Source: Kudoa neothunni (taxonomy: Eukaryota > Animalia > Cnidaria). From it: DNA of 64,000 bases. The notes beneath the pieces are model-generated. The model did not search any database. It was not told where the DNA came from and worked only from the letters and a program-made list of their open reading frames with translations. The position numbers were made by a program, and so were the translations under genes. This document shows, in pieces, positions 1-64,000 of this stretch (the first letter of the stretch is position 1; every line of letters begins with the position of its first letter). The stretch spans positions 7,522,966 through 7,586,965 of the forward strand of contig OZ199839.1 of NCBI GenBank assembly GCA_964304625.1, read 5' to 3'.

Positions 1-345
1 GAATTTCACTCAATACATCTATTTATATTTTAATGGAAAATGTGCGCATAATTTTGTCCTTCTAAATCATCACATTGCACAAATAATTACAAGCTTTAAA
101 GTGCAACAATCAAAATTGAAAAATAAGATTTACAGGGTTGAACGTGCTACTTGGATTCAATCTTACGTAGAATTTCTTCATTCAAAAATAAAAGTAATAG
201 TTAAAATTTTCCATCACACAGTACGAGGCAAAGTTGGGCATTAGCGCTATTTACTTATAATCAACAAGGCTTTATTCTGCGTCAGGTTTTAGCCTACTTG
301 GCTGGGCAAGGAAGCCCAAGCGAAAGGGGGCTTTTGCGTTAATTT
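1..345 (+). mobile_element. 3' end of a non-autonomous Helitron-like repeat (same family as 32041-33069)
   Basis: 36-105 and 238-318 align with 32900-33060 (e.g. TTAGCCTACTTGGCTGGGCAAGGAAGCC). Hairpin AAGCCC...GGGCTT precedes a degenerate CTAG-like end. Confidence 0.5.
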
Positions 346-399
346 CTAATAACACATATATTGAATCGAAACTTTGGTTCTATTAAAGACATTTATTTA

Positions 400-1075
400 T
401 ATAAGAATTGTTCTGAATAATGATACCAGATGTTGCAGCATAGTTGAAATTGTCGGCAGATGCGAAAAGATAGTGTTATTTAGCTGAACTCGCTTTATCA
501 CTGAAAAAAATATGATAGATCATCTTTTAACGCCAAGAGAATATTTATAAACTTCTTCGATGTTGCCATTTAAAAAATTCCATTCAATAACTATGGTTCT
601 GCAAAAAGATGATTTTTCTATAACGGACGCAAGATATTTGTTCAGTGAAGTTATTGAAAAATATCCAGTATTGTATGAACTTCTGTGTGACAGTAATAAT
701 ATATATTCGAAGAATTTTGAAAACGGCTCTTTAAAAATTCAAGAGGATAAAATTGATGAATTAACTTCTGAAGGGAAACATGCTGTGTTCAATCTAAAAT
801 TGTCCGCATAAATTTCAATAGAAGAAACCGATACTTTTATTAAATCCAATTTTTTCGCTGTCAAAGTCTCAAGATAAGAAAATTGGAAAAACAATTGAAA
901 TTCTTTATTATATGGACACGATTTATTCTATCATTCTCTAATCTGGTTGGAAGGTTATTAAGCTACGCTGGCTGGCTATACCTTTGATGATCTCCGCCAA
1001 AATTATTCCCATATAAATCTAGAAACGCAAATACTTCTAGAAGAAAAAAAAGATTATGTATCAATAAAATTGTGT
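400..1075 (+). pseudogene. hAT-like transposase remnant
   Basis: NDTR(W)-like motif near 420; ORF 560-811 (SITMVLQKDD...ARYLF...NFENG..KIQ); dimerisation-like RF..SNLV.RL.S.AG near 920-975. Stops and frameshifts present. Confidence 0.6.
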
Positions 1076-2124
1076 AGAAGGTTTTTTCAACAAATTTACG
1101 ATTTATAGTTAATTCCTCATTATTTCATCGTTCCGTTGTATTTAATTTATGCAATCTATTACGTGTCAAAATTTATTATTTATATTGGCTTTTTTATTCC
1201 TTATTTAAAAAATAAACACAAAATGATGGACATAAAAAACATTTGTTTAACTTTTTTTATGTTACAACGGATTATGACGTTCCAAGGAACGTTAAGGCGG
1301 GCTCAGCATAACATGGTTCAAATTTTAGATGCTTTCTATAAAGGTAAGTTTCGTTAATAAAATATTGAACGTCATCTATGAGATTCCAAATATTATTATT
1401 TGGAAGTTATATTCACTAATTAAATTTTCCAACTTAAAGTTTATATTAATGTTTGAAAACATGATAAATTTCTAGATACTTTTATTTGCAACCGAAATGA
1501 CTAATGGGAAATTATTATGCCGAGATAAATAAATGATCTCCAATGATGTTGGATTATCGTCAATAGTTTTCTAATAATTTCAATTAATTTTAATTACAAG
1601 TAATTGAAATTATTGATTTTGAAAATCTGCAATTAAAATTAATTGATTGTACATTTAATAATTGATTTTTAGGATAAAAATTAATTTTTGACCACCCCTG
1701 CATGCGTGTATGTACAAAGTATTTTTATAGAGTGCGAATGTTTATATTTGAAATTCCTATAATTTCGTTTCAAAAACTTGTCAATCCAATAAGCTATAGT
1801 CTAGTTATTAAAAGTGCTTCTTGTTATTTTTATTATTGAAAATTGGAAACCTAAATGTGATGCCATCAACGACCCATGTAAATAATCATTTCAATAAATA
1901 TTTTCCATTTTATATCGTTTTCTAGGAGTGAATGGGTTAAACAACTAAAAAATATCTGATAGATAAAATGGTATAAGCGTTATATATTAGAAGAGTCACT
2001 GAGAATTAGAAAACAATTTAATAAATCGAATACACTAATACTTTTTTTTGTACAAAAACTAATTATAATTCGTAACGTTTTAAATAACTAAGAAGAATAA
2101 TATTTGCAGAAATAGGCTGTGTTC

Positions 2125-2480
2125 TTAAAAACATGAAATCTTATAGAAATCGCATGTGATTGTTGTTTTTTTACTGTTATCTTGATCACACCAGACACAT
2201 CCTTTCCTATTATATTTTCGAGCAGAATGTCGAGGATTTTTGAAATCTACTTGTTTGGGTATTTCTTTGTTCCTTCATGTCAAATACTCGTATTATTCAA
2301 GAGAAACTTATTTCAAAAATGGTCTTCCTTTTATACATTATTTCAAGTTCAAAATGCAACCGGCATACGCAAAACATTATTAAGTCTGATCAAAATGTAT
2401 CAATTAAATAAAAAGTATGTAAATATTAATTTTGCATTTCTTACATATTTGGCCATTCCGCTAAGTAGGACATCTCATGA
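2125..2480 (-). pseudogene. piggyBac transposase C-terminal remnant
   Basis: Minus strand reads ...RKGCVWCDQDNSKKTTITCD...CF, resembling the piggyBac Cys-rich tail; heavily disrupted. Confidence 0.4.
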
Positions 2481-2539
2481 ATGGAATAATTTTGATGTTG
2501 GACTATTGTTGTTTCATTCGAACTGTTCAAGATGGCTTC

Positions 2540-2930
2540 CATTAATTTATTTGAATTTGAGGGTATTTTTCTACGGGCGGTTTATTTTATTTGATTAAAA
2601 AAATTCTTCGATGAGCTTAAGAAATAGTGAATATGGGTGCAAAAGAAAAAGTTTGTGGCCACTTGAATCTATCTTTTGCCGAATAAGGCCGGTTTATGAA
2701 ACCATACATTTTCCTTAATTAACAAAGCGCATTGAATTCCACCATTAGTTGAATCATTAAAAAGTTTTTCTATGGAAATATAGAAAGTTTGCTGATTCGT
2801 TATACCACTTTCCAGCTTAAACATCCAAACATTTTTAGAACTAATAACGGTTACCAATGTGATATTTTGGGAGCGAATATTTCTTGCTTGCCGGTTCGCT
2901 CTTGAATCTAATGTGCTCCACAAAATCTTT
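2540..2930 (-). pseudogene. Tc1/IS630-family (DDE_3) transposase remnant
   Basis: RSQNITLVTVIS, IKENVWFHK and LHPYSLFLKLIEEFF match the IMDNxxFHK / LPPYSPFLNPIE motifs. Confidence 0.7.
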
Positions 2931-3008
2931 TCATAGGGAGTGATAAACCAGACTTATCTATGTAAATTACAGGGAACTGGGGTATTTTACATTACGGATA
3001 TTCTAGAA

Positions 3009-3607
3009 CACAGGTTCTCAACTGGTAGTAAATTTCAAATGACAGGGGATAAATTAAGTGACATTAAAATTTGGTGGGGACAATTTTCGCATAATACAAT
3101 TTGTGAATTACTTAAGGGTGTATAAGGAATAATATTATTTAGGGAAATTAAGCTCAATAAGAAGTTGCCAAAAATGCTTAAAATATTTTTAGGAATGATT
3201 ATTTAACAACTATTTATAAAGATCCTATCAATCTCTTTCTTGTATGCCTCGTTTGTTTTGTAGATATATAGCTTAATAATAACAATAATTCTTAAAATGA
3301 CAATTTGTATAGTAAATAATATTCAGGCGTCACTAATTTTGATTATTTATCGTCTCAAAGAGTGAAGGAGTGAGTCGCGAATAATTAAATTTGATGGAAT
3401 CTAAAAGATTCAATCTTTAGTCAGCTTGTTAGTGAAAGTTTCTGCGATTAAAAATTGTCATTACGTGGGCGTACATACCTTTTAGGATAAGAGTTTACCG
3501 TGCAATTACCCTCTGCCTTATCTAAACCAGTATAAAATCTTATATTAGATATGAATTTTGCTTCCAAGTTAAGAGGATAAATTTGAAAAAACCATTGAGA
3601 ACCCCTG
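3009..3607. mobile_element. Non-autonomous hAT (Charlie-type) MITE
   Basis: Imperfect TIRs CACAGGTTCTCAA / TTGAGAACCCCTG; 8-bp TSD TTCTAGAA (3001-3008) and TTCTAAAA (3608-3615). Confidence 0.75.
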
Positions 3608-4730
3608 TTCTAAAACATAACAATATTACAATATATCCTGTTGATTAATAAAAAACATTCTTTTTGTGTTTTGATATGCAATTCAGAGAATTTCTTATAA
3701 TCGGTGAAATTATTATTTTTTGAGAATGTAATGGACCTGGATCAAACAGTTAGCAATAGTCTATCAAAAAAGCTGACATTATGTTCTTCTTATAATTCCT
3801 TGGCGATCGAATCAAAGATAATTATACAGTCTCCATTCACTAAGCGTTGGTTATATAATTTATTGACGGTTTCCAATTTCAACCTTCAGCCCCTATTCTT
3901 AATAATTCCTTTTTTAATGGCCTCGTCATCATCCTCGAATTTGTTTGGACCGTGAAATCGTTGATTCGGAAGGTCCCTATAGTTTTGGTTATTGGGCCAT
4001 AAGTAAAATTTTTCTTAATATTTCTTAGAGTAGTTTAACCAACGATATGTATTTTGAATTATCTAATGAAAATTTTATAGTTCTTTCATCTAAAGAAACA
4101 TATTTTCTTTTAATGATGTTAAGCTGCGATAAATTATGTCTCGATATTACTCCATTTTTATTAGATATTGTTGAATTTAGGTCTTGAAAAAGTGTTTAAT
4201 TGAATTGCATTGATTTGTGTTAACGAATACTTTATTAAGTCAAAATAAAAAGAGTTTGTTAGTTTAATCTGACTACAATTATCGAAAAAAATTTAAAATA
4301 TATTATTCTCCAACGATGTTAAAATGATCGGTCGACCTTTTTTGTAGAAATTGTAAAATCTTTTTAATCCCTTTAATTATTTAGGATGAACGAGAAATAA
4401 TTGATATTTGTTCCAACATTTTAACAATTTATGCATCGTATTTAAAGATTCCTTTAAGGGTGAACATTTTAAAATGTTTTATCAATGCCATATTTTCCAT
4501 TTGTTTGGAAATTATCACGGCAGTATTGTATTATATAATTTCCTGTAATCACCGTTACGTTATTTGGTAAAGTCTTGTTGGCTATTAAATTTAATTAATT
4601 AGTTAATTTTCCAAACAAAATATGTCGAGAAAAATGCATAAAAAAATATCAGTCACATAATTAAATATTATCGAAATATTTTTAGCCCTAATATATTATT
4701 TGTATTTAAACTGTTTGATAAATATATTGG

Positions 4731-4767
<37 letters not shown>

Positions 4768-4821
4768 TTTAAACTGAATTATAGAAAAATTTTATTGTCA
4801 TGAAAAATTGTGTAAAACCGG

Positions 4822-5825
4822 TCACTGGCAGAATATATAAAGATTATTAGTTACCGTGAGATTTCCCAACATGAGATCGAATATTTTTGATTCTGGATTA
4901 ATTATTCTACAATCATCGGGATTTTCGCAATTTCCATTAAGTCTGAAAAAATCACTGAATAATTCGAAACATTGAGCCATATCAAAGTTTCCCATTATTT
5001 TAAACTGAACATTCAATGTTTCGTTAGCGTAGAACGAAGGATCGCAAGGTTCGAAGTTGGACATTTTTCGGCTGTAAGTATGAATATATGATTTTGGGTA
5101 GCATGGGCTAACAAGGTTCCCACCTTTCGGTGTATTCTACGTAAGACAGCGGTTTTTGATATGAAAATATAATCAACACAAAATACCTTTATAATATAGT
5201 TGTTGAGCAGTATTTCAAAATACTCAGGACCAGCACAATCCATGTAAATTGTATAAATTTGATTTTTACTTTCCAATCGTGCATATTTGGATACGAATGC
5301 TTGGAGTGCTTGATGGTTGACAGCATCAAAATGGAAAGCCAATACAATTCCATACGTTGAAATATCAATAAGATTATCACTTTCATTGATCTTTTGTTGT
5401 GAAATTAATAGGGGATATTTTAGAATCGGCAATTAATACCAGTGTGACGTTGGATGCCATTTTGTAATAGGCCCAACCTTGATCAACACCATTAACATTC
5501 AAAATATGTGTATGATTCTGTAATGTGTTATATGAACTAATTTGTTCTTGTAGTATTTGAAGCAATAAATCATGTTTCACAGGGTTGTAAACTCTAGAAT
5601 GTATATTATCACAAAATTTCAATTCCAACGTTAACTATACTTGAGCAATCGAAATTCATCCGTAGTGATGATATATACTACGTAAGACTCATTATTTTTG
5701 ACATTAATAAGAATTAATTCATTCATTTTGTCATATATTTCTTTAACAGCAGTGTTGAGTTCGTCATTGGTAACGATGAAAATTCTATCTAGCCCTGAAT
5801 CATGTTTATATATTGAAGGTTCCAA
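4822..5825 (-). pseudogene. Chain of four abutting or overlapping intronless ORFs, possibly one disrupted gene of unknown family
   Basis: ORFs 5631-5825, 5383-5628, 5013-5432 and 4822-5064 are co-oriented with protein-like composition. No motif recognised. Confidence 0.3.
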
Positions 5826-8197
5826 AACATTTGTGAATTACAACGTGCGAGGGTCACGGGTGTTAAGTCAGATGCACTATATTTTACGAATATTTTATTC
5901 GTAAAACTTAATACAATTTCAAATTCAATCTAAAATACGTTATTAACAACATTTTGAAATAACACATTTGATACACTCGGATTCTGACCTTCCATAATAT
6001 CACAGAATATATATTGTAGCCATATAACTAATGTGGCAAAAAGTGGGAACGTTTTCCGCTTCGAGCTCATATTCATTTGGGTCAAATTAGCAGGTAATAA
6101 ATCAATTGAATTATTCGAATTAATACACTCAGATTATGATTAACAGTGGGGCTATAATCGAATAAAGTGGGTTTATTCTTTCTTATAATTTTTTATGCAA
6201 CTAAAAATCTCGATATATATCGCGTGATTTAATACTTTTTTGTTCTTAAATTAAAAGTATTAATTATTTTATTTTATAATTTTAGTCAATTCACTATATT
6301 ACCAACAAATCTAATAATCCAAATAATTAGAACTTATCCTAGGAACTACTCTATACACCCATCTAATTCTTCTCGTGTTAAATCTGGAAAACTTCCACAA
6401 TGCTTATAGATCTGTAATAACAGGTGGATCGATGAAAAGTTATTTGAAATTCCTCATAATCTCTTCCTGTTATCATTAGCTGATTTAGCACACGCATCAT
6501 GCTTCAAATGATGACCATTCAAATTGCTTCACTTAATTTATTAATTGTCGCAGGATAAATTAATCGAAACTACACCTGGTTACTAGAACTTCTAGTTAAA
6601 GTAAGAAATTTTCGATAAACCCCAATTCGCCTATATTTAATCCGTCATCAATGCATCAATTTTTTATTTTGTTGTTATTGTTAATAAGTACCGAGCGAAT
6701 ATTCCTTAGGGAATTTTTTAAGAGAACGGAAACATTTGAAATAAATAGTTATTTAATAGAGTATGGAAATCTATAAACTATTAATCAATTTCATAGAAGT
6801 AGTTCAGTAGAATTTTAAACTCATATAAAAACGGAATATCTTATTGGTATCATTTTAATAGACTGAATTCTGCAATTTCATTTAATCAAAATTAATACTT
6901 TCTGAATGTATCAACTAAAATTGAAGTCAGAATTTTTTAAATAAGAATCTTTGATGAAATTGTTTTTCAAATGAATGAGAGAATTATTTGATACTTACAA
7001 TTTCTACCTGGCATTAACATTAGTTAATATTAGGTTATTAATATAAATTGCTACGAATAACTCGGAAATTTAAAGATTGGGGGTTATTAGAAACTTGTAA
7101 CGATTAATTTTTGCTTAGAGATAATAATTAATCGGTTAAATCATGTAAAACCACCCTCTATTTATTGAATTTATGTTGTAGTTCATAAATTAGATACAAA
7201 ACAATAATTATATATTTTTGGGAAACTTAGAACAATAATATATTCCAATTATTTGATTATAAAATTAAAAACGAAATAACTATTTCACATTTATGTGATA
7301 ATCGGATCGCTCTCAGGCTGTACATTGTAACCTCCGGGTTTGAGCATCATGCTTCTTAGAAATGTGTTCGAACTCCGAATAATTTGTTCACCTGTAAAAT
7401 AATGAAAATTAATTTGATCTGTTACCGCGCATCAAATAAATGACAATTTTTATTGTTATTTATGAAAACATGCATATCGTGTATTTATAAAATTTAAAAA
7501 ATAAATATTAAATATAATACTAATGAAAACGAAAATGAAAATGAAATAAAGGAAAAATAATTTTTGGTTGGCACACGATAGATAATAAAGGATTCTCTTT
7601 CAATGACGTTCGCACAATTTGATTGAGCTACTCTTCTTCTAGAATTTCTTTTCATGCATGCTCTTGCTCCAATTGGATTTGTTCTCAATACATTCTCTAT
7701 ATGTGTTCGAATTGGAAAGTGTTCCTGGCACAAAATTTCTGGTCGAATTCCGAGGTTGCACAGTATTTCTAAACCAATTAATATCTCTAAAATTAACCCA
7801 TATAATTTACTGAAAATTTGTATATTATAGTAATCTATATGGATCAATTGATTTGTAAATTTTCAAACATATACATATATATATATATATATATATGCTC
7901 ATAATATAAAGAATGTAACTGAATGAAAAAGGGGGTTTTAAAGTTGAAACCAGATTAACTACAAAATAAATTTATTTATAAATGTATTACAAAGTTTTAA
8001 AAAGCATTACGACAATTTTTCGTGATTTTGTGTGCGTTACTCATAAATTTGTGCGCTAGAGTGGCGAATCAGAATTTATTCAACGTCGTTATCAAGTTAA
8101 ATGCTTTCAGTGAATTAGAGAGTGTTGTGAAGATTTATGAGAAGATATCGTATTGTAACTTGTAAAAATGCCTAGCAAGAACCCTCTTAAATATTAA

Positions 8198-10690
8198 CCC
8201 TCTCGTCCCGGATGAAGCCACATGGCGTCATTGGATTGATGTCGGAATATCTATTCGATTTTTGTATGTATAGTTTAAATCTATCGTGTATAAAAGTATA
8301 ACACATCCTTTATTAAATAAATAAAAAAATTTATATTAATCTGTTGTTTATTTATTATAAAATAGGGAACAAATTTCGTGAGCGGCGTTAACAAATAATG
8401 GATTATTATATCAATATTTACGGAAATAATTAATGTATATTTTTTATTTAAAAAATCTAATCATTTATTATTAAGAAATTAATTTTAAAAATTGGATTAA
8501 ATATTAAAAATAATGATGTGTAGCGAGTGCGGGAGAAGGAACAACGAATGATGCCATTGCCATATTTTCAAATTTACTCCTTCGACCTGGTGAAAAATCT
8601 AAAATTACCCCCTTAACATGGAAACCAAATTCTAATCTTAAATGGCATGCATGTACGCTTCTGCAACGACAATTTTTAATTCCATCAACCCTTACTCATC
8701 ACATCACAAGCTGTATATAGATTTAATGTTTTATAATTTGCTACATTAAATTATTTCTTGTCCACTCATTCGCATTTAGGATCTAGAAATAATTAAAATA
8801 ATCAAAACTAACGACACTTGAATATTATTCCCTATAAAAACAGTTATTCTAAATATTATTATTAGGGTACATTACTAAAAAATAAACAAGGCATAAAAGA
8901 AAGAGATTGGTAATAGTTTTATATATATAAACTATTAAATATTTATTCCTAAAAATGGTTTAAAGAATTTTTGCCTAATTCTTATTGATTCTAATAACCC
9001 CGAATAATATAATTACTAAGAAATCTCGAAGTACATCACAAACTCATAATGAAAAAATTCTCCCTATCTAATTTTGAATTTACTTAATTTGCCCCCGGCT
9101 GAGAATCCCAGCCATATGGCATCATTCGGAGCGCATACGATATCTGATGAATATTAGTGATGGACGCAAATGTTGTCGTGAAAATAACAAAATCAGGTAG
9201 AGTAGTGAAACAATTGGTGTTGCTTCCAGACCCTGAGAAGTCTGATGCCGAAAACCAATCTGATAATGATGAAAACAATATTTCTTCATGTGACTGCTCC
9301 TTGTCTGAAAACGAAAGTGACTCAGAAGAGACTGTCTCAGAGACAAGATGGATTTTTAATAAGTTCATCGAAATGTCACAATTAAGTGAATCTGAATTAT
9401 CGTTTAAAGATATTGACAATATCATTATGGATCCATATTCTTATTTTAATTGGTTCTTTACTGATGAACTATTTGAGTTGATAACTGATGAAACAAATAA
9501 ATATTCTTCAGTTTTGTATTTAACATTTAAAACAACGGTAGAAGGACTTCTTTTGCTTGTGGGGATTTTCATCCGTATGTCAATTGTAAAATTGTCAAGT
9601 TACAAAAACTAGAGGTCTAAAACGTTGAGCTACAATGCTATTATATCTGAGCGAATGACCAGAGATAGGTTTGGGCTACTATTATGATATCTTCCTTCTT
9701 GTGATAACAACAGCCCAGTACCATCACCGGACCATTCTGGATACGACCGATTTTATAAAATAAAGCCTATCCTGAATATAACAAGAAGAGCAGATGATGC
9801 CATTCAAAGGTAAATCAAATTTAATACGTTACCTTCCATCAAAAGCTACGAAATGGGGTTTCAAAATTTACACAAAAAATGGCGCAGGTGGAGTAATCCA
9901 TGATTTCTTTATTGATGGTGAGCCTGCAATTACTCCCCAAACAAGCACTGGAAGCTAATCACCTGATATCGTGATTGTAGTAATCCCCCAATCAACCGAG
10001 GCTGGGCTCCGCGCTAGCCCACTACATTACTGGGCGGAAATCCCCTAGACAATAACAATCAGGGTGATCACCATAGTTTCGTTTACTATAATAACTTAGC
10101 TGTACTATTCTTTAAAATTGATTGTTTCCTCGCGCAAATACAACAGTGATGAAGCTTTGCGAGACTCTACTCGACAAAACTTATCATGTATATTATGATA
10201 ATTATTTCTCAAATTTTAGTCTACATGATAAATTGTTAACCCGCGGTTATTTCTCAACCTCCACCATCAGAAAAAATCGCATAGATAAATGCCCCCTTCA
10301 AGGATGACAAACATATGGAAAAGTTAGAGCGAGGAAGTTTCAAGTTTGGGATCTACCGTTTGGATGGGACCAAAATTAACGTTTTAAGATGACTTGAAGG
10401 GTCTATGGTTAACATATCGTCAACCTATTACTCTTCGTTTCCTCTATACCCAGATTCGACAAAAAAGCAATGAAGGTGATAACAATAATCTACCCCAACA
10501 TGTTCAAAATGTACAACAGACACATGGGTGGTGTTGATTTATTTGACATGCTAACGGCTTTGTATCGTTTGGACCACAGATCATAAGAATAGTATAACCG
10601 AATATTTTTTTGATGTTTAAAGCCTTCTCTACCGAAGGCAATGTAACTTGTTTGGGGCAAAAAATAAACAAATGATGGATTTACAAGAGT
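8198..10690 (+). mobile_element. Decayed piggyBac element (right end not found)
   Basis: TTAA|CCC terminus at 8194-8200; fragments PYSYFNWFFTDELFELI..ETNKY, KWGFK, YYDNYFS, TIRKNR, YNRHMGGVDLFD; interrupted by a solo LTR. Confidence 0.8.
9976..10145. mobile_element. 170-bp solo LTR inserted in the piggyBac transposase
   Basis: TGTAGTAAT...AATACAACA termini; perfect 5-bp TSD GTGAT (9971-9975, 10146-10150); removal restores DIVMKLCETL. Confidence 0.85.
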
Positions 10691-11099
10691 CTTGCATCTA
10701 AGTAAGTGAAGATTGAGCCGGCTAAAACTTGCCAGCGTAAGCGCAATGACACAATTGACAAACCAAGTTATGGCGGGAAAGGAAAATTTCAATAATAAGT
10801 ACGTTCTATTGAAAACACAATGCGGAAGCGATAAAATTGATAGCATCGAGAAAAGAGACTATCACGACCATACAGTATCTGATAAAGAAATAAATAAAAA
10901 GATTTTCCGCTGTCCCCTAAAATTACTGGCTGAAAATAGTCCATATCCAACCTCAAAAATTTATTCGATAAAAACTATATCAAACAGAATAAGTGAAATA
11001 CCCATAATGCCCCCCAAAAAATATTTAAAAAAACATTTAGAACGCTCGAAAGCGAAATCATGTTATTGTGGACTTGGAAATCGATATAAGCAAACAAAA

Positions 11100-11935
11100 C
11101 ATTGTTACACATAGGCAAGAACAGTTTTGTTTGTATGATTCTGGATCTAAGTCGACCAATAGAATTATAACATTCACAACAGATAATAACATAACATAAT
11201 GCACCTGAATAATTGCTAACCATGGATATCTGATGACACATTTAATGCGGGCCCTAATGAATTTTACTAAATATACATAATCCACGGTAAACTATTTGGT
11301 AGATTTTTGTCTTAATGGCTGCTAAATCCCAAGAGAGTTATTGAAAGGGTTTTATTGACATTAAAAACAAGGCTAACATTCAATTTTCCAATAGCATTAT
11401 AATTGATTTCGAACGTCCCACTTTCAATGCTTTTAAAAAAGCATCAAAATATTCCAACATATTTCATTGTTTGTTTCATTTTGGCCAATGCATAATATGG
11501 AGGAAAATCCAAAATTTATGTTTGAACACCAGATATTATGATGACTCTGACTTTCGCTTGTTTATCTAGTGTTTTACATTGTTAGTCTTTTTACCGCCCT
11601 ATAAAATAAAACACGAATTTGAAAAATTAAAGCAAAAATCCCCAACTCTTGAGAAAAATGAATTATCTTCATTGGTTACCTATTTCGAAAAAATTTTATT
11701 AAAAATGTACCATGGAATTAATCTAACAACTAATGCTACCGAGACTTTTCATCCTCGTTTTTGCGGCCTTATTGAACAAGATGTTAATTTTCTGATGTGC
11801 AATCCTTCTCTATCGGGAAATATAAAGAAAGCGGAGAAGTTTACCAAAAACTAAAGGAAATAGCGTCAAATTATCATCGATATTATGGATTGTTCAATCT
11901 AGAGAGTATAGCCAAAGCGTATAATTGGAAATTAA
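11100..11935 (+). pseudogene. MULE (Mutator-like) transposase remnant
   Basis: LYDSG, WISDDTF, IIDFE...NAF, CLFHFGQC(I)WRKIQ and TTNATETFH motifs, with frameshifts. Confidence 0.75.
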
Positions 11936-12034
11936 TTTAGTTTTATTTATTATATTATTATGTAGTTGGATTTTTTGTCGTTTCATAATTACAGAGAATA
12001 TTAATTATAAATAATAGTTTTTTCACACGAGCCG

Positions 12035-12850
12035 GTGAGTTTTCGCTTTATGATTGTGCTATCGCTGGTGACTCCATTGTACTATACCAATACAGGCGGA
12101 ACAATTGTGGAGGATAATTTCTTCTCGTCTCTCAAACTATCGCCCAAACTATTGGCGAGGCGCTCAACATATTTAGCATACTTGGGGCCCATACGGCGAA
12201 ATAAAAGACACCTTCCTTCATGTGTTGTTCCGTCCAAAAGTAGAGAATTACACAGCGCTACATTTGCATTTTTTCCCAAAAAATATGTTGACGTCCTATG
12301 TGAACAAAAAGAACAAGTGTGTAGTTCTTTTGTTAACGGGGACATTTAATTAACGTCAATATATCGAATAAAGATCACAAAAAACCTTAGATTATGATTA
12401 TATTCGGGTACAGCATCAAAAATAAGGGGGTGTGGACAAGTTCGATAGAATGCTATCATCCATATCCGTGCGTGCCGATTCAACATTAGATGACCAATGA
12501 TCGTATTTTATGACACGGTTGATCTATTATTAATTAATGCGTTCGCATTATACAAAAATATATTTAATCAACCAACAAAATTAACACGTACATTTCGGAA
12601 GGAGCTAGCGGAAGCATTGTGTCAATCCCTAATGAGGGAAAAAATTAATGTTAAAGCGTTTAAAAAGAACCAAGCTCCAAAGCATAGATAATTAATTTAA
12701 ATAATTTATCAACTATCCCTAAAAAAGCGCTTTTTTATCATTATCGACAAAATGATAACAAAATTTCTAGCTAATGTTCAAACTGCGAACGTTTTCATTA
12801 CCAGCTTCATTCATCTAGAAAATGTTATGTTGGCGATCATTCATAATCAT
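12035..12850 (+). pseudogene. piggyBac transposase remnant
   Basis: IVEDNFFSS, GPIRRNKRHLP, GVDKFDRML and MIVFYDTVDL..INAF.LY motifs. Confidence 0.8.
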
Positions 12851-13140
12851 TATTTTTCTTGCAAATTTTGGACTATACGCTCTACTTCAAATATGGTCTT
12901 TAAGCTACTTAACGTTGAGCTTTATCTTTCTTTGAAGGTAATCCAAGACCATTAAGCCGAACAGCACCGAACCGGATTAAGTTGGATGGTAAATGTAAAT
13001 TTCCTGCAAATTCTACCGATCGAATTTTCTGAAAATCTACTAATCAACTCAAAATAATTTATTGAGAAAGTTTAACCGAAAAAGCGTGATGTTTCTCGTC
13101 CCAAGCCCGTTGTTAGAGAATGGAACGTTTCGCCAGCAGC

Positions 13141-13860
13141 TTACAGAGTTAAATAAACAACATACAAACTAAAACATAAACATCTAAAATCATTGTCAGC
13201 TAACTACATAACGATCCCGATCAATCAGTAAAAATCAATCAAGACTTGCAAGCGTAAAAATCATCCTAAAAACCACTCAAATCCAAACATCAACGATTAG
13301 ATACATCACGAGATAGATGAAAAAGTAGACCAGATACACAACCAACTTTACTATCTCAATGTTGATGGTGGTTTTCAATTCTTTGTGGTTAAGAATTTCA
13401 GAAGGATCAAAATAAGCCAATCTTCCCTTTCGTTTCATATCGTAATATCTGCGAGGGAATATGACACAATAGGCATACATTCAAATAATAGTAATACCGA
13501 TAAGCCAAAAAAATCAAAGGAATAATCGATACTAGAAAAAACCCAATTCTCAAATGAATCAGAAAAAGAAACGATATAAAACCATGCAAAACAATATTTG
13601 GAACAACAAACTATAATAACATAGAATCAACTATATTATTACACTGAGTGATAGATTAACCTACCATATTCGCTTTACCACATGCGGACTCACTGGTAAT
13701 GGTGTCAGCTTCTAGATCACTCATCAACACTATCTACATAGAAGTTATCGAGAAAATGATAAATTCTAGTGTTTATGGATGGTACCGTGAATACATTCAT
13801 TAATAGCAGTACCGCATTAACAATAAAAATAATAACAGAGGAGCCAATTAAACCGAACAT
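13141..13860 (-). CDS. CNIH4: Cornichon family ER cargo receptor (CNIH4-like), multi-exon
   Basis: Exons MFGLIGSS...VFT | IVLMSDLEADTITSESACGKANM | FVVPNIVLHGF...LAYR | YYD...YFDPSEILNHKELK...KLVVYLVYFFIYL, with GT-AG introns of ~45-55 nt. Last exon uncertain (alternative stop at 13277). Confidence 0.75.
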
Positions 13861-14791
13861 TGGAGTTGGAGGCTAGCAACCAAAGACAAATATGGATTCG
13901 CGTTAAGACACGAGGCATTACGATCCATCTGAGTGAGAGTGTTGGACCAGTTGATAACTGTATAATTGTCGAATTGACATTTCCAATATAAATAGAAAAT
14001 AATAACTATTTACTATAATTGAAGCTCTATTACATATTATTATACAATAGATCAAATATATTAGGGTCAAGGTAGTCGGACACCATGAGGTGCTTAAAAT
14101 TACCATTTCCACACATTGCTCACGTGATTTACATTACCATATTTCTAATTATTGGAATATCTTGAGTGAATAATCTGATCGGATAATTATGTCGGAATTT
14201 AAATTTAATGTTGACCCGAAAAAAAAACGGACTCGCATGTAATCTTCATCGTGTCTCAACAGACATTATTAGCTTTTTATTTTTCGTACACTAGTGTTGT
14301 TAATCGTAAATAGTTATTAATCTGTTGTTTTCTATGACTGATTATAAAAAATAATAAATGTCGAAATAAAATTTGTTCACATTAAAACAACAGGTGGGTA
14401 AACTATTTTTCGTAATTTAAGAAATCCTAATGTAAATCCTGCTATGTAATAATTCATGTTTCCGGAACAATCAAGATTTAATCTATTATTTTTCATGTAA
14501 ATAAAATTTCTTTGTTTTAGACAGGTTTTAAATTTCACAGATATCATGAATAACCAACCGTCCTACAATCTTACGTGACTAATCTAATATCACTTTGCGC
14601 CTACGAACATATTAGCCACCTTTATTTGATTCCACGAATTTACACATATAAGATATAAATATTATTTTAAAATCAAAGAATATCAAGTATGGTAAATTAA
14701 AATTTTGGAATTACACTAAAATAAAAAACTTCATTAATTATTCTTTCTAGCTTTTTGTTCATCTTATTCTAACGCCTCTTTATGTGTTTAA

Positions 14792-17481
14792 CCCTCGAAT
14801 ACCTGAAAAAAAGTTACACTTATGTCTGAAGAGGACCAGAGGATCACTATGGTCCTATGCAATTTAATCATAGCATAATTATATTTGAAACTATTTAACT
14901 ATAAAGATAAATAAAACAATCAAATAGCTTAGTTTTAAGTTAAGTTAAGTTAAGCTAAGCTAAGTTAAGTTAAAAAAGGAATAAAACATTAAAACAAAAA
15001 TTTTTAGGCGCGAAAATTAAAAAAATAAATAATTTGCAAATATAAACTTATATTAAATCGATATTGTAAAAATGAAACAAAATAACGTTCGTTCATATAA
15101 TTTCTATGTTTAATATAAATTTATTATTTTCAAAATTGTTATTTTATGATTGTAATTGGCGGTTTAATTCAGATGGCGTATTGATTTATTGGAAAAAACC
15201 CATTATAATAAACATATAAATATAAATCAATAAATGTTTCTATTTGTGACTAAAAACGATGATTTAACGTAAAAAATAAAAAATAATTCAATCTTTTACA
15301 ATACGAAACTGAAATACATGTTCAAACTGTATATGCCATCTCATTATAATGACATTATTTCTAATCGTATTGTCTAAAATCTAAATAGGTAAATTATACA
15401 AATATGATTTATTTTGCAGATATAATAAAATTTTAATAAAAAATTTTAAGTGCGGTGAAAAATATGGTGAAATAAAATTGACAAATAATACAATATATTT
15501 TATTTTTTGTAACACACATCGCACTCTATATTCCAATTCTGTGAGTTTCGCAGAAAAATTTGTCGCAACTTGAACAAATTCTCCTGCTTTTTTGTTTATT
15601 GAGCACATATGGCATGTACCTCTTTCAGATGGACGTTCTTCCTTTTTATTGGGATGGTTTTAAAATTGATATCATCGTTTCCAAACAATTCTTCCGCTAA
15701 TATTTTTGAAAACTCTCTTCGGGATTGGTTTTTATGAGTATTTTTGAATTGCTGGTTTCGATAAACTTACGAAAGCTATGCATTATAGGCGACTATACCG
15801 ACAATGTTAAAGAAAATCGCTAACGGCGAATGACTTTTTCTGTGGAATAGCAGCGGAAATTCGGTAAAGCGTAACCACCCCTCCTTTAGTTTGCATGTAA
15901 TAATTTATGATGACTGGTTTTTGAGAGTCAGGATCAACATTACAACCTCGATGTGTGGAATTTAAAAGTAACATGGATCTATTTTTCTTGGGATTGTATT
16001 TTACAAAGGTAAATTTACCCTGAAATAAAAATTTCTCATCGTATGGTATTCCCTTTCGTGATTGAAATTCAGCTGTGAGAAATTTTTTATTTTTACGGAT
16101 AGTCCGCATAATTGTTGTTTTCTGTGACAATGTGGTAAAAAAATTGTCCGTGGTAATGTTACGACCGTTTTTTAAATTAGCTGTAATTAGATTGTTTACC
16201 ACATTTTCACATTGGTTGGTTTCAACAACGCCGTTCTCCCTGCTAATATATATCTTTGCATTATATAAATATTTGTTTGTTGCATCACACAATATCACAC
16301 AGTGCCCATATTTTTATCCCATACTTGCCAGACTTAGAAGGAACGAACATTTAGAAGGGCAGCGACCTCTAAATGTGACAAGCTGTTCATTTACAGTCAA
16401 TTGGGAAGATGGGTTGTAACTTTGTTTACACGTCTTTATAAACTCATCAAATATATATCTGTTGGAGAAAAGTTTATCCTCTCTATCCCTGGTTCTTCTA
16501 TTGTCGAATCTGAGACAAGTTGCACAATCTACAAAGCGATTTCTTGTTCTTTTTGCAATTAGTGACTGAAGGCTATATTTTTCAGCCCAAAATTCTCGGA
16601 TGTTTTCATTTTTGCTTTTCTTACGTCAATTAATAAGATGGTTCCAACAAAAATTTCAACTCGGCCATAATTATCTTTTTGACATCGGGTTTTTTCTCGC
16701 TCAATAAATTTGTTGGTACAATACTGGATCTCTTCTAACATTTTATTGGTCAACAAATTATTAAAAGCCCTCATAGGAGTTTGGCAATTCTGAAAAGCTT
16801 TTTTTGTAAATGCCGCTTTTACATTATAAATATTGTCCGCTGTACGCCTCCGTTCAACTCTATTTGGAGGTTTATGCTATTTTTATCCATCTTTGGAGAC
16901 AACAAAAGGACATGGGTCATATCTTCAATGCTCTTATCGCTATCATAATCATCATCGTCGTCGTCGTCATTGCTGGCTGGCTGGCTGGCTGGCTCATTAA
17001 TTATTTCACCCACCCAAATCCTCCGAACCACTTTCGATATGTAGTGTGTCGTTAGAATTTTCATAATCGTTTTAAAAAAAATATGTTCTTTGCCAGAATT
17101 CATTTTTAAAACAAATTTAATGTTGAGCTCGCAAGCTTGTCATAAAACAAATTCAATTAACATTTTCTGTTAAACATATAATTAGTCGTAAATTGTTTAT
17201 GAAATATAATATTCAATTTGGAATAATGTAATTATAGTACAAAATATTAATTTCGTTAACAATTACACGTGGACCGAAATGGTTCATCTCAGGTATTTAC
17301 GTAACTTTTTTTGTTTACTTATTTCTACAACAATTCTCAAAACTTACAGCTCTATTATTTTAAAATGTAATAAAGCATAATTACAGCATAAAATAGGAAT
17401 ATATAAAAAAAGTTTACAAAAATGTATGCAAAAAGATATTAAGAATTTTATCTCTCGTCGTCCACCCCAGGTATTCGAGGG
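14792..17481 (-). mobile_element. Full-length piggyBac element with disrupted transposase
   Basis: Perfect 14-bp TIR CCCTCGAATACCTG; TTAA at 14788-14791 and 17482-17485; transposase fragments (ITTDNFFT, TIRKNK, TKGGV) across ~15540-17103. Confidence 0.92.
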
Positions 17482-19130
17482 TTAATAAGTGACACATACG
17501 TACCAGGTAGATTCCGGTAAAATCTTCAAATTCGTTTTGTAAGTCCTGACCAATACAATATAGTCATAAATTGACGAAAAGTCTTAAAATAAAGGATTTT
17601 TAAATTAAGAAATATTATGTAATTAGAAGACCGACAAACTGATATTGTCGGAGGTTTATTCAATTCAAGGTAATATCTGTATCTCAGGGAATGAATATCT
17701 CTAAAATCATTGCACATAATTTATGCATATTTTGCATATCATCTAATATTTACTTGACCTAATTTTTTGTAAGTTTTCAAAAATTTTGTAGAAGAATAAT
17801 TTTTCAGGAATGAAACCATCCTGATTCCATCAATAACCTAATATCATTATTATATATTGTTATATATTATGTTTCGATAAGTAGACAATTCATAATTTTT
17901 TAACTACAAAATAAGTTTAAGAAAATTCATTACCGGGGTTTATCGTATTATTTTGTATTTCTAAAAATGGAATGTGTGATGACTTGAATAAATGAGGTAG
18001 AAATCATAAAATATAAGCTATCAAAATGGATAAAAGAATTTTATGTGTAATATTAATTTTTAACTTTTATTGATATAATGAATTGTTTTTATACCATTTA
18101 TATCCTTAATTGATGTTAAACGACCTCCTCGTTTCCTTCCAATTTATATCAATTTCGATGAAAGTGTGAGGTCTAAAAAATTAAACAAAAATAATATGTT
18201 AATGTTAACTTTTAGTAAAGGTTATTATATGCTATTTTTAGATTTATAACTACTACTTAATTGTTTCTTATGGGGTTTTAAATCATTGTATGTGCCAAGT
18301 TTGTCTTTTTGATGGATGAGATTCCTATTAAATCAACAGAAGACTCTTAATTTTCAATTTCAGTAATTAAATAAAAATATGTTATTTTATTTTAGTTCTA
18401 CACACATCTTAAACTATATTAAATTTTTAATATTATATTTACCAAAAAATAATCAATGATTTTGAGGAAACGATCGATAAAACGCCATTATGATTTTTAG
18501 TTATTTGTCCGAATATACCAATAGATCTTATAAATTTATTAAAAAGTTCGCCACAAAATTCAGAAGTTGTATTATCCCACACCATCTAAGGGATTTTTTT
18601 ATTTTAAAACGATTTTATCTTTCAACAATGGTACAAACATTTTATTATTTCCTATTATAGGACATTCATTTAAAAACCTCTTGCCATATGACTATTTCCG
18701 CCGCCAAATACACATTTTTTTAGAATAGAATAGTAATATTTGTGATATTCGGAATTTTAATTATTCACATTATATTATGACAACAGAACGGTCTTACAAG
18801 GACATAAACCATAGTCCATATATGTTATATAAGCACCCTAGAACTCATCTTTTACCACTCCAACCACCAGGAATAAAATGAGAAACAAAATACTACTAAA
18901 ATAAAAGTGAATTATTTATATCGACCAATCTAAAAAGGTATAATACTATTTTATCGAAAATTTTGGAAATATATGATAGTTACACTTTATTATTAATGGA
19001 TTCAGGTTGGGTACACTGCTACAATTTTATTCTTCTTCAAGTTTTTGTTAAATGGCATAAAATTAAGTTAAGTAAATATTAGATAATATGTAAGATATGA
19101 ATAAAGTATGTAGAGTAGTTTTTGAGAAAT

Positions 19131-19700
19131 TCATTTCTTGATTTTTTTTTTGTTTACAGGGTCAAACACCTGGTACAACTTGTTAGGTTTTGGAGTTCGA
19201 ACTTGGAATGGCCTTTTCCATTTACGTTGTAGGCATCGCAACATCATTTGAATATTAAGGCGACTTAAGTTTATGCGGTAGTGTGGGATTTCACCCACTA
19301 AACCTCCTCGTTTTGGAGCAAACATAACCTGGATTAACCCAGAATTAGTCTGGGAAAGTCGTCTGAATGCGGGCGTCAGTTCTACATTCAGACGCTCTAC
19401 TGGATATTATTTCATCTCTGTATCTTGGCTTTTATGAGCGCCCTGGTTCTACCCTTCCGCCAGGCTTCCTTCTCAGCTGCAAGCAAGACCACGATGAATC
19501 GTAGATCCTCGCAATTACTACATTCTTCCTACTTAGTTTCGAGTTAGGAGTACAGGAACGCCAGGACTAGATTTCGAATTCGAAAACTCATGGTATGCGA
19601 TCTCGACCTCACACAACTCTGCTATATCGTCCACACTTAATTCATTAATTGCGATATGGTCTGAGCGCGATCCGATTATCAGGTGGCTGAAATATAGCCA
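19131..19700 (-). pseudogene. Possible Gypsy LTR-retrotransposon fragment
   Basis: LQRKWKRPFQV resembles the GPF/Y motif C-terminal to Gypsy integrase; locally GC-richer. Confidence 0.3.
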
Positions 19701-20221
19701 TTCTTAATGTTTATTAATTACACACAGTAACGTTGCAGATGTATTATTTAAAAATATGTACATGATAAATAGAATAAATGATATATTTAATATAATGATA
19801 ATCAATTATACCAAACGACGCTACAGATGCGTCATTTTAGATATTTACTTGTAATATATAAGAGTTATTATATCAAATAAAGTCTTCTAATTCCAAGGAA
19901 CTAACTATTCACCAAATTTGGGCTAAATGTAAGAGACATATTATATCAAAAAATATTACAAAAACGCAAACGTTGGAATATTTTTATATCAAATAACATT
20001 AAAATCATATTTACAGATACTTATTTAAAGTAATCACATAATCTATATACATTTGTGTTTTCCAACTTGGGATACGCACGCTGATTTCAAGAGATCCAAG
20101 ACTAAGTTTTTAAGAGTAAATACTTAGTCTTTCGTAAATTGTTAGTCATAATAAAATCCCACTTCCAAAGCATAATTCTGGAACAATAGTATCATAAATA
20201 TAAATTAACGTGGTTAACATA

Positions 20222-21373
20222 TATTATTTCACGACCATCATGTAATGTTTTCCAATAAAGATAAACGAATGGCGCATATTTATTAAAATGTTAAACTTTC
20301 TTTTAAAAATATCAATGAAAATTTAAAAAAAGCTATGTAACGCTGAAATAGCAGAGGAGGTTTGTTTAACTTTGATTCGTATATATTTTTTATTTCTAAT
20401 TATTAATTTCTTCTTTGTGCAAGGAGGCCGAGAAACAAGATTTTGAATGCTTTACAGAATTCGCACGGTTCGCTTCTGTTATTTCTGCTGGGATTTTTCT
20501 AATATATTGGAGCAGCTCTAAATGTGTTTTGGGTCTCATCCGTTTCATAATAATTTTAAGTTGTCCAAATACCTCCCAAATTGGATTAGGGAATGGAGAA
20601 TAGGGTAGTAACAACAGCAGTTTATAGAGGCTGTTTTCAATCAATGCTTTTACATTTTTGGTTTTGTGGAATGCAACGTTATCCATTATTAAAATGAATT
20701 TTTCTAATGAATTTTTTTCCAAATTTTCGAAAAGATCCGTTAAAAATGAGGAAGAAACAAATTGGTTTACATCACTTGTGTGAATTTTAAATCCCCAAAT
20801 CTTTTATAAAAAAAAACTTTATGCTCGTATCTTAATGAAATAGTTCTAAGGGAATGACTGTCCACTGGCACTAATGCTATCTTATTCAGGGTATAGTGGA
20901 ATTTGTTCAACACCCTGAAGTAGGTTTGTAAAGAAACCCGAATGGAGTATTTCTCGAAGACCTTTTCGATTAATGGTTTAAGGGATAGCGTAAAATTGTC
21001 ATCCACCTCATTAATAATAAATTGTTTTTTATCAGCATTCAGTAATGAATGGCGATCTCCACTTGTTGCTAGTCTTTCTTCTGTTCCCATTTCATTTATC
21101 TTTTTGACAATTCTACTTATCGTAGATTCGTGAATGCCCAGAGACTCAGATATTTGACGGTTGGTCTTCCCATTTTGAGTGGCTTTAGAAATTATATCGA
21201 AATATGAATACTTAGAGTTGTTGGAAAATCTTTTCCCTATCTTTCTTATTTACAATTTCGTATTTTCTTCTGATTTTACTAATAATTTCTAGTTCAACAG
21301 ACATACCTGAATCTTAATTCTTAAAAACCGACTAGCGTGCGAGCCATGTTTGCACATTGGTCGTGAAATATTG
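20222..21373 (-). mobile_element. Tc1/IS630-family transposon, decayed
   Basis: Inverted termini TATTTCACGACCA / TGGTCGTGAAATA flanked by TA; IMDNVAFHK and LLPYSPFPNPIWEVF (20396-20722); HTH-region fragment 20767-21090. Confidence 0.85.
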
Positions 21374-21483
21374 TATACATAGGGTTTGTACTCATGTAGC
21401 TAAGTTGAGGTTTCGTGAATCAAAAACTATATGAAAGGAGTGGACATAAAACTGGTACATTATCGCCCACTTACCAAATGTAT

Positions 21484-21527
<44 letters not shown>

Positions 21528-22036
21528 GTATATGACACATGGTGATACTTAATATATTGAAAACGAAACTAAAAACTCAAGTTTTTTCTAATCAGGGAAG
21601 ATAGGAAGATATTCTATCAAAAGTCTAATAAATTAAACTGTCCATTGGCGAGTAAATTTTAGCGTAAAGTAATAACACAAAATAACTGTCGAGGGATTGG
21701 GAATTAATTAGAAAATAGAAAAATTCAGAAAATTTTTGTTTAATTTGAGATTTGAAACCAATTTAACTTCCACTTCTATTCGTCCCTATCCGTTTATAAT
21801 AATAACAACGTAAACCCTGACCATAACTCTGAAACTACGTCGTATCGAGGCCATACACAATATTATGTGGGCAATATTAACAAATGAGGGTGATTTTCTC
21901 CCTCTTATTTAAAGTCAATAGAAAAAAACAAAAAGGGACTTATAAAAATAATGATCCGTAATTGGGCCTTTCATAGGAAACAGAAAAATCATACGAAATT
22001 AATGTTGGTAGGATTGTCAACTCAAATCACCAGAAT

Positions 22037-23652
22037 TCACATTATGATTTCGCTGGTAAAATAAGAAGTTGTAATCGATTTGTGGGGTAATACTTTACAT
22101 CCTCGAATGTAGATTTCATCGTTGACAGACACATCTTCACCAAGAACAGTGATATCTTCAAGTCTAGCCTATTGAGGAGATTGTTAGTCACACCTAGCAA
22201 CTAACAAAATGGAATCATACCCAACAACCAATAGTGCACTTTGTACCAATAATACTGGTGTTTATGTAGGCATAGGATTTGATTCGTGAACCTCTCATTA
22301 TCACGCAATTAGATAGAAAAGTCCCTACAAGATTATTTATTGTATTGTTGTGCTTCAAATACTATTTACCATCTTCGATAATAGTATCAGGTCCAATAAC
22401 CACATTAGGGCCGATACGACATCCTTTGCCAATAATTGCTGTTGGATGCTTGAATAATTATTATTATCAACTGTAAGCGTAAGTGTGAAAAAAATATACC
22501 ACAATAACATTCCCATTGATGGCAGCGGAAAAAGCAGCTTCATCACACAACAACGACTCATCGTTGATTGACATAAGATGCTCCAAATAAAGTTTCATAC
22601 CTGTGAGATAGTCCTTAGGTTGGCCAATGTCCATCCAAAAACCTAAAAATCAAGTCAAGAAGTCATATTAAAGTGTATTTTTAAATTTTCATATTGAAAA
22701 TCAATTTTAATGTACCTTTTAGATCGAATGCATACAAATGACTCATCTTTACAATTTTTGGAAAGGTATCCTTTTCAATAGACGTGGGCTTGGGCTACAA
22801 ACATGCGATATTGAATGTCGAAATTTGTAACTAAATACTTCTATCAAATCAATAATTGATGGATTCAAAATATAAATTCCAGCGTTGATTTTGTTGGAAA
22901 TAAATTTGGTGGGTTTCTCAACAAAGCTCAACACCTTTGAGGTTTCATCTGTGACAACCACCCCATATTTGGATGGTTCCAATACTTTGGTAACCTTAAT
23001 GTGGAATGATGGAATTTTAATGTGGTAATACGCTAAATTTACGGCTATAGTAGTGGACTTGTTATGCTCTCTGTGAAAATTGAGCATGTCTTCGAGCGGG
23101 AATGTACAAATAACGTCACTATTGAGCACAAATATAGGGTCTTCATCTGTTGTTAGATATTGTTTTGCCAGCGCAAGAGGTCCAGCTGTTAGAACCACAT
23201 AAATAATACACAAACCCATTACAGCATAAAGTTACCAGTTCCTAAGGGTTCTTTTTCTTCCGATAAAATAATTTCAACATTCAACTATCGAGATAATTAG
23301 AATCGAATTCTCACAGTTAATCGAGTGCATAGTTAGATTAATTGATAAGGAATACATTTTGGGCAATTTTTTGAATTTCTGCATCCAACATATTCGACAT
23401 ATAACTAACAGCTAACACTATTCGTTTGACGCCGACCTAAAAGAAAGTGTGTGAGTTGTTGGTGTTTTGCTTTTTAATAATGCCAATCAAACTATCTAAA
23501 TTCTCGAATGCTTCTCTCACCTGAACTAATGCTTCAACTTGATAGAAAAGAATTGGTTTGTTACAAAATTCGATAAGTGGTTTAGGAGTGGTCAATGTTA
23601 GGGGGCGCAATCGTGTTCCATAACCTCCAACCAAAATCAAAGCTTTTAGCAT
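22037..23652 (-). CDS. GMPPB: Mannose-1-phosphate guanyltransferase beta, multi-exon
   Basis: [65 protein letters not shown], hexapeptide repeats, C-terminal VLPHKSI...IIM*. First intron 23437-23520. Confidence 0.95.
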
Positions 23653-26600
23653 TTGCACTTTTTATTTACCCTACGACTTTAACCGAATTTCCTATTAACA
23701 CAGCTTTTCACTGTCGGCCTTATGGTGATTACGTCGTAACCTGCTCAATTTAATCTAAAAACTGCTTGGATTTGATAAAAAATATTCTAATCTCACGTTC
23801 GTGTCGATGAAGCGCCGCGCGCCTTTCTTTCACTACGAATTCAACGTGTTTATCTGAATAAGGGATTTCTCATTCAACTCTTTTATTATTTGTCATAAAT
23901 TAGTTTTTTAACTTTTCGGCGCAATACATATTAATTACAAAACAAGTGGAGAATTAAGAAACTGAATGACAATGTCATGTCGGTGACGTGTCACTCCGAT
24001 AGAAAGAAAATCTCAAGCAAAACACTAATGTTTGGGGTGGAAAGATCTCCGCAAACATAGTTATTCCCTCAAGTAAAATGAGTTTACGCATGAATATCCT
24101 TTGAGTCAACGACTGGTACTCGTCAACAACGCCAGAACTCATGTTTAAGAACATTATTTTGGATCTGTTTGGCGTCTAACAATAATTACAAATGGTAAAG
24201 CTGGTAACATATGTGGCTTACATAATACAAACAGAATATTTTAATATTATCAGGAGAATATTAAAATTTAAATACATTGAATAACTGGTTCACTCACTCC
24301 TCTGGGGAGTAAAAGATTATCGCATTAACATTCAATTCAGTTCGAAATTTACATCCTCAACATAAATTTGAATTAATGAAATATCACTTACATTTCAAAT
24401 AAACTAAAGTTGATTTTTTTTAAAGATATAAAAATTAAGTTCTAAAACAAACCTTTAATAAAATAATGTTGCGTGCGCATGTGACACGAAAAATCGATTT
24501 ATTATGGAAGTAATCGATTGGAAAATTTATTTATTTACTAATTTGTTAAAATAAAAATATTTAAAAAGGGGAATAATATATAAATGTCATTTTCAGAATG
24601 AAGGGGGATTGAAGTGACGCTGTGTAATAGCATTTCTTTATAGCTTGGTCTGCAACAATAACATCATTATTTTATATCACAAATTTTGGAATATAAACAG
24701 ATTTTTAGGGGTTTCATGTCTAAGGCCGCCCACAAGGTGTAATAATTTCGGCTGTAATATAACTAAGGTTGGTAATTTTCGAGGTTTTTTTCCAAATATA
24801 TTTCAAAATCTCGAGAAACCCCCTTCTACATCAATATATCTTGATAAAGTTTCGAAACAGTGAGGAAATCATTTTACACTTTATTCTTTATTACAGAAAT
24901 CAATCTTTGAGGGTCGAATTGAATCTTTTATCATTTACATAACGTGTAGTGTTCGTTATTAACCTCGATCCTCTCTTTATCTACCAAAAAGAAATAAAGA
25001 CAATCAACATTTAATATATCAATAGTAACTGGAGTGTTTGGATCAACATATTTCACCGGTTGAAAAATTTAAAGAGATGGAGAAGTCTCCTTAAAATTTT
25101 CGAGTATTTATCGATTAATTTCTTCATTTATGGCATCACAGAAATTTTCACATTAAAATATCAAATTTTTTCAAGATTCAAGTGGAATAAAGCCAATGAT
25201 ATCTTATGAATTTGGATCAAACTATCTCCCTTAATTACAAAGTCATCCTTTATCGAATCAAAAATCCGTGATTTAAAATGCTCGTTTGTTGTAGTAATTC
25301 TGAGAAATTATACGACACAGTACAAGCATCAATTAAAAAATTAAAAAAAAAGTTAGGCATAATAAGGCTATCAGATTGTATCACCAAAAATTCGTCAAGT
25401 CCTTTGCAATATTTACAGACTGGTGAATCCTCAATGGCTTCAAATTCGTTCCATTCCATCAAGTAATTGGTCAATGAGCTACTTACTATAAAACAAAAAA
25501 TGTTTTTATTATTTCCAGTTATTTAATCATTGTTACATGGTTTGCAAAACTAAAGATAGTAAATTATAGCTATATAATTATCGAAAAAATTAATCCGTAA
25601 AAGATGTCAAATAATTCAATCATGCGGGAATGATAAATAAATAAAATAATGAGGAGTCCAAATTATGTTATTTGTTCTCTAAAAATACCCATTAAATGTT
25701 GTGTTTGTTCATGAGTTAAAGAGTCGTGCATGATTTCATAATTTAATCCACAATTCAGAAAATGGGGTACGTACTATCTTCTTACACGTGACTTTTCTAT
25801 TTTTCGTTTATTTAAAGAAATTATGATTGTAAATTATTTAGAAGTAATATTTTCACTATAATTTAATTTTATCGGTCTGTACTTAATAAAAAACACCTAA
25901 ATACGTACGTGTGATTCATTTCTGTAGGTAGTGCACCACAAATATGAAATAACTTATTTGATGATTGTTCGTTGATGAAGATAGATTAAATAATAAATTT
26001 ATATAGTTATTAGTGTTAGCGAATGCAATAATGCTCATAAAAACAATACTACACAACAGGTCAACTACTATTAGTCACCTGTACTCTAACGATATACGAT
26101 ACATATACACGCCATTACATATAATATAAAGTATGCACTAACAGTTAGGTTTCTTGTGAATTGAATCAATAATAGAATCATACTTTGAATAGAATTAAAT
26201 TTTAATAAAGTCTACTGTGAGATTCTCGATTATACGTGAAATCACTTGCATGATGTTAATATTTAATTGGTACGAAACTTTATTCGTCGTCTTATTATAA
26301 ATCTGTTTATTAATAGATTAATTCTTCAACAAATTTGAAATTTATATATAAATAAATTTTTAATATTATTACAATGACTAGAATTATATATACATAACAC
26401 AATAATTATTAGGAAACTAATAAAAACACCTTAAATTAAGCAATCCCCCTCACCTACAATCACAATTTAGATCGATTTTTAAAAGTGCATACTTAATAGA
26501 TTAACTGATTAAAATATAAATTATGTTTTATATTATTTAAATTCTTTATAAATAATAATTTGGATTAAATATATTCATTTGAATCTAGTCAAATAATGTA

Positions 26601-26786
26601 GTCGGAGTATTATAAATAATACGATTTTGTTTACTCACCGCTTAAAAATCGCAATATATTATGCATAATTGAAAAAATTATAAATTAACCATATTGGTTT
26701 GAAAAATTGAGTACTTGATGTAAAGATATAAGGATTCGATACTACAATTTTAATGAAATAATTTGTAAGAACCAAATACCCTTGGA

Positions 26787-26875
26787 CACAGAATACAGAA
26801 TAAAGAATATAGAACACAGAATAAAAAAAAATAAAAAATATAGAGTATAGAATAAAGAATACAGAATACAGAATA
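26787..26875. repeat. Degenerate 7-bp tandem repeat (ACAGAAT)
   Basis: Repeated ACAGAAT / AAAGAAT / ATAGAAT units. Confidence 0.7.
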
Positions 26876-27169
26876 AGGTGTGGCGATAAACAGCGCCGTT
26901 GGAGTCGAAATTTAATTAGCTTGCTAAATGTAAGCTGCTTATGCTATTGATAAATCCAATTTCCTTGAACATTTTATATACATTTTATTTAGTTTTTGTA
27001 TTTAATATAGGACAAACAACTTTTTTAATAGATAGATAATTTTATAGATACTAGATTTCAACGTTTCTATTTGAGTTTATACTATAAAGTTTTGTACTCG
27101 AAAATAATAGTTTATTAAGCAATAAACAGATTAAAATTAATAATTCGACAATTTTTCGGAAGTTTGTGA

Positions 27170-29021
27170 ATGACAATGTTGTTATTGGTGTCTATATTAT
27201 TATTTCTGAACCCCAATGAAACACTTCTTAAAGTTCAATACACCCCTGTCGTTATTTGGCATGGGCTGGGTACTCATTAAGTTTAGGAGTATATTTTCTT
27301 GTTATGTCTCTTAAGGTGATCACTCTAATTCAGAAGGCATTCAAAATATAATAGATGGAATCAAGGAAAGATTCCCAGGAATTTACGTTAGGAGTTTGCT
27401 GTTTGAAAACTCAATAATTGCGGTAGTTGTTATTTTCCAACCTTTATCTATAGCCTGAATTGAAGGAGACATTTATGGGAATGATGATTTCTGCGGATTT
27501 GCAGGTTAAAACAGCAATTAGCATCATAAAAAAAGATCCCAACCTCAGCGATGGTTACATTGGAATTGGTCTGAGTCAAGGAGGCCTTTTCTTGTATGGT
27601 TGATTGTTTGAATATAAATTTATTATTGGAAGGCGAGCATTAGCTCAAAAAGTTTCGTCACCAAAAATGAAAGTATTGATTACATTCGGGAGTCCTCATC
27701 AAGGTAAATACTACTAGGTTGGTTTATATAGATAAAACTTTAAGTCTTCACGTTATAATTGATTAAAATATAAAATAGAGCTCAAAGAAATAGCTTCCTA
27801 AGTAAAAGTTTAATACGAGATCGGTGGACATACATTACAGCTTATTTCTAAACATTAAGAAAAAACTACGATTAGGATATTTAATAGTTACTCATTCTTA
27901 CGCATATTTACCATTAATTTTAGATGTTTGTTGTTATCGTCTGCTCATTAAATATGATGATTCAAATATTATTAATTGAGATAAAAAATATTGATGTATA
28001 GCACAACATATATTTTCTATTGGATAATTTTTTAAAATTTATATCATATTATAGCGTTCAGTTTTTTTTAAAACAAATTTTAATTAGAATTTATTCTGAA
28101 ATAATATTCTTATATCTAAAGGATATTAATTGTCTTTTGATAATTATTGTGCTTATTTATAAATATTATTTAATAAAAAATAAAGAGATTAGAGTTATGA
28201 CAGATTTTGTTGTTGTTTTTTTGATAGTTTAATATATCTTTTAGAGATTTAATAATAAATTTATAATTTTACACCCAAGAAGTTGAGAAAATATTTAATT
28301 GTTCAAGTGTTGCACATTTAAATATGCACGGGAGTCTATATGCTTAAGTGTTAATTTTTGGTATACAACAATATAGGACATTTTGGAGCGTCGATATTAT
28401 GCGGCTCAAATATGACAAAAATGTGTATTTTTGTTACTGAGATTTTCTCGCACTACTTTTACGAGCCTCTGGCTCAGTTCTTTTTCACTCCTGCCAGTTA
28501 TTGGCGAGATCCCTTCAACTACAAATCCTATGTGGCAAATTGTACATTTTTACCAAAGCTGAATCATGAAATCGTAATGATTATTCGTACAAATGATTTT
28601 ATTATGGTTAAATCAAATTAGGTCGAGATTGAAAGTGAGAAAACCAACTTCAAAAGCCTTGAAAAATTAGTATTGATCAAATTTGGTCACGATCGTACAT
28701 TATCACCCCCTGAATCAGCTTGGTTTGGATATTTCCAACCTAACTCGGTGAATGTGACCAACTTCCGAAACACGGACTTTTACAAAAAGGTATTTATATT
28801 GATAACTCATTTCTCAATATTTTAACTCCCTCTCCTAGAATAAAGTGGGATTTAGAGATATGGTCGATGAGAAAAAAGTCGATTTTATCGAACTTCCTGG
28901 TGTTCACCTCGAATTTGGGGTCGAGTGGTTGGTTCAACTATTAGAAAAATATGTTCCGAATCCAATCACTATGAATAAATATAATAAGCCCTATTATATT
29001 GAACGTATTAATCCTAATTAA
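27170..29021 (+). CDS. PPT1: Palmitoyl-protein thioesterase 1-like, multi-exon
   Basis: Hydrophobic signal peptide, PVVIWHGLGD, IPGIYVRSL, GLSQGGLFLRALAQ (Ser), FGSPHQG, SYWRDP, KFGHDRTL...ESAWFG (Asp), PGVHL (His). Confidence 0.9.
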
Positions 29022-29615
29022 TATTACATATTGTGATTCTGTTCATCATTATTATATTTTTTTCGCTCATTTCATATCTATGATCATAATTTATTAATTT
29101 TTCCACATTATTAAAATTAAATTTATTCATAGAAAAATATTTACTTTGAGAATTGCCTTAAAATTAATTTTTACATCTTAAATGTTTCACGTCGACACGT
29201 GTATATTTATGTACCCAACATTGAGGGTGAGAGGTTTGGTTTTTTCATCAAGTATATGATTGATTTTTCTTGATTCACGGAAAATAAAAATTTAAAAGTC
29301 CAAAATAATTGATATGGATAAAACATTAAAAGTATAGCTTTATTATTTATATATAATTTTATTATTATAAGTCGCATTTAATAAAATGAATTAAACAAAT
29401 TAAAAATTTATAATTTTTTATATTTTGTGTTTCCTTGAATTTAATCAAAATATGAAAGCATAATTTTTATCTTTTTTATGTATGTAACAATGTAATGTTT
29501 GCTTTCCGAACTGTATCCAATTTATTAGCTGATAAATCTACTATTGATATAATTAACCATTCAAAGTTGAAATTTTAACATAAGTATTTGAGAAAGAAAT
29601 TAATATTTTATTTAA

Positions 29616-31765
29616 CGCTCGAACACCTGTGAAATAAAGTTACACGAATACGTGAACAGGACCGCAGTGTTCCTGTGCTATTTTCTTCCAATATAGTTGG
29701 AATCATAGCTCCTAACCCATAGATCTAAAGTCATCGACCTTTGTCTTTTTATTGTGATGCAATATATTTTCAAAAAATTAATATTAATATATTGTTGAGA
29801 ATTATATTAATGCTCGCCACATCAATAAAGAAATACCGCAAGTAAATTCACATTAAAATTTTCTATTATTATTATTATTTTATATCCGTAATGATTCTTG
29901 TATTGATCGAAATTCGCTGCCAGAAACGGGTTGCCAATTACTTTAAAACACTTTTTTTTAAAAGAAAACTAAATATAATCAAAGTAACCGAAAATAACTT
30001 AAACTCTCCTTTTTACCAACTTAACCCTTCAAACGTTAATTTATTTATATACATAAAAATCAAAATGTCTAACAAAACAAGACAAAAATTTCAATTATAG
30101 AATGAATATGTTTTAGTTGCAATGGCATGTATCACATTCTACAATATTAGTTCGGTGGCTTTCACAAACATACTGTTGGCGTTATGTACAATATATTCTA
30201 ATTCTTTTCTTTTCACCTATCGAACAAATGCGACACAAACTTCTTCCGGAAAAATATTCTGTTTTTAGTCTGGATTGATTTGGCAGTATCGTCATCTCCA
30301 AATAACTCTTCAACAAGCATTTTCAAGAATTTTCTTCTTGATCGCTTTTTATTAGCTTCATGGAATTGAGGATTTCTATTAATATACAAAAGATAAGCAT
30401 TGTAACCAGCTATATCAATTATATTGAAAAAAATTGCCAACGACGAGTAGCTCGCTTGGTGGAATAGCAACGGATAATACGGTCTAGACTCTAGAGTATC
30501 GACGCTACCTTTGGTTGAATTGTAATACATTATAATTTCAGGCTTTTTGGTCTCCTTGTTTATCGAAATGTTTTGATGTTGAGAGCTTAAAATAACTACC
30601 GATTTGTTTTTTTCCCGGTTGAACTTTACCAGAGTAAATTTGTCCTGAAAAAGAAATTTGATTTCATTTACAGTACCCTTTGGTGATTGGAATGGGGAAA
30701 AAGAAATTTTTTATTTTTTCTTACTGTTCCAAAAATAGTAGTCTTATTTGAAATAAGGTACCTTGCCAATGTATATTTTTGCAATGCAGAGATACGCATT
30801 TGTTGCATCCCACAACTCCCAGATTTTAATTCCATACTAACCAGACTTTGAAGGAATAAACGTTTGAAGAAGTATCGTCCTCTAAATGTTACAAGAAGCT
30901 GATCAACAGTCAACTGAAAGGATGGGTCGTAACATTCCCCGCATGTCTTTATGGAGCAGTCAAAAATATGTTTAATTGGAGTTAATTTATCCGCGCGATT
31001 TCTGGATATCTTTTTTATTATGAATGATATACCATATTTTTCACTCCAGAACTCTCTAATATTCTCGTTCTTCCCTTTCATCATACCAATAAGTATGACT
31101 GCAGCCAAATAAATGTTGAGTTTTTCCAAATAAATTTTAATGTTGGATTTTTCTAGTTTTATGAACATATTTGTGCAATATACGGTGTTATCAAGTATAA
31201 AAAAGTCAAGAAATTAATAAATGCTCTCAATGAAGTCTATCCTAAAAGTCTTGCTTCTTTTGAAAATTCTGGTTTCTCCCTGTATATATTTTACTGCGTT
31301 ACTTTCCTTTTAATTCTTGTTGGAGTTCTATACTACTTTTCTCCGTCTTTTGACACGACACAGGAGATTTCTGAAGCATCTTGGATACTTTCGTCGCTGT
31401 CATTTATACATTTTAGTGTTCTTAGCTTAAATTATAATTTGTTATAAAATACTCAATTATATATAGGATTGGTCGTAAAACGTCGTTTCTAGAATTCAGT
31501 AATATTAATGGTGTTTCAAAAGTTGATTAGATCATTGGTTTCAGGTGGACCACTGCGGTCCTACTCAGGTAATAATGTAACTTTTTTTGTTTTTTCATTT
31601 GCACAAAAAGTTACCAAGTCTAAAAATCTAATATTTTAACATTTTATTTAGTAGGTTTACACAATAAAATACATTTAATTATAAATTAATAACTTATAAA
31701 ACTGAATAGATATTAAAGGTTTTTTTGCTAGTGGACCACAATGATCCACTCCAGGTATTCGAGGG
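29616..31765 (-). mobile_element. piggyBac element related to 14792-17481, internally deleted and decayed
   Basis: TTAA|CGCTCGAACACCTG ... CAGGTATTCGAGGG|TTAA; transposase fragments 30213-31168. Confidence 0.9.
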
Positions 31766-31965
31766 TTAAAAATATTAAATATTCACAAAAATCAAATCAT
31801 AGAATCAAAAATATAATAATAAATTTATTATATCAAAAAACACTTGTACTATTGAAGAACCGAAACAATGGTAGATTTATATCAAATCGAATAGATTATA
31901 ACCTATAATTATTTTATAATATTTTTTTTTATTTCAAACAATTAAACTTCTAAAGTTGAATATTT

Positions 31966-31993
31966 GATAGATAGATAGATAGATAGATAGATA
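31966..31993. repeat. (GATA)n microsatellite
   Basis: Read directly from the sequence. Confidence 0.9.
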
Positions 31994-32040
31994 TGACATT
32001 TATTCCGATATGTCGTTTGAAAAATTCTGATCTAAATCTA

Positions 32041-33069
32041 TCTATATCTATATACATGATAAAGTTCTTATGTCTGTCCGTGTGTGTGTGTGTGTGTGTC
32101 AGTTTGCAGTAGTACGCATGTGCCACGGAGAAATTTTCTTTAAATATAGTTGTAAGTTTGTATTTGAATAGATAAAACCATTAATGAAAACCGATCATTC
32201 ACTTGGAAGTATAAATATAGTCAATAACACAGTCCAAAGTAAGTAATTTTCTGGTTGTCTTCACAAATAGAAGATTAAAAACACCTGAATAATATTGATG
32301 TTTGTTTACTTCTGATTGATAGCCAATTAATATGAACTTTTACTCACTATACAGAAAAAGAGTCTCTTAATTATGGTATAGAGTGTTCTAAAAATTTTAC
32401 ATACGCCTGTTCGAAGCACTTTTGAGACAAATAAACCTATTAACGTCATATTTCCCTTATAATTTGAAGCATAAACAAGTTATTCGGTATGTATCCTAAT
32501 TATTCCTTACCCCAGACCTTGAGGTTAATATTCAAATCAATGTACTGTTTTCTTTATGCTCGCATTAATTTATTATGATATAAAAGCTGCACAAAAATAC
32601 AGCCCCCTCTCAAAGTTTTTGTTAATCTAAGAATAGTTCAGTACGAAGAGAATTTTTTAGGGCAGTCAAACAGTACGTTAATTTTTAAAACCAAAAACAC
32701 CTTTACATTTTTGATTTAATCGGATTTTGTTAATTAAATGTGTATATTTTTGAACCATCATTGGCATCATTATAAAATTGCGATAAAAGGAGTAACAATT
32801 ATTATTTATCGTTTGTAGACTAATAACAAATTTTATAATTAGAAGGATTAATTTTTATCACTAGTTACATTTCTCTCCATACATCTATTTATATTTGAAT
32901 GGAAGGTGTGCGCATAATTTCGTTTATCTAAATCATCACATTGCAAAAATAATGACAAGCTTTAAAATGCATAAATTATGCATTAGCGCCATTTACTTTA
33001 TAATCAAAAAGGCTTTAGTCTGCGCCAGGTGTTAGCCTACTTGGCTGGGCAAGGAAGCCTTTGCGCTAG
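32041..33069 (+). mobile_element. Non-autonomous Helitron-like element
   Basis: 5' A|TCTATA...ATAAAG followed by TGTC/(GT)n; 3' ...GCGCTAG|T; no TSD; 3' part repeated at 1-345. Confidence 0.6.
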
Positions 33070-33798
33070 TAACAAATAAAATCCCAAAAGTATCCACACT
33101 TTGATCACGCGAATGTTCAATAATTTTAAACATGTTTTTTGGCACATTTTGTTTAGCACATTTATTGTGTAAATTTAATTCAATAAAGTATTTTTGCATT
33201 ATTAACAAATATTTAGTCTGTTATTATGAAGAAATTTAAAAAATTCAATGAAATTCAACAATTACGTATTTGATTATACTCGCGCGCAAATAATGTCTAA
33301 AAACAGGTGTGTTAAATTTTGTGCATTTATCCGTTGCATGTTCCCAAGAAAATTAAATAAAATTAGTTATCTGCTGGATTTAATAATTATTATTTGCTTT
33401 GAATATTTAGAAAATGATTGGATTATCATTTTGCATTATATTAAGTCCCGAAAATATTATTCTTTTTAAAAATAATTATAATTTTTTATCTCATGATAAT
33501 ATCAATAGGCATCGATATAATCTATGGTTTTTGGCGCAGAATCAGCATACACACAATTTGATTCTCTACGTAAAAAGAAATTATTAAATTTATAAAAATA
33601 AATATTCATTTAATTTTCTGAATTATTTTGGATAATAGTGGTAAAATTAAATATTTTACTGTAAAAATATCAGCCTATTTGTATATAGACGAGTAAAAAA
33701 CTAGATTGGAATTCAATATGAAAAATGTCAAATTTAGATAACTGGATGAAACTTTAGATGGTTATAATAAGTTTTAGATGGTGAAAGAGAGAAAATCA

Positions 33799-36700
33799 TT
33801 AGTCGTCGCTGAGTTCGCTAGCTTCACTAAAGCTGTCATCATAATCATCAGAGTTGTCATCTTCATCCATGTTTTCATCGTAATCAATGTCGCTTTCCTC
33901 AAAATTCTCATCGCTTAATGAGACGCTTGTATGTGAAGAATGGTCTAAAAATTGAGTTATATGCATTACAATGTGATTCACAACAAAATACCATCGGCTA
34001 AATTGTCACCGTTATGTGATATATGAGTGGATGAGAGTATATCAGAAAGTCGGCTGTTTGAATTAGATCCATCATTATATCGTAATTTGATGGACGATTC
34101 CGCTTCCTCTGGAACTTCAACTACAACCTATCATTGTTTATTTACTGATATATATATATATATATATAATGATATTGTTACATCTCGAATTGATGGATCC
34201 AAATTTTGTGTTGGGCGTTCAGGAAGGGATTTGTAACCACCGAATTCATCCCCCACGAAAAAGCTTATAGTATCAAGATCCATATCGGGTGTTAGATCTA
34301 TCATGAACGATTTTATATGTTAATTTTTGAATTAAATTGAAATTTAATCGTAATACGTTCGAGTTCCTCATCTTTTCGATTCATCATTGGAGTATTGGTT
34401 TTGAGAAAATTGAACAGAAACTGTTTCAAAGGTGATTCAGCCTACAATTTCAGTCATGTAAGATATCAAAAAGTAATATTAACTAGATGAAAGTTAATAA
34501 TCAAAGATATACGTTGATATCTTTGGCGAATAGGAAAGAAAGAAATCTAGCGCGATCTCTAACGTCATAGTCGGAATCGTGATTGGCCAATTCAAACAAA
34601 TAATCACACATAACTTTCACCTATATCAACAAAAATTATCAAAAAATTATTTATTAATCTACATTTAAAGCAGAATACCTTTTGAGTGTTAATAATGAGG
34701 AGTTTGGCAGCAAGATTTAGAATTTGAAGCTTGGGGTTCACCATCTAAATAAATGATTGATAAATACGAACAACTCTTTTTTAAAAAACCAAATAAACCT
34801 CATCACAAAATCCTTTGAGACAAGTTCGAAGAAAATCAGGTGCGATAGAAATCATCAATTCCGCGTACTGGTACACCAACCAAATAATACTCGAACGAGC
34901 GTACGAAGTTTTAATCAACGGCATAACATTCACCAATTTGGCTATAACCTTTTCTATGGTGATACGTGGTTTACGATTAGTTGCAGCAACAGAATTTTGT
35001 TGATCTTGGTCGGTGGCGGACCTTCTCGGTAGTGATCTCAAGCTGTTGGCTAATTGAAGTAGGTCTCTAATGGCAACCACAATTTCTTCCACAATGTCCA
35101 CTAGATTATGCTCATATTAAGTTCACTCAACAAATAATTAATAGTAATAATAATATTGTTATAATTAAGCTAAAAGCATAAATTAAATACATCTGTTATC
35201 GGAGAGAAATCCAATAAGCTTTTTAACCACCTTAAACGCAAGATCAGGATACAGTTTAACACATTTGAAAATGATTCGAATAGCCAAAACGGCAACTGTT
35301 TGAATGTTGAATGTGATATAGACCTACGATATGGCATAAAAAAATCGTCAAAAATAGCAAAATTTTGATCGATCAAATTACATATAGTTCATCAAACAAT
35401 TTTTCTTGGTTATAGTCGTTCATTAGCAGTGGGAACAACTGCAACTAAAGGAGTGCGCTTAATCAGCGACCAAACTAATATTAAAAGACAATTCAAACCT
35501 TTTGCACACTAGTATACACAGATTCCGACCGGTATAAGAAGAATGACTGATAATACGGTTGGAAAAAGTCCTACAATATATTGAGGAAAATAATAATTTG
35601 CATAAAAATAAAAATTACTGGATATGTTTCAACATAACTTTTCATGTATTGACAAACTAATTGTTTTACACGACTGTAATGGGACATTAGAATAGATCTC
35701 GGAAGCAAATTTATTACTCAATATGACACATGTGAGCTATAATAGTTTTAACTACTTGTTCAAACATTTTTCTCGTCCCACAATAGAAAATAAAGTTAAT
35801 CACAGCCAAGTTCAACTATATACATTAAAACATTTTGATTCAATTCAAAATAATTAAATTACGGCGGCATTTTTTGATCCCGATGCACTCAGGATACTAT
35901 CATATAAAAGTCTAAAATCAGGATCCATGCTAAATTCATCATCCAAACCTAGAATTCATTCATAAAAAATCTAATATTTTCAACTAACAAAAAATAACCG
36001 AATATAAGAGTGCTTGAAGCCTTTGATTGGTCTACAATAGAATTTAGAATGTCGTCTATTTCAACATTTCTCGGTGTGTCAGTTTCCTGAGTTGGTGTGT
36101 TTTTAAATGCTGAATCAAAATTATATCTATATATAATTATAACAATTATTGATTACTTGTTCCGTTGTTATCGCATTCAGTCGAATCTTTTTGATTCTGA
36201 AGAATAAAGTAAATATTAGACAAAACAAAAAAAGGATCAAACATCATCTGCATTATCATTGTTTTCTATGGTGGCTGTTTGGTTGGGGGCGCCAACCAAA
36301 CTGGAGGTATCACTGTGTGGTTTCGATAGAATGGCGGGGTCTGCAAAGTAAGTTCTTGAGTAGACTGTCAAGCATCGAACCGCCGTGACTTTATCCCAGG
36401 AAGATAGACGATGCAAGTTATGACATATGAAACGGAATCGTTTATGAGCCACCTCTAATTTTTCCCGATAAAATTCCACTATGATTTTGAATGCCACAAC
36501 AACCACTTCCTAATAGGATGGATGGATGGATAGATAGATAGATAGATGTATACACAAGAGAGTTAATACTATATTTTTGTCGTTAAACAATTTCTCCGCC
36601 AAAAAATAAGCATTCTCGTAATTTTCGCTATTCACCGCCTGCAAGTAGACGTACAAACAAATACAAGCGGTCTTTCTCGTGCTAACCGAAACGTCTCCAG

Positions 36701-37428
36701 ATAGCTAACTCAGTTTCAGATTTAGATTGGGATTTGTATAATCAATTTTACCAACCTCTTGAATAGAGGCGAATATGATTGGGTTCACCACCGGCGAATT
36801 CAATAATGTGAGAACCTTAAGTGAATGCTTTCTAGATTCTTCACTATGATCCTAAAAAAAGTTCATTCTCTGCTGTCATTGCTACATTAATTAGTTATTG
36901 TATTTAGTGTGGTTCTCACCTTGAGGGAACGCTGCAGATTTCCAACGGCCAACAATGATGTCTCAACGTTGAGCGACGTGTAATGAATCAAATATATGCA
37001 AACTAATTGTCTCAACTATATAGATTTTTCATAAAAATATTTTAAAAAATAAATTATGAGCATTGAGATGATACCTCAACATTTTTTGTTCCGATACATT
37101 TGATTATGGCCGCATAGTATTTGTTCACGTTGTATCCATGAGAAAGTTGCTAAAGTTGTTAACAATTTAATAAATTTACTAAATTCTATGCAATACTTTA
37201 AATACAACTCGCATCCCTTTCAATCTCAATAGATCATTTGAACTATCCAATAATTCCTTTATTTCTCCTTCTTTTCTATACACACACGAACATACATACA
37301 TGTATAAAAATTCGTTCAAACAAAACGTACATATCTATAATATTTTCCGAAATCACATCTGATTTCAATACGAAATCCTTAATCACATCTCCTACTGTGG
37401 TTTTTCTGGTCATCGAAGAATCCGTCAT
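33799..37428 (-). CDS. AP3B: AP-3 adaptor complex subunit beta, multi-exon
   Basis: SLLAVGNLQRSLK, DVSVSTRKTA, LSSWDKV, IVVAIRDLLQ, ARSSIIWLV.QYAE....APDFLR, KLQILNL.AKL, DSDYDVRDRARF, then an acidic S/D/E stretch. Exact termini less certain. Confidence 0.85.
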
Positions 37429-38762
37429 CACCACAGCTTACGACCTTATGCGATTACTCCTTTTAAATCTTATAACAAACGGATTATACATTGTTGATTT
37501 TTATTGGTGTTATTCTCTCGAGAGATTCTTGTATATATATATATATATATATATGTAAGTAATTTGAACAAATTAAACCAAGATGAAAGTCTTTTTTTAT
37601 TGAATCATGATAGTAAATGTCCATTTCAATATTTGGGAAATTATTAATTGTTATCATTTCCATTAGATTTTAGAATTCTCATATGTTATTTTATTCCTTT
37701 ATCTCGCTAATAATTCATAACATTAGTTGTTAGTGTTACATTATATCATCAGATTTTATTATTATAGATAATTAATCGGTTTAAATACCTAATTTTCGAT
37801 ACTATTCATAACTAATGATACCAATATATTCAAAAATTATCGATCATTCTGCGTTATCTTGGAATGAAGTTGTTTTTATTATCGCATTAATTTGTTATTA
37901 TTTTAGTATATATTTGAACTTCAAATTTTCTCATTTACATCCAACATAAATCAAAACCAAAATATTTTAGTTAATTCAACTTGCTATGTATAATTGAAAA
38001 AGGATGAGCATTATCTTTGCACTCCTCATGGCTTAGACATTCAATGATTGAAGCTATTATTCTAAAATAATAGACGTAAAAAATGAATATAAACGTAATA
38101 CTAAACTATAAAAAGTATGGTCGCTTAAATAAGACAAATAAAAATAGCCAATTCGTAATTCGTATAGTTCACTAGAAACGTTATTTCAAAATCAATTGTT
38201 TTTTATAAGTTATTCAAAGCAGGACATTTTGTTTTGATTATGAAACATGAAAATTGTTTTCGGGGTTTAATGAATTCTAATACTTATTATTTGTATATTA
38301 TTAAAATTGGCATTCATTTATTACCTATACTTTAAAGAAAAATTAAGCTTGGATTTAAGTCAGAGGCAACATACAAATTCGAAACTAATTGATATCAAAA
38401 CAACCAGAAATATAATTGTACGCATTACCTCCCTACATGATTCAAACGGGGACTAATGAAAATTACAAAGTGAATAAACTAAGATTAATTTTTAAATTTA
38501 CTTTGGAATGACCTTCGCCTCCCCTGTAGGAAAACACTTATGTATATATCTATCTACTATATACATATAAAGCTGAAATGTCAACAAGTATGCATGTGCG
38601 TCAAAATTTTTTCCGTGATGAGAGACATTTATGGAACTTTTTAAAAATCACAATGTTTCGAAAATAATGATTTCGTCGATTCAAAGTTAGTTTTCCCATT
38701 TATATGTTATATCAAATGTTGATTCACTGCTGCCATCTGACTTTGTATATATATATTTGTAA

Positions 38763-40195
38763 TCAGATCATAGCACAAAAAATAATTATAATAAAAAATT
38801 TACCTTGAAATACGTGAGAATTTATTGAATTAATTGAAATAAGTGGATTTTGAAAATTTCTTATTTTCAACCTCAAATCTCCATTATTCTCAAGGTTAAG
38901 CTGGTTCCTCTTCTTTGTCAAAATTGCGTCCGCATGAATAAAACCGACTTGAACCATATAGGAGGTTGGGAACGCTATTAGAAAATATTCATGTTCTCCA
39001 AATCTTCGTATCTTATTTTCCAATCTTCCTTTAGTTTATTAAGGTGCTCAATGTATATCCACAAATCATGATCCAATATATTTTTTGACTTTGTTAATAC
39101 TTGCATATTTGAGAAATATTTGAACTTCCAAATGTTGATTCGTCGAGTTGAATAACAAATTTATATCTCTAGAGCTCAGATATTAATGTCCTTTCTACAT
39201 CGTTTGCCATTTCTTCAATGCGTCTCCGCACAAAATTTGCGCTCAATGATATACATTTAAGAACTGGAAGAGGGTCTTTCTTTAAAACACATTCAATCAC
39301 ATCCTTAATTGCAAGTACTATAATATCTTCTCCAATAATGTATGGTTTCCTTTTTTTGTCATATTAATTGAGATACTGTACGATACATTTAGTCCTCCTT
39401 CATTATCAACACTGGCGGAGCCTTACATTTATCTTTAAGTTTTTTGAAAAATTCAACGTCCTTATCTTTTTTACTAGAATGGATTCTCTTTCTAACTGTG
39501 GGATTCATTATGAATATTATGGTTCCTGTCGAAAAATAGAGCAATTGTGCCAAACAATATTTCAGATATTACGCGAGGTTTAACATCAAATAAATAAATA
39601 AAATTTCCTCCAATGTACTGTTTAATTGTCATCCGTATCTACAGCTGTATTATCATCATCACAATTAAATTTTTGGCTTTTTTATTATGTTTTCCCTGTC
39701 GTTCGTGATGACATCGGTAAACAGCTATCATCGTTTCTTTTGACGAGTTGTTTTGCAAGTAATTTGCACTTGACGGTATCTGCCTTTAGAGAGTTTGTTT
39801 GCTTGGTTTTAATTGGGTTCATCATAAAATCAGCTAAAATGCCGACTTTTGAAATGTTAATGCTATTATCCTTTATTTCTTTTTGTTGTATTTGCGCGAG
39901 GAAGCAATCAGTGTTAAAGAATAATACAGCTATGTTATTATAGTAAACGAAGCTGACGATCACCCTGAACGTTGTTGTCTAGGGGATTACTACACTTTAA
40001 CTTTGACCAAAATCGGGGGATAATGTCAATACTCTCGTCAATTAATAATGAAAACTTCTGAGATCTACAGATATTTGAAATAAAAGTATCTTTTTCGAAA
40101 GCTGAATCATCCTGAACAATGTATGAAAGTTTGATTTTTTTCATTGACAACGGTTCCACAATTTTACTGTGAGGGGATGCAATTTTGCACATGGG
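38763..40195 (-). pseudogene. hAT (Charlie/ZBED5-type) transposase remnant(s)
   Basis: FSLLIDESIDI; KKGKPYIIGEDII; ISLSANFVRRRIEEMA; IAFPTSYMV..GF...LTKKRNQL.....DLRL. Confidence 0.8.
39884..39994. mobile_element. Internally deleted, inverted copy of the solo LTR at 9976-10145
   Basis: TGTTGTATTTGCGCGAGG...GGGGATTACTACA is the reverse complement of 9976-10145; flanks CTTTT / CTTTA (4 of 5 TSD match). Confidence 0.8.
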
Positions 40196-42379
40196 GTGGA
40201 AATGATCAATAAATGTAAGAATGTTGTTATAATAAAATCTAAAACCCCCAAACTGTTTTTTCTGTGAAATTCTTAGTTTTAGTGAATTATATGTTTACTA
40301 ATAAAAATAACCCTAAACATATTCTATTAACTTCTAAAAATATTCTCAATTCGAATATTTGACCGAATTTTTTGTTCGGAATCTTTAGCATATAAAAAAA
40401 CTTATTATACCAAAAAAATATAGTTTTTAATTTTTTGTTCGATGTATTACACATACCTCAAGGTAAAAAAATTAATATTATCGTTGTTAAAAAGTAGGTT
40501 TTCAAATTTTAGTAATAAAAACTGAATAATTTCTTAATTTATGCAAACAAAATTAATTTAAAAAAATTATAAACTAAAACAAATCTTGCTACATCAATAC
40601 TTATATTTGATAGTTCACAAAATATTTTTTTATGGAAAAAATGAGATGTTTTGTGAAACTTGCACTAAGTTTATTTCTAAAGTTGGTTTACATAAAATTG
40701 TTATATGTCTATAGAATTAAAATATTAATAATAATAAATAACTTTTCTTTTAATAACTAAGAAAGAAACGAAATAATTTAATGTTTGTTGAAAAAAGATA
40801 CAGATTACACGTGTATCCGACCGTTTTCGGATAAAGCATTCTTAAAATTTTAAAGCTATTATTTTTAGCTGAACTTTAGCTCTCTGTATTCATTTATTTT
40901 GTTATGAACAAATGTGAAAAAATAAAAAAGATAAAACGTGATATAAAGTATTAATGACATATTTTACTACATTTAAATAAATTACGTTAATTTATTTAAA
41001 GGCAGTGTCTATTGGCCCGAACAAATTGATTTATTTAATTTTCGAGCTTTTCATTATAGTAAATCTGTGTTGTCTGATATAAAACAACATGCAAGTGCTT
41101 ACTTAATTTTTTTATCGGTTAAAAATATTCTGTATAATGTAATCATCCTTTAATGTTGTAATACAAAATTATTGTAAAAAAATATAAGATTTTTCACCAG
41201 ACCAAAAACATAAAGTATATAGTTGTTGTATTTAAAGATATTTGGTGAGTTAAAGTTGAAAATAATCTTCCAAATATGAATAAAATTGTTATAATGGATA
41301 ATAACATGATTACAACAGTGAATTCATTTAAAACTATGAATATAACACAAATATATCATATCAGAAAATTATTATTGCAAAATACGTGGAACAAATAAAT
41401 TTCTTACCGATAAAAAATCATAAAAACATTTCATTCAAATGTTAAACAAGTTTCCGAAGAAAATAGAGCATTTACTGCGATAAATTACAATAATGATGAG
41501 GATGGGTCTTTCCTAAGTAACGCCTTATATCACAGATTCCTGGGGACACAATTCTTTTATTTTTTTCACATTAATATATAATCCATTTTAATAATTTTTT
41601 GACTCATTAAAATTTAAAAAGAATCCCTTAAATAAGTAAAAATAATTTGTTAGTGAAATGGCTATTTTCGCCTACGAAGATATTCGGGGAGTTGTAGTTT
41701 GGACTATAATTGATTATACTTGACTCTTGTAGGCAAAAAATCAACCAAAAATAAAGTATGACAGCGTTTTCAAAGAAACTAATTTTATATGTTGGCTATT
41801 AATAGAAATTGTTAGGATTCAAAATAGCGAACATTAGTTCTAAATTCCAATTTATAATTAAGATTTTCCGTGATAAAAACATTTTCTCTATATAGTTTCA
41901 TGACTCGTATTATTCAGAGACACGCAGTATCGATTACACTCAGATATCATTATGATTAAGCGTCTCTAGGGTGTTCATTAGTTACTGAAAATGTATTGAA
42001 TCTGTTTCATCGTAAATCGTACGTAATAGGTCGCTTTATGTGATTATAGTTACACACTTGTGCAAGAAAAATAAGTACAACAGAATATTTTAAGAATAAA
42101 TTGCATCGTATATAGAATGATTAATATTTGTTCATAACTGTCTCTAAAACTTATTAATAATAATATCTTATTCTTTATTATAATTATTTTCGGAGCTTTT
42201 GTAACTTTAATTCAAATAAATTTTAAAAATAAGATATGTCATTCTTAGTCAAGTAAAAACTTGATGCTAATTATTGATATTGTTTATATCAATAAATATT
42301 AACGATCAATTAATTTTAATAAAAATAATTTTAATGAATCATATTGAATCCCTGTTTTTTAGACCTTAGCGAAGTTATT

Positions 42380-42760
42380 TTCCTAAAAAGAATTTCTAGC
42401 TCCCTGTATCGCTTAAAAGAAGAATTAACAACATGTACAACTATTGGGATCAGGATTCGATATGATTATTTATTTCATCCTGCATAATATTATATGCATA
42501 TGAAGTTAACAATGTTTTATATCGTTCGTTAATGTCTGAATTTAATTTCGCAACAGTTTGCGTTGTCCACTCTCTAACTGCTTTACTCTCACGCTCAGTC
42601 CTCATACTTGATAAATAAATAAGCAGTTCGCTGAAAAAGACTTCAATTGTTGATAATTTTTTAATAACAAACATATCCATGAATTCTTTAGCCTTTCCAA
42701 AGTTTGTAAATGCATTTCCGACCATAGTGATTCTACTCGCGACTATCAACGTTACAACCG
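42380..42760 (-). pseudogene. MULE/SWIM-type transposase C-terminal remnant
   Basis: ORF 42450-42749 (...LLTSYAYNIM..EI) followed by SCTC, resembling the start of a SWIM finger. Confidence 0.4.
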
Positions 42761-45415
42761 CACGCTAGGGGGTATTTTACTCGTTTATGCTGCTATAACA
42801 CATAAAATTAGATTAATTATATAAATAATACAGATTTATAAATATTTAATGTCATTTATAATGATACTTATGAATAAGTTTAAAATATCCTCGATGTATT
42901 TTGATGCTTAATTGTTAATTAAAAGATAAATGAAACTAAATTTATATTCTGTATTTTTCAAGATTTTTCTTTGTTGCTTAAAACCACGGATGTATCAAAT
43001 AATTATGATGAAATTTAAACGAAATAAGGTTCATTTGTCAGTATTAATGTTATTAATTTATTTATATTAGGTTTTTTCTGTTTATTCCTAAATATAATAA
43101 GTACTTACATTATTAAGTAAAATTTTGTTATATTTCACTATGAAGGAATATGAATGTGATTACAATGTTGCACTTAAATGTTTATATTATTTTCTTAAAA
43201 ATCAACAGCGAGTCTATATTAATGGCTGCTGTTCAGAAATATAGAATATTAAAAGTTTCTCCATACTCATAACACTTTCTAATTTAAATTTTTGCTTAAT
43301 TAAAGAAAAATAACTATTTTTAGTATTATAAATATTTCCATTAGAGATGCGCAATTGTTTAATTCAATATTTATCTTTATTTATTCCATCAATATCAAGA
43401 ATTAGAAGAAAAGAGAAATTTATTTAAAAAAAACTAAAATAAAATTATATATATAGTATAGTTAATTAAAATTTTTAATTAACAATGACACTTTAGTGTT
43501 TTAACAATAAAAATTGATAATACTAGAAATACTTATAAAGCTTTAATTAGGATAAAATAAACATGAAAAAATGTTATGAGGATGGATGAAATTTAAATAT
43601 TCTACATGCCTGCCTGAACTACAACCGTTTATAATGACCTATTGTTCATTTGTTTTTATTATAATACCATGCAAAAATCAATTGCAATTATTACACTTCC
43701 AAAAAAAGTTGTATTTAATATTTAAAAATCCTTAACAGTCCTTTCAGTCATCTTTTTATATTAAAAATTTAACGGTTACAACATATTTTTTAAATTTGAA
43801 CATAATGTTATGTTTTTGCATTACCAACGAAAAAATTTTATTCACAAATAATATTTTTACGATCATACTAAATCTAAGAATAAAAACTTTAAAATTAGTC
43901 GACAGACAAGAATTTTACTCTGTAAAAACGTGATCTTTGTACTTTATTGTTCTGTCTTTTCACAATTAATTTAATAATAATAAAAAATTAACATATTAAT
44001 TACTAATGTGCTCTGTTAACCGAGTGTTATATCATAATATAGCAGATAATAAATTTTACTAGTGTTGTCTCCCTTATATATGCGTTTAAACAGAGCTTTT
44101 ATGTAAAGACAAATTTCCGCAATATAAACTCAAAAACCCCTGTATAAGGTTTGTAGCGCTTTGATCAATATATATTGAAGTTCCGACAAAAAATTGTATT
44201 TTCACTAGTTCAGATTCTAATAATTAACATATATGTTTATTTTAATTCTGACTTATTTATATTTATTAAAATAAAATTAAAACATTCACGAATAAAGCAA
44301 TAAAGCAATAAAGAAGATTAAATGCTGTTGAAATATTTAGTTTCTAGAATATATTTCCTATTATAACTAGTAATAGTTCTATGTTGAGTCAAATGTTAAA
44401 ACAACAAAATTTTGATGATAATCTTCATCCAAGAAGAACATAAAAGATATTTTAGAGCCGCTTTCGACGAAAAAAGTCGTAAATCAGTATTAATGTTTCG
44501 AATTTTTGTCATTTTCTGGAATATAATTACAATAATGGAAAAATATTATGTAGATTAGGTTGTTGGTAAATATCAACTTAACGATTATTCTTAGTTGTAT
44601 TTGAAAATTGAAGTCACAAAACTCTGATTTTGATGAATTATTACAATATAACCCTAGCAATTGTGTACTGTATAAATCCCTTTTCTATAAGAATAACAAT
44701 TCCATTTTTTATATTAGTGATAGCTAACTAATTGTAGCGAATGCATAACGTTAATTTAATTTAAAATATTTAGAATTAATGTACGAACTAATTATAATCT
44801 TTAATTAATCAACGCTATTATCATCCATAATACGCATTGTATTTATTATTCTTCTTATAAAAACAGATCAAAAACAATCTGTTTATGTCTGAATTTGTTA
44901 ATTTTAGATAAATTTATCGAACATCCTAAAACTATATATGATTTTTTGTAGTTAAAAAATTCTTAATGAATATCACATATTCAACTCAAGCGAAATTTTA
45001 TTGCATATAAACTTCTTTTTACAGTTAATGCATTTTATATTGTTGCCTGTTCATAGGAATATTATAACATTCCAAAAAATACGTGTGAACCAAATATATG
45101 TCGCTCTGATATTGATGACTAACCTGCATAATTAACTCGGATAAATATCGTTTACGTATATTCTAAAATCTCAAAATACTTAATCATATTTTAATAGAAG
45201 GAACGTTATTACATTACGTATCATTGCGTAATAAAGAGAATTTCCAAATATTCCAACAGAAAAATGAATTATCAAGAAATTTAACTAATAAAAATTCGAT
45301 CAATAGCATATCTAAAGTCGTAACAACTTTAAACATACAAACAAGAGAATAAGAATACATTAAATAAATTGAGTTATATAAACAAACAGAAACAATACTA
45401 CTTATCTTGTGGGAA

Positions 45416-45488
45416 GGTTGTATGGTGTAATTGGTTAGCATTATGGACTTTGAATCCATCGACCCGAGTTCGAATCTCGGTACGGCCA
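45416..45488 (+). tRNA. tRNA-Gln(TTG), intact; 3' end is of element-A type
   Basis: Cloverleaf: acceptor GGTTGTA/TACGGCC (two G:U pairs), D arm GTGT..GCAT, anticodon stem ATGGA/TCCAT with TTG at 45450-45452, T arm CCGAG-TTCGAAT-CTCGG. A box TGGTGTAATTGG and B box present. Confidence 0.95.
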
Positions 45489-45494
45489 CTCCCT

Positions 45495-45507
45495 CTTTTG
45501 TTTTTTT
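45495..45507 (+). terminator. Pol III terminator-like T-runs
   Basis: CTTTTGTTTTTTT shortly after the discriminator base; repeated in every A unit; equivalent TTTTACATTTTT in the B unit. Confidence 0.7.
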
Positions 45508-45629
45508 GTGGTATTGTCTTTTTTTGGGCTATTTTTTGGCGTTTTTAGCGGCTGCCTTTTATCAGGAAAGTTAAAGTAAGTTCTTTTATTGTTGTTGCTA
45601 ACTTTTTAGGTACATACGACGGTTGGAAG

Positions 45630-48600
45630 ATGGAGAACACAACAGTTTTGTCGGAAAACTCCATTGACCATTTGAAAGACACGTGTCCCGAACTGACTCG
45701 AGTGATTTTGACCTACTTCCAGGCATGGGAGAAAGCCTCAATCAAACGAAGAAGGAAACCTCAACTTTGTATTAAAGCCAACGAAATCGTAAAGATTTCA
45801 AAGCTCATTTTCAAGGCTAAAAGCGACATTTCCGTTTTATGTCGGAACCGACCGAAGTTGCCAACTACAGAAAAAACGCCGAATTTTGAAGATACGGATT
45901 TTGTGGATATCTCGATTGAAGCAAATGATGTATCTTATTCAGATCGAGTCGCAATCCGAAAACTGCAGACAAATCTGTCCAGAAACAGACGAAGTCTCAA
46001 TTTTCTGTACGATGAGTTTATGACTCTAGTACAGAAAGCTGTAGATGACGCCGAGTTTCCAGCAGAGTTGTTGAATGTTGATGGATCTGTTGACATTTCA
46101 GCGGACCTCAAATTCTTCCCGGTTTTCCCGAATCAGCCACTTTTAATTAATGAAGCGCATGTCACAGAAAAGCGTGTGATGAAGGCCACTGCTAATGGTG
46201 AAATTATTATTGATGATTCGCCCAATGTTGTTCTAAGTGTTGAGAATGTTGTTGTTGTTCCTACTTCTCCAGAAGTGGTGAACTCAGCAAATTCTGCGAA
46301 TAATGAGACGACATTGGAGTTGCCCGCGCAGCCAATTTCGCCATTGTCGAGTTCATTGCATAGTTTGGACGTTAATTCAGTTAATTCAGCTAAATCAGTC
46401 ACTTTAACTAAATCTAATGTTAATTCTAAGTGCATTTCTAAAATTAAAAAAGTAAAAAACCCCATTCCGCATCTTTCAACTCCCGAATATGACCATTCTT
46501 TGCATAATAATAGGATTTTTAACTTAAATAATCAAACTTGTAGTGAAGCTCCTATTTTAATCGACGAGAATGTTAATATTTCCCCTTCCTTAAATCAAAA
46601 TTCACCCCAAAATCCATCAATTCCGGAAGAAAATGTTCAACCTAGCCTCATCGAACGGTCCAAAACCTTCTTTAGAGCGCCTAGTTTGTCGTTTAATTCC
46701 CCTTTGAAATCAGCTAATGTCTCCATTGGTGCGATGATGAATAACTTTTTAAATGGCATTGTTGCCACTTTATCAAGTCCCGAATCATCTCCGAAACCCT
46801 CTCAACCACAAAATGAAGATGATGAAGACAACGAAGAATACTTTGACTCGTTCGAAGAGCCAATGCAGATCCCCCATCTGGAAATTGCACTTCCTCTCTT
46901 GGATGTGGAAATGATGGATGACGCGGTCGAGCTGCGAAAGCCTCAAAAACGACGACATCAAGATATCTCCCCCTCGTCTTCTCCATCTCCATCTTCTTCA
47001 CCTTCCCCCTCAAAGCACCCTGACGATAACACCTCCAACGACTCCTCCAGTGAAGACTGTGCCCCTAAAAAGGCCCATCTGGCACCCATTACCAATTCCC
47101 AACCTCCGCCTTTGTCCCTAATTGTCTCACCTGATGAAAACTTTTTATCCTCTCAGGATATTACCAAATTCATCCGAGACGTTAGGAGAAAGACGCGCAG
47201 AAGAACCAAGAAACAAATCACCCCTAGACCGATGAGAATAACGAGATCTGCAGCAAAACTGCTCAGTTCTCAGTCTCAATCTCAAGAATCTCAACGTCCC
47301 CTTCCAACCCCGCCCAATCCACCTGCATTGGCACCCATCACTACTGTGGAAGTCATCTCATCACCCTCGAGACCCAGGTCTCCAAATCCTCCAACTCCCA
47401 ATCCAACCAAGAACGTGGCCTCTACACCGGAAGTTATCACCAACTCTCCATCTACTGCAACTACTGCACCTACTGCACCTACTGACGTGGCAAACAAATC
47501 ATTCTGCTTCGACCCAATCGACGAAAACAACCCACCAATCCTTGAATTCTCCAACATACCCATCCATAATGATGTTAATAGCAATATTAACAACGACGTC
47601 ATTATCCTCGACACGGCCACCACTACTGAAGATCATATTGAAAATCGCATTGAAGAGACTCATGATGATATTGATATTGATGTAGATGTAGAAATGCCCC
47701 TCAACTTTGAAAATCAACCCTTGAGAGAAGCAACCACCCAAGACGTCATGGAAGTGATGCGAGAACGAATTGGAAACAATTACGGACTCCCAGCTGCATC
47801 AGTTACTCCATCCAATCAACGTAACCCTTCTGACCCATCACCATCAAACGTCCACACAACTGACGATATAATCGACGATAACGACGACGTTAATGCTGAT
47901 CCACCCCAAGACGAGCAACCTCCTACCAACTTAAGTAAGTACCAATTGAGGAAATTAGAGGAGGAAAAGAAGCTCAAAGCTGCAGCGTCGATGATGAAGC
48001 ACTTGATCAATCATATAGGGTCCACTGCAACGTGTGACACCCTATATGCCCAATTTTTAGAGACCGCCATTGAGCATGCTAAAGAGCTCAAACTCCATCG
48101 AGTTCCCTTTACACGCCCCAATGACAATGACGCCGAAAATAGAGAAGCCAGCCCGTATGATGAGCACAATGTGGTGAGGAACAACAATCCGAATGACCCA
48201 AGCACTACTTTCGTACGAAGGATACAACGCCCCCTAACAAAGAGAGCCCACGAGAGGAGACTCCGTGGACTCTACCGCACCAATATGAAGCGTTGTTTCC
48301 ACGAAGTAGTGAATGACCCGCCAAAATGGTGCACTGCCTCTGCTACACAAATAACAGAAGCACTCACCCCTAATTTGTCCAATCCTCCACCAATTCCAGA
48401 AGAAGCTCCACCTCAAAACGCCTCTCCAATCCAGCAAGATGATGATAACGCTCCCATCCAATCCCAACGAGACATCTATGATTTCCAGCGGAACTACTCA
48501 GACATCCACATCTCCCCCGAAGACGTTCTTTGTGCGCTTGAAAAAGCAAACAAAGACACAGCAGTTGGAACCGATGGTATCCAAATGACATTTTGGAAAC

Positions 48601-50876
48601 GTCTTCCACAAATAGAGTTTGTGCTAGCCCCGCTATTTAACTGCTTCATCCGTACAAGCACCATCCCTCAAAGTTGGTTGGAATCAAGACTGGTCTTAAT
48701 TCCCAAATCGAAGGATGCAGACAGCACTGACCCCCTGAATTACCGCCCGATTGCGATAACTCAAACAATCTACCGATTGTTCATGAGTTGTCTTAACAGA
48801 AAACTCAGACCCCTCATCCAACTGTCTCCATCTCAGAAAGGATTTATACAAAGCGATGGCTGTGTCGAACACGCCTTCACCCTACAAGAAATCCTGGATG
48901 ACTCTCGCCGACGCCAGTCAAAAATCAACGCTGTTTGGATCGATATTCAAAAAGCGTTCGATTCGGTACCCCACAACTTTATCCTCCACCATCTACGTCA
49001 ACAGAAAGTTCCTTCAAACATTGTCCAACTCATTGCCAATCTCTACGACAACAGTTACAGTCTGGTGACTGACAAAGACGGCAACAACTCCACAATCAAC
49101 CCCAACGGCCGTGGCGTGAGGCAGGGATGCCCCCTGTCTCCGCTACTCTTCAATTTAGTGATTGACCCCCTTCTGGAAGATATTGCCAACAGTGGAATCG
49201 GCTACCCCCTCAGAGGACACAATATTGGTGCTCAATGCTTCGCAGATGATCTTGTCCTTCTAGCCAACAACGACGGAGATATGGATACCCTTTTGAAGAA
49301 AACCGAAGATTTCCTATCCAAAACCTCCCTGACCGTCAACCACTCCAAGTGCGCGAGCCTTAAAGTAAGTTACATTCAAGGTAGAAGATTCATCAACACC
49401 GTCTCCACAAACTCACCTACGCTTTTTGGAATCCACGTGCCCCCGATGCAAAACTACTACAAATATCTTGGCACCCAATCCAACCTTCAATCCTTCAAGA
49501 ACCTCCCACCTGCTTTTGACGACTTTATTATGAAATTGACAAAAATCTCAAATTCTCCCCTTCTTCCCTTCCAAAAATTAAATCTCCTCAAGATATACGT
49601 ATTCCCGAGCATCGACCACGTAATGAAGAATACCCTGCTCCGAATTGAAGACCTTGCCAAGATTGATGCCCTCATCTTACGAAATGTTCGCCAATGGCTC
49701 AATCTTCCAAACTCCTCAACGAAGAACATCTTCTACATCCCCAACTGTGCTGGAGGACTTGGCTTGAAACAGCTTACGAAGGACTATGCCGCCTTACGGC
49801 TGGCCGCTGGTCTGAATCTGCTGAATTCCAAGGATGAAACCATCCAACTTGTAGCAAGACAGTCCCTTCAAGAAATCTGTGCCAAACGAAGCAACCACTC
49901 CATGGATCCACTCACCTATCTTCATCTGGATGAAGAACCTTGCGTGTCTCGAGACATTCGAAGTCTTATGTCTTCAATGCGTTTGAACCGCAAATCAATC
50001 AAAGTGGACCTCCTCCAACCTTCTGAAGATCTAAACCACATGGAGATTGACGACGAAAGTCTCAATCCTCCCATTTTCCCTCCAAAAAATCCAACTTTCC
50101 AACCCACCCGCATCAAGAAGCTCCGTTGGCACCTACAATCCAACCATCTCCGTCTACTCAAGGCCCAAGTAGACCAAGGACGCTCCGCTGGCTGTTTTAG
50201 TCAACACGCTGAATCCAACTCGTGGACCCGAACCGGTAATATAAAAATTTCATCATTTAGGTTCGGTCTCATGGGTAGAATTAACGTGCTCCCGACAATG
50301 ACAGTGCTACACCGTGCCCAATCTACGCTTGATACACAATGCCGCCGATGTTCGTGCCAAGTGGAAACACTTGGACACATTCTGAATGGCTGTCCAAACA
50401 ACAGAAACGAGATCATCCTTCGCCACAACTCAATTTTAGAATTCATCGCCTCCAAAATCAAGGTTGGAAAAAAGTATGAACTCCTGATCGACCGATTATT
50501 CCCCGATGGTGTCCTAATTGGCGACCGACGACCAGACATCCAACTTATCCACCGCCGCTCCAAGACGATAATCGTAGCTGACGTCTCCGTCTGCTATGAA
50601 TCATCCCTACAACGCATGGACGAGGTAAGAGAGCACAAAATCCGGAAATACGCCGACGAGTTTGCTCTACTTGAACAAGCTGGCTGGAAGATTCTCCCAA
50701 CTGCGCTCATCTTTGGATCCCTCGGCTCTCACCACCCGCTCAATTCCCAGGCTTACACCCTCCTCCACATTCAAAACCAGAAGAGAGTGAAAACCTTGAT
50801 GAAAAACATCACAACCAATCTGATCGAAAGTTCCCACATGATTTGGAATAATCATGTGAGAACGACTAGATCCTAA
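45630..50876 (+). CDS. 1748-aa retrotransposon protein (RT, CCHC knuckle, restriction-like endonuclease)
   Basis: AVGTDGI, NYRPIAI, QKGF, WIDIQKAFDSVPH, GVRQGCPLSPLLFN, FADD, YKYLG, GGLG, CRRC..VETLGHILNGC, RHN, RPD, ADV, KIRKY. Confidence 0.97.
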   Translation: MENTTVLSENSIDHLKDTCPELTRVILTYFQAWEKASIKRRRKPQLCIKANEIVKISKLIFKAKSDISVLCRNRPKLPTTEKTPNFEDTDFVDISIEANDVSYSDRVAIRKLQTNLSRNRRSLNFLYDEFMTLVQKAVDDAEFPAELLNVDGSVDISADLKFFPVFPNQPLLINEAHVTEKRVMKATANGEIIIDDSPNVVLSVENVVVVPTSPEVVNSANSANNETTLELPAQPISPLSSSLHSLDVNSVNSAKSVTLTKSNVNSKCISKIKKVKNPIPHLSTPEYDHSLHNNRIFNLNNQTCSEAPILIDENVNISPSLNQNSPQNPSIPEENVQPSLIERSKTFFRAPSLSFNSPLKSANVSIGAMMNNFLNGIVATLSSPESSPKPSQPQNEDDEDNEEYFDSFEEPMQIPHLEIALPLLDVEMMDDAVELRKPQKRRHQDISPSSSPSPSSSPSPSKHPDDNTSNDSSSEDCAPKKAHLAPITNSQPPPLSLIVSPDENFLSSQDITKFIRDVRRKTRRRTKKQITPRPMRITRSAAKLLSSQSQSQESQRPLPTPPNPPALAPITTVEVISSPSRPRSPNPPTPNPTKNVASTPEVITNSPSTATTAPTAPTDVANKSFCFDPIDENNPPILEFSNIPIHNDVNSNINNDVIILDTATTTEDHIENRIEETHDDIDIDVDVEMPLNFENQPLREATTQDVMEVMRERIGNNYGLPAASVTPSNQRNPSDPSPSNVHTTDDIIDDNDDVNADPPQDEQPPTNLSKYQLRKLEEEKKLKAAASMMKHLINHIGSTATCDTLYAQFLETAIEHAKELKLHRVPFTRPNDNDAENREASPYDEHNVVRNNNPNDPSTTFVRRIQRPLTKRAHERRLRGLYRTNMKRCFHEVVNDPPKWCTASATQITEALTPNLSNPPPIPEEAPPQNASPIQQDDDNAPIQSQRDIYDFQRNYSDIHISPEDVLCALEKANKDTAVGTDGIQMTFWKRLPQIEFVLAPLFNCFIRTSTIPQSWLESRLVLIPKSKDADSTDPLNYRPIAITQTIYRLFMSCLNRKLRPLIQLSPSQKGFIQSDGCVEHAFTLQEILDDSRRRQSKINAVWIDIQKAFDSVPHNFILHHLRQQKVPSNIVQLIANLYDNSYSLVTDKDGNNSTINPNGRGVRQGCPLSPLLFNLVIDPLLEDIANSGIGYPLRGHNIGAQCFADDLVLLANNDGDMDTLLKKTEDFLSKTSLTVNHSKCASLKVSYIQGRRFINTVSTNSPTLFGIHVPPMQNYYKYLGTQSNLQSFKNLPPAFDDFIMKLTKISNSPLLPFQKLNLLKIYVFPSIDHVMKNTLLRIEDLAKIDALILRNVRQWLNLPNSSTKNIFYIPNCAGGLGLKQLTKDYAALRLAAGLNLLNSKDETIQLVARQSLQEICAKRSNHSMDPLTYLHLDEEPCVSRDIRSLMSSMRLNRKSIKVDLLQPSEDLNHMEIDDESLNPPIFPPKNPTFQPTRIKKLRWHLQSNHLRLLKAQVDQGRSAGCFSQHAESNSWTRTGNIKISSFRFGLMGRINVLPTMTVLHRAQSTLDTQCRRCSCQVETLGHILNGCPNNRNEIILRHNSILEFIASKIKVGKKYELLIDRLFPDGVLIGDRRPDIQLIHRRSKTIIVADVSVCYESSLQRMDEVREHKIRKYADEFALLEQAGWKILPTALIFGSLGSHHPLNSQAYTLLHIQNQKRVKTLMKNITTNLIESSHMIWNNHVRTTRS

Positions 50877-51047
50877 CAAAATTATCAAATCTTCCTACTT
50901 CATCGTGCATCTGCTGATTCCAATATCCATCCATCCATCCATCAATATGTCCACCATTCCAATCTACACAAATCAACATTAGTTTAGTTAGTCTAGTCAC
51001 TAAAAGTAACTTATTTATTAATCACGATAGCATTCGTTAGTTTTCGG

Positions 51048-51083
51048 AATCCATCGACCCGAGTTCGAATCTCGGTACGGCCA
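51048..51083 (+). repeat. 3' half of tRNA-Gln, A-type acceptor TACGGCCA
   Basis: Identical to 45453-45488; no 5' half upstream. Confidence 0.95.
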
Positions 51084-51224
51084 CTCCCTCTTTTGTTTTT
51101 TTGTGGTATTGTCTTTTTTTGGGCTATTTTTTGGCGTTTTTAGCGGCTGCCTTTTATCAGGAAAGTTAAAGTAAGTTCTTTTATTGTTGTTGCTAACTTT
51201 TTAGGTACATACGACGGTTGGAAG

Positions 51225-54200
51225 ATGGAGAACACAACAGTTTTGTCGGAAAACTCCATTGACCATTTGAAAGACACGTGTCCCGAACTGACTCGAGTGA
51301 TTTTGACCTACTTCCAGGCATGGGAGAAAGCCTCAATCAAACGAAGAAGGAAACCTCAACTTTGTATTAAAGCCAACGAAATCGTAAAGATTTCAAAGCT
51401 CATTTTCAAGGCTAAAAGCGACATTTCCGTTTTATGTCGGAACCGACCGAAGTTGCCAACTACAGAAAAAACGCCGAATTTTGAAGATACGGATTTTGTG
51501 GATATCTCGATTGAAGCAAATGATGTATCTTATTCAGATCGAGTCGCAATCCGAAAACTGCAGACAAATCTGTCCAGAAACAGACGAAGTCTCAATTTTC
51601 TGTACGATGAGTTTATGACTCTAGTACAGAAAGCTGTAGATGACGCCGAGTTTCCAGCAGAGTTGTTGAATGTTGATGGATCTGTTGACATTTCAGCGGA
51701 CCTCAAATTCTTCCCGGTTTTCCCGAATCAGCCACTTTTAATTAATGAAGCGCATGTCACAGAAAAGCGTGTGATGAAGGCCACTGCTAATGGTGAAATT
51801 ATTATTGATGATTCGCCCAATGTTGTTCTAAGTGTTGAGAATGTTGTTGTTGTTCCTACTTCTCCAGAAGTGGTGAACTCAGCAAATTCTGCGAATAATG
51901 AGACGACATTGGAGTTGCCCGCGCAGCCAATTTCGCCATTGTCGAGTTCATTGCATAGTTTGGACGTTAATTCAGTTAATTCAGCTAAATCAGTCACTTT
52001 AACTAAATCTAATGTTAATTCTAAGTGCATTTCTAAAATTAAAAAAGTAAAAAACCCCATTCCGCATCTTTCAACTCCCGAATATGACCATTCTTTGCAT
52101 AATAATAGGATTTTTAACTTAAATAATCAAACTTGTAGTGAAGCTCCTATTTTAATCGACGAGAATGTTAATATTTCCCCTTCCTTAAATCAAAATTCAC
52201 CCCAAAATCCATCAATTCCGGAAGAAAATGTTCAACCTAGCCTCATCGAACGGTCCAAAACCTTCTTTAGAGCGCCTAGTTTGTCGTTTAATTCCCCTTT
52301 GAAATCAGCTAATGTCTCCATTGGTGCGATGATGAATAACTTTTTAAATGGCATTGTTGCCACTTTATCAAGTCCCGAATCATCTCCGAAACCCTCTCAA
52401 CCACAAAATGAAGATGATGAAGACAACGAAGAATACTTTGACTCGTTCGAAGAGCCAATGCAGATCCCCCATCTGGAAATTGCACTTCCTCTCTTGGATG
52501 TGGAAATGATGGATGACGCGGTCGAGCTGCGAAAGCCTCAAAAACGACGACATCAAGATATCTCCCCCTCGTCTTCTCCATCTCCATCTTCTTCACCTTC
52601 CCCCTCAAAGCACCCTGACGATAACACCTCCAACGACTCCTCCAGTGAAGACTGTGCCCCTAAAAAGGCCCATCTGGCACCCATTACCAATTCCCAACCT
52701 CCGCCTTTGTCCCTAATTGTCTCACCTGATGAAAACTTTTTATCCTCTCAGGATATTACCAAATTCATCCGAGACGTTAGGAGAAAGACGCGCAGAAGAA
52801 CCAAGAAACAAATCACCCCTAGACCGATGAGAATAACGAGATCTGCAGCAAAACTGCTCAGTTCTCAGTCTCAATCTCAAGAATCTCAACGTCCCCTTCC
52901 AACCCCGCCCAATCCACCTGCATTGGCACCCATCACTACTGTGGAAGTCATCTCATCACCCTCGAGACCCAGGTCTCCAAATCCTCCAACTCCCAATCCA
53001 ACCAAGAACGTGGCCTCTACACCGGAAGTTATCACCAACTCTCCATCTACTGCAACTACTGCACCTACTGCACCTACTGACGTGGCAAACAAATCATTCT
53101 GCTTCGACCCAATCGACGAAAACAACCCACCAATCCTTGAATTCTCCAACATACCCATCCATAATGATGTTAATAGCAATATTAACAACGACGTCATTAT
53201 CCTCGACACGGCCACCACTACTGAAGATCATATTGAAAATCGCATTGAAGAGACTCATGATGATATTGATATTGATGTAGATGTAGAAATGCCCCTCAAC
53301 TTTGAAAATCAACCCTTGAGAGAAGCAACCACCCAAGACGTCATGGAAGTGATGCGAGAACGAATTGGAAACAATTACGGACTCCCAGCTGCATCAGTTA
53401 CTCCATCCAATCAACGTAACCCTTCTGACCCATCACCATCAAACGTCCACACAACTGACGATATAATCGACGATAACGACGACGTTAATGCTGATCCACC
53501 CCAAGACGAGCAACCTCCTACCAACTTAAGTAAGTACCAATTGAGGAAATTAGAGGAGGAAAAGAAGCTCAAAGCTGCAGCGTCGATGATGAAGCACTTG
53601 ATCAATCATATAGGGTCCACTGCAACGTGTGACACCCTATATGCCCAATTTTTAGAGACCGCCATTGAGCATGCTAAAGAGCTCAAACTCCATCGAGTTC
53701 CCTTTACACGCCCCAATGACAATGACGCCGAAAATAGAGAAGCCAGCCCGTATGATGAGCACAATGTGGTGAGGAACAACAATCCGAATGACCCAAGCAC
53801 TACTTTCGTACGAAGGATACAACGCCCCCTAACAAAGAGAGCCCACGAGAGGAGACTCCGTGGACTCTACCGCACCAATATGAAGCGTTGTTTCCACGAA
53901 GTAGTGAATGACCCGCCAAAATGGTGCACTGCCTCTGCTACACAAATAACAGAAGCACTCACCCCTAATTTGTCCAATCCTCCACCAATTCCAGAAGAAG
54001 CTCCACCTCAAAACGCCTCTCCAATCCAGCAAGATGATGATAACGCTCCCATCCAATCCCAACGAGACATCTATGATTTCCAGCGGAACTACTCAGACAT
54101 CCACATCTCCCCCGAAGACGTTCTTTGTGCGCTTGAAAAAGCAAACAAAGACACAGCAGTTGGAACCGATGGTATCCAAATGACATTTTGGAAACGTCTT

Positions 54201-56471
54201 CCACAAATAGAGTTTGTGCTAGCCCCGCTATTTAACTGCTTCATCCGTACAAGCACCATCCCTCAAAGTTGGTTGGAATCAAGACTGGTCTTAATTCCCA
54301 AATCGAAGGATGCAGACAGCACTGACCCCCTGAATTACCGCCCGATTGCGATAACTCAAACAATCTACCGATTGTTCATGAGTTGTCTTAACAGAAAACT
54401 CAGACCCCTCATCCAACTGTCTCCATCTCAGAAAGGATTTATACAAAGCGATGGCTGTGTCGAACACGCCTTCACCCTACAAGAAATCCTGGATGACTCT
54501 CGCCGACGCCAGTCAAAAATCAACGCTGTTTGGATCGATATTCAAAAAGCGTTCGATTCGGTACCCCACAACTTTATCCTCCACCATCTACGTCAACAGA
54601 AAGTTCCTTCAAACATTGTCCAACTCATTGCCAATCTCTACGACAACAGTTACAGTCTGGTGACTGACAAAGACGGCAACAACTCCACAATCAACCCCAA
54701 CGGCCGTGGCGTGAGGCAGGGATGCCCCCTGTCTCCGCTACTCTTCAATTTAGTGATTGACCCCCTTCTGGAAGATATTGCCAACAGTGGAATCGGCTAC
54801 CCCCTCAGAGGACACAATATTGGTGCTCAATGCTTCGCAGATGATCTTGTCCTTCTAGCCAACAACGACGGAGATATGGATACCCTTTTGAAGAAAACCG
54901 AAGATTTCCTATCCAAAACCTCCCTGACCGTCAACCACTCCAAGTGCGCGAGCCTTAAAGTAAGTTACATTCAAGGTAGAAGATTCATCAACACCGTCTC
55001 CACAAACTCACCTACGCTTTTTGGAATCCACGTGCCCCCGATGCAAAACTACTACAAATATCTTGGCACCCAATCCAACCTTCAATCCTTCAAGAACCTC
55101 CCACCTGCTTTTGACGACTTTATTATGAAATTGACAAAAATCTCAAATTCTCCCCTTCTTCCCTTCCAAAAATTAAATCTCCTCAAGATATACGTATTCC
55201 CGAGCATCGACCACGTAATGAAGAATACCCTGCTCCGAATTGAAGACCTTGCCAAGATTGATGCCCTCATCTTACGAAATGTTCGCCAATGGCTCAATCT
55301 TCCAAACTCCTCAACGAAGAACATCTTCTACATCCCCAACTGTGCTGGAGGACTTGGCTTGAAACAGCTTACGAAGGACTATGCCGCCTTACGGCTGGCC
55401 GCTGGTCTGAATCTGCTGAATTCCAAGGATGAAACCATCCAACTTGTAGCAAGACAGTCCCTTCAAGAAATCTGTGCCAAACGAAGCAACCACTCCATGG
55501 ATCCACTCACCTATCTTCATCTGGATGAAGAACCTTGCGTGTCTCGAGACATTCGAAGTCTTATGTCTTCAATGCGTTTGAACCGCAAATCAATCAAAGT
55601 GGACCTCCTCCAACCTTCTGAAGATCTAAACCACATGGAGATTGACGACGAAAGTCTCAATCCTCCCATTTTCCCTCCAAAAAATCCAACTTTCCAACCC
55701 ACCCGCATCAAGAAGCTCCGTTGGCACCTACAATCCAACCATCTCCGTCTACTCAAGGCCCAAGTAGACCAAGGACGCTCCGCTGGCTGTTTTAGTCAAC
55801 ACGCTGAATCCAACTCGTGGACCCGAACCGGTAATATAAAAATTTCATCATTTAGGTTCGGTCTCATGGGTAGAATTAACGTGCTCCCGACAATGACAGT
55901 GCTACACCGTGCCCAATCTACGCTTGATACACAATGCCGCCGATGTTCGTGCCAAGTGGAAACACTTGGACACATTCTGAATGGCTGTCCAAACAACAGA
56001 AACGAGATCATCCTTCGCCACAACTCAATTTTAGAATTCATCGCCTCCAAAATCAAGGTTGGAAAAAAGTATGAACTCCTGATCGACCGATTATTCCCCG
56101 ATGGTGTCCTAATTGGCGACCGACGACCAGACATCCAACTTATCCACCGCCGCTCCAAGACGATAATCGTAGCTGACGTCTCCGTCTGCTATGAATCATC
56201 CCTACAACGCATGGACGAGGTAAGAGAGCACAAAATCCGGAAATACGCCGACGAGTTTGCTCTACTTGAACAAGCTGGCTGGAAGATTCTCCCAACTGCG
56301 CTCATCTTTGGATCCCTCGGCTCTCACCACCCGCTCAATTCCCAGGCTTACACCCTCCTCCACATTCAAAACCAGAAGAGAGTGAAAACCTTGATGAAAA
56401 ACATCACAACCAATCTGATCGAAAGTTCCCACATGATTTGGAATAATCATGTGAGAACGACTAGATCCTAA
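51225..56471 (+). CDS. 1748-aa RT-RLE protein, identical to copy 1
   Basis: Identical translation in the ORF track. Confidence 0.97.
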   Translation: MENTTVLSENSIDHLKDTCPELTRVILTYFQAWEKASIKRRRKPQLCIKANEIVKISKLIFKAKSDISVLCRNRPKLPTTEKTPNFEDTDFVDISIEANDVSYSDRVAIRKLQTNLSRNRRSLNFLYDEFMTLVQKAVDDAEFPAELLNVDGSVDISADLKFFPVFPNQPLLINEAHVTEKRVMKATANGEIIIDDSPNVVLSVENVVVVPTSPEVVNSANSANNETTLELPAQPISPLSSSLHSLDVNSVNSAKSVTLTKSNVNSKCISKIKKVKNPIPHLSTPEYDHSLHNNRIFNLNNQTCSEAPILIDENVNISPSLNQNSPQNPSIPEENVQPSLIERSKTFFRAPSLSFNSPLKSANVSIGAMMNNFLNGIVATLSSPESSPKPSQPQNEDDEDNEEYFDSFEEPMQIPHLEIALPLLDVEMMDDAVELRKPQKRRHQDISPSSSPSPSSSPSPSKHPDDNTSNDSSSEDCAPKKAHLAPITNSQPPPLSLIVSPDENFLSSQDITKFIRDVRRKTRRRTKKQITPRPMRITRSAAKLLSSQSQSQESQRPLPTPPNPPALAPITTVEVISSPSRPRSPNPPTPNPTKNVASTPEVITNSPSTATTAPTAPTDVANKSFCFDPIDENNPPILEFSNIPIHNDVNSNINNDVIILDTATTTEDHIENRIEETHDDIDIDVDVEMPLNFENQPLREATTQDVMEVMRERIGNNYGLPAASVTPSNQRNPSDPSPSNVHTTDDIIDDNDDVNADPPQDEQPPTNLSKYQLRKLEEEKKLKAAASMMKHLINHIGSTATCDTLYAQFLETAIEHAKELKLHRVPFTRPNDNDAENREASPYDEHNVVRNNNPNDPSTTFVRRIQRPLTKRAHERRLRGLYRTNMKRCFHEVVNDPPKWCTASATQITEALTPNLSNPPPIPEEAPPQNASPIQQDDDNAPIQSQRDIYDFQRNYSDIHISPEDVLCALEKANKDTAVGTDGIQMTFWKRLPQIEFVLAPLFNCFIRTSTIPQSWLESRLVLIPKSKDADSTDPLNYRPIAITQTIYRLFMSCLNRKLRPLIQLSPSQKGFIQSDGCVEHAFTLQEILDDSRRRQSKINAVWIDIQKAFDSVPHNFILHHLRQQKVPSNIVQLIANLYDNSYSLVTDKDGNNSTINPNGRGVRQGCPLSPLLFNLVIDPLLEDIANSGIGYPLRGHNIGAQCFADDLVLLANNDGDMDTLLKKTEDFLSKTSLTVNHSKCASLKVSYIQGRRFINTVSTNSPTLFGIHVPPMQNYYKYLGTQSNLQSFKNLPPAFDDFIMKLTKISNSPLLPFQKLNLLKIYVFPSIDHVMKNTLLRIEDLAKIDALILRNVRQWLNLPNSSTKNIFYIPNCAGGLGLKQLTKDYAALRLAAGLNLLNSKDETIQLVARQSLQEICAKRSNHSMDPLTYLHLDEEPCVSRDIRSLMSSMRLNRKSIKVDLLQPSEDLNHMEIDDESLNPPIFPPKNPTFQPTRIKKLRWHLQSNHLRLLKAQVDQGRSAGCFSQHAESNSWTRTGNIKISSFRFGLMGRINVLPTMTVLHRAQSTLDTQCRRCSCQVETLGHILNGCPNNRNEIILRHNSILEFIASKIKVGKKYELLIDRLFPDGVLIGDRRPDIQLIHRRSKTIIVADVSVCYESSLQRMDEVREHKIRKYADEFALLEQAGWKILPTALIFGSLGSHHPLNSQAYTLLHIQNQKRVKTLMKNITTNLIESSHMIWNNHVRTTRS

Positions 56472-56642
56472 CAAAATTATCAAATCTTCCTACTTCATCG
56501 TGCATCTGCTGATTCCAATATCCATCCATCCATCCATCAATATGTCCACCATTCCAATCTACACAAATCAACATTAGTTTAGTTAGTCTAGTCACTAAAA
56601 GTAACTTATTTATTAATCACGATAGCATTCGTTAGTTTTCGG

Positions 56643-56678
56643 AATCCATCGACCCGAGTTCGAATCTCGGTACAACCA
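56643..56678 (+). repeat. 3' half of tRNA-Gln, B-type acceptor TACAACCA
   Basis: Differs from A-type at two acceptor bases; perfectly complementary to GGTTGTA at 45416. Confidence 0.95.
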
Positions 56679-56819
56679 CTTCCATTTTACATTTTTGGAA
56701 CTATTGTCTTTTTTGCGGCTATTTTTTGGCGTTTGTTGCGGCTGAATTATATTTAGGAAGCTAAAGTAAGTTTTTTTCTTGTTGTGGTTAATTTTTTAGG
56801 AAATTCCTACCGTGGGAAG

Positions 56820-59800
56820 ATGCCGAATTCAACGAATATTACTGAAAACTCCAACAACCATACTGCAACCGCATGCGCCGAAGTGTCACGAACTGTTTTA
56901 ACCTACTTCCAGGCTTGGGAAGTAGCCAAAATTAAACGTACACGTAGGCCCAAACTATGTGGAAAAGCACGCGAAATCGTTAAAATGATAGAGCGCATTA
57001 ACACCGTCAAAATTGAAATTTCCGATCTATGTCGCCATGGCCCGAATTCGGAAAATTTGCCAAATGTTGAAAACTTGGAAACTGCTCTATCTACCGTCAA
57101 TCCTGATATTCCGTTAGATGTAATTAATGATACTAAGGCTGCAGTTAAAAAATTACGGGCAAAGATGTGGCGGAACAAGCGTAGTCTTGGATTAATGTAT
57201 GAGGACTTTATATCCTTAATACAAGAATCTGTTGACAACGATGAATTCCCTGCTGAATTGTTTAATGAAGATGGGTCTGTTGATATATCAAAAGATCTCA
57301 AATTCTTTCCAGTTAAAGCTAACCAACCAAATCTCCTAGAATCGGACATTGTTAACTCAAAGCGCATTTTTAAAGCAGATTCAAGTGGCAAATTTGTGAA
57401 TGTAGATTGTCCTAGTGATGTTCTTAATGATGTTAATAATTCTGGTCCATCAGCTACTCCAGTAGTTGAGAAATCAGCAATTATTGAAGATTCCCGAACG
57501 ACATCAAACATGCCCGCGCATCCCAATCCGCCATTACAAAGTTCCTTGCATAGCTCCTTTACTAGACCAGTTAACAATCCGGTTCCTGCGCCTAATCTTA
57601 ACTCTAATTTACCTCCTTCATCTAGTTTAATTCATTCTAATCTTAATTCTAACCTTAGCGCTAAAAACCCTAATTCCAATTATTTAAATAATCCATCTAG
57701 CTCCCTTAATCCTTCAAATTTTAAAACTATTCCTTCTAATAATTCTGATACTATTAATTCCCAATCTATTTCTAATTCTAGCTCTAAACTTAACGCCACG
57801 CTTAACTCTAAAACTAACAAATTAACCAATTCTAGTTCTAATACTAAAATTAACATTCCTTCCAATATTGCGCCAACTTATGATCATTCCTTGAATAGTA
57901 ATAAGATTTTTAACACTTTAAACAATCCTTCTCTTAATGCCAAAAACAACAACATGCCCAGAAATTCTAAAAAAAAACTCTCTGAAGTGTCGTCCGAACA
58001 CTCACACTCTGCGGGTCTTAACCCTCCTCTTGAAGAAAATCAAGAACCCCTGCTGAAAGATAGGTCCAAAACCTTCTTCAAAGCTCCCCCTTCATCCAAA
58101 AACAAGATTAACATGTCCGTTGGCCAAATGATGAATGATTTCCTCAACGATGTTGCTACTGCTTCGATTCCAGACCAGAGCAATCATTGTTCCAATCTTA
58201 ACAGTTTGCTTGAAGTTGAAATCCCCTTAATCGATATGATGAATGATGACACCAACACAAAACTTCCCACTAAACGTAAACATCATTCAATCTCTCTCAA
58301 CAATAATGTGGACAACCATCAACATTGTAAATCAGCTCCTGAAGATTGTACTCAAGATTTTTCACCCAAGAAAACCAGATTCTCTCTGGACAAGTCTCCA
58401 TTCTCATCACCTCCCTTTTCTTCCAAAATTCCACGACTTTCCCTAATTAAATCCCCTAAAGAATTTCAAATTGCCTCACAAGAAATTAATGACTTTATAA
58501 GAATGGCAAAAGCGAAATCCTTTATTGGGAATAATTCGAAGAAACCAAAATCCACAAGAAATCCACCAAATCGTAACAACACTTCCTCTCCAATGGTTAT
58601 TCCCTCTACATCCCTTCGTCCGCAAACACAAGAAGCTCCCATCACAATTTTGTCCTCTCCCTCTTCTCCGATTAAAGCCCCCGAAGAAAGTCCCATGCAA
58701 GAATTCCTTTATTTCAGCCTAGATGAAAGTGAACACAATGGAAATCCCAACATATCACAACAATCCTTTGTATTCGACCCTATCGATGCAACTTCCCAAC
58801 CTAACCTCAATTTCTCTCTTCTCAATACATCTAATATTGTTGAAGATGAATTCCCCAAAGAAAATCCAGCTAAATTGAATCAACATGAAGTTCCTCAAGA
58901 AGAAAATACTGGACTAAGAACCGTTACCACCCAGGATGTTATGGTGGTCATGCGTGATCGTATTGGCAACAATTATGGTCTCCCTGATCTCCATAGCATT
59001 ACCCCAAACGATGACACAGTTCTACAAAACTCAATTTGTGATCCTGCTCCCTCAAACGCCCACCATAACGCTCCTCCTACTTTCAACAACACTGTCCACG
59101 AGCAATCACAAATAGATCAAGAAGATGCCCAAGATAGAGAACCTTCTAACCTCAACAAATACCAAAAGAGGAAGCTTGAAGAGGAAAAGAAACTAAAGGC
59201 AGCCGCAACAATGATGAAACATCTGTTAAATCATATTGGTTCAAACCAATCTTGCGACGCACTCTACGAAACTTTTCTTTCTTCCGCTATTGAACATGCT
59301 AAGAATCTTAACATGCACCGAATGCCCTTCACTCGCCCTAATGATAATTCGCCCGAAAATCGAGATGAGAACCCCTACAACGAACATAACGTAGTGCGAA
59401 ACAACAACCCCGCCGATCCAAGCCCGACGTTTGTTAGACGAATTCAACGTCCTCTAACAAAAAGTGCCCATGAAAGAAGGCTTCGTGGCTTGTATAGAAC
59501 GAACATGAAGCGCTGTTTCCATGAAATAGTCCAAGATCCTCCCAGATGGTGCACTGCTTCTGCCGACCAAATAGCAGAGTCATTTGCATCCATCTCATCC
59601 ATTCCACCACCTATCATCGACGACGAACCTCTCCCATCTCCTCTCAATTCGAATGCTCCATCACAACATTCACAGATTCAAGACAAAGATCACCAACCAG
59701 GAAAACATTTAGCAGACGATATCTACAACTTTGACATTAACTATTCTGATTTCCATATTTCGCCCGAAGATGTCCTCTTTTCAATAGAGAAAGCCAATAA

Positions 59801-62123
59801 GGACACTGCTGTGGGAACCGACGGTATCCAAATGACCTTTTGGAAACGGTTACCCCAAATTGAATTCGTTCTGGCTCCGCTCTTCAACTACATCCTTCGT
59901 ACGAGTACCATCCCCAAAAGTTGGCTCGAATCAAGACTGGTGCTACTACCCAAATCCAAAGACGCAGCGACTGATAACCCCACTAATTACCGCCCGATCT
60001 CAATCACTCAAACAGTCTACCGATTGTTCATGAGCTGCTTGAATCGAAAACTCCGCCCGATGATAAAGTTATCTCCTGCTCAGAAAGGCTTCATTCAAAG
60101 TGATGGATGTGTCGAACATGCTTTCACTTTACAAGAAATCCTGGACGACTCAAGACGTCATCTCTCCAAAATCAATGCTGTCTGGATAGACATTCAAAAA
60201 GCATTTGATTCTGTCCCACACAATCGTATCATCCACCAACTCCGTCGCCATCACATCCCAACCAACATCGTCAACCTAATTTCCAACCTGCATGAAGGTT
60301 CCTTCAACATCGCAACAGATAAAGAAGGAAACACCTCCAATATCCATCTCAACGGCCGAGGCGTGAGACAAGGTTGTCCCCTGTCTCCCCTCCTTTTCAA
60401 TATGGTTATCGACCCTCTTCTCGATGAGATCGTTAACGGTGGTATTGGCTACCCACTCCGTGGGCAGAACATTGGTGTTCAGTGCTTTGCTGATGACTTG
60501 GTCCTACTAGCGAAGACACCTACAGATATGGATTCCCTCCTAAGAACTGCTGAAGACTTCTTTACGAAAACTTCGTTAACTGTCAACCATTCCAAATGTG
60601 CTAGTCTCAAAGTTAGTTATCTATATAGCAGAAGAGTCATCAACAACCAACTGTCCAACTCACCTCAACTTTTTGGTACCCACATCCCCCCAATGAAGAA
60701 CCACTACAAATATCTTGGAACTCAATCAAATTTACAATCTTTTAAAGACCTTCCACCTGCTTTCGACGATTTCACTCAAAAATTGAAGAAAATCTCCAAC
60801 TCCCCACTCTTCCCATTCCAAAAGATCAATCTTCTCAAGATATATGTAACACCAATGCTAGACCACGTAATGAAGAATACTATCCTCCGTATTGATGATC
60901 TGGCCAAAATTGATGCCCTAATTTTACGCAATGTTCGTCAGTGGCTCAATTTACCCAACTCCTGCACGAAGCATGTATTCTACCTTCCCAATTCTGCTGG
61001 TGGACTCGGCTTAAGACAACTCACCAAGGATTATGCTGCCTTGAGATTAGCCGCTGGGCTCAATCTGTTGAACTCTGCCGATGAACCCATCCAAAAAGTT
61101 GCCCGTCTGTCTCTGGAAGAAATTTGTAATAAGAGGACCAAGAACTCCATGGACCCGTTAACATACCTCCACTTGGATGAAGAACCCTGCGTTTCTCGCG
61201 ATATCAGAAGCCTCTTGTCCTCTATGCGTCTGAATCGCAAATCTATCAAAGTCGACCTTTGCCAACCTTCCGATGATCCCAATCATATGGACATCGATGA
61301 TGAATCCCTCAACCCACCAATTTTTCCACCCAAGAACCCAACCTTCCGTCCCACTCGTATCAAGAAGCTACGATGGCACCTTCAAGCATCCCACCTCAAC
61401 CTCCTCAAAAACCAACCTGACCAAGGACGCTCCGCTGGCTGCTTCAGTCAACACCACGAATCGAACTCATGGACCAGAACCGGTAACATAAAAATATCTT
61501 CTTTTAGGTTCGGTCTCATGGGTAGAGTCAACGTGCTCCCGACTATGACAGTCCTCCATCGCGCCAAATCCACACTCGACACATCCTGCCGCCGTTGCTC
61601 ATGCCAGGTGGAAACACTTGGACACATTTTGAACGGCTGCCCCAACAACAAAAATGAGATAATTCTTCGCCACAACAACGTCCTGGAGACAATTGCCTCT
61701 AAAATCAAAGTGGGCAAGAAGTACGACCTCAAAATTGACCAACTCTTCCCCAATGGTGTCCTTATCGGCGACCGAAGACCCGACATCCAACTCATCCACC
61801 AACGCTCCAAGACCATCATCGTAGCCGACGTCTCCATATGCTACGAATCTTCTGTGACCCGTATGAACGAGGTAAGGGATCATAAGATCCGAAAATACGC
61901 AGATGAGTTTGCCCTGCTTGAACAAGCGGGCTGGAAAGTCCTACCGACTGCCCTCATCTATGGTTCCCTCGGCTCCCACCACCCCCTCAACTCTCAGGCC
62001 TACACCCTTCTCCACATTCAAAACGAGAAGAAAGTGAAGACCCTTATGAAAAACATCACCTCCAACCTGATCGAAAGTTCTCACATGATTTGGAATAATC
62101 ATGTGAGAACGACTAGATCGTGA
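56820..62123 (+). CDS. 1767-aa RT-RLE protein, family B
   Basis: ATG 56820 is in the same GGAAGATG context and at the same 177-nt offset as in A; all catalytic motifs intact. Confidence 0.93.
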   Translation: MPNSTNITENSNNHTATACAEVSRTVLTYFQAWEVAKIKRTRRPKLCGKAREIVKMIERINTVKIEISDLCRHGPNSENLPNVENLETALSTVNPDIPLDVINDTKAAVKKLRAKMWRNKRSLGLMYEDFISLIQESVDNDEFPAELFNEDGSVDISKDLKFFPVKANQPNLLESDIVNSKRIFKADSSGKFVNVDCPSDVLNDVNNSGPSATPVVEKSAIIEDSRTTSNMPAHPNPPLQSSLHSSFTRPVNNPVPAPNLNSNLPPSSSLIHSNLNSNLSAKNPNSNYLNNPSSSLNPSNFKTIPSNNSDTINSQSISNSSSKLNATLNSKTNKLTNSSSNTKINIPSNIAPTYDHSLNSNKIFNTLNNPSLNAKNNNMPRNSKKKLSEVSSEHSHSAGLNPPLEENQEPLLKDRSKTFFKAPPSSKNKINMSVGQMMNDFLNDVATASIPDQSNHCSNLNSLLEVEIPLIDMMNDDTNTKLPTKRKHHSISLNNNVDNHQHCKSAPEDCTQDFSPKKTRFSLDKSPFSSPPFSSKIPRLSLIKSPKEFQIASQEINDFIRMAKAKSFIGNNSKKPKSTRNPPNRNNTSSPMVIPSTSLRPQTQEAPITILSSPSSPIKAPEESPMQEFLYFSLDESEHNGNPNISQQSFVFDPIDATSQPNLNFSLLNTSNIVEDEFPKENPAKLNQHEVPQEENTGLRTVTTQDVMVVMRDRIGNNYGLPDLHSITPNDDTVLQNSICDPAPSNAHHNAPPTFNNTVHEQSQIDQEDAQDREPSNLNKYQKRKLEEEKKLKAAATMMKHLLNHIGSNQSCDALYETFLSSAIEHAKNLNMHRMPFTRPNDNSPENRDENPYNEHNVVRNNNPADPSPTFVRRIQRPLTKSAHERRLRGLYRTNMKRCFHEIVQDPPRWCTASADQIAESFASISSIPPPIIDDEPLPSPLNSNAPSQHSQIQDKDHQPGKHLADDIYNFDINYSDFHISPEDVLFSIEKANKDTAVGTDGIQMTFWKRLPQIEFVLAPLFNYILRTSTIPKSWLESRLVLLPKSKDAATDNPTNYRPISITQTVYRLFMSCLNRKLRPMIKLSPAQKGFIQSDGCVEHAFTLQEILDDSRRHLSKINAVWIDIQKAFDSVPHNRIIHQLRRHHIPTNIVNLISNLHEGSFNIATDKEGNTSNIHLNGRGVRQGCPLSPLLFNMVIDPLLDEIVNGGIGYPLRGQNIGVQCFADDLVLLAKTPTDMDSLLRTAEDFFTKTSLTVNHSKCASLKVSYLYSRRVINNQLSNSPQLFGTHIPPMKNHYKYLGTQSNLQSFKDLPPAFDDFTQKLKKISNSPLFPFQKINLLKIYVTPMLDHVMKNTILRIDDLAKIDALILRNVRQWLNLPNSCTKHVFYLPNSAGGLGLRQLTKDYAALRLAAGLNLLNSADEPIQKVARLSLEEICNKRTKNSMDPLTYLHLDEEPCVSRDIRSLLSSMRLNRKSIKVDLCQPSDDPNHMDIDDESLNPPIFPPKNPTFRPTRIKKLRWHLQASHLNLLKNQPDQGRSAGCFSQHHESNSWTRTGNIKISSFRFGLMGRVNVLPTMTVLHRAKSTLDTSCRRCSCQVETLGHILNGCPNNKNEIILRHNNVLETIASKIKVGKKYDLKIDQLFPNGVLIGDRRPDIQLIHQRSKTIIVADVSICYESSVTRMNEVRDHKIRKYADEFALLEQAGWKVLPTALIYGSLGSHHPLNSQAYTLLHIQNEKKVKTLMKNITSNLIESSHMIWNNHVRTTRS

Positions 62124-62349
62124 TTGTCCTAATTGTTCTTATCCAACCCTCGACAACAACCTCATTCCATTGATGATACGAGATGATGATATGATGATAA
62201 CCTCCAAAAATCCACCTTCAACTTCCACCACCAAATTTCCACATCCATCCATTCTATGCTACTGTCCATTTCCAAATTTCTACATCCAAGCCAACTTCCT
62301 AAAAACTATATTAGATCATATACACATTAGCATAGATTAATTTTCGGTA

Positions 62350-62385
62350 AATCCATCGACCCGAGTTCGAATCTCGGTACGGCCA
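62350..62385 (+). repeat. 3' half of tRNA-Gln, A-type
   Basis: Identical to 45453-45488. Confidence 0.95.
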
Positions 62386-64000
62386 CTCCCTCTTTTGTTT
62401 TTTTGTGGTATTGTCTTTTTTTGGGCTATTTTTTGGCGTTTTTTAGCGGCTGCCTTTTATCAGGAAAGTTAAAGTAAGTTCTTTTATTGTTGTTGCTAAC
62501 TTTTTAGGTACATACGACGGTTGGAAGATGGAGAACACAACAGTTTTGTCGGAAAACTCCATTGACCATTTGAAAGACACGTGTCCCGAACTGACTCGAG
62601 TGATTTTGACCTACTTCCAGGCATGGGAGAAAGCCTCAATCAAACGAAGAAGGAAACCTCAACTTTGTATTAAAGCCAACGAAATCGTAAAGATTTCAAA
62701 GCTCATTTTCAAGGCTAAAAGCGACATTTCCGTTTTATGTCGGAACCGACCGAAGTTGCCAACTACAGAAAAAACGCCGAATTTTGAAGATACGGATTTT
62801 GTGGATATCTCGATTGAAGCAAATGATGTATCTTATTCAGATCGAGTCGCAATCCGAAAACTGCAGACAAATCTGTCCAGAAACAGACGAAGTCTCAATT
62901 TTCTGTACGATGAGTTTATGACTCTAGTACAGAAAGCTGTAGATGACGCCGAGTTTCCAGCAGAGTTGTTGAATGTTGATGGATCTGTTGACATTTCAGC
63001 GGACCTCAAATTCTTCCCGGTTTTCCCGAATCAGCCACTTTTAATTAATGAAGCGCATGTCACAGAAAAGCGTGTGATGAAGGCCACTGCTAATGGTGAA
63101 ATTATTATTGATGATTCGCCCAATGTTGTTCTAAGTGTTGAGAATGTTGTTGTTGTTCCTACTTCTCCAGAAGTGGTGAACTCAGCAAATTCTGCGAATA
63201 ATGAGACGACATTGGAGTTGCCCGCGCAGCCAATTTCGCCATTGTCGAGTTCATTGCATAGTTTGGACGTTAATTCAGTTAATTCAGCTAAATCAGTCAC
63301 TTTAACTAAATCTAATGTTAATTCTAAGTGCATTTCTAAAATTAAAAAGTAAAAAACCCCATTCCGCATCTTTCAACTCCCGAATATGACCATTCTTTGC
63401 ATAATAATAGGATTTTTAACTTAAATAATCAAACTTGTAGTGAAGCTCCTATTTTAATCGACGAGAATGTTAATATTTCCCCTTCCTTAAATCAAAATTC
63501 ACCCCAAAATCCATCAATTCCGGAAGAAAATGTTCAACCTAGCCTCATCGAACGGTCCAAAACCTTCTTTAGAGCGCCTAGTTTGTCGTTTAATTCCCCT
63601 TTGAAATCAGCTAATGTCTCCATTGGTGCGATGATGAATAACTTTTTAAATGGCATTGTTGCCACTTTATCAAGTCCCGAATCATCTCCGAAACCCTCTC
63701 AACCACAAAATGAAGATGATGAAGACAACGAAGAATACTTTGACTCGTTCGAAGAGCCAATGCAGATCCCCCATCTGGAAATTGCACTTCCTCTCTTGGA
63801 TGTGGAAATGATGGATGACGCGGTCGAGCTGCGAAAGCCTCAAAAACGACGACATCAAGATATCTCCCCCTCGTCTTCTCCATCTCCATCTTCTTCACCT
63901 TCCCCCTCAAAGCACCCTGACGATAACACCTCCAACGACTCCTCCAGTGAAGACTGTGCCCCTAAAAAGGCCCATCTGGCACCCATTACCAATTCCCAAC
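62350..64000 (+). mobile_element. Family A, copy 3 (runs off the window); ORF from 62528 frameshifted near 63344-63348
   Basis: Matches copy 1 except A5 instead of A6 at 63344-63348 and one extra T in the 5' UTR. Confidence 0.93.

Follow-up and report, generated by a model that had tools for sequence, protein, structure and literature searches.

Site-specific non-LTR retrotransposons are thought to persist by targeting multicopy genes and destroying the copies that they hit. R2 disrupts its copy of the 28S gene and depends on there being hundreds of them; Pol I transcribes it together with its target, an HDV-like ribozyme excises it, and its protein has N-terminal ZF/Myb domains. Some R2 RNAs also retain target-derived end sequence, which aids junction formation. 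Elements of the NeSL/Utopia clade have zinc-finger DNA-binding motifs at the N terminus. SLACS and CZAR make a 49-bp duplication that leaves an intact mini-exon upstream. tRNA genes attract DNA elements as well: Dada is a DNA transposon that disrupts multicopy tRNA genes, while the attP sites of phages, ICEs and archaeal viruses carry the 3' part of a tRNA gene, and integration leaves a functional gene behind.

Utopia elements are RLE non-LTR retrotransposons, related to NeSL, that are specific for U2 snRNA genes (Kojima & Jurka 2015, PMC4640811). In Phytophthora, intact U2 genes lie upstream of Utopia elements, and U2 sequence without nucleotides 1-38 lies downstream; the authors attributed the intact upstream genes to deletion of a 5' fragment or to recombination, and did not propose regeneration (PMC4640811). 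The same paper, in the part that lists specificities, names three tRNA-specific RLE families of the NeSL clade: NeSL-1_TV (tRNA-Pro), LIN15_SM (tRNA-Arg) and LIN25_SM (tRNA-Glu). SLACS and CZAR insert between nucleotides 11 and 12 of the mini-exon (PMC5814959), and the target duplication of R9 of bdelloid rotifers is called 'exceptionally long' in a title cited in PMC3636483. The 3'UTR of R2 contains 28S-like stretches (PMC5035012). Several Dada groups insert around the anticodon (PMC8869645), and Dictyostelium TRE5/TRE3 and yeast Ty3 insert outside the tRNA gene through binding of Pol III factors (PMC5006619). tRNA-specific NeSL-type elements and long target-site duplications are, in short, already known. 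A literature search found no description of an RLE element that regenerates its target.

A tRNA-Gln gene at the head of a tandem array

The window (the whole 64,000-nucleotide stretch of Kudoa neothunni DNA that was analysed) contains an array of repeated elements, all on the + strand, headed by a tRNA gene. The original prediction, an intact tRNA-Gln(TTG) at 45416-45488 leading straight into the first element, agrees with ARAGORN and with Rfam (RF00005, 63.4 bits), both of which call a single tRNA-Gln(ttg) at 45416-45488/9. Up to its anticodon (to about 45451/2) this head gene, tRNA-Gln(UUG), is unique host DNA, and its remainder is the first 36 nt of the first unit, E1; the repeat unit begins at 45452/3, right after the anticodon, with one G assignable to either side. 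A short-read unitig from a public run bridges the unique flank into the head tRNA. Genome-wide, the head gene is the sole full-length BLAST match and the only tRNA-like match to a pattern that spans anticodon to T loop with the canonical UUG (a 13-nt pattern for counting copies was dropped as too noisy), and it appears to be the only tRNA-Gln(UUG) gene of the genome.

The element-linked 3' half of the tRNA (45453-45488) comprises the 3' side of the anticodon loop, the variable loop, the T arm with its B box, the 3' strand of the acceptor stem and the discriminator. Runs of T4 and T7, 8-19 nt past the tRNA end (45496-45507), are the putative Pol III terminator of the head tRNA, and the trailer that follows a tRNA half is family-specific. 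At acceptor positions 69-70, A-type halves have GG and B-type halves AA; both pair with the 5' strand of the head gene, the former by wobble and the latter by Watson-Crick pairs. The 5' part of the head gene makes a valid tRNA-Gln with any of the element-linked halves (9/9), the acceptor pairs being compensated. The claim that a complete tRNA stays upstream after insertion is borne out to this extent, as a prediction from sequence: the head tRNA is full-length and every half fits its 5' part.

Nine units stand head to tail behind the head tRNA. They occupy about 46 kb and extend 27 kb beyond the window, to about C2:7614660. Each unit opens with the tRNA 3' half from just after the anticodon; the T-run terminator comes next, then a 5'UTR and then a single ORF that encodes about 1750 aa. 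The unit spacings are 5595, 5595 and 5708 nt. Three junctions, at 51047/8, 56642/3 and 62349/50, had been predicted to join an element end to the post-anticodon half, and at each of them the same 36-nt tRNA 3' half abuts the element's 3' end. Six junctions, if that at 62350 is counted with them, continue the array, the other five lying at C2 7588976, 7594571, 7600206, 7605252 and 7613492. The junction of 3'UTR and tRNA half is bridged by short-read unitigs from a public run, in which a read depth of about 27 on the element and 4.6 on the flank suggests about six A-type copies. The tandem array itself is confirmed, and it is larger than first described.

The units belong to several families. 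E1 (45453-51047; family A; 5595 nt, bounded by direct repeats) contains the tRNA 3' half, terminator, 5'UTR, ORF and 3'UTR. E2 (51048-56642; family A; ORF 51225-56471) is identical to it; when the units are taken to begin at the tRNA half, E1, E2 and E5, the last outside the window, match at 100% throughout their 5595 nt. E3 (56643-62349; 5707 nt) is of family B, with its own acceptor-end and trailer variant and an intact ORF of 1767 aa that runs from an ATG at 56820 to 62123; its protein is 57% identical to that of family A overall and 83% identical in the RT-endonuclease part. E4 (62350-64000), again of family A, is cut by the window end, where a 200-N assembly gap begins exactly; it differs from E1 by two 1-nt indels in 1651 nt, one of which disrupts the reading frame after 274 codons. 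Families B and C have remained intact; decay is seen in the distal units, among which an internal deletion fuses two elements. Intact, identical copies adjoin the tRNA and the broken copies are distal.

The original prediction proposed looking past the end of the array for a last tRNA 3' half followed by host DNA. This was not found: the oldest unit stops after about 350 codons, and AT-rich host DNA comes next. The loci L046, L047 and L049 do end in a tRNA half, followed by sequence without the 5'UTR motif.

The array might in principle have arisen from a single chance insertion in the tRNA-Gln gene that unequal crossing-over or tandem duplication then multiplied. Amplification would account for the 100% identity of three units, and recombination does act in the array, as its mosaic 5' ends and the fusing deletion attest. 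As a sole cause this is very improbable. At least four families (57-84% identical) are interleaved within the array, decay grows with distance from the head, a second organism likewise has two adjacent families, and the same architecture is found at 16 tRNA genes of differing identity. At least three intact families at one site, together with decay that rises with distance from the tRNA, fit repeated insertion at a regenerated head and not one duplicated insertion, and the prediction was right to see more than tandem duplication here. Unequal crossing-over or tandem duplication probably contributes to the turnover of the array.

The element and its protein

The 5'UTR of E1 contains a 34-nt intron-like segment (45576-45609; GTAAGT ... 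CTAAC ... TTTTTAG), whose two ends are conserved throughout the Gln-family units and also in the second organism. It is a candidate intron, and the transcript is possibly spliced for translation. Some host introns in the window carry TCTAAC near their 3' AG.

The single ORF of E1 (45630-50876) encodes 1748 aa. A helical N-terminal domain, conserved in the family, is followed by a low-complexity middle and then by an RT (about 48702-49382, with FADD at 49239-49250), a CCHC motif (50340-50393) and the endonuclease motifs PD (50526-50546), D (50574-50591) and K (50634-50651); the motifs read CRRC..GHILNGC, RRPD, VADV and KIRKY. Pfam matches RVT_1 (E 8.8e-34) and, weakly, zf-RVT, and the RT and endonuclease parts align in the same order to solved R2 proteins in the PDB (E 5e-62 and E 3e-12). 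By these matches, the elements are RLE non-LTR retrotransposons of the R2 group, with RT, then CCHC, then a PD-(D/E)XK endonuclease, which is the class originally assigned to them. LTRs are absent, the sole repeats being whole units. The 3'UTR of E1 (50877-51047) abuts the next tRNA half and has no poly(A) or simple-repeat tail.

Residues 1-1000 have no Pfam match even at E up to 5 and no recognisable DNA-binding domain, ZF or Myb; AlphaFold models the N-terminal domain as long helices (pLDDT 66), for which Foldseek finds nothing in the PDB below E = 1. An R2-like 5' ribozyme was considered and rejected, since Rfam at E up to 1 identifies no family besides tRNA, and hence no ribozyme family, in the element. 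Mimicry of the tRNA 5' part by the element's 3' end was likewise rejected: 9-91% of shuffled sequences equal the local alignment score.

The geometry of the product is exactly that of attP x attB recombination in tRNA genes, with an intact gene on one side and an orphan 3' part on the other, and one may ask whether a circular or linear DNA copy of the element integrates by homologous or site-specific crossing over within the shared tRNA 3' half. The mosaic 5' regions described below suggest some role for homology. The elements, however, encode no integrase or recombinase; their only ORF is an RT-CCHC-endonuclease of the type that uses target-primed reverse transcription. Their 3' junction, moreover, is sequence-specific and precise, the eight junctions here and those of at least 10 other families starting at the same place in a tRNA. 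That the 3' boundary falls at a single, sharply defined nucleotide position whichever the family also speaks against such recombination, which we consider most unlikely.

Which sequence travels with the element

That the 5' end of the element supplies the 3' end of the tRNA together with its terminator was the central claim of the original prediction. It stands for the segment from tRNA position 69 to the terminator; a short target-site duplication could instead account for the invariant segment 37/38-68. Between families, the acceptor-stem end and the T-run terminator differ, and they vary with the element downstream of them; the element must accordingly supply at least position 69 to terminator. 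At junction J3, a B-type acceptor end and trailer precede a B body; at J4, after that B body, acceptor end and trailer are A-type and precede an A body. In the array at 1.0 Mb on C2, the 5'UTR type likewise matches the body after it. The linkage of trailer and body is not absolute: E8 joins a B-like trailer to an A-like 5'UTR and E6 an A-type 5'UTR to a C body, so that 5' ends are mosaic.

An acceptor end and terminator that travel with the downstream element argue against a target-site duplication that extends beyond tRNA position 68, as well as against 3' transduction. In the first of these alternatives, the top-strand cut would lie some 35-60 bp downstream of the nick in the bottom strand; an element without tRNA sequence of its own would at each insertion gain the tRNA 3' half, perhaps together with the trailer, as a copy of the target, and the upstream tRNA would also be left intact. 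Staggered cuts with duplications have been reported for CRE, R4, R8 and R9 (PMC3636483), and a 20-bp duplication for reptile Utopia (PMC4640811). Here, tRNA positions 37/38-68 (31 nt) are invariant in junctions J1-J8, the different families of a Lys-like array have the tRNA half and the first 16-18 nt of trailer in common, and the trailers of A, B and J9 are of nearly equal length (23-24 nt) before the conserved 5'UTR block, all of which favours duplication. But a duplication equalises both flanks, and from tRNA position 69 onwards the left flank of each of the intact elements E2 and E3 departs from the right one at about a dozen positions. In the second organism, the two flanks of an intact element (L058) diverge from the very first base of the trailer. 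The flanks of these three elements are identical only within 37/38-68 (or 37/38-73), which limits duplication to the inner 31-36 nt of the half at most. A-type junctions, unlike the two flanks of E2 or E3, show 100% identity among themselves. Successive duplications from the head would, in addition, need at least three A/B/A flips of the trailer, and hence recombination between two long-lived haplotypes. We think it rather unlikely, though worth serious consideration, that duplication provides all of the tRNA sequence; a hybrid, in which 37/38-68 is duplicated and position 69 onwards is borne by the element, is possible.

In 3' transduction, the element would insert in the tRNA terminator and its RNA would read through the next half and trailer, so that the half ends the preceding unit. 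The phase of a unit in a tandem array is ambiguous, and the T runs after the half could end such a transcript. Yet the otherwise identical E1 and E2 would then end A-type and B-type, respectively, and the B copy would end A-type; at the head, the repeat begins right after the anticodon and not after the tRNA. The ORF contains 21 T4+ runs where 13.5 +/- 3.2 are expected, which is chance level, and Pol III termination therefore cannot set the end. This alternative is hardly credible.

Other tRNA genes, a second organism and relatives

Genome-wide, 16 of 19 related RT clusters, linked to tRNA genes by their coordinates, have an intact tRNA gene 1.7-5 kb upstream on the same strand, and the 16 genes differ in identity. 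Where elements elsewhere in the genome are readable, their 3' ends abut the 3' halves of other tRNAs. At the tRNA-Gln(CUG) locus on C1 there is a separate, related lineage with a CUG-type half. The contig of the second organism has the same layout, with two families side by side, and its elements carry that organism's own, different tRNA-Gln acceptor end.

In an RT tree built without labelled NeSL-1, R4, Hero or CRE references, the tRNA-linked elements all fall together in a single clade with an SH-aLRT of 100. Its sister group (99) is mixed and includes two U2-flanked elements, a Ciona sequence and spider sequences annotated as R2. By sequence, the closest outside relatives are U2-specific Utopia elements, with about 30% identity over RT plus endonuclease.

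Regeneration of the target gene: a model

The reading of the original prediction, a tRNA-targeting element that rebuilds its target gene, is supported. As a whole, the observations are best explained, and we think probably correctly, by site-specific RLE elements that carry a tRNA 3' half and terminator and thereby regenerate the gene into which they insert. Such elements would form a lineage-specific clade adjoining the U2-specific Utopia, and each would have a single tRNA gene as its target, at the 3' side of the anticodon loop. At its 5' end the element would reproduce the tRNA sequence that begins directly behind the anticodon and runs to the discriminator, with a Pol III terminator after it. 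The endonuclease would nick the bottom strand at about position 36/37-37/38, and reverse transcription primed at the nick would set the 3' end of the element against the old tRNA 3' half; once the cDNA reached the 5' end of the RNA, the element-borne half would be joined to the untouched 5' half, a step that homology between the two tRNA halves may aid. The product would be an intact, chimeric tRNA gene with its terminator upstream and an orphan 3' half downstream. Since the regenerated gene would be a fresh target, the locus would grow from its head as a layered array in which several families compete.

The RNA template would presumably be a Pol II transcript that starts either at the tRNA half or upstream of it. 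That Pol III transcribes the element in full was considered and rejected: the many T runs in the element body, which are not avoided in the ORF, exclude Pol III as the source of full-length RNA. Three metatranscriptome runs lacking the organism contained 0, 0 and 2 matching reads.

The element appears to repair the damage that it does, which would remove target depletion and harm to the host together and explain its persistence in a genome whose tRNA genes may be single-copy. Many of these genes look single-copy; if they are, regeneration makes them usable targets. An array that grows from its head and is ordered in time would be a natural archive of how families have competed at a single nucleotide position. 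The acceptor stem and terminator of host tRNA genes would be retrotransposon-derived and repeatedly renewed, an unusual form of host-parasite co-evolution. An enzyme with RT and endonuclease activity that restores the tRNA gene after placing kilobases at a defined position in it would also be relevant to current R2-based insertion tools.

A wider proposal is put forward tentatively, its chances being somewhat below even: that at least 16 tRNA genes of this compact genome, the apparently sole tRNA-Gln(UUG) gene among them, are permanently chimeric, with a host 5' half and a co-evolving 3' half and terminator rewritten by retrotransposons at each insertion, and that regeneration is general in the NeSL/Utopia branch. 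If that is true, target regeneration is a strategy of that whole branch, so far unrecognised. Retrotransposons could then inhabit genes that are both essential and single-copy, and the match between the carried and the resident half would dictate the choice of target.

Comparison with known systems

Dada, TRE5/TRE3 and Ty3 resemble the present elements in using tRNA genes as safe sites. The attP-bearing elements share the geometry of the product but are prokaryotic DNA elements that use tyrosine or serine recombinases, with no reverse transcription and no head-growing arrays. R2 has the same domain order and class of mechanism, and it is the R2 proteins of the PDB that match the RT and endonuclease; the R2 clade proper differs in its 28S target, its ZF/Myb domains and its HDV-like ribozyme, whereas the elements described here target tRNA genes and neither ZF/Myb nor ribozyme was found in them. 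R9 and CRE/SLACS/CZAR are also of the R2 group, and their insertion duplicates a long piece of target. In those elements, however, the duplication is target-derived and the whole gene and terminator are not restored, whereas here the flanks of single elements are unequal. For NeSL-1_TV, LIN15_SM and LIN25_SM the comparison is by description, and the passage that describes them states specificity alone, with no insertion position, element-borne half or intact upstream gene.

Utopia comes closest. It has one ORF, an RLE and a precise 3' junction in a small RNA gene, and it too occurs in arrays; it differs in its target, U2 and not tRNA, and the tRNA-linked elements, unlike NeSL and Utopia as described, have no detectable zinc finger. 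Two of the Utopia relatives, whose sequences were examined, are flanked by U2 genes. One Utopia-like array (L062) departs from the pattern in having only about 20 nt of U2 between its elements. At locus L061, the U2 gene at the head is complete and the internal copies start at about nucleotide 39; all three are followed by identical sequence, which is the architecture of the tRNA-Gln array. The puzzle of intact U2 genes beside Utopia can be read anew in terms of target regeneration, which, if general in that branch, would explain those that lie upstream of the oomycete elements.

The tRNA-Gln(UUG) array

The Kudoa neothunni assembly (40.3 Mb in four contigs, with the window on contig 2) is AT-rich, at ~29% G+C. 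In the window G+C rises to 43-47% from 45.4 kb onward, with a strong C-over-G skew. The sole tRNA found there by ARAGORN and Rfam is tRNA-Gln(UUG) at 45416-45488. Three ORF fragments upstream of the array that match a piggyBac-type transposase (DDE_Tnp_1_7; 9157-9612 (+), 15807-16298 (-) and 30668-31168 (-)) look like decayed DNA transposons. A GDP-mannose pyrophosphorylase-like NTP_transferase gene at ~22300-23660 (-) has introns of 50-85 nt, one of which carries TTCTAACAG at its 3' end.

The repeat starts at 45452/3, inside the intact tRNA gene and directly 3' of its anticodon. The direct repeats place the same start at 51047/8, 56642/3 and 62349/50, each element end lying against a tRNA 3' half, as was originally observed. 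Each unit consists of a 36-nt tRNA 3' half, T runs (T4 and T7, 8-19 nt past the tRNA end), a 5'UTR in which a 34-nt intron-like piece is conserved, a single ORF (1748-1767 aa), and a tail-less 3'UTR of ~170-230 nt that abuts the next half.

When the chromosome beyond the window is included, the array has nine junctions across ~46 kb. Of its units, numbered E1 to E9 from the intact head tRNA, E1, E2 and E5 belong to family A and are 100% identical across 5595 nt; E4, also of family A, has two 1-nt indels and is interrupted by a 200-N gap. E3 (family B) and E6 (family C) have intact ORFs, E6 being 83-84% identical to A in the RT-endonuclease region and 57-60% overall. E7-E9 are increasingly broken: an internal deletion in E8 fuses two elements, and E9 is truncated after ~350 codons, with host-composition DNA beyond. 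Thus, young copies adjoin the tRNA and old copies are distal. The joins of flank to tRNA and of 3'UTR to half recur in unitigs from a public run, which confirms them; unitig depth suggests ~6 family-A copies. The gap in E4 (contig 2, 7586966-7587165) lies directly past the window end; read depth suggests that it hides ~2 additional family-A copies.

The encoded protein

The ORF product matches RVT_1 (Pfam, E 9e-34) and its C-terminus combines a CCHC motif with the PD...D...K signature typical of restriction-like endonucleases (RLEs). Solved R2 proteins align to its RT (E 5e-62) and CCHC-endonuclease (E 3e-12) in conserved order. These features bear out the identification of the elements as RLE non-LTR retrotransposons. 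Residues 1-1000 have no match in Pfam. A conserved N-terminal domain of ~170 residues is helical by structure prediction; a search for structural matches to it found none.

Which unit owns the tRNA half?

Three arrangements yield one and the same tandem picture: the half may open the element downstream of it (as its 5' end), close the element upstream of it (as its 3' end), or be a target-site duplication. A-type and B-type junctions are identical through tRNA position 68, differ at positions 69-70 (GG in A-type and AA in B-type, either of which pairs with the head 5' strand), and differ at ~10 positions of the trailer that follows the tRNA end. The B body is preceded by a B-type junction, the junction after it is A-type and stands ahead of an A body, and identical A copies are followed by an A-type junction in one case and a B-type junction in the other. 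Junction type therefore tracks the following body, and 3' transduction, in which the half would close the upstream element, is rejected. A target-site duplication extending past position 68 would equalize both flanks of one element. The A/B flanks differ from position 69 on, however, and those of an intact element of a second organism (L058, an ENA contig outside the source genome) diverge from the first trailer base, so that such a duplication is likewise rejected. In the array at 1.0 Mb on contig 2 it is also the body downstream that the 5'UTR type matches. The linkage of junction type to the following body implies that elements carry at least the acceptor-stem end, the discriminator and the terminator. 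To that extent the original prediction, that the element 5' end supplies the tRNA 3' end and terminator, stands; positions 37/38-68 are invariant, so that RNA templating and a 31-nt duplication are indistinguishable there.

The 5' ends of E8 (B-like trailer, A-like 5'UTR) and E6 (A-type 5'UTR, C body) are mosaic, which shows recombination or template switching; judged from these mosaics, homology of the carried and resident halves may aid formation of the 5' junction.

When the head 5' part is joined to each of the nine halves, ARAGORN calls tRNA-Gln in 9/9 cases. BLAST and an anticodon-to-T-loop pattern, short of a full census, found one tRNA-Gln(UUG) gene. On contig 1, tRNA-Gln(CUG) stands at the head of a degenerate relative of its own, whose 3' junction bears a CUG-type half with a different acceptor strand.

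Transcription and the intron-like piece

T runs occur in the element body at the frequency expected by chance, and Pol III therefore cannot make the full RNA. A search of the element for a ribozyme found none. The intron-like piece (GTAAGT...TTTTTAG, 33-40 nt) lies at 45576-45609 in the window, has an equivalent in every unit of the families in tRNA-Gln arrays (Gln families), and is also present in the second organism (L058:120-155 and ~5150-5190). It is similar to introns of the host, where TCTAAC in some cases stands near the AG. Since DNA copies retain the piece, we infer that the template RNA would be unspliced.

Other tRNA genes of the genome

An RT-endonuclease query has 66 matches in the genome, in 19 clusters, the intact ones at 43-52% identity. 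Sixteen of the 38 high-scoring genes in an Rfam tRNA scan sit 1.7-5 kb upstream of an RT cluster on the same strand, the position expected of a head, against a chance expectation far below one. At the loci that were read, at least ten further families have 3' ends lying against 3' halves of other tRNAs; set against eukaryotic consensus tRNAs, two of these halves look like Phe and Cys, with the join at 37/38. The tRNA-linked pattern is genuine and widespread in this genome. Three clusters (contig 1, 3000792-3002412; contig 2, 1818838-1820559 and 7764705-7775132) have none of the 38 scored tRNA genes at their head; the tRNA may be unscored, or the head lost.

The non-Gln families share a TTGTATWATTA-like 3'-terminal motif. 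They also have a conserved 5'UTR motif, TCTAACGRT, which lies 55-95 nt past the tRNA end in loci L033, L034, L036, L038, L039, L041, L043, L045 and L052, usually with an AG within the next 8-35 nt and in some cases within an inverted repeat; it may act as a branch point/acceptor or bind a protein. In the contig 2 array at 1007366-1035955, two RT lineages with no sister relationship in the tree (L036-L038 and L043, L051) end against one tRNA half, which suggests a switch of target or convergent use of a single tRNA gene. In the Lys-like array (L038 and L043, minus strand) an open frame runs from an ATG in the tRNA T stem via the 5'UTR into the ORF (298 codons in L038 and 421 in L043), which may be chance.

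Relatives and known systems

A search of 5.8 billion proteins gave just two close matches (82% and 66%), both encoded in a single ENA assembly; no other protein exceeds 31%. One of the contigs that encode them, L058, has the architecture of the window array (half, trailer, intron-like piece, ORF, 3' end, half, then a second family), but its tRNA-Gln half has a different acceptor end. In the tree, the second organism's two proteins nest in different Gln lineages of this genome, and these lineages are therefore older than the split of the two organisms. At L059:3540-3590 (ENA ERZ795007 contig) an element stop codon runs directly into the 3' part of the next element's intron-like piece; missing are the 3'UTR, the tRNA half, the trailer and most of the 5'UTR, either through deletion or because the assembly is chimeric here.

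The original reading is supported in its main points. A literature search found no account of target regeneration by an element-borne gene part, and a 2026 review of R2 diversity leaves tRNA targets unmentioned. The families listed by Kojima and Jurka (2015; PMC4640811) include NeSL-type elements specific for tRNA-Pro, tRNA-Arg and tRNA-Glu, and the long duplications on record include those of R9, CRE, R4 and R8 (PMC3636483). An intact U2 upstream of Phytophthora Utopia was attributed to deletion or recombination (Kojima and Jurka, 2015; PMC4640811). The next relatives are flanked by U2 snRNA genes, which identifies them as Utopia elements. In one Utopia-like array from an unrelated organism (L061, ENA ERZ25070530 contig; U2 at 334-519, 3338-3517 and 8485-8664), the U2 at the head is full-length, those inside the array begin at about nt 39, and all three are followed by identical sequence. 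Judged by its sequence, this is the regenerating architecture of the tRNA arrays, with U2 as the target gene instead.

What the first reader, a model, noticed from the sequence alone, without database searches (positions are those of the whole stretch)
56643..56700. The tRNA acceptor strand belongs to the element, not to a plain target-site duplication
Seen: 31 nt (AATCC...CGGTAC) are invariant in all four copies. The next bases track the downstream unit: GGCCACTCCC before every A, AACCACTTCC before B, whichever family lies upstream. The B strand TACAACC pairs perfectly with the 5' strand GGTTGTA, while the A strand TACGGCC gives two G:U pairs. Inference: the tRNA at 45416 is a host-5'/element-3' chimera. 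Family A may derive from a different Gln isodecoder or exploit wobble pairing. How much of the 31 nt is TSD versus element cannot be resolved here.
Basis: partly seen in the sequence, partly recalled or inferred. Interest (0 to 1): 0.85.

Follow-up and report, generated by a model that had tools for sequence, protein, structure and literature searches.

The report
Retrotransposon that rebuilds its tRNA target
Two related R2-like retrotransposons sit head to tail inside a glutamine tRNA gene, and each copy brings its own version of the tRNA's last bases and T-rich tail, so the gene at the front of the array is re-formed as a host/element hybrid; this is an unusual twist on a known kind of site-specific mobile element.

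Summary
A 31-nt stretch (tRNA-Gln positions 37-68) occurs exactly four times (45453, 51048, 56643, 62350). The bases after it follow the downstream unit: GGCCA before each A unit, AACCA before B. The units are R2-superfamily non-LTR retrotransposons, each with one ORF of about 1750 aa carrying a reverse transcriptase, a CCHC knuckle and a restriction-like endonuclease. They are inserted directly 3' of the anticodon of a tRNA-Gln(UUG) gene in an AT-rich, animal-like genome. A1 and A2 are identical over 5595 bp. B is about 61% identical to A overall, yet 35 of the 37 tRNA-derived bases match. The A/B homology runs without a break from the tRNA piece through the T-rich trailer into the 5' leader. 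So the acceptor 3' strand and terminator-like tail travel with the element, and the tRNA at 45416-45488 is best read as a host-5'/element-3' chimera with two G:U pairs. It remains unresolved whether the 31 nt is a staggered-nick duplication, element-borne homology, or both. No uninserted tRNA-Gln gene or outside copy could be fetched. tRNA-targeting relatives and long duplications are already known, so this is a new variant, not a new kind.

The parts
45416..45488 (+). tRNA-Gln(UUG) gene as it stands: host 5' part, shared 31 nt and A-type acceptor 3' strand with discriminator. Inferred host/element chimera.
   Evidence: ARAGORN; Rfam tRNA 63.4 bits; cloverleaf minimum-energy fold with two G:U pairs in the acceptor stem.
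45416..45452 (+). Host-only 5' part of the tRNA (positions 1-36, through the anticodon TTG). Unique in the window.
   Evidence: One match at up to 3 mismatches.
45453..45483 (+). 31-nt copy 1 (tRNA positions 37-68), junction J1 host to A1.
51048..51078 (+). 31-nt copy 2, junction J2 A1 to A2.
56643..56673 (+). 31-nt copy 3, junction J3 A2 to B (start of the finding's interval).
62350..62380 (+). 31-nt copy 4, junction J4 B to A3.
45484..45511 (+). A-type element-borne end of the tRNA (GGCCA = positions 69-73) plus T-rich trailer with T4 (45496-45499) and T7 (45501-45507) runs. The same sequence follows at 51079 and 62381.
56674..56699 (+). B-type element-borne end of the tRNA (AACCA) plus T-rich trailer with T4 (56685-56688) and T5 (56692-56696) runs.
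45453..51047 (+). Unit A1 (5595 bp, counted from the 31 nt to the last base of its 3' UTR).
51048..56642 (+). Unit A2, identical to A1 at all 5595 positions.
56643..62349 (+). Unit B (5707 bp), a diverged family: 61% nucleotide identity to A overall and 64% at protein level.
62350..64000 (+). Unit A3, cut by the window end. Versus A1 it has no mismatches and two homopolymer-run indels, one in the 5' leader and one in the ORF. The visible part of the ORF therefore carries one frameshift, which may be an assembly error.
45630..50876 (+). A1 ORF, 1748 aa, intact (A2 ORF = 51225-56471).
56820..62123 (+). B ORF from its first ATG, 1767 aa, intact (frame open from 56784).
45630..46154 (+). Conserved N-terminal region (about 175 aa) shared by A, B and P0002. 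It matches no Pfam family and has no zinc finger or Myb domain.
   Evidence: low-confidence helical model.
48528..49859 (+). Reverse-transcriptase region of A1 (aa 967-1410 align to solved R2 proteins; Pfam RVT_1 covers aa 1025-1251 = 48702-49382; FADD motif present).
50211..50399 (+). CCHC zinc knuckle (zf-RVT) of A1.
50526..50651 (+). Restriction-like endonuclease motifs of A1 (RRPD, ADVSV, EHKIRKY).
   Evidence: By inspection of the translation; no Pfam model covers this region.
50877..51047 (+). A 3' UTR, ending ...TTTTCGG directly before A37 of the next 31-nt copy. There is no poly(A).
62124..62349 (+). B 3' UTR, ending ...TTTTCGGTA directly before A37 of the next 31-nt copy.

Best explanation
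The region is a head-to-tail array (A1, A2, B, A3...) of two diverged families of a site-specific non-LTR retrotransposon. The element belongs to the R2 superfamily and has a restriction-like endonuclease (RLE). Its target is the tRNA-Gln(UUG) gene, immediately 3' of the anticodon, between positions 36 and 37. Shown: every element 3' end abuts A37. Every element is preceded by the same 31 nt (positions 37-68). The next bases (69-73 and a T-rich, Pol III terminator-like trailer) are family-specific and continuous with that family's 5' leader. The end of the tRNA is therefore carried by the element, and the gene at the head of the array is a host-5'/element-3' hybrid. Inferred mechanism: the bottom strand is nicked at 36/37 and primes reverse transcription from the element RNA's 3' end. 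The element RNA, or its cDNA, carries tRNA-Gln 3' sequence at its 5' end. The top strand is opened at or beyond position 68, and its 37-68 tail anneals to the matching end of the cDNA to prime the second strand. The 31 nt thus end up on both sides of the insert, as a duplication, while everything from position 69 on is copied from the element. Each insertion re-creates a complete tRNA gene upstream. It also leaves a fresh 31-nt target copy, which would favour tandem arrays. The tRNA-derived 5' end is most simply a former long target duplication that became part of the transcript.
For: Four exact 31-nt copies against a chance expectation of 0.01. The strand type tracks the downstream unit at all four junctions, and the identical A1 and A2 are followed by different types. 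A and B match at 35 of 37 tRNA-derived bases, 67% in the trailer, 78% in the rest of the leader and 61% overall, with homology unbroken across the end of the tRNA. The 31-nt identical run is the longest in non-coding sequence; the next longest is 18 nt. The ORFs carry RVT_1 (E 9e-34), zf-RVT and RLE motifs, and the best solved relatives are R2 proteins (E 4e-76). There are no inverted repeats and no second ORF. The ORFs of A1, A2 and B are intact, and the A copies are identical or nearly so, which points to recent activity. Precedents exist in the literature. RLE elements target tRNA-Pro, tRNA-Arg and tRNA-Glu genes, and the S6 figure for planarian LIN15_SM shows 3' junctions in the anticodon arm and a 5' junction after the T arm of tRNA-Arg, a duplication of roughly 35-40 bp (PMC4640811). 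Reptile Utopia families make 20-bp duplications. R2 RNAs can carry up to 36 nt of target sequence at the 5' end, postulated to anneal and prime the second strand (PMC3774820). The position of the second-strand nick decides between deletions and duplications (PMC13486585).
Against: Only one locus is visible. The three A copies are near-identical, so there are just two independent lineages. The host's own 3' end, expected beyond the array, lies outside the window, and no uninserted tRNA-Gln gene is available. After position 68 the A/B divergence is already at background level (3 differences in 10 nt). The two pair-preserving A/G changes could therefore be neutral transitions and do not prove selection for a working tRNA. 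A random 4-mer would complete the acceptor stem about 1 time in 64, so chance is unlikely but not excluded. No transcript data exist. No 5' ribozyme or significant RNA structure was found that could define an RNA 5' end at position 37. T runs are common in this T-rich leader, so their role as a terminator is not demonstrated.
Confidence: 0.7

Rival explanations
1. Plain long target-site duplication for family A. The native host tRNA at this locus already ended TACGGCCA with the A-type trailer, A insertions simply duplicate that host sequence, and only B carries a strand of its own. The tRNA at 45416 would then be native and not a chimera.
For: An insertion order exists (the A copies first, B last, between A2 and A3) that reproduces the array. 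Long duplications are known in this superfamily.
Against: The A trailer and leader are homologous to B's all the way to the start codon at element-like identity, with no boundary. A native acceptor stem with two adjacent U:G pairs would be unusual. The B strand is the perfect complement of the host 5' strand.
Confidence: 0.08
2. The tRNA pieces are remnants of several host tRNA-Gln genes (different isodecoders in a host gene cluster). Each was hit once and lost its 5' half, and the array was then shaped by unequal crossing-over and gene conversion. The pieces would be host DNA, not element DNA.
For: The identity of A1 and A2 over 5595 bp fits segmental duplication as well as re-insertion. Kojima and Jurka could not exclude such recombination for Utopia/U2 arrays in Phytophthora.
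Against: It requires the loss of every 5' half but one. It also requires host spacers that happen to be 67-78% identical between A and B and to run straight into the start codons. The leader is better conserved than the N-terminal coding region, as expected for a functional part of the element.
Confidence: 0.07
3. The element carries the whole 37-73 piece because it functions in the element's own expression, for example the B-box in the 31 nt recruiting TFIIIC to open chromatin, and not for integration homology or tRNA repair.
For: The B-box-like GTTCGAATC lies inside the invariant 31 nt. The 5' leader is unusually well conserved.
Against: There is no direct evidence. Conservation stops sharply at position 68 rather than at the edge of the B-box. 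Invariance is equally explained if the 31 nt are renewed from the target at each insertion.
Confidence: 0.1
4. Assembly artefact: the tandem arrangement, or the identical A1/A2 pair, comes from misassembly of dispersed copies.
For: Identical 5.6-kb tandem copies and homopolymer indels in A3 are typical trouble spots for assemblers.
Against: Junctions J1, J3 and J4 are each unique sequence contexts that read through cleanly. Even if A1/A2 were collapsed to one copy, the tracking pattern (host to A, A to B, B to A) remains.
Confidence: 0.03

Closest known systems
R2 (28S rDNA-specific non-LTR retrotransposons; solved R2Bm and avian R2 proteins)
   Same: Single ORF with a central reverse transcriptase, a C-terminal CCHC knuckle and a PD-(D/E)xK endonuclease. 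Precise 3' junction at one target position and no poly(A). The best solved-structure hits are R2 proteins (E 4e-76).
   Different: The target is a tRNA-Gln gene, not 28S rDNA. No N-terminal C2H2 zinc fingers or Myb were detected, although the same scan finds them in the nearest outgroups P0003 and P0004. No HDV-like 5' ribozyme was detected. The ORF is much longer, with about 950 aa before the reverse transcriptase.
tRNA-gene-specific RLE elements NeSL-1_TV (tRNA-Pro), LIN15_SM (tRNA-Arg) and LIN25_SM (tRNA-Glu) (Kojima and Jurka 2015, PMC4640811)
   Same: RLE-type non-LTR elements whose 3' junction lies inside a tRNA gene near the anticodon arm. For LIN15_SM the supplementary figure shows the tRNA running on through the T arm upstream of the element, a duplication of about 35-40 bp.
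   Different: The target is tRNA-Gln. In the LIN15_SM 5' junction shown, the element does not continue the tRNA, so the upstream copy stays truncated. Here the element supplies positions 69-73 and a T-rich tail. The relationship by descent was not tested because no reference sequences were at hand.
Long-duplication RLE elements: rotifer R9 (Gladyshev and Arkhipova 2009, Gene 448:145; title seen) and reptile Utopia (20-bp TSD)
   Same: The target sequence is duplicated on both sides of the insert, implying a top-strand nick well downstream of the bottom-strand nick.
   Different: In those cases the duplication is taken as plain target sequence. Here the sequence just past the duplication is tRNA-derived but family-specific, so it is element-borne.
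R2 RNAs that keep target (28S) sequence at their 5' end (Eickbush et al. 2013, PMC3774820)
   Same: Target-derived sequence at the RNA 5' end is proposed to let the cDNA anneal to the target and give uniform 5' junctions. This is the same logic as proposed here.
   Different: In R2 the carried sequence is upstream of the insertion site and is produced by a ribozyme, and no duplication results. Here it is downstream-of-site sequence, no ribozyme was found, and a duplication results.
Prokaryotic integrative elements (phages, ICEs) that integrate into tRNA genes and carry a copy of the tRNA 3' end (established knowledge, not tested here)
   Same: The outcome is the same: the host gene is restored with an element-borne 3' end, and the displaced host 3' end lies beyond the insert.
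   Different: The chemistry is entirely different: a tyrosine or serine recombinase and attP/attB exchange against reverse transcription at a nick. No recombinase gene is present.

Membership tests
RLE-type (R2-superfamily) site-specific non-LTR retrotransposons | Single ORF with a reverse-transcriptase domain | tested here: met
   RVT_1 at E 8.8e-34 (A) and 4.1e-33 (B). R2 proteins are the best solved relatives. FADD motif present.
RLE-type (R2-superfamily) site-specific non-LTR retrotransposons | C-terminal CCHC knuckle followed by a PD-(D/E)xK restriction-like endonuclease | tested here: met
   zf-RVT at E 1e-4 to 1.5e-5, below Pfam's gathering score. The RRPD, ADVSV and EHKIRKY motifs were read by inspection; no profile covers the endonuclease itself.
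RLE-type (R2-superfamily) site-specific non-LTR retrotransposons | No terminal repeats; precise 3' end at one target position | tested here: met
   0 inverted repeats, and the only direct repeats are the units themselves. The 3' ends of A1, A2 and B all abut A37.
RLE-type (R2-superfamily) site-specific non-LTR retrotransposons | Insertion by target-primed reverse transcription | not testable with these tools
   Inferred from family membership only.
R2 clade in the strict sense | Target is a fixed site in 28S rDNA | tested here: not met
   The target is tRNA-Gln(UUG), position 36/37.
R2 clade in the strict sense | N-terminal C2H2 zinc finger(s) and Myb DNA-binding domain | tested here: not met
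   No hit at E up to 1-10 over the scanned N-terminal pieces of A (aa 1-1000) and B (aa 1-800). The same scan finds zinc fingers in P0003 and P0004 and Myb in P0003.
R2 clade in the strict sense | HDV-like self-cleaving ribozyme at the 5' end | tested here: inconclusive
   No Rfam ribozyme at E up to 1. The leader folds no better than shuffles (z +0.42 and +0.27). Divergent ribozymes can escape both tests.
tRNA-gene-targeting NeSL/LIN lineage (NeSL-1_TV, LIN15_SM, LIN25_SM) | 3' junction inside a tRNA gene | tested here: met
   compare.
tRNA-gene-targeting NeSL/LIN lineage (NeSL-1_TV, LIN15_SM, LIN25_SM) | RT phylogeny places it in the NeSL clade | not tested
   No named NeSL, LIN or Utopia protein came back from any search. 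The nearest outgroups (P0003, P0004) have an R2-like zinc-finger/Myb N-terminus.
Elements making a plain long target-site duplication (R9, reptile Utopia) | Direct repeat of target sequence on both sides of the insert | tested here: met
   31 nt on both sides of A1, A2 and B.
Elements making a plain long target-site duplication (R9, reptile Utopia) | All tRNA-derived sequence upstream of the insert is copied from the local target | tested here: not met
   Positions 69-70 and the trailer differ by downstream family.
Recombinase-type integrative elements that carry a tRNA 3' end | Tyrosine or serine recombinase gene | tested here: not met
   Only the RT/RLE ORF is present.

The most novel reading that the evidence does not exclude
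A eukaryotic retrotransposon family that is a true target-restoring element. Its RNA would begin with the tRNA-Gln 3' portion (from position 37) plus a Pol III terminator, and read through into the next 31-nt copy at its 3' end. This short terminal redundancy would guide both priming steps. Every insertion would leave behind a working, expressed chimeric tRNA-Gln, so the element would be nearly cost-free to the host. Target recognition would come from a new N-terminal domain that replaced the R2 zinc-finger/Myb module.
Probability: 0.3. Interest if true: 0.75.

Novelty: new variant of a known kind. Interest (0 to 1): 0.6.

Why it matters
Site-specific R2-type elements are the main model for how non-LTR retrotransposons complete their poorly understood second step, joining the 5' end. 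A family whose 5' end is a copy of the sequence just downstream of its own insertion site gives a natural, sequence-readable case of homology-guided 5' joining. It would also show that a retrotransposon can reach the outcome long known for bacterial integrating elements, re-forming the tRNA gene it interrupts. The apparent replacement of the R2 DNA-binding module by an unrelated N-terminal region is a lead on how such elements change targets. If the chimeric tRNA is expressed, mobile elements would be a source of tRNA isodecoder variation.

Tried and rejected
1. The acceptor strand belongs to the 3' end of the upstream unit. Rejected: A1 and A2 are identical but are followed by different strands.
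2. The element's 3' end mimics the tRNA 5' side (shared TAGCATT). Rejected as not significant: 605-972 of 5000 shuffles score as well.
3. Internal junctions form tRNA-like structures. Rejected: no GGYYGTA on the + strand inside the units, and neither ARAGORN nor Rfam calls a tRNA there.
4. A 5' self-cleaving ribozyme or structured leader or 3' UTR. Not found.
5. Outside copies or uninserted tRNA-Gln genes. The 31-nt pattern gave 0 hits in viral, metagenome and genome collections. Protein-alignment scans gave 0 relatives in the same three collections.
7. Fold of the N-terminal region. The model was too poor (pLDDT 52) to justify a fold search.
8. Host identification. A piggyBac fragment gave at best 40% identity. 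A GMPPB-like exon gave 52-59% identity, and all named hits are animals. The host remains unidentified.
9. My recollection that Dada DNA transposons carry part of their target. The Dada paper did not bear this out, so I do not use it.

Steps left out on purpose:
- I did not build a joined host-5'/B-3' tRNA for scoring.

Full report
**Observation**

The 31-nt string AATCCATCGACCCGAGTTCGAATCTCGGTAC occurs exactly four times in the window. All copies are on the + strand, at 45453, 51048, 56643 and 62350, against 0.01 matches expected by chance. The first copy is the 3' part of the only tRNA gene in the window, a tRNA-Gln with anticodon TTG (ARAGORN 45416-45489; Rfam 45416-45488, 63.4 bits). In canonical numbering the 31 nt run from A37, the base after the anticodon, to C68, the third base of the acceptor 3' strand. 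The host 5' part (45416-45452) is unique in the window.

- GGCCACTCCC follows the 31 nt at J1 (host to A1), J2 (A1 to A2) and J4 (B to A3).
- AACCACTTCC follows at J3 (A2 to B), which is the finding's interval.
- TACAACC is the exact complement of the 5' strand GGTTGTA.
- TACGGCC gives U3:G70 and U4:G69, and the tRNA as it stands still folds as a cloverleaf with a 7-bp acceptor stem.

**What the units are**

The spacing is 5595, 5595 and 5707 bp.

| Unit | Span | ORF | State |
|---|---|---|---|
| A1 | 45453-51047 | 45630-50876, 1748 aa | intact |
| A2 | 51048-56642 | 51225-56471, 1748 aa | intact; identical to A1 at all 5595 positions |
| B | 56643-62349 | 56820-62123, 1767 aa from its first ATG | intact |
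| A3 | 62350-64000 | cut by the window end | one frameshift in the visible part |

- Each unit has one long + strand ORF.
- The ORFs carry a reverse-transcriptase domain (RVT_1, E about 1e-33) and a CCHC zinc knuckle (zf-RVT).
- By inspection they also carry a PD-(D/E)xK endonuclease signature: RRPD, ADVSV, EHKIRKY.
- The best solved relatives are R2 retrotransposon proteins (9nl3, 9dou, 8gh6; E 4e-76 to 1e-55).
- There are no terminal inverted repeats and no second ORF.
- The elements are 43-47% GC with strong C over G skew, set in a 28-30% GC flank.
- A3 differs from A1 by no substitutions and two homopolymer-run indels, one in the leader and one in the ORF. Either could be an assembly error.
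- B is 61% identical to A in DNA and 64% in protein.

These are two diverged families of an R2-superfamily, endonuclease-bearing non-LTR retrotransposon. They sit in a head-to-tail array at one position of a tRNA-Gln gene.

**The host**

The flank holds piggyBac-like transposase fragments and a GDP-mannose pyrophosphorylase-like gene with GT..AG introns of about 48-85 nt. The named relatives of the one exon-bearing ORF that I searched are all animals, at 52-56% identity. The host is an AT-rich, animal-like eukaryote that I could not identify.

**Does the acceptor strand belong to the element?**

Three points say yes.
1. The strand type follows the downstream family at all four junctions. The identical A1 and A2 are followed by different types, so the strand cannot belong to the upstream unit.
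2. A and B remain alignable without a break from the tRNA piece into the start codon. Identity is 35 of 37 in the tRNA piece, 67% in the next 30 nt, 78% in the rest of the leader and 59% in the first 180 codons. No point exists where host sequence could end and element sequence begin.
3. If every tRNA piece were a plain duplication of the local target, both types could not arise. At least one family must carry its own strand.

The only escape is that the native host gene already ended TACGGCCA with the A-type trailer. That would require a native stem with two adjacent U:G pairs and a host trailer that happens to be homologous to B's leader. I rate this at about 0.08.

The caveat is that A1, A2 and A3 are copies of one another, so there are two independent lineages and one locus.

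**What the 31 nt are**

Conservation drops sharply at position 68. The 31 nt are identical in A and B, and then there are 3 differences in the next 10 nt, which is the background rate for the leader. The 31-nt run is the longest identical run in non-coding sequence, where the next longest is 18 nt. One longer run of 38 nt lies at the very end of the ORF.

A sharp edge is what one expects if the 31 nt are renewed from the target at each insertion, or are held identical to it by the need to anneal. It is not what one expects from selection for a working tRNA, which should reach position 72. The two A/G differences at positions 69-70 do keep pairing with U3 and U4, but as common transitions they are weak evidence for such selection.

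**Proposed mechanism (inferred)**

The bottom strand is nicked at 36/37 and primes cDNA synthesis. The top strand is opened at or beyond position 68. Its 37-68 tail pairs with the end of the cDNA, which carries the complement of the tRNA piece, and primes the second strand. The result is a 31-nt duplication followed by element-borne positions 69-73 and trailer.

Published observations make each step plausible.
- R2 RNAs can carry up to 36 nt of target sequence at the 5' end, postulated to anneal and prime the second strand (PMC3774820).
- The position of the second-strand nick switches the outcome between deletions and duplications (PMC13486585).
- Reptile Utopia families make 20-bp duplications (PMC4640811).
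- R9 is titled as making an exceptionally long duplication (reference seen).
- The machine-read S6 figure for planarian LIN15_SM shows 3' junctions in the anticodon arm of tRNA-Arg genes. It also shows a 5' junction after the T arm, a duplication of roughly 35-40 bp.

The present family differs from LIN15_SM as shown there in one respect: its own 5' end continues the tRNA to the discriminator base and adds T4-T7 runs.

I could not resolve whether the element RNA starts at position 37 or nearer to position 69. No Rfam ribozyme was found, and neither the leader nor the 3' UTRs show significant structure.

**Comparison with known families**

As an RLE-type non-LTR element the family meets every feature I could test. 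It fails two defining features of R2 in the strict sense.
- The target is not 28S rDNA.
- The N-terminus has no zinc finger or Myb domain, although the same scan finds them in the nearest outgroups P0003 and P0004.

In their place is a region of about 175 aa conserved in A, B and P0002, with no family match. Its predicted structure was too uncertain to search (pLDDT 52).

tRNA-gene-specific RLE elements are already on record for tRNA-Pro, tRNA-Arg and tRNA-Glu. I found no paper on a tRNA-Gln-specific one. I also found none, in the papers searched, describing a retrotransposon that completes the interrupted tRNA gene. The outcome resembles bacterial elements that integrate into tRNA genes and carry the gene's 3' end (established knowledge), but the chemistry is unrelated and no recombinase is present.

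**Limits**

- The 31-nt pattern and a protein-alignment scan found nothing in the viral, metagenome or prokaryote genome collections.
- I did not build a joined host-5'/B-3' tRNA, a consensus or a repaired copy of any unit.
- The decisive functional experiment lies outside what this report may propose. Descriptive substitutes are listed under next steps.

**Verdict**

The object is a new variant of a known kind. Its 5' end is interesting for the mechanism of 5' joining in non-LTR retrotransposition. Interest 0.6.

Noticed in passing
45453-51047 and 51048-56642: Units A1 and A2 are identical at all 5595 positions. A3 shows no substitutions over 1651 nt, only two homopolymer indels. This indicates very recent amplification, by re-insertion or unequal crossing-over, or an assembly effect.
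   Followed up: partly
50835-50872 (A1) and the matching end of the B ORF: The longest identical run between A and B (38 nt) lies in the last codons of the ORF, just before the stop. It exceeds even the 31-nt tRNA piece and may be an RNA signal, for example for binding the element's protein.
   Followed up: no
45577-45609 (A1), 56766-56799 (B): An intron-like segment in the 5' leader is conserved in both families: GTAAGT, then a CTAAC- or TTAAT-type branch-like motif, then TTTTTAG just before the start codon. At 33-34 nt it is shorter than the host's visible introns (about 48-85 nt). Whether it is a splice or trans-splice acceptor signal is unknown.
   Followed up: no
45630-46154 (A1), 56820-57350 (B): The conserved N-terminal region of about 175 aa has no family match. 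The R2-type zinc fingers and Myb seen in the nearest outgroup proteins are absent. About 750 aa of low-complexity, fast-evolving sequence (48% nucleotide identity between A and B) separate it from the reverse transcriptase.
   Followed up: partly
about 50926-50943 (A1 3' UTR), repeated in A2: A short (CCAT)n microsatellite lies in the C- and A-rich, unstructured 3' UTR of family A. The A and B 3' UTRs are only about 40% identical except for the last 30 nt or so.
   Followed up: no
9157-9612 (+), 15807-16298 (-), 30668-31168 (-): Fragments of piggyBac-type transposases (DDE_Tnp_1_7) lie in the host flank. The best outside relative is only 40% identical.
   Followed up: partly
about 22400-23660 (-): A host gene for a GDP-mannose pyrophosphorylase-like enzyme (NTP_transferase) has several short GT..AG introns. 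The named relatives are all animals at 52-56% identity, so the host is probably a divergent metazoan.
   Followed up: partly
46001-64000: The elements show strong strand asymmetry (GC skew about -0.25, A over T) and 43-47% GC against 28-30% in the flank.
   Followed up: no
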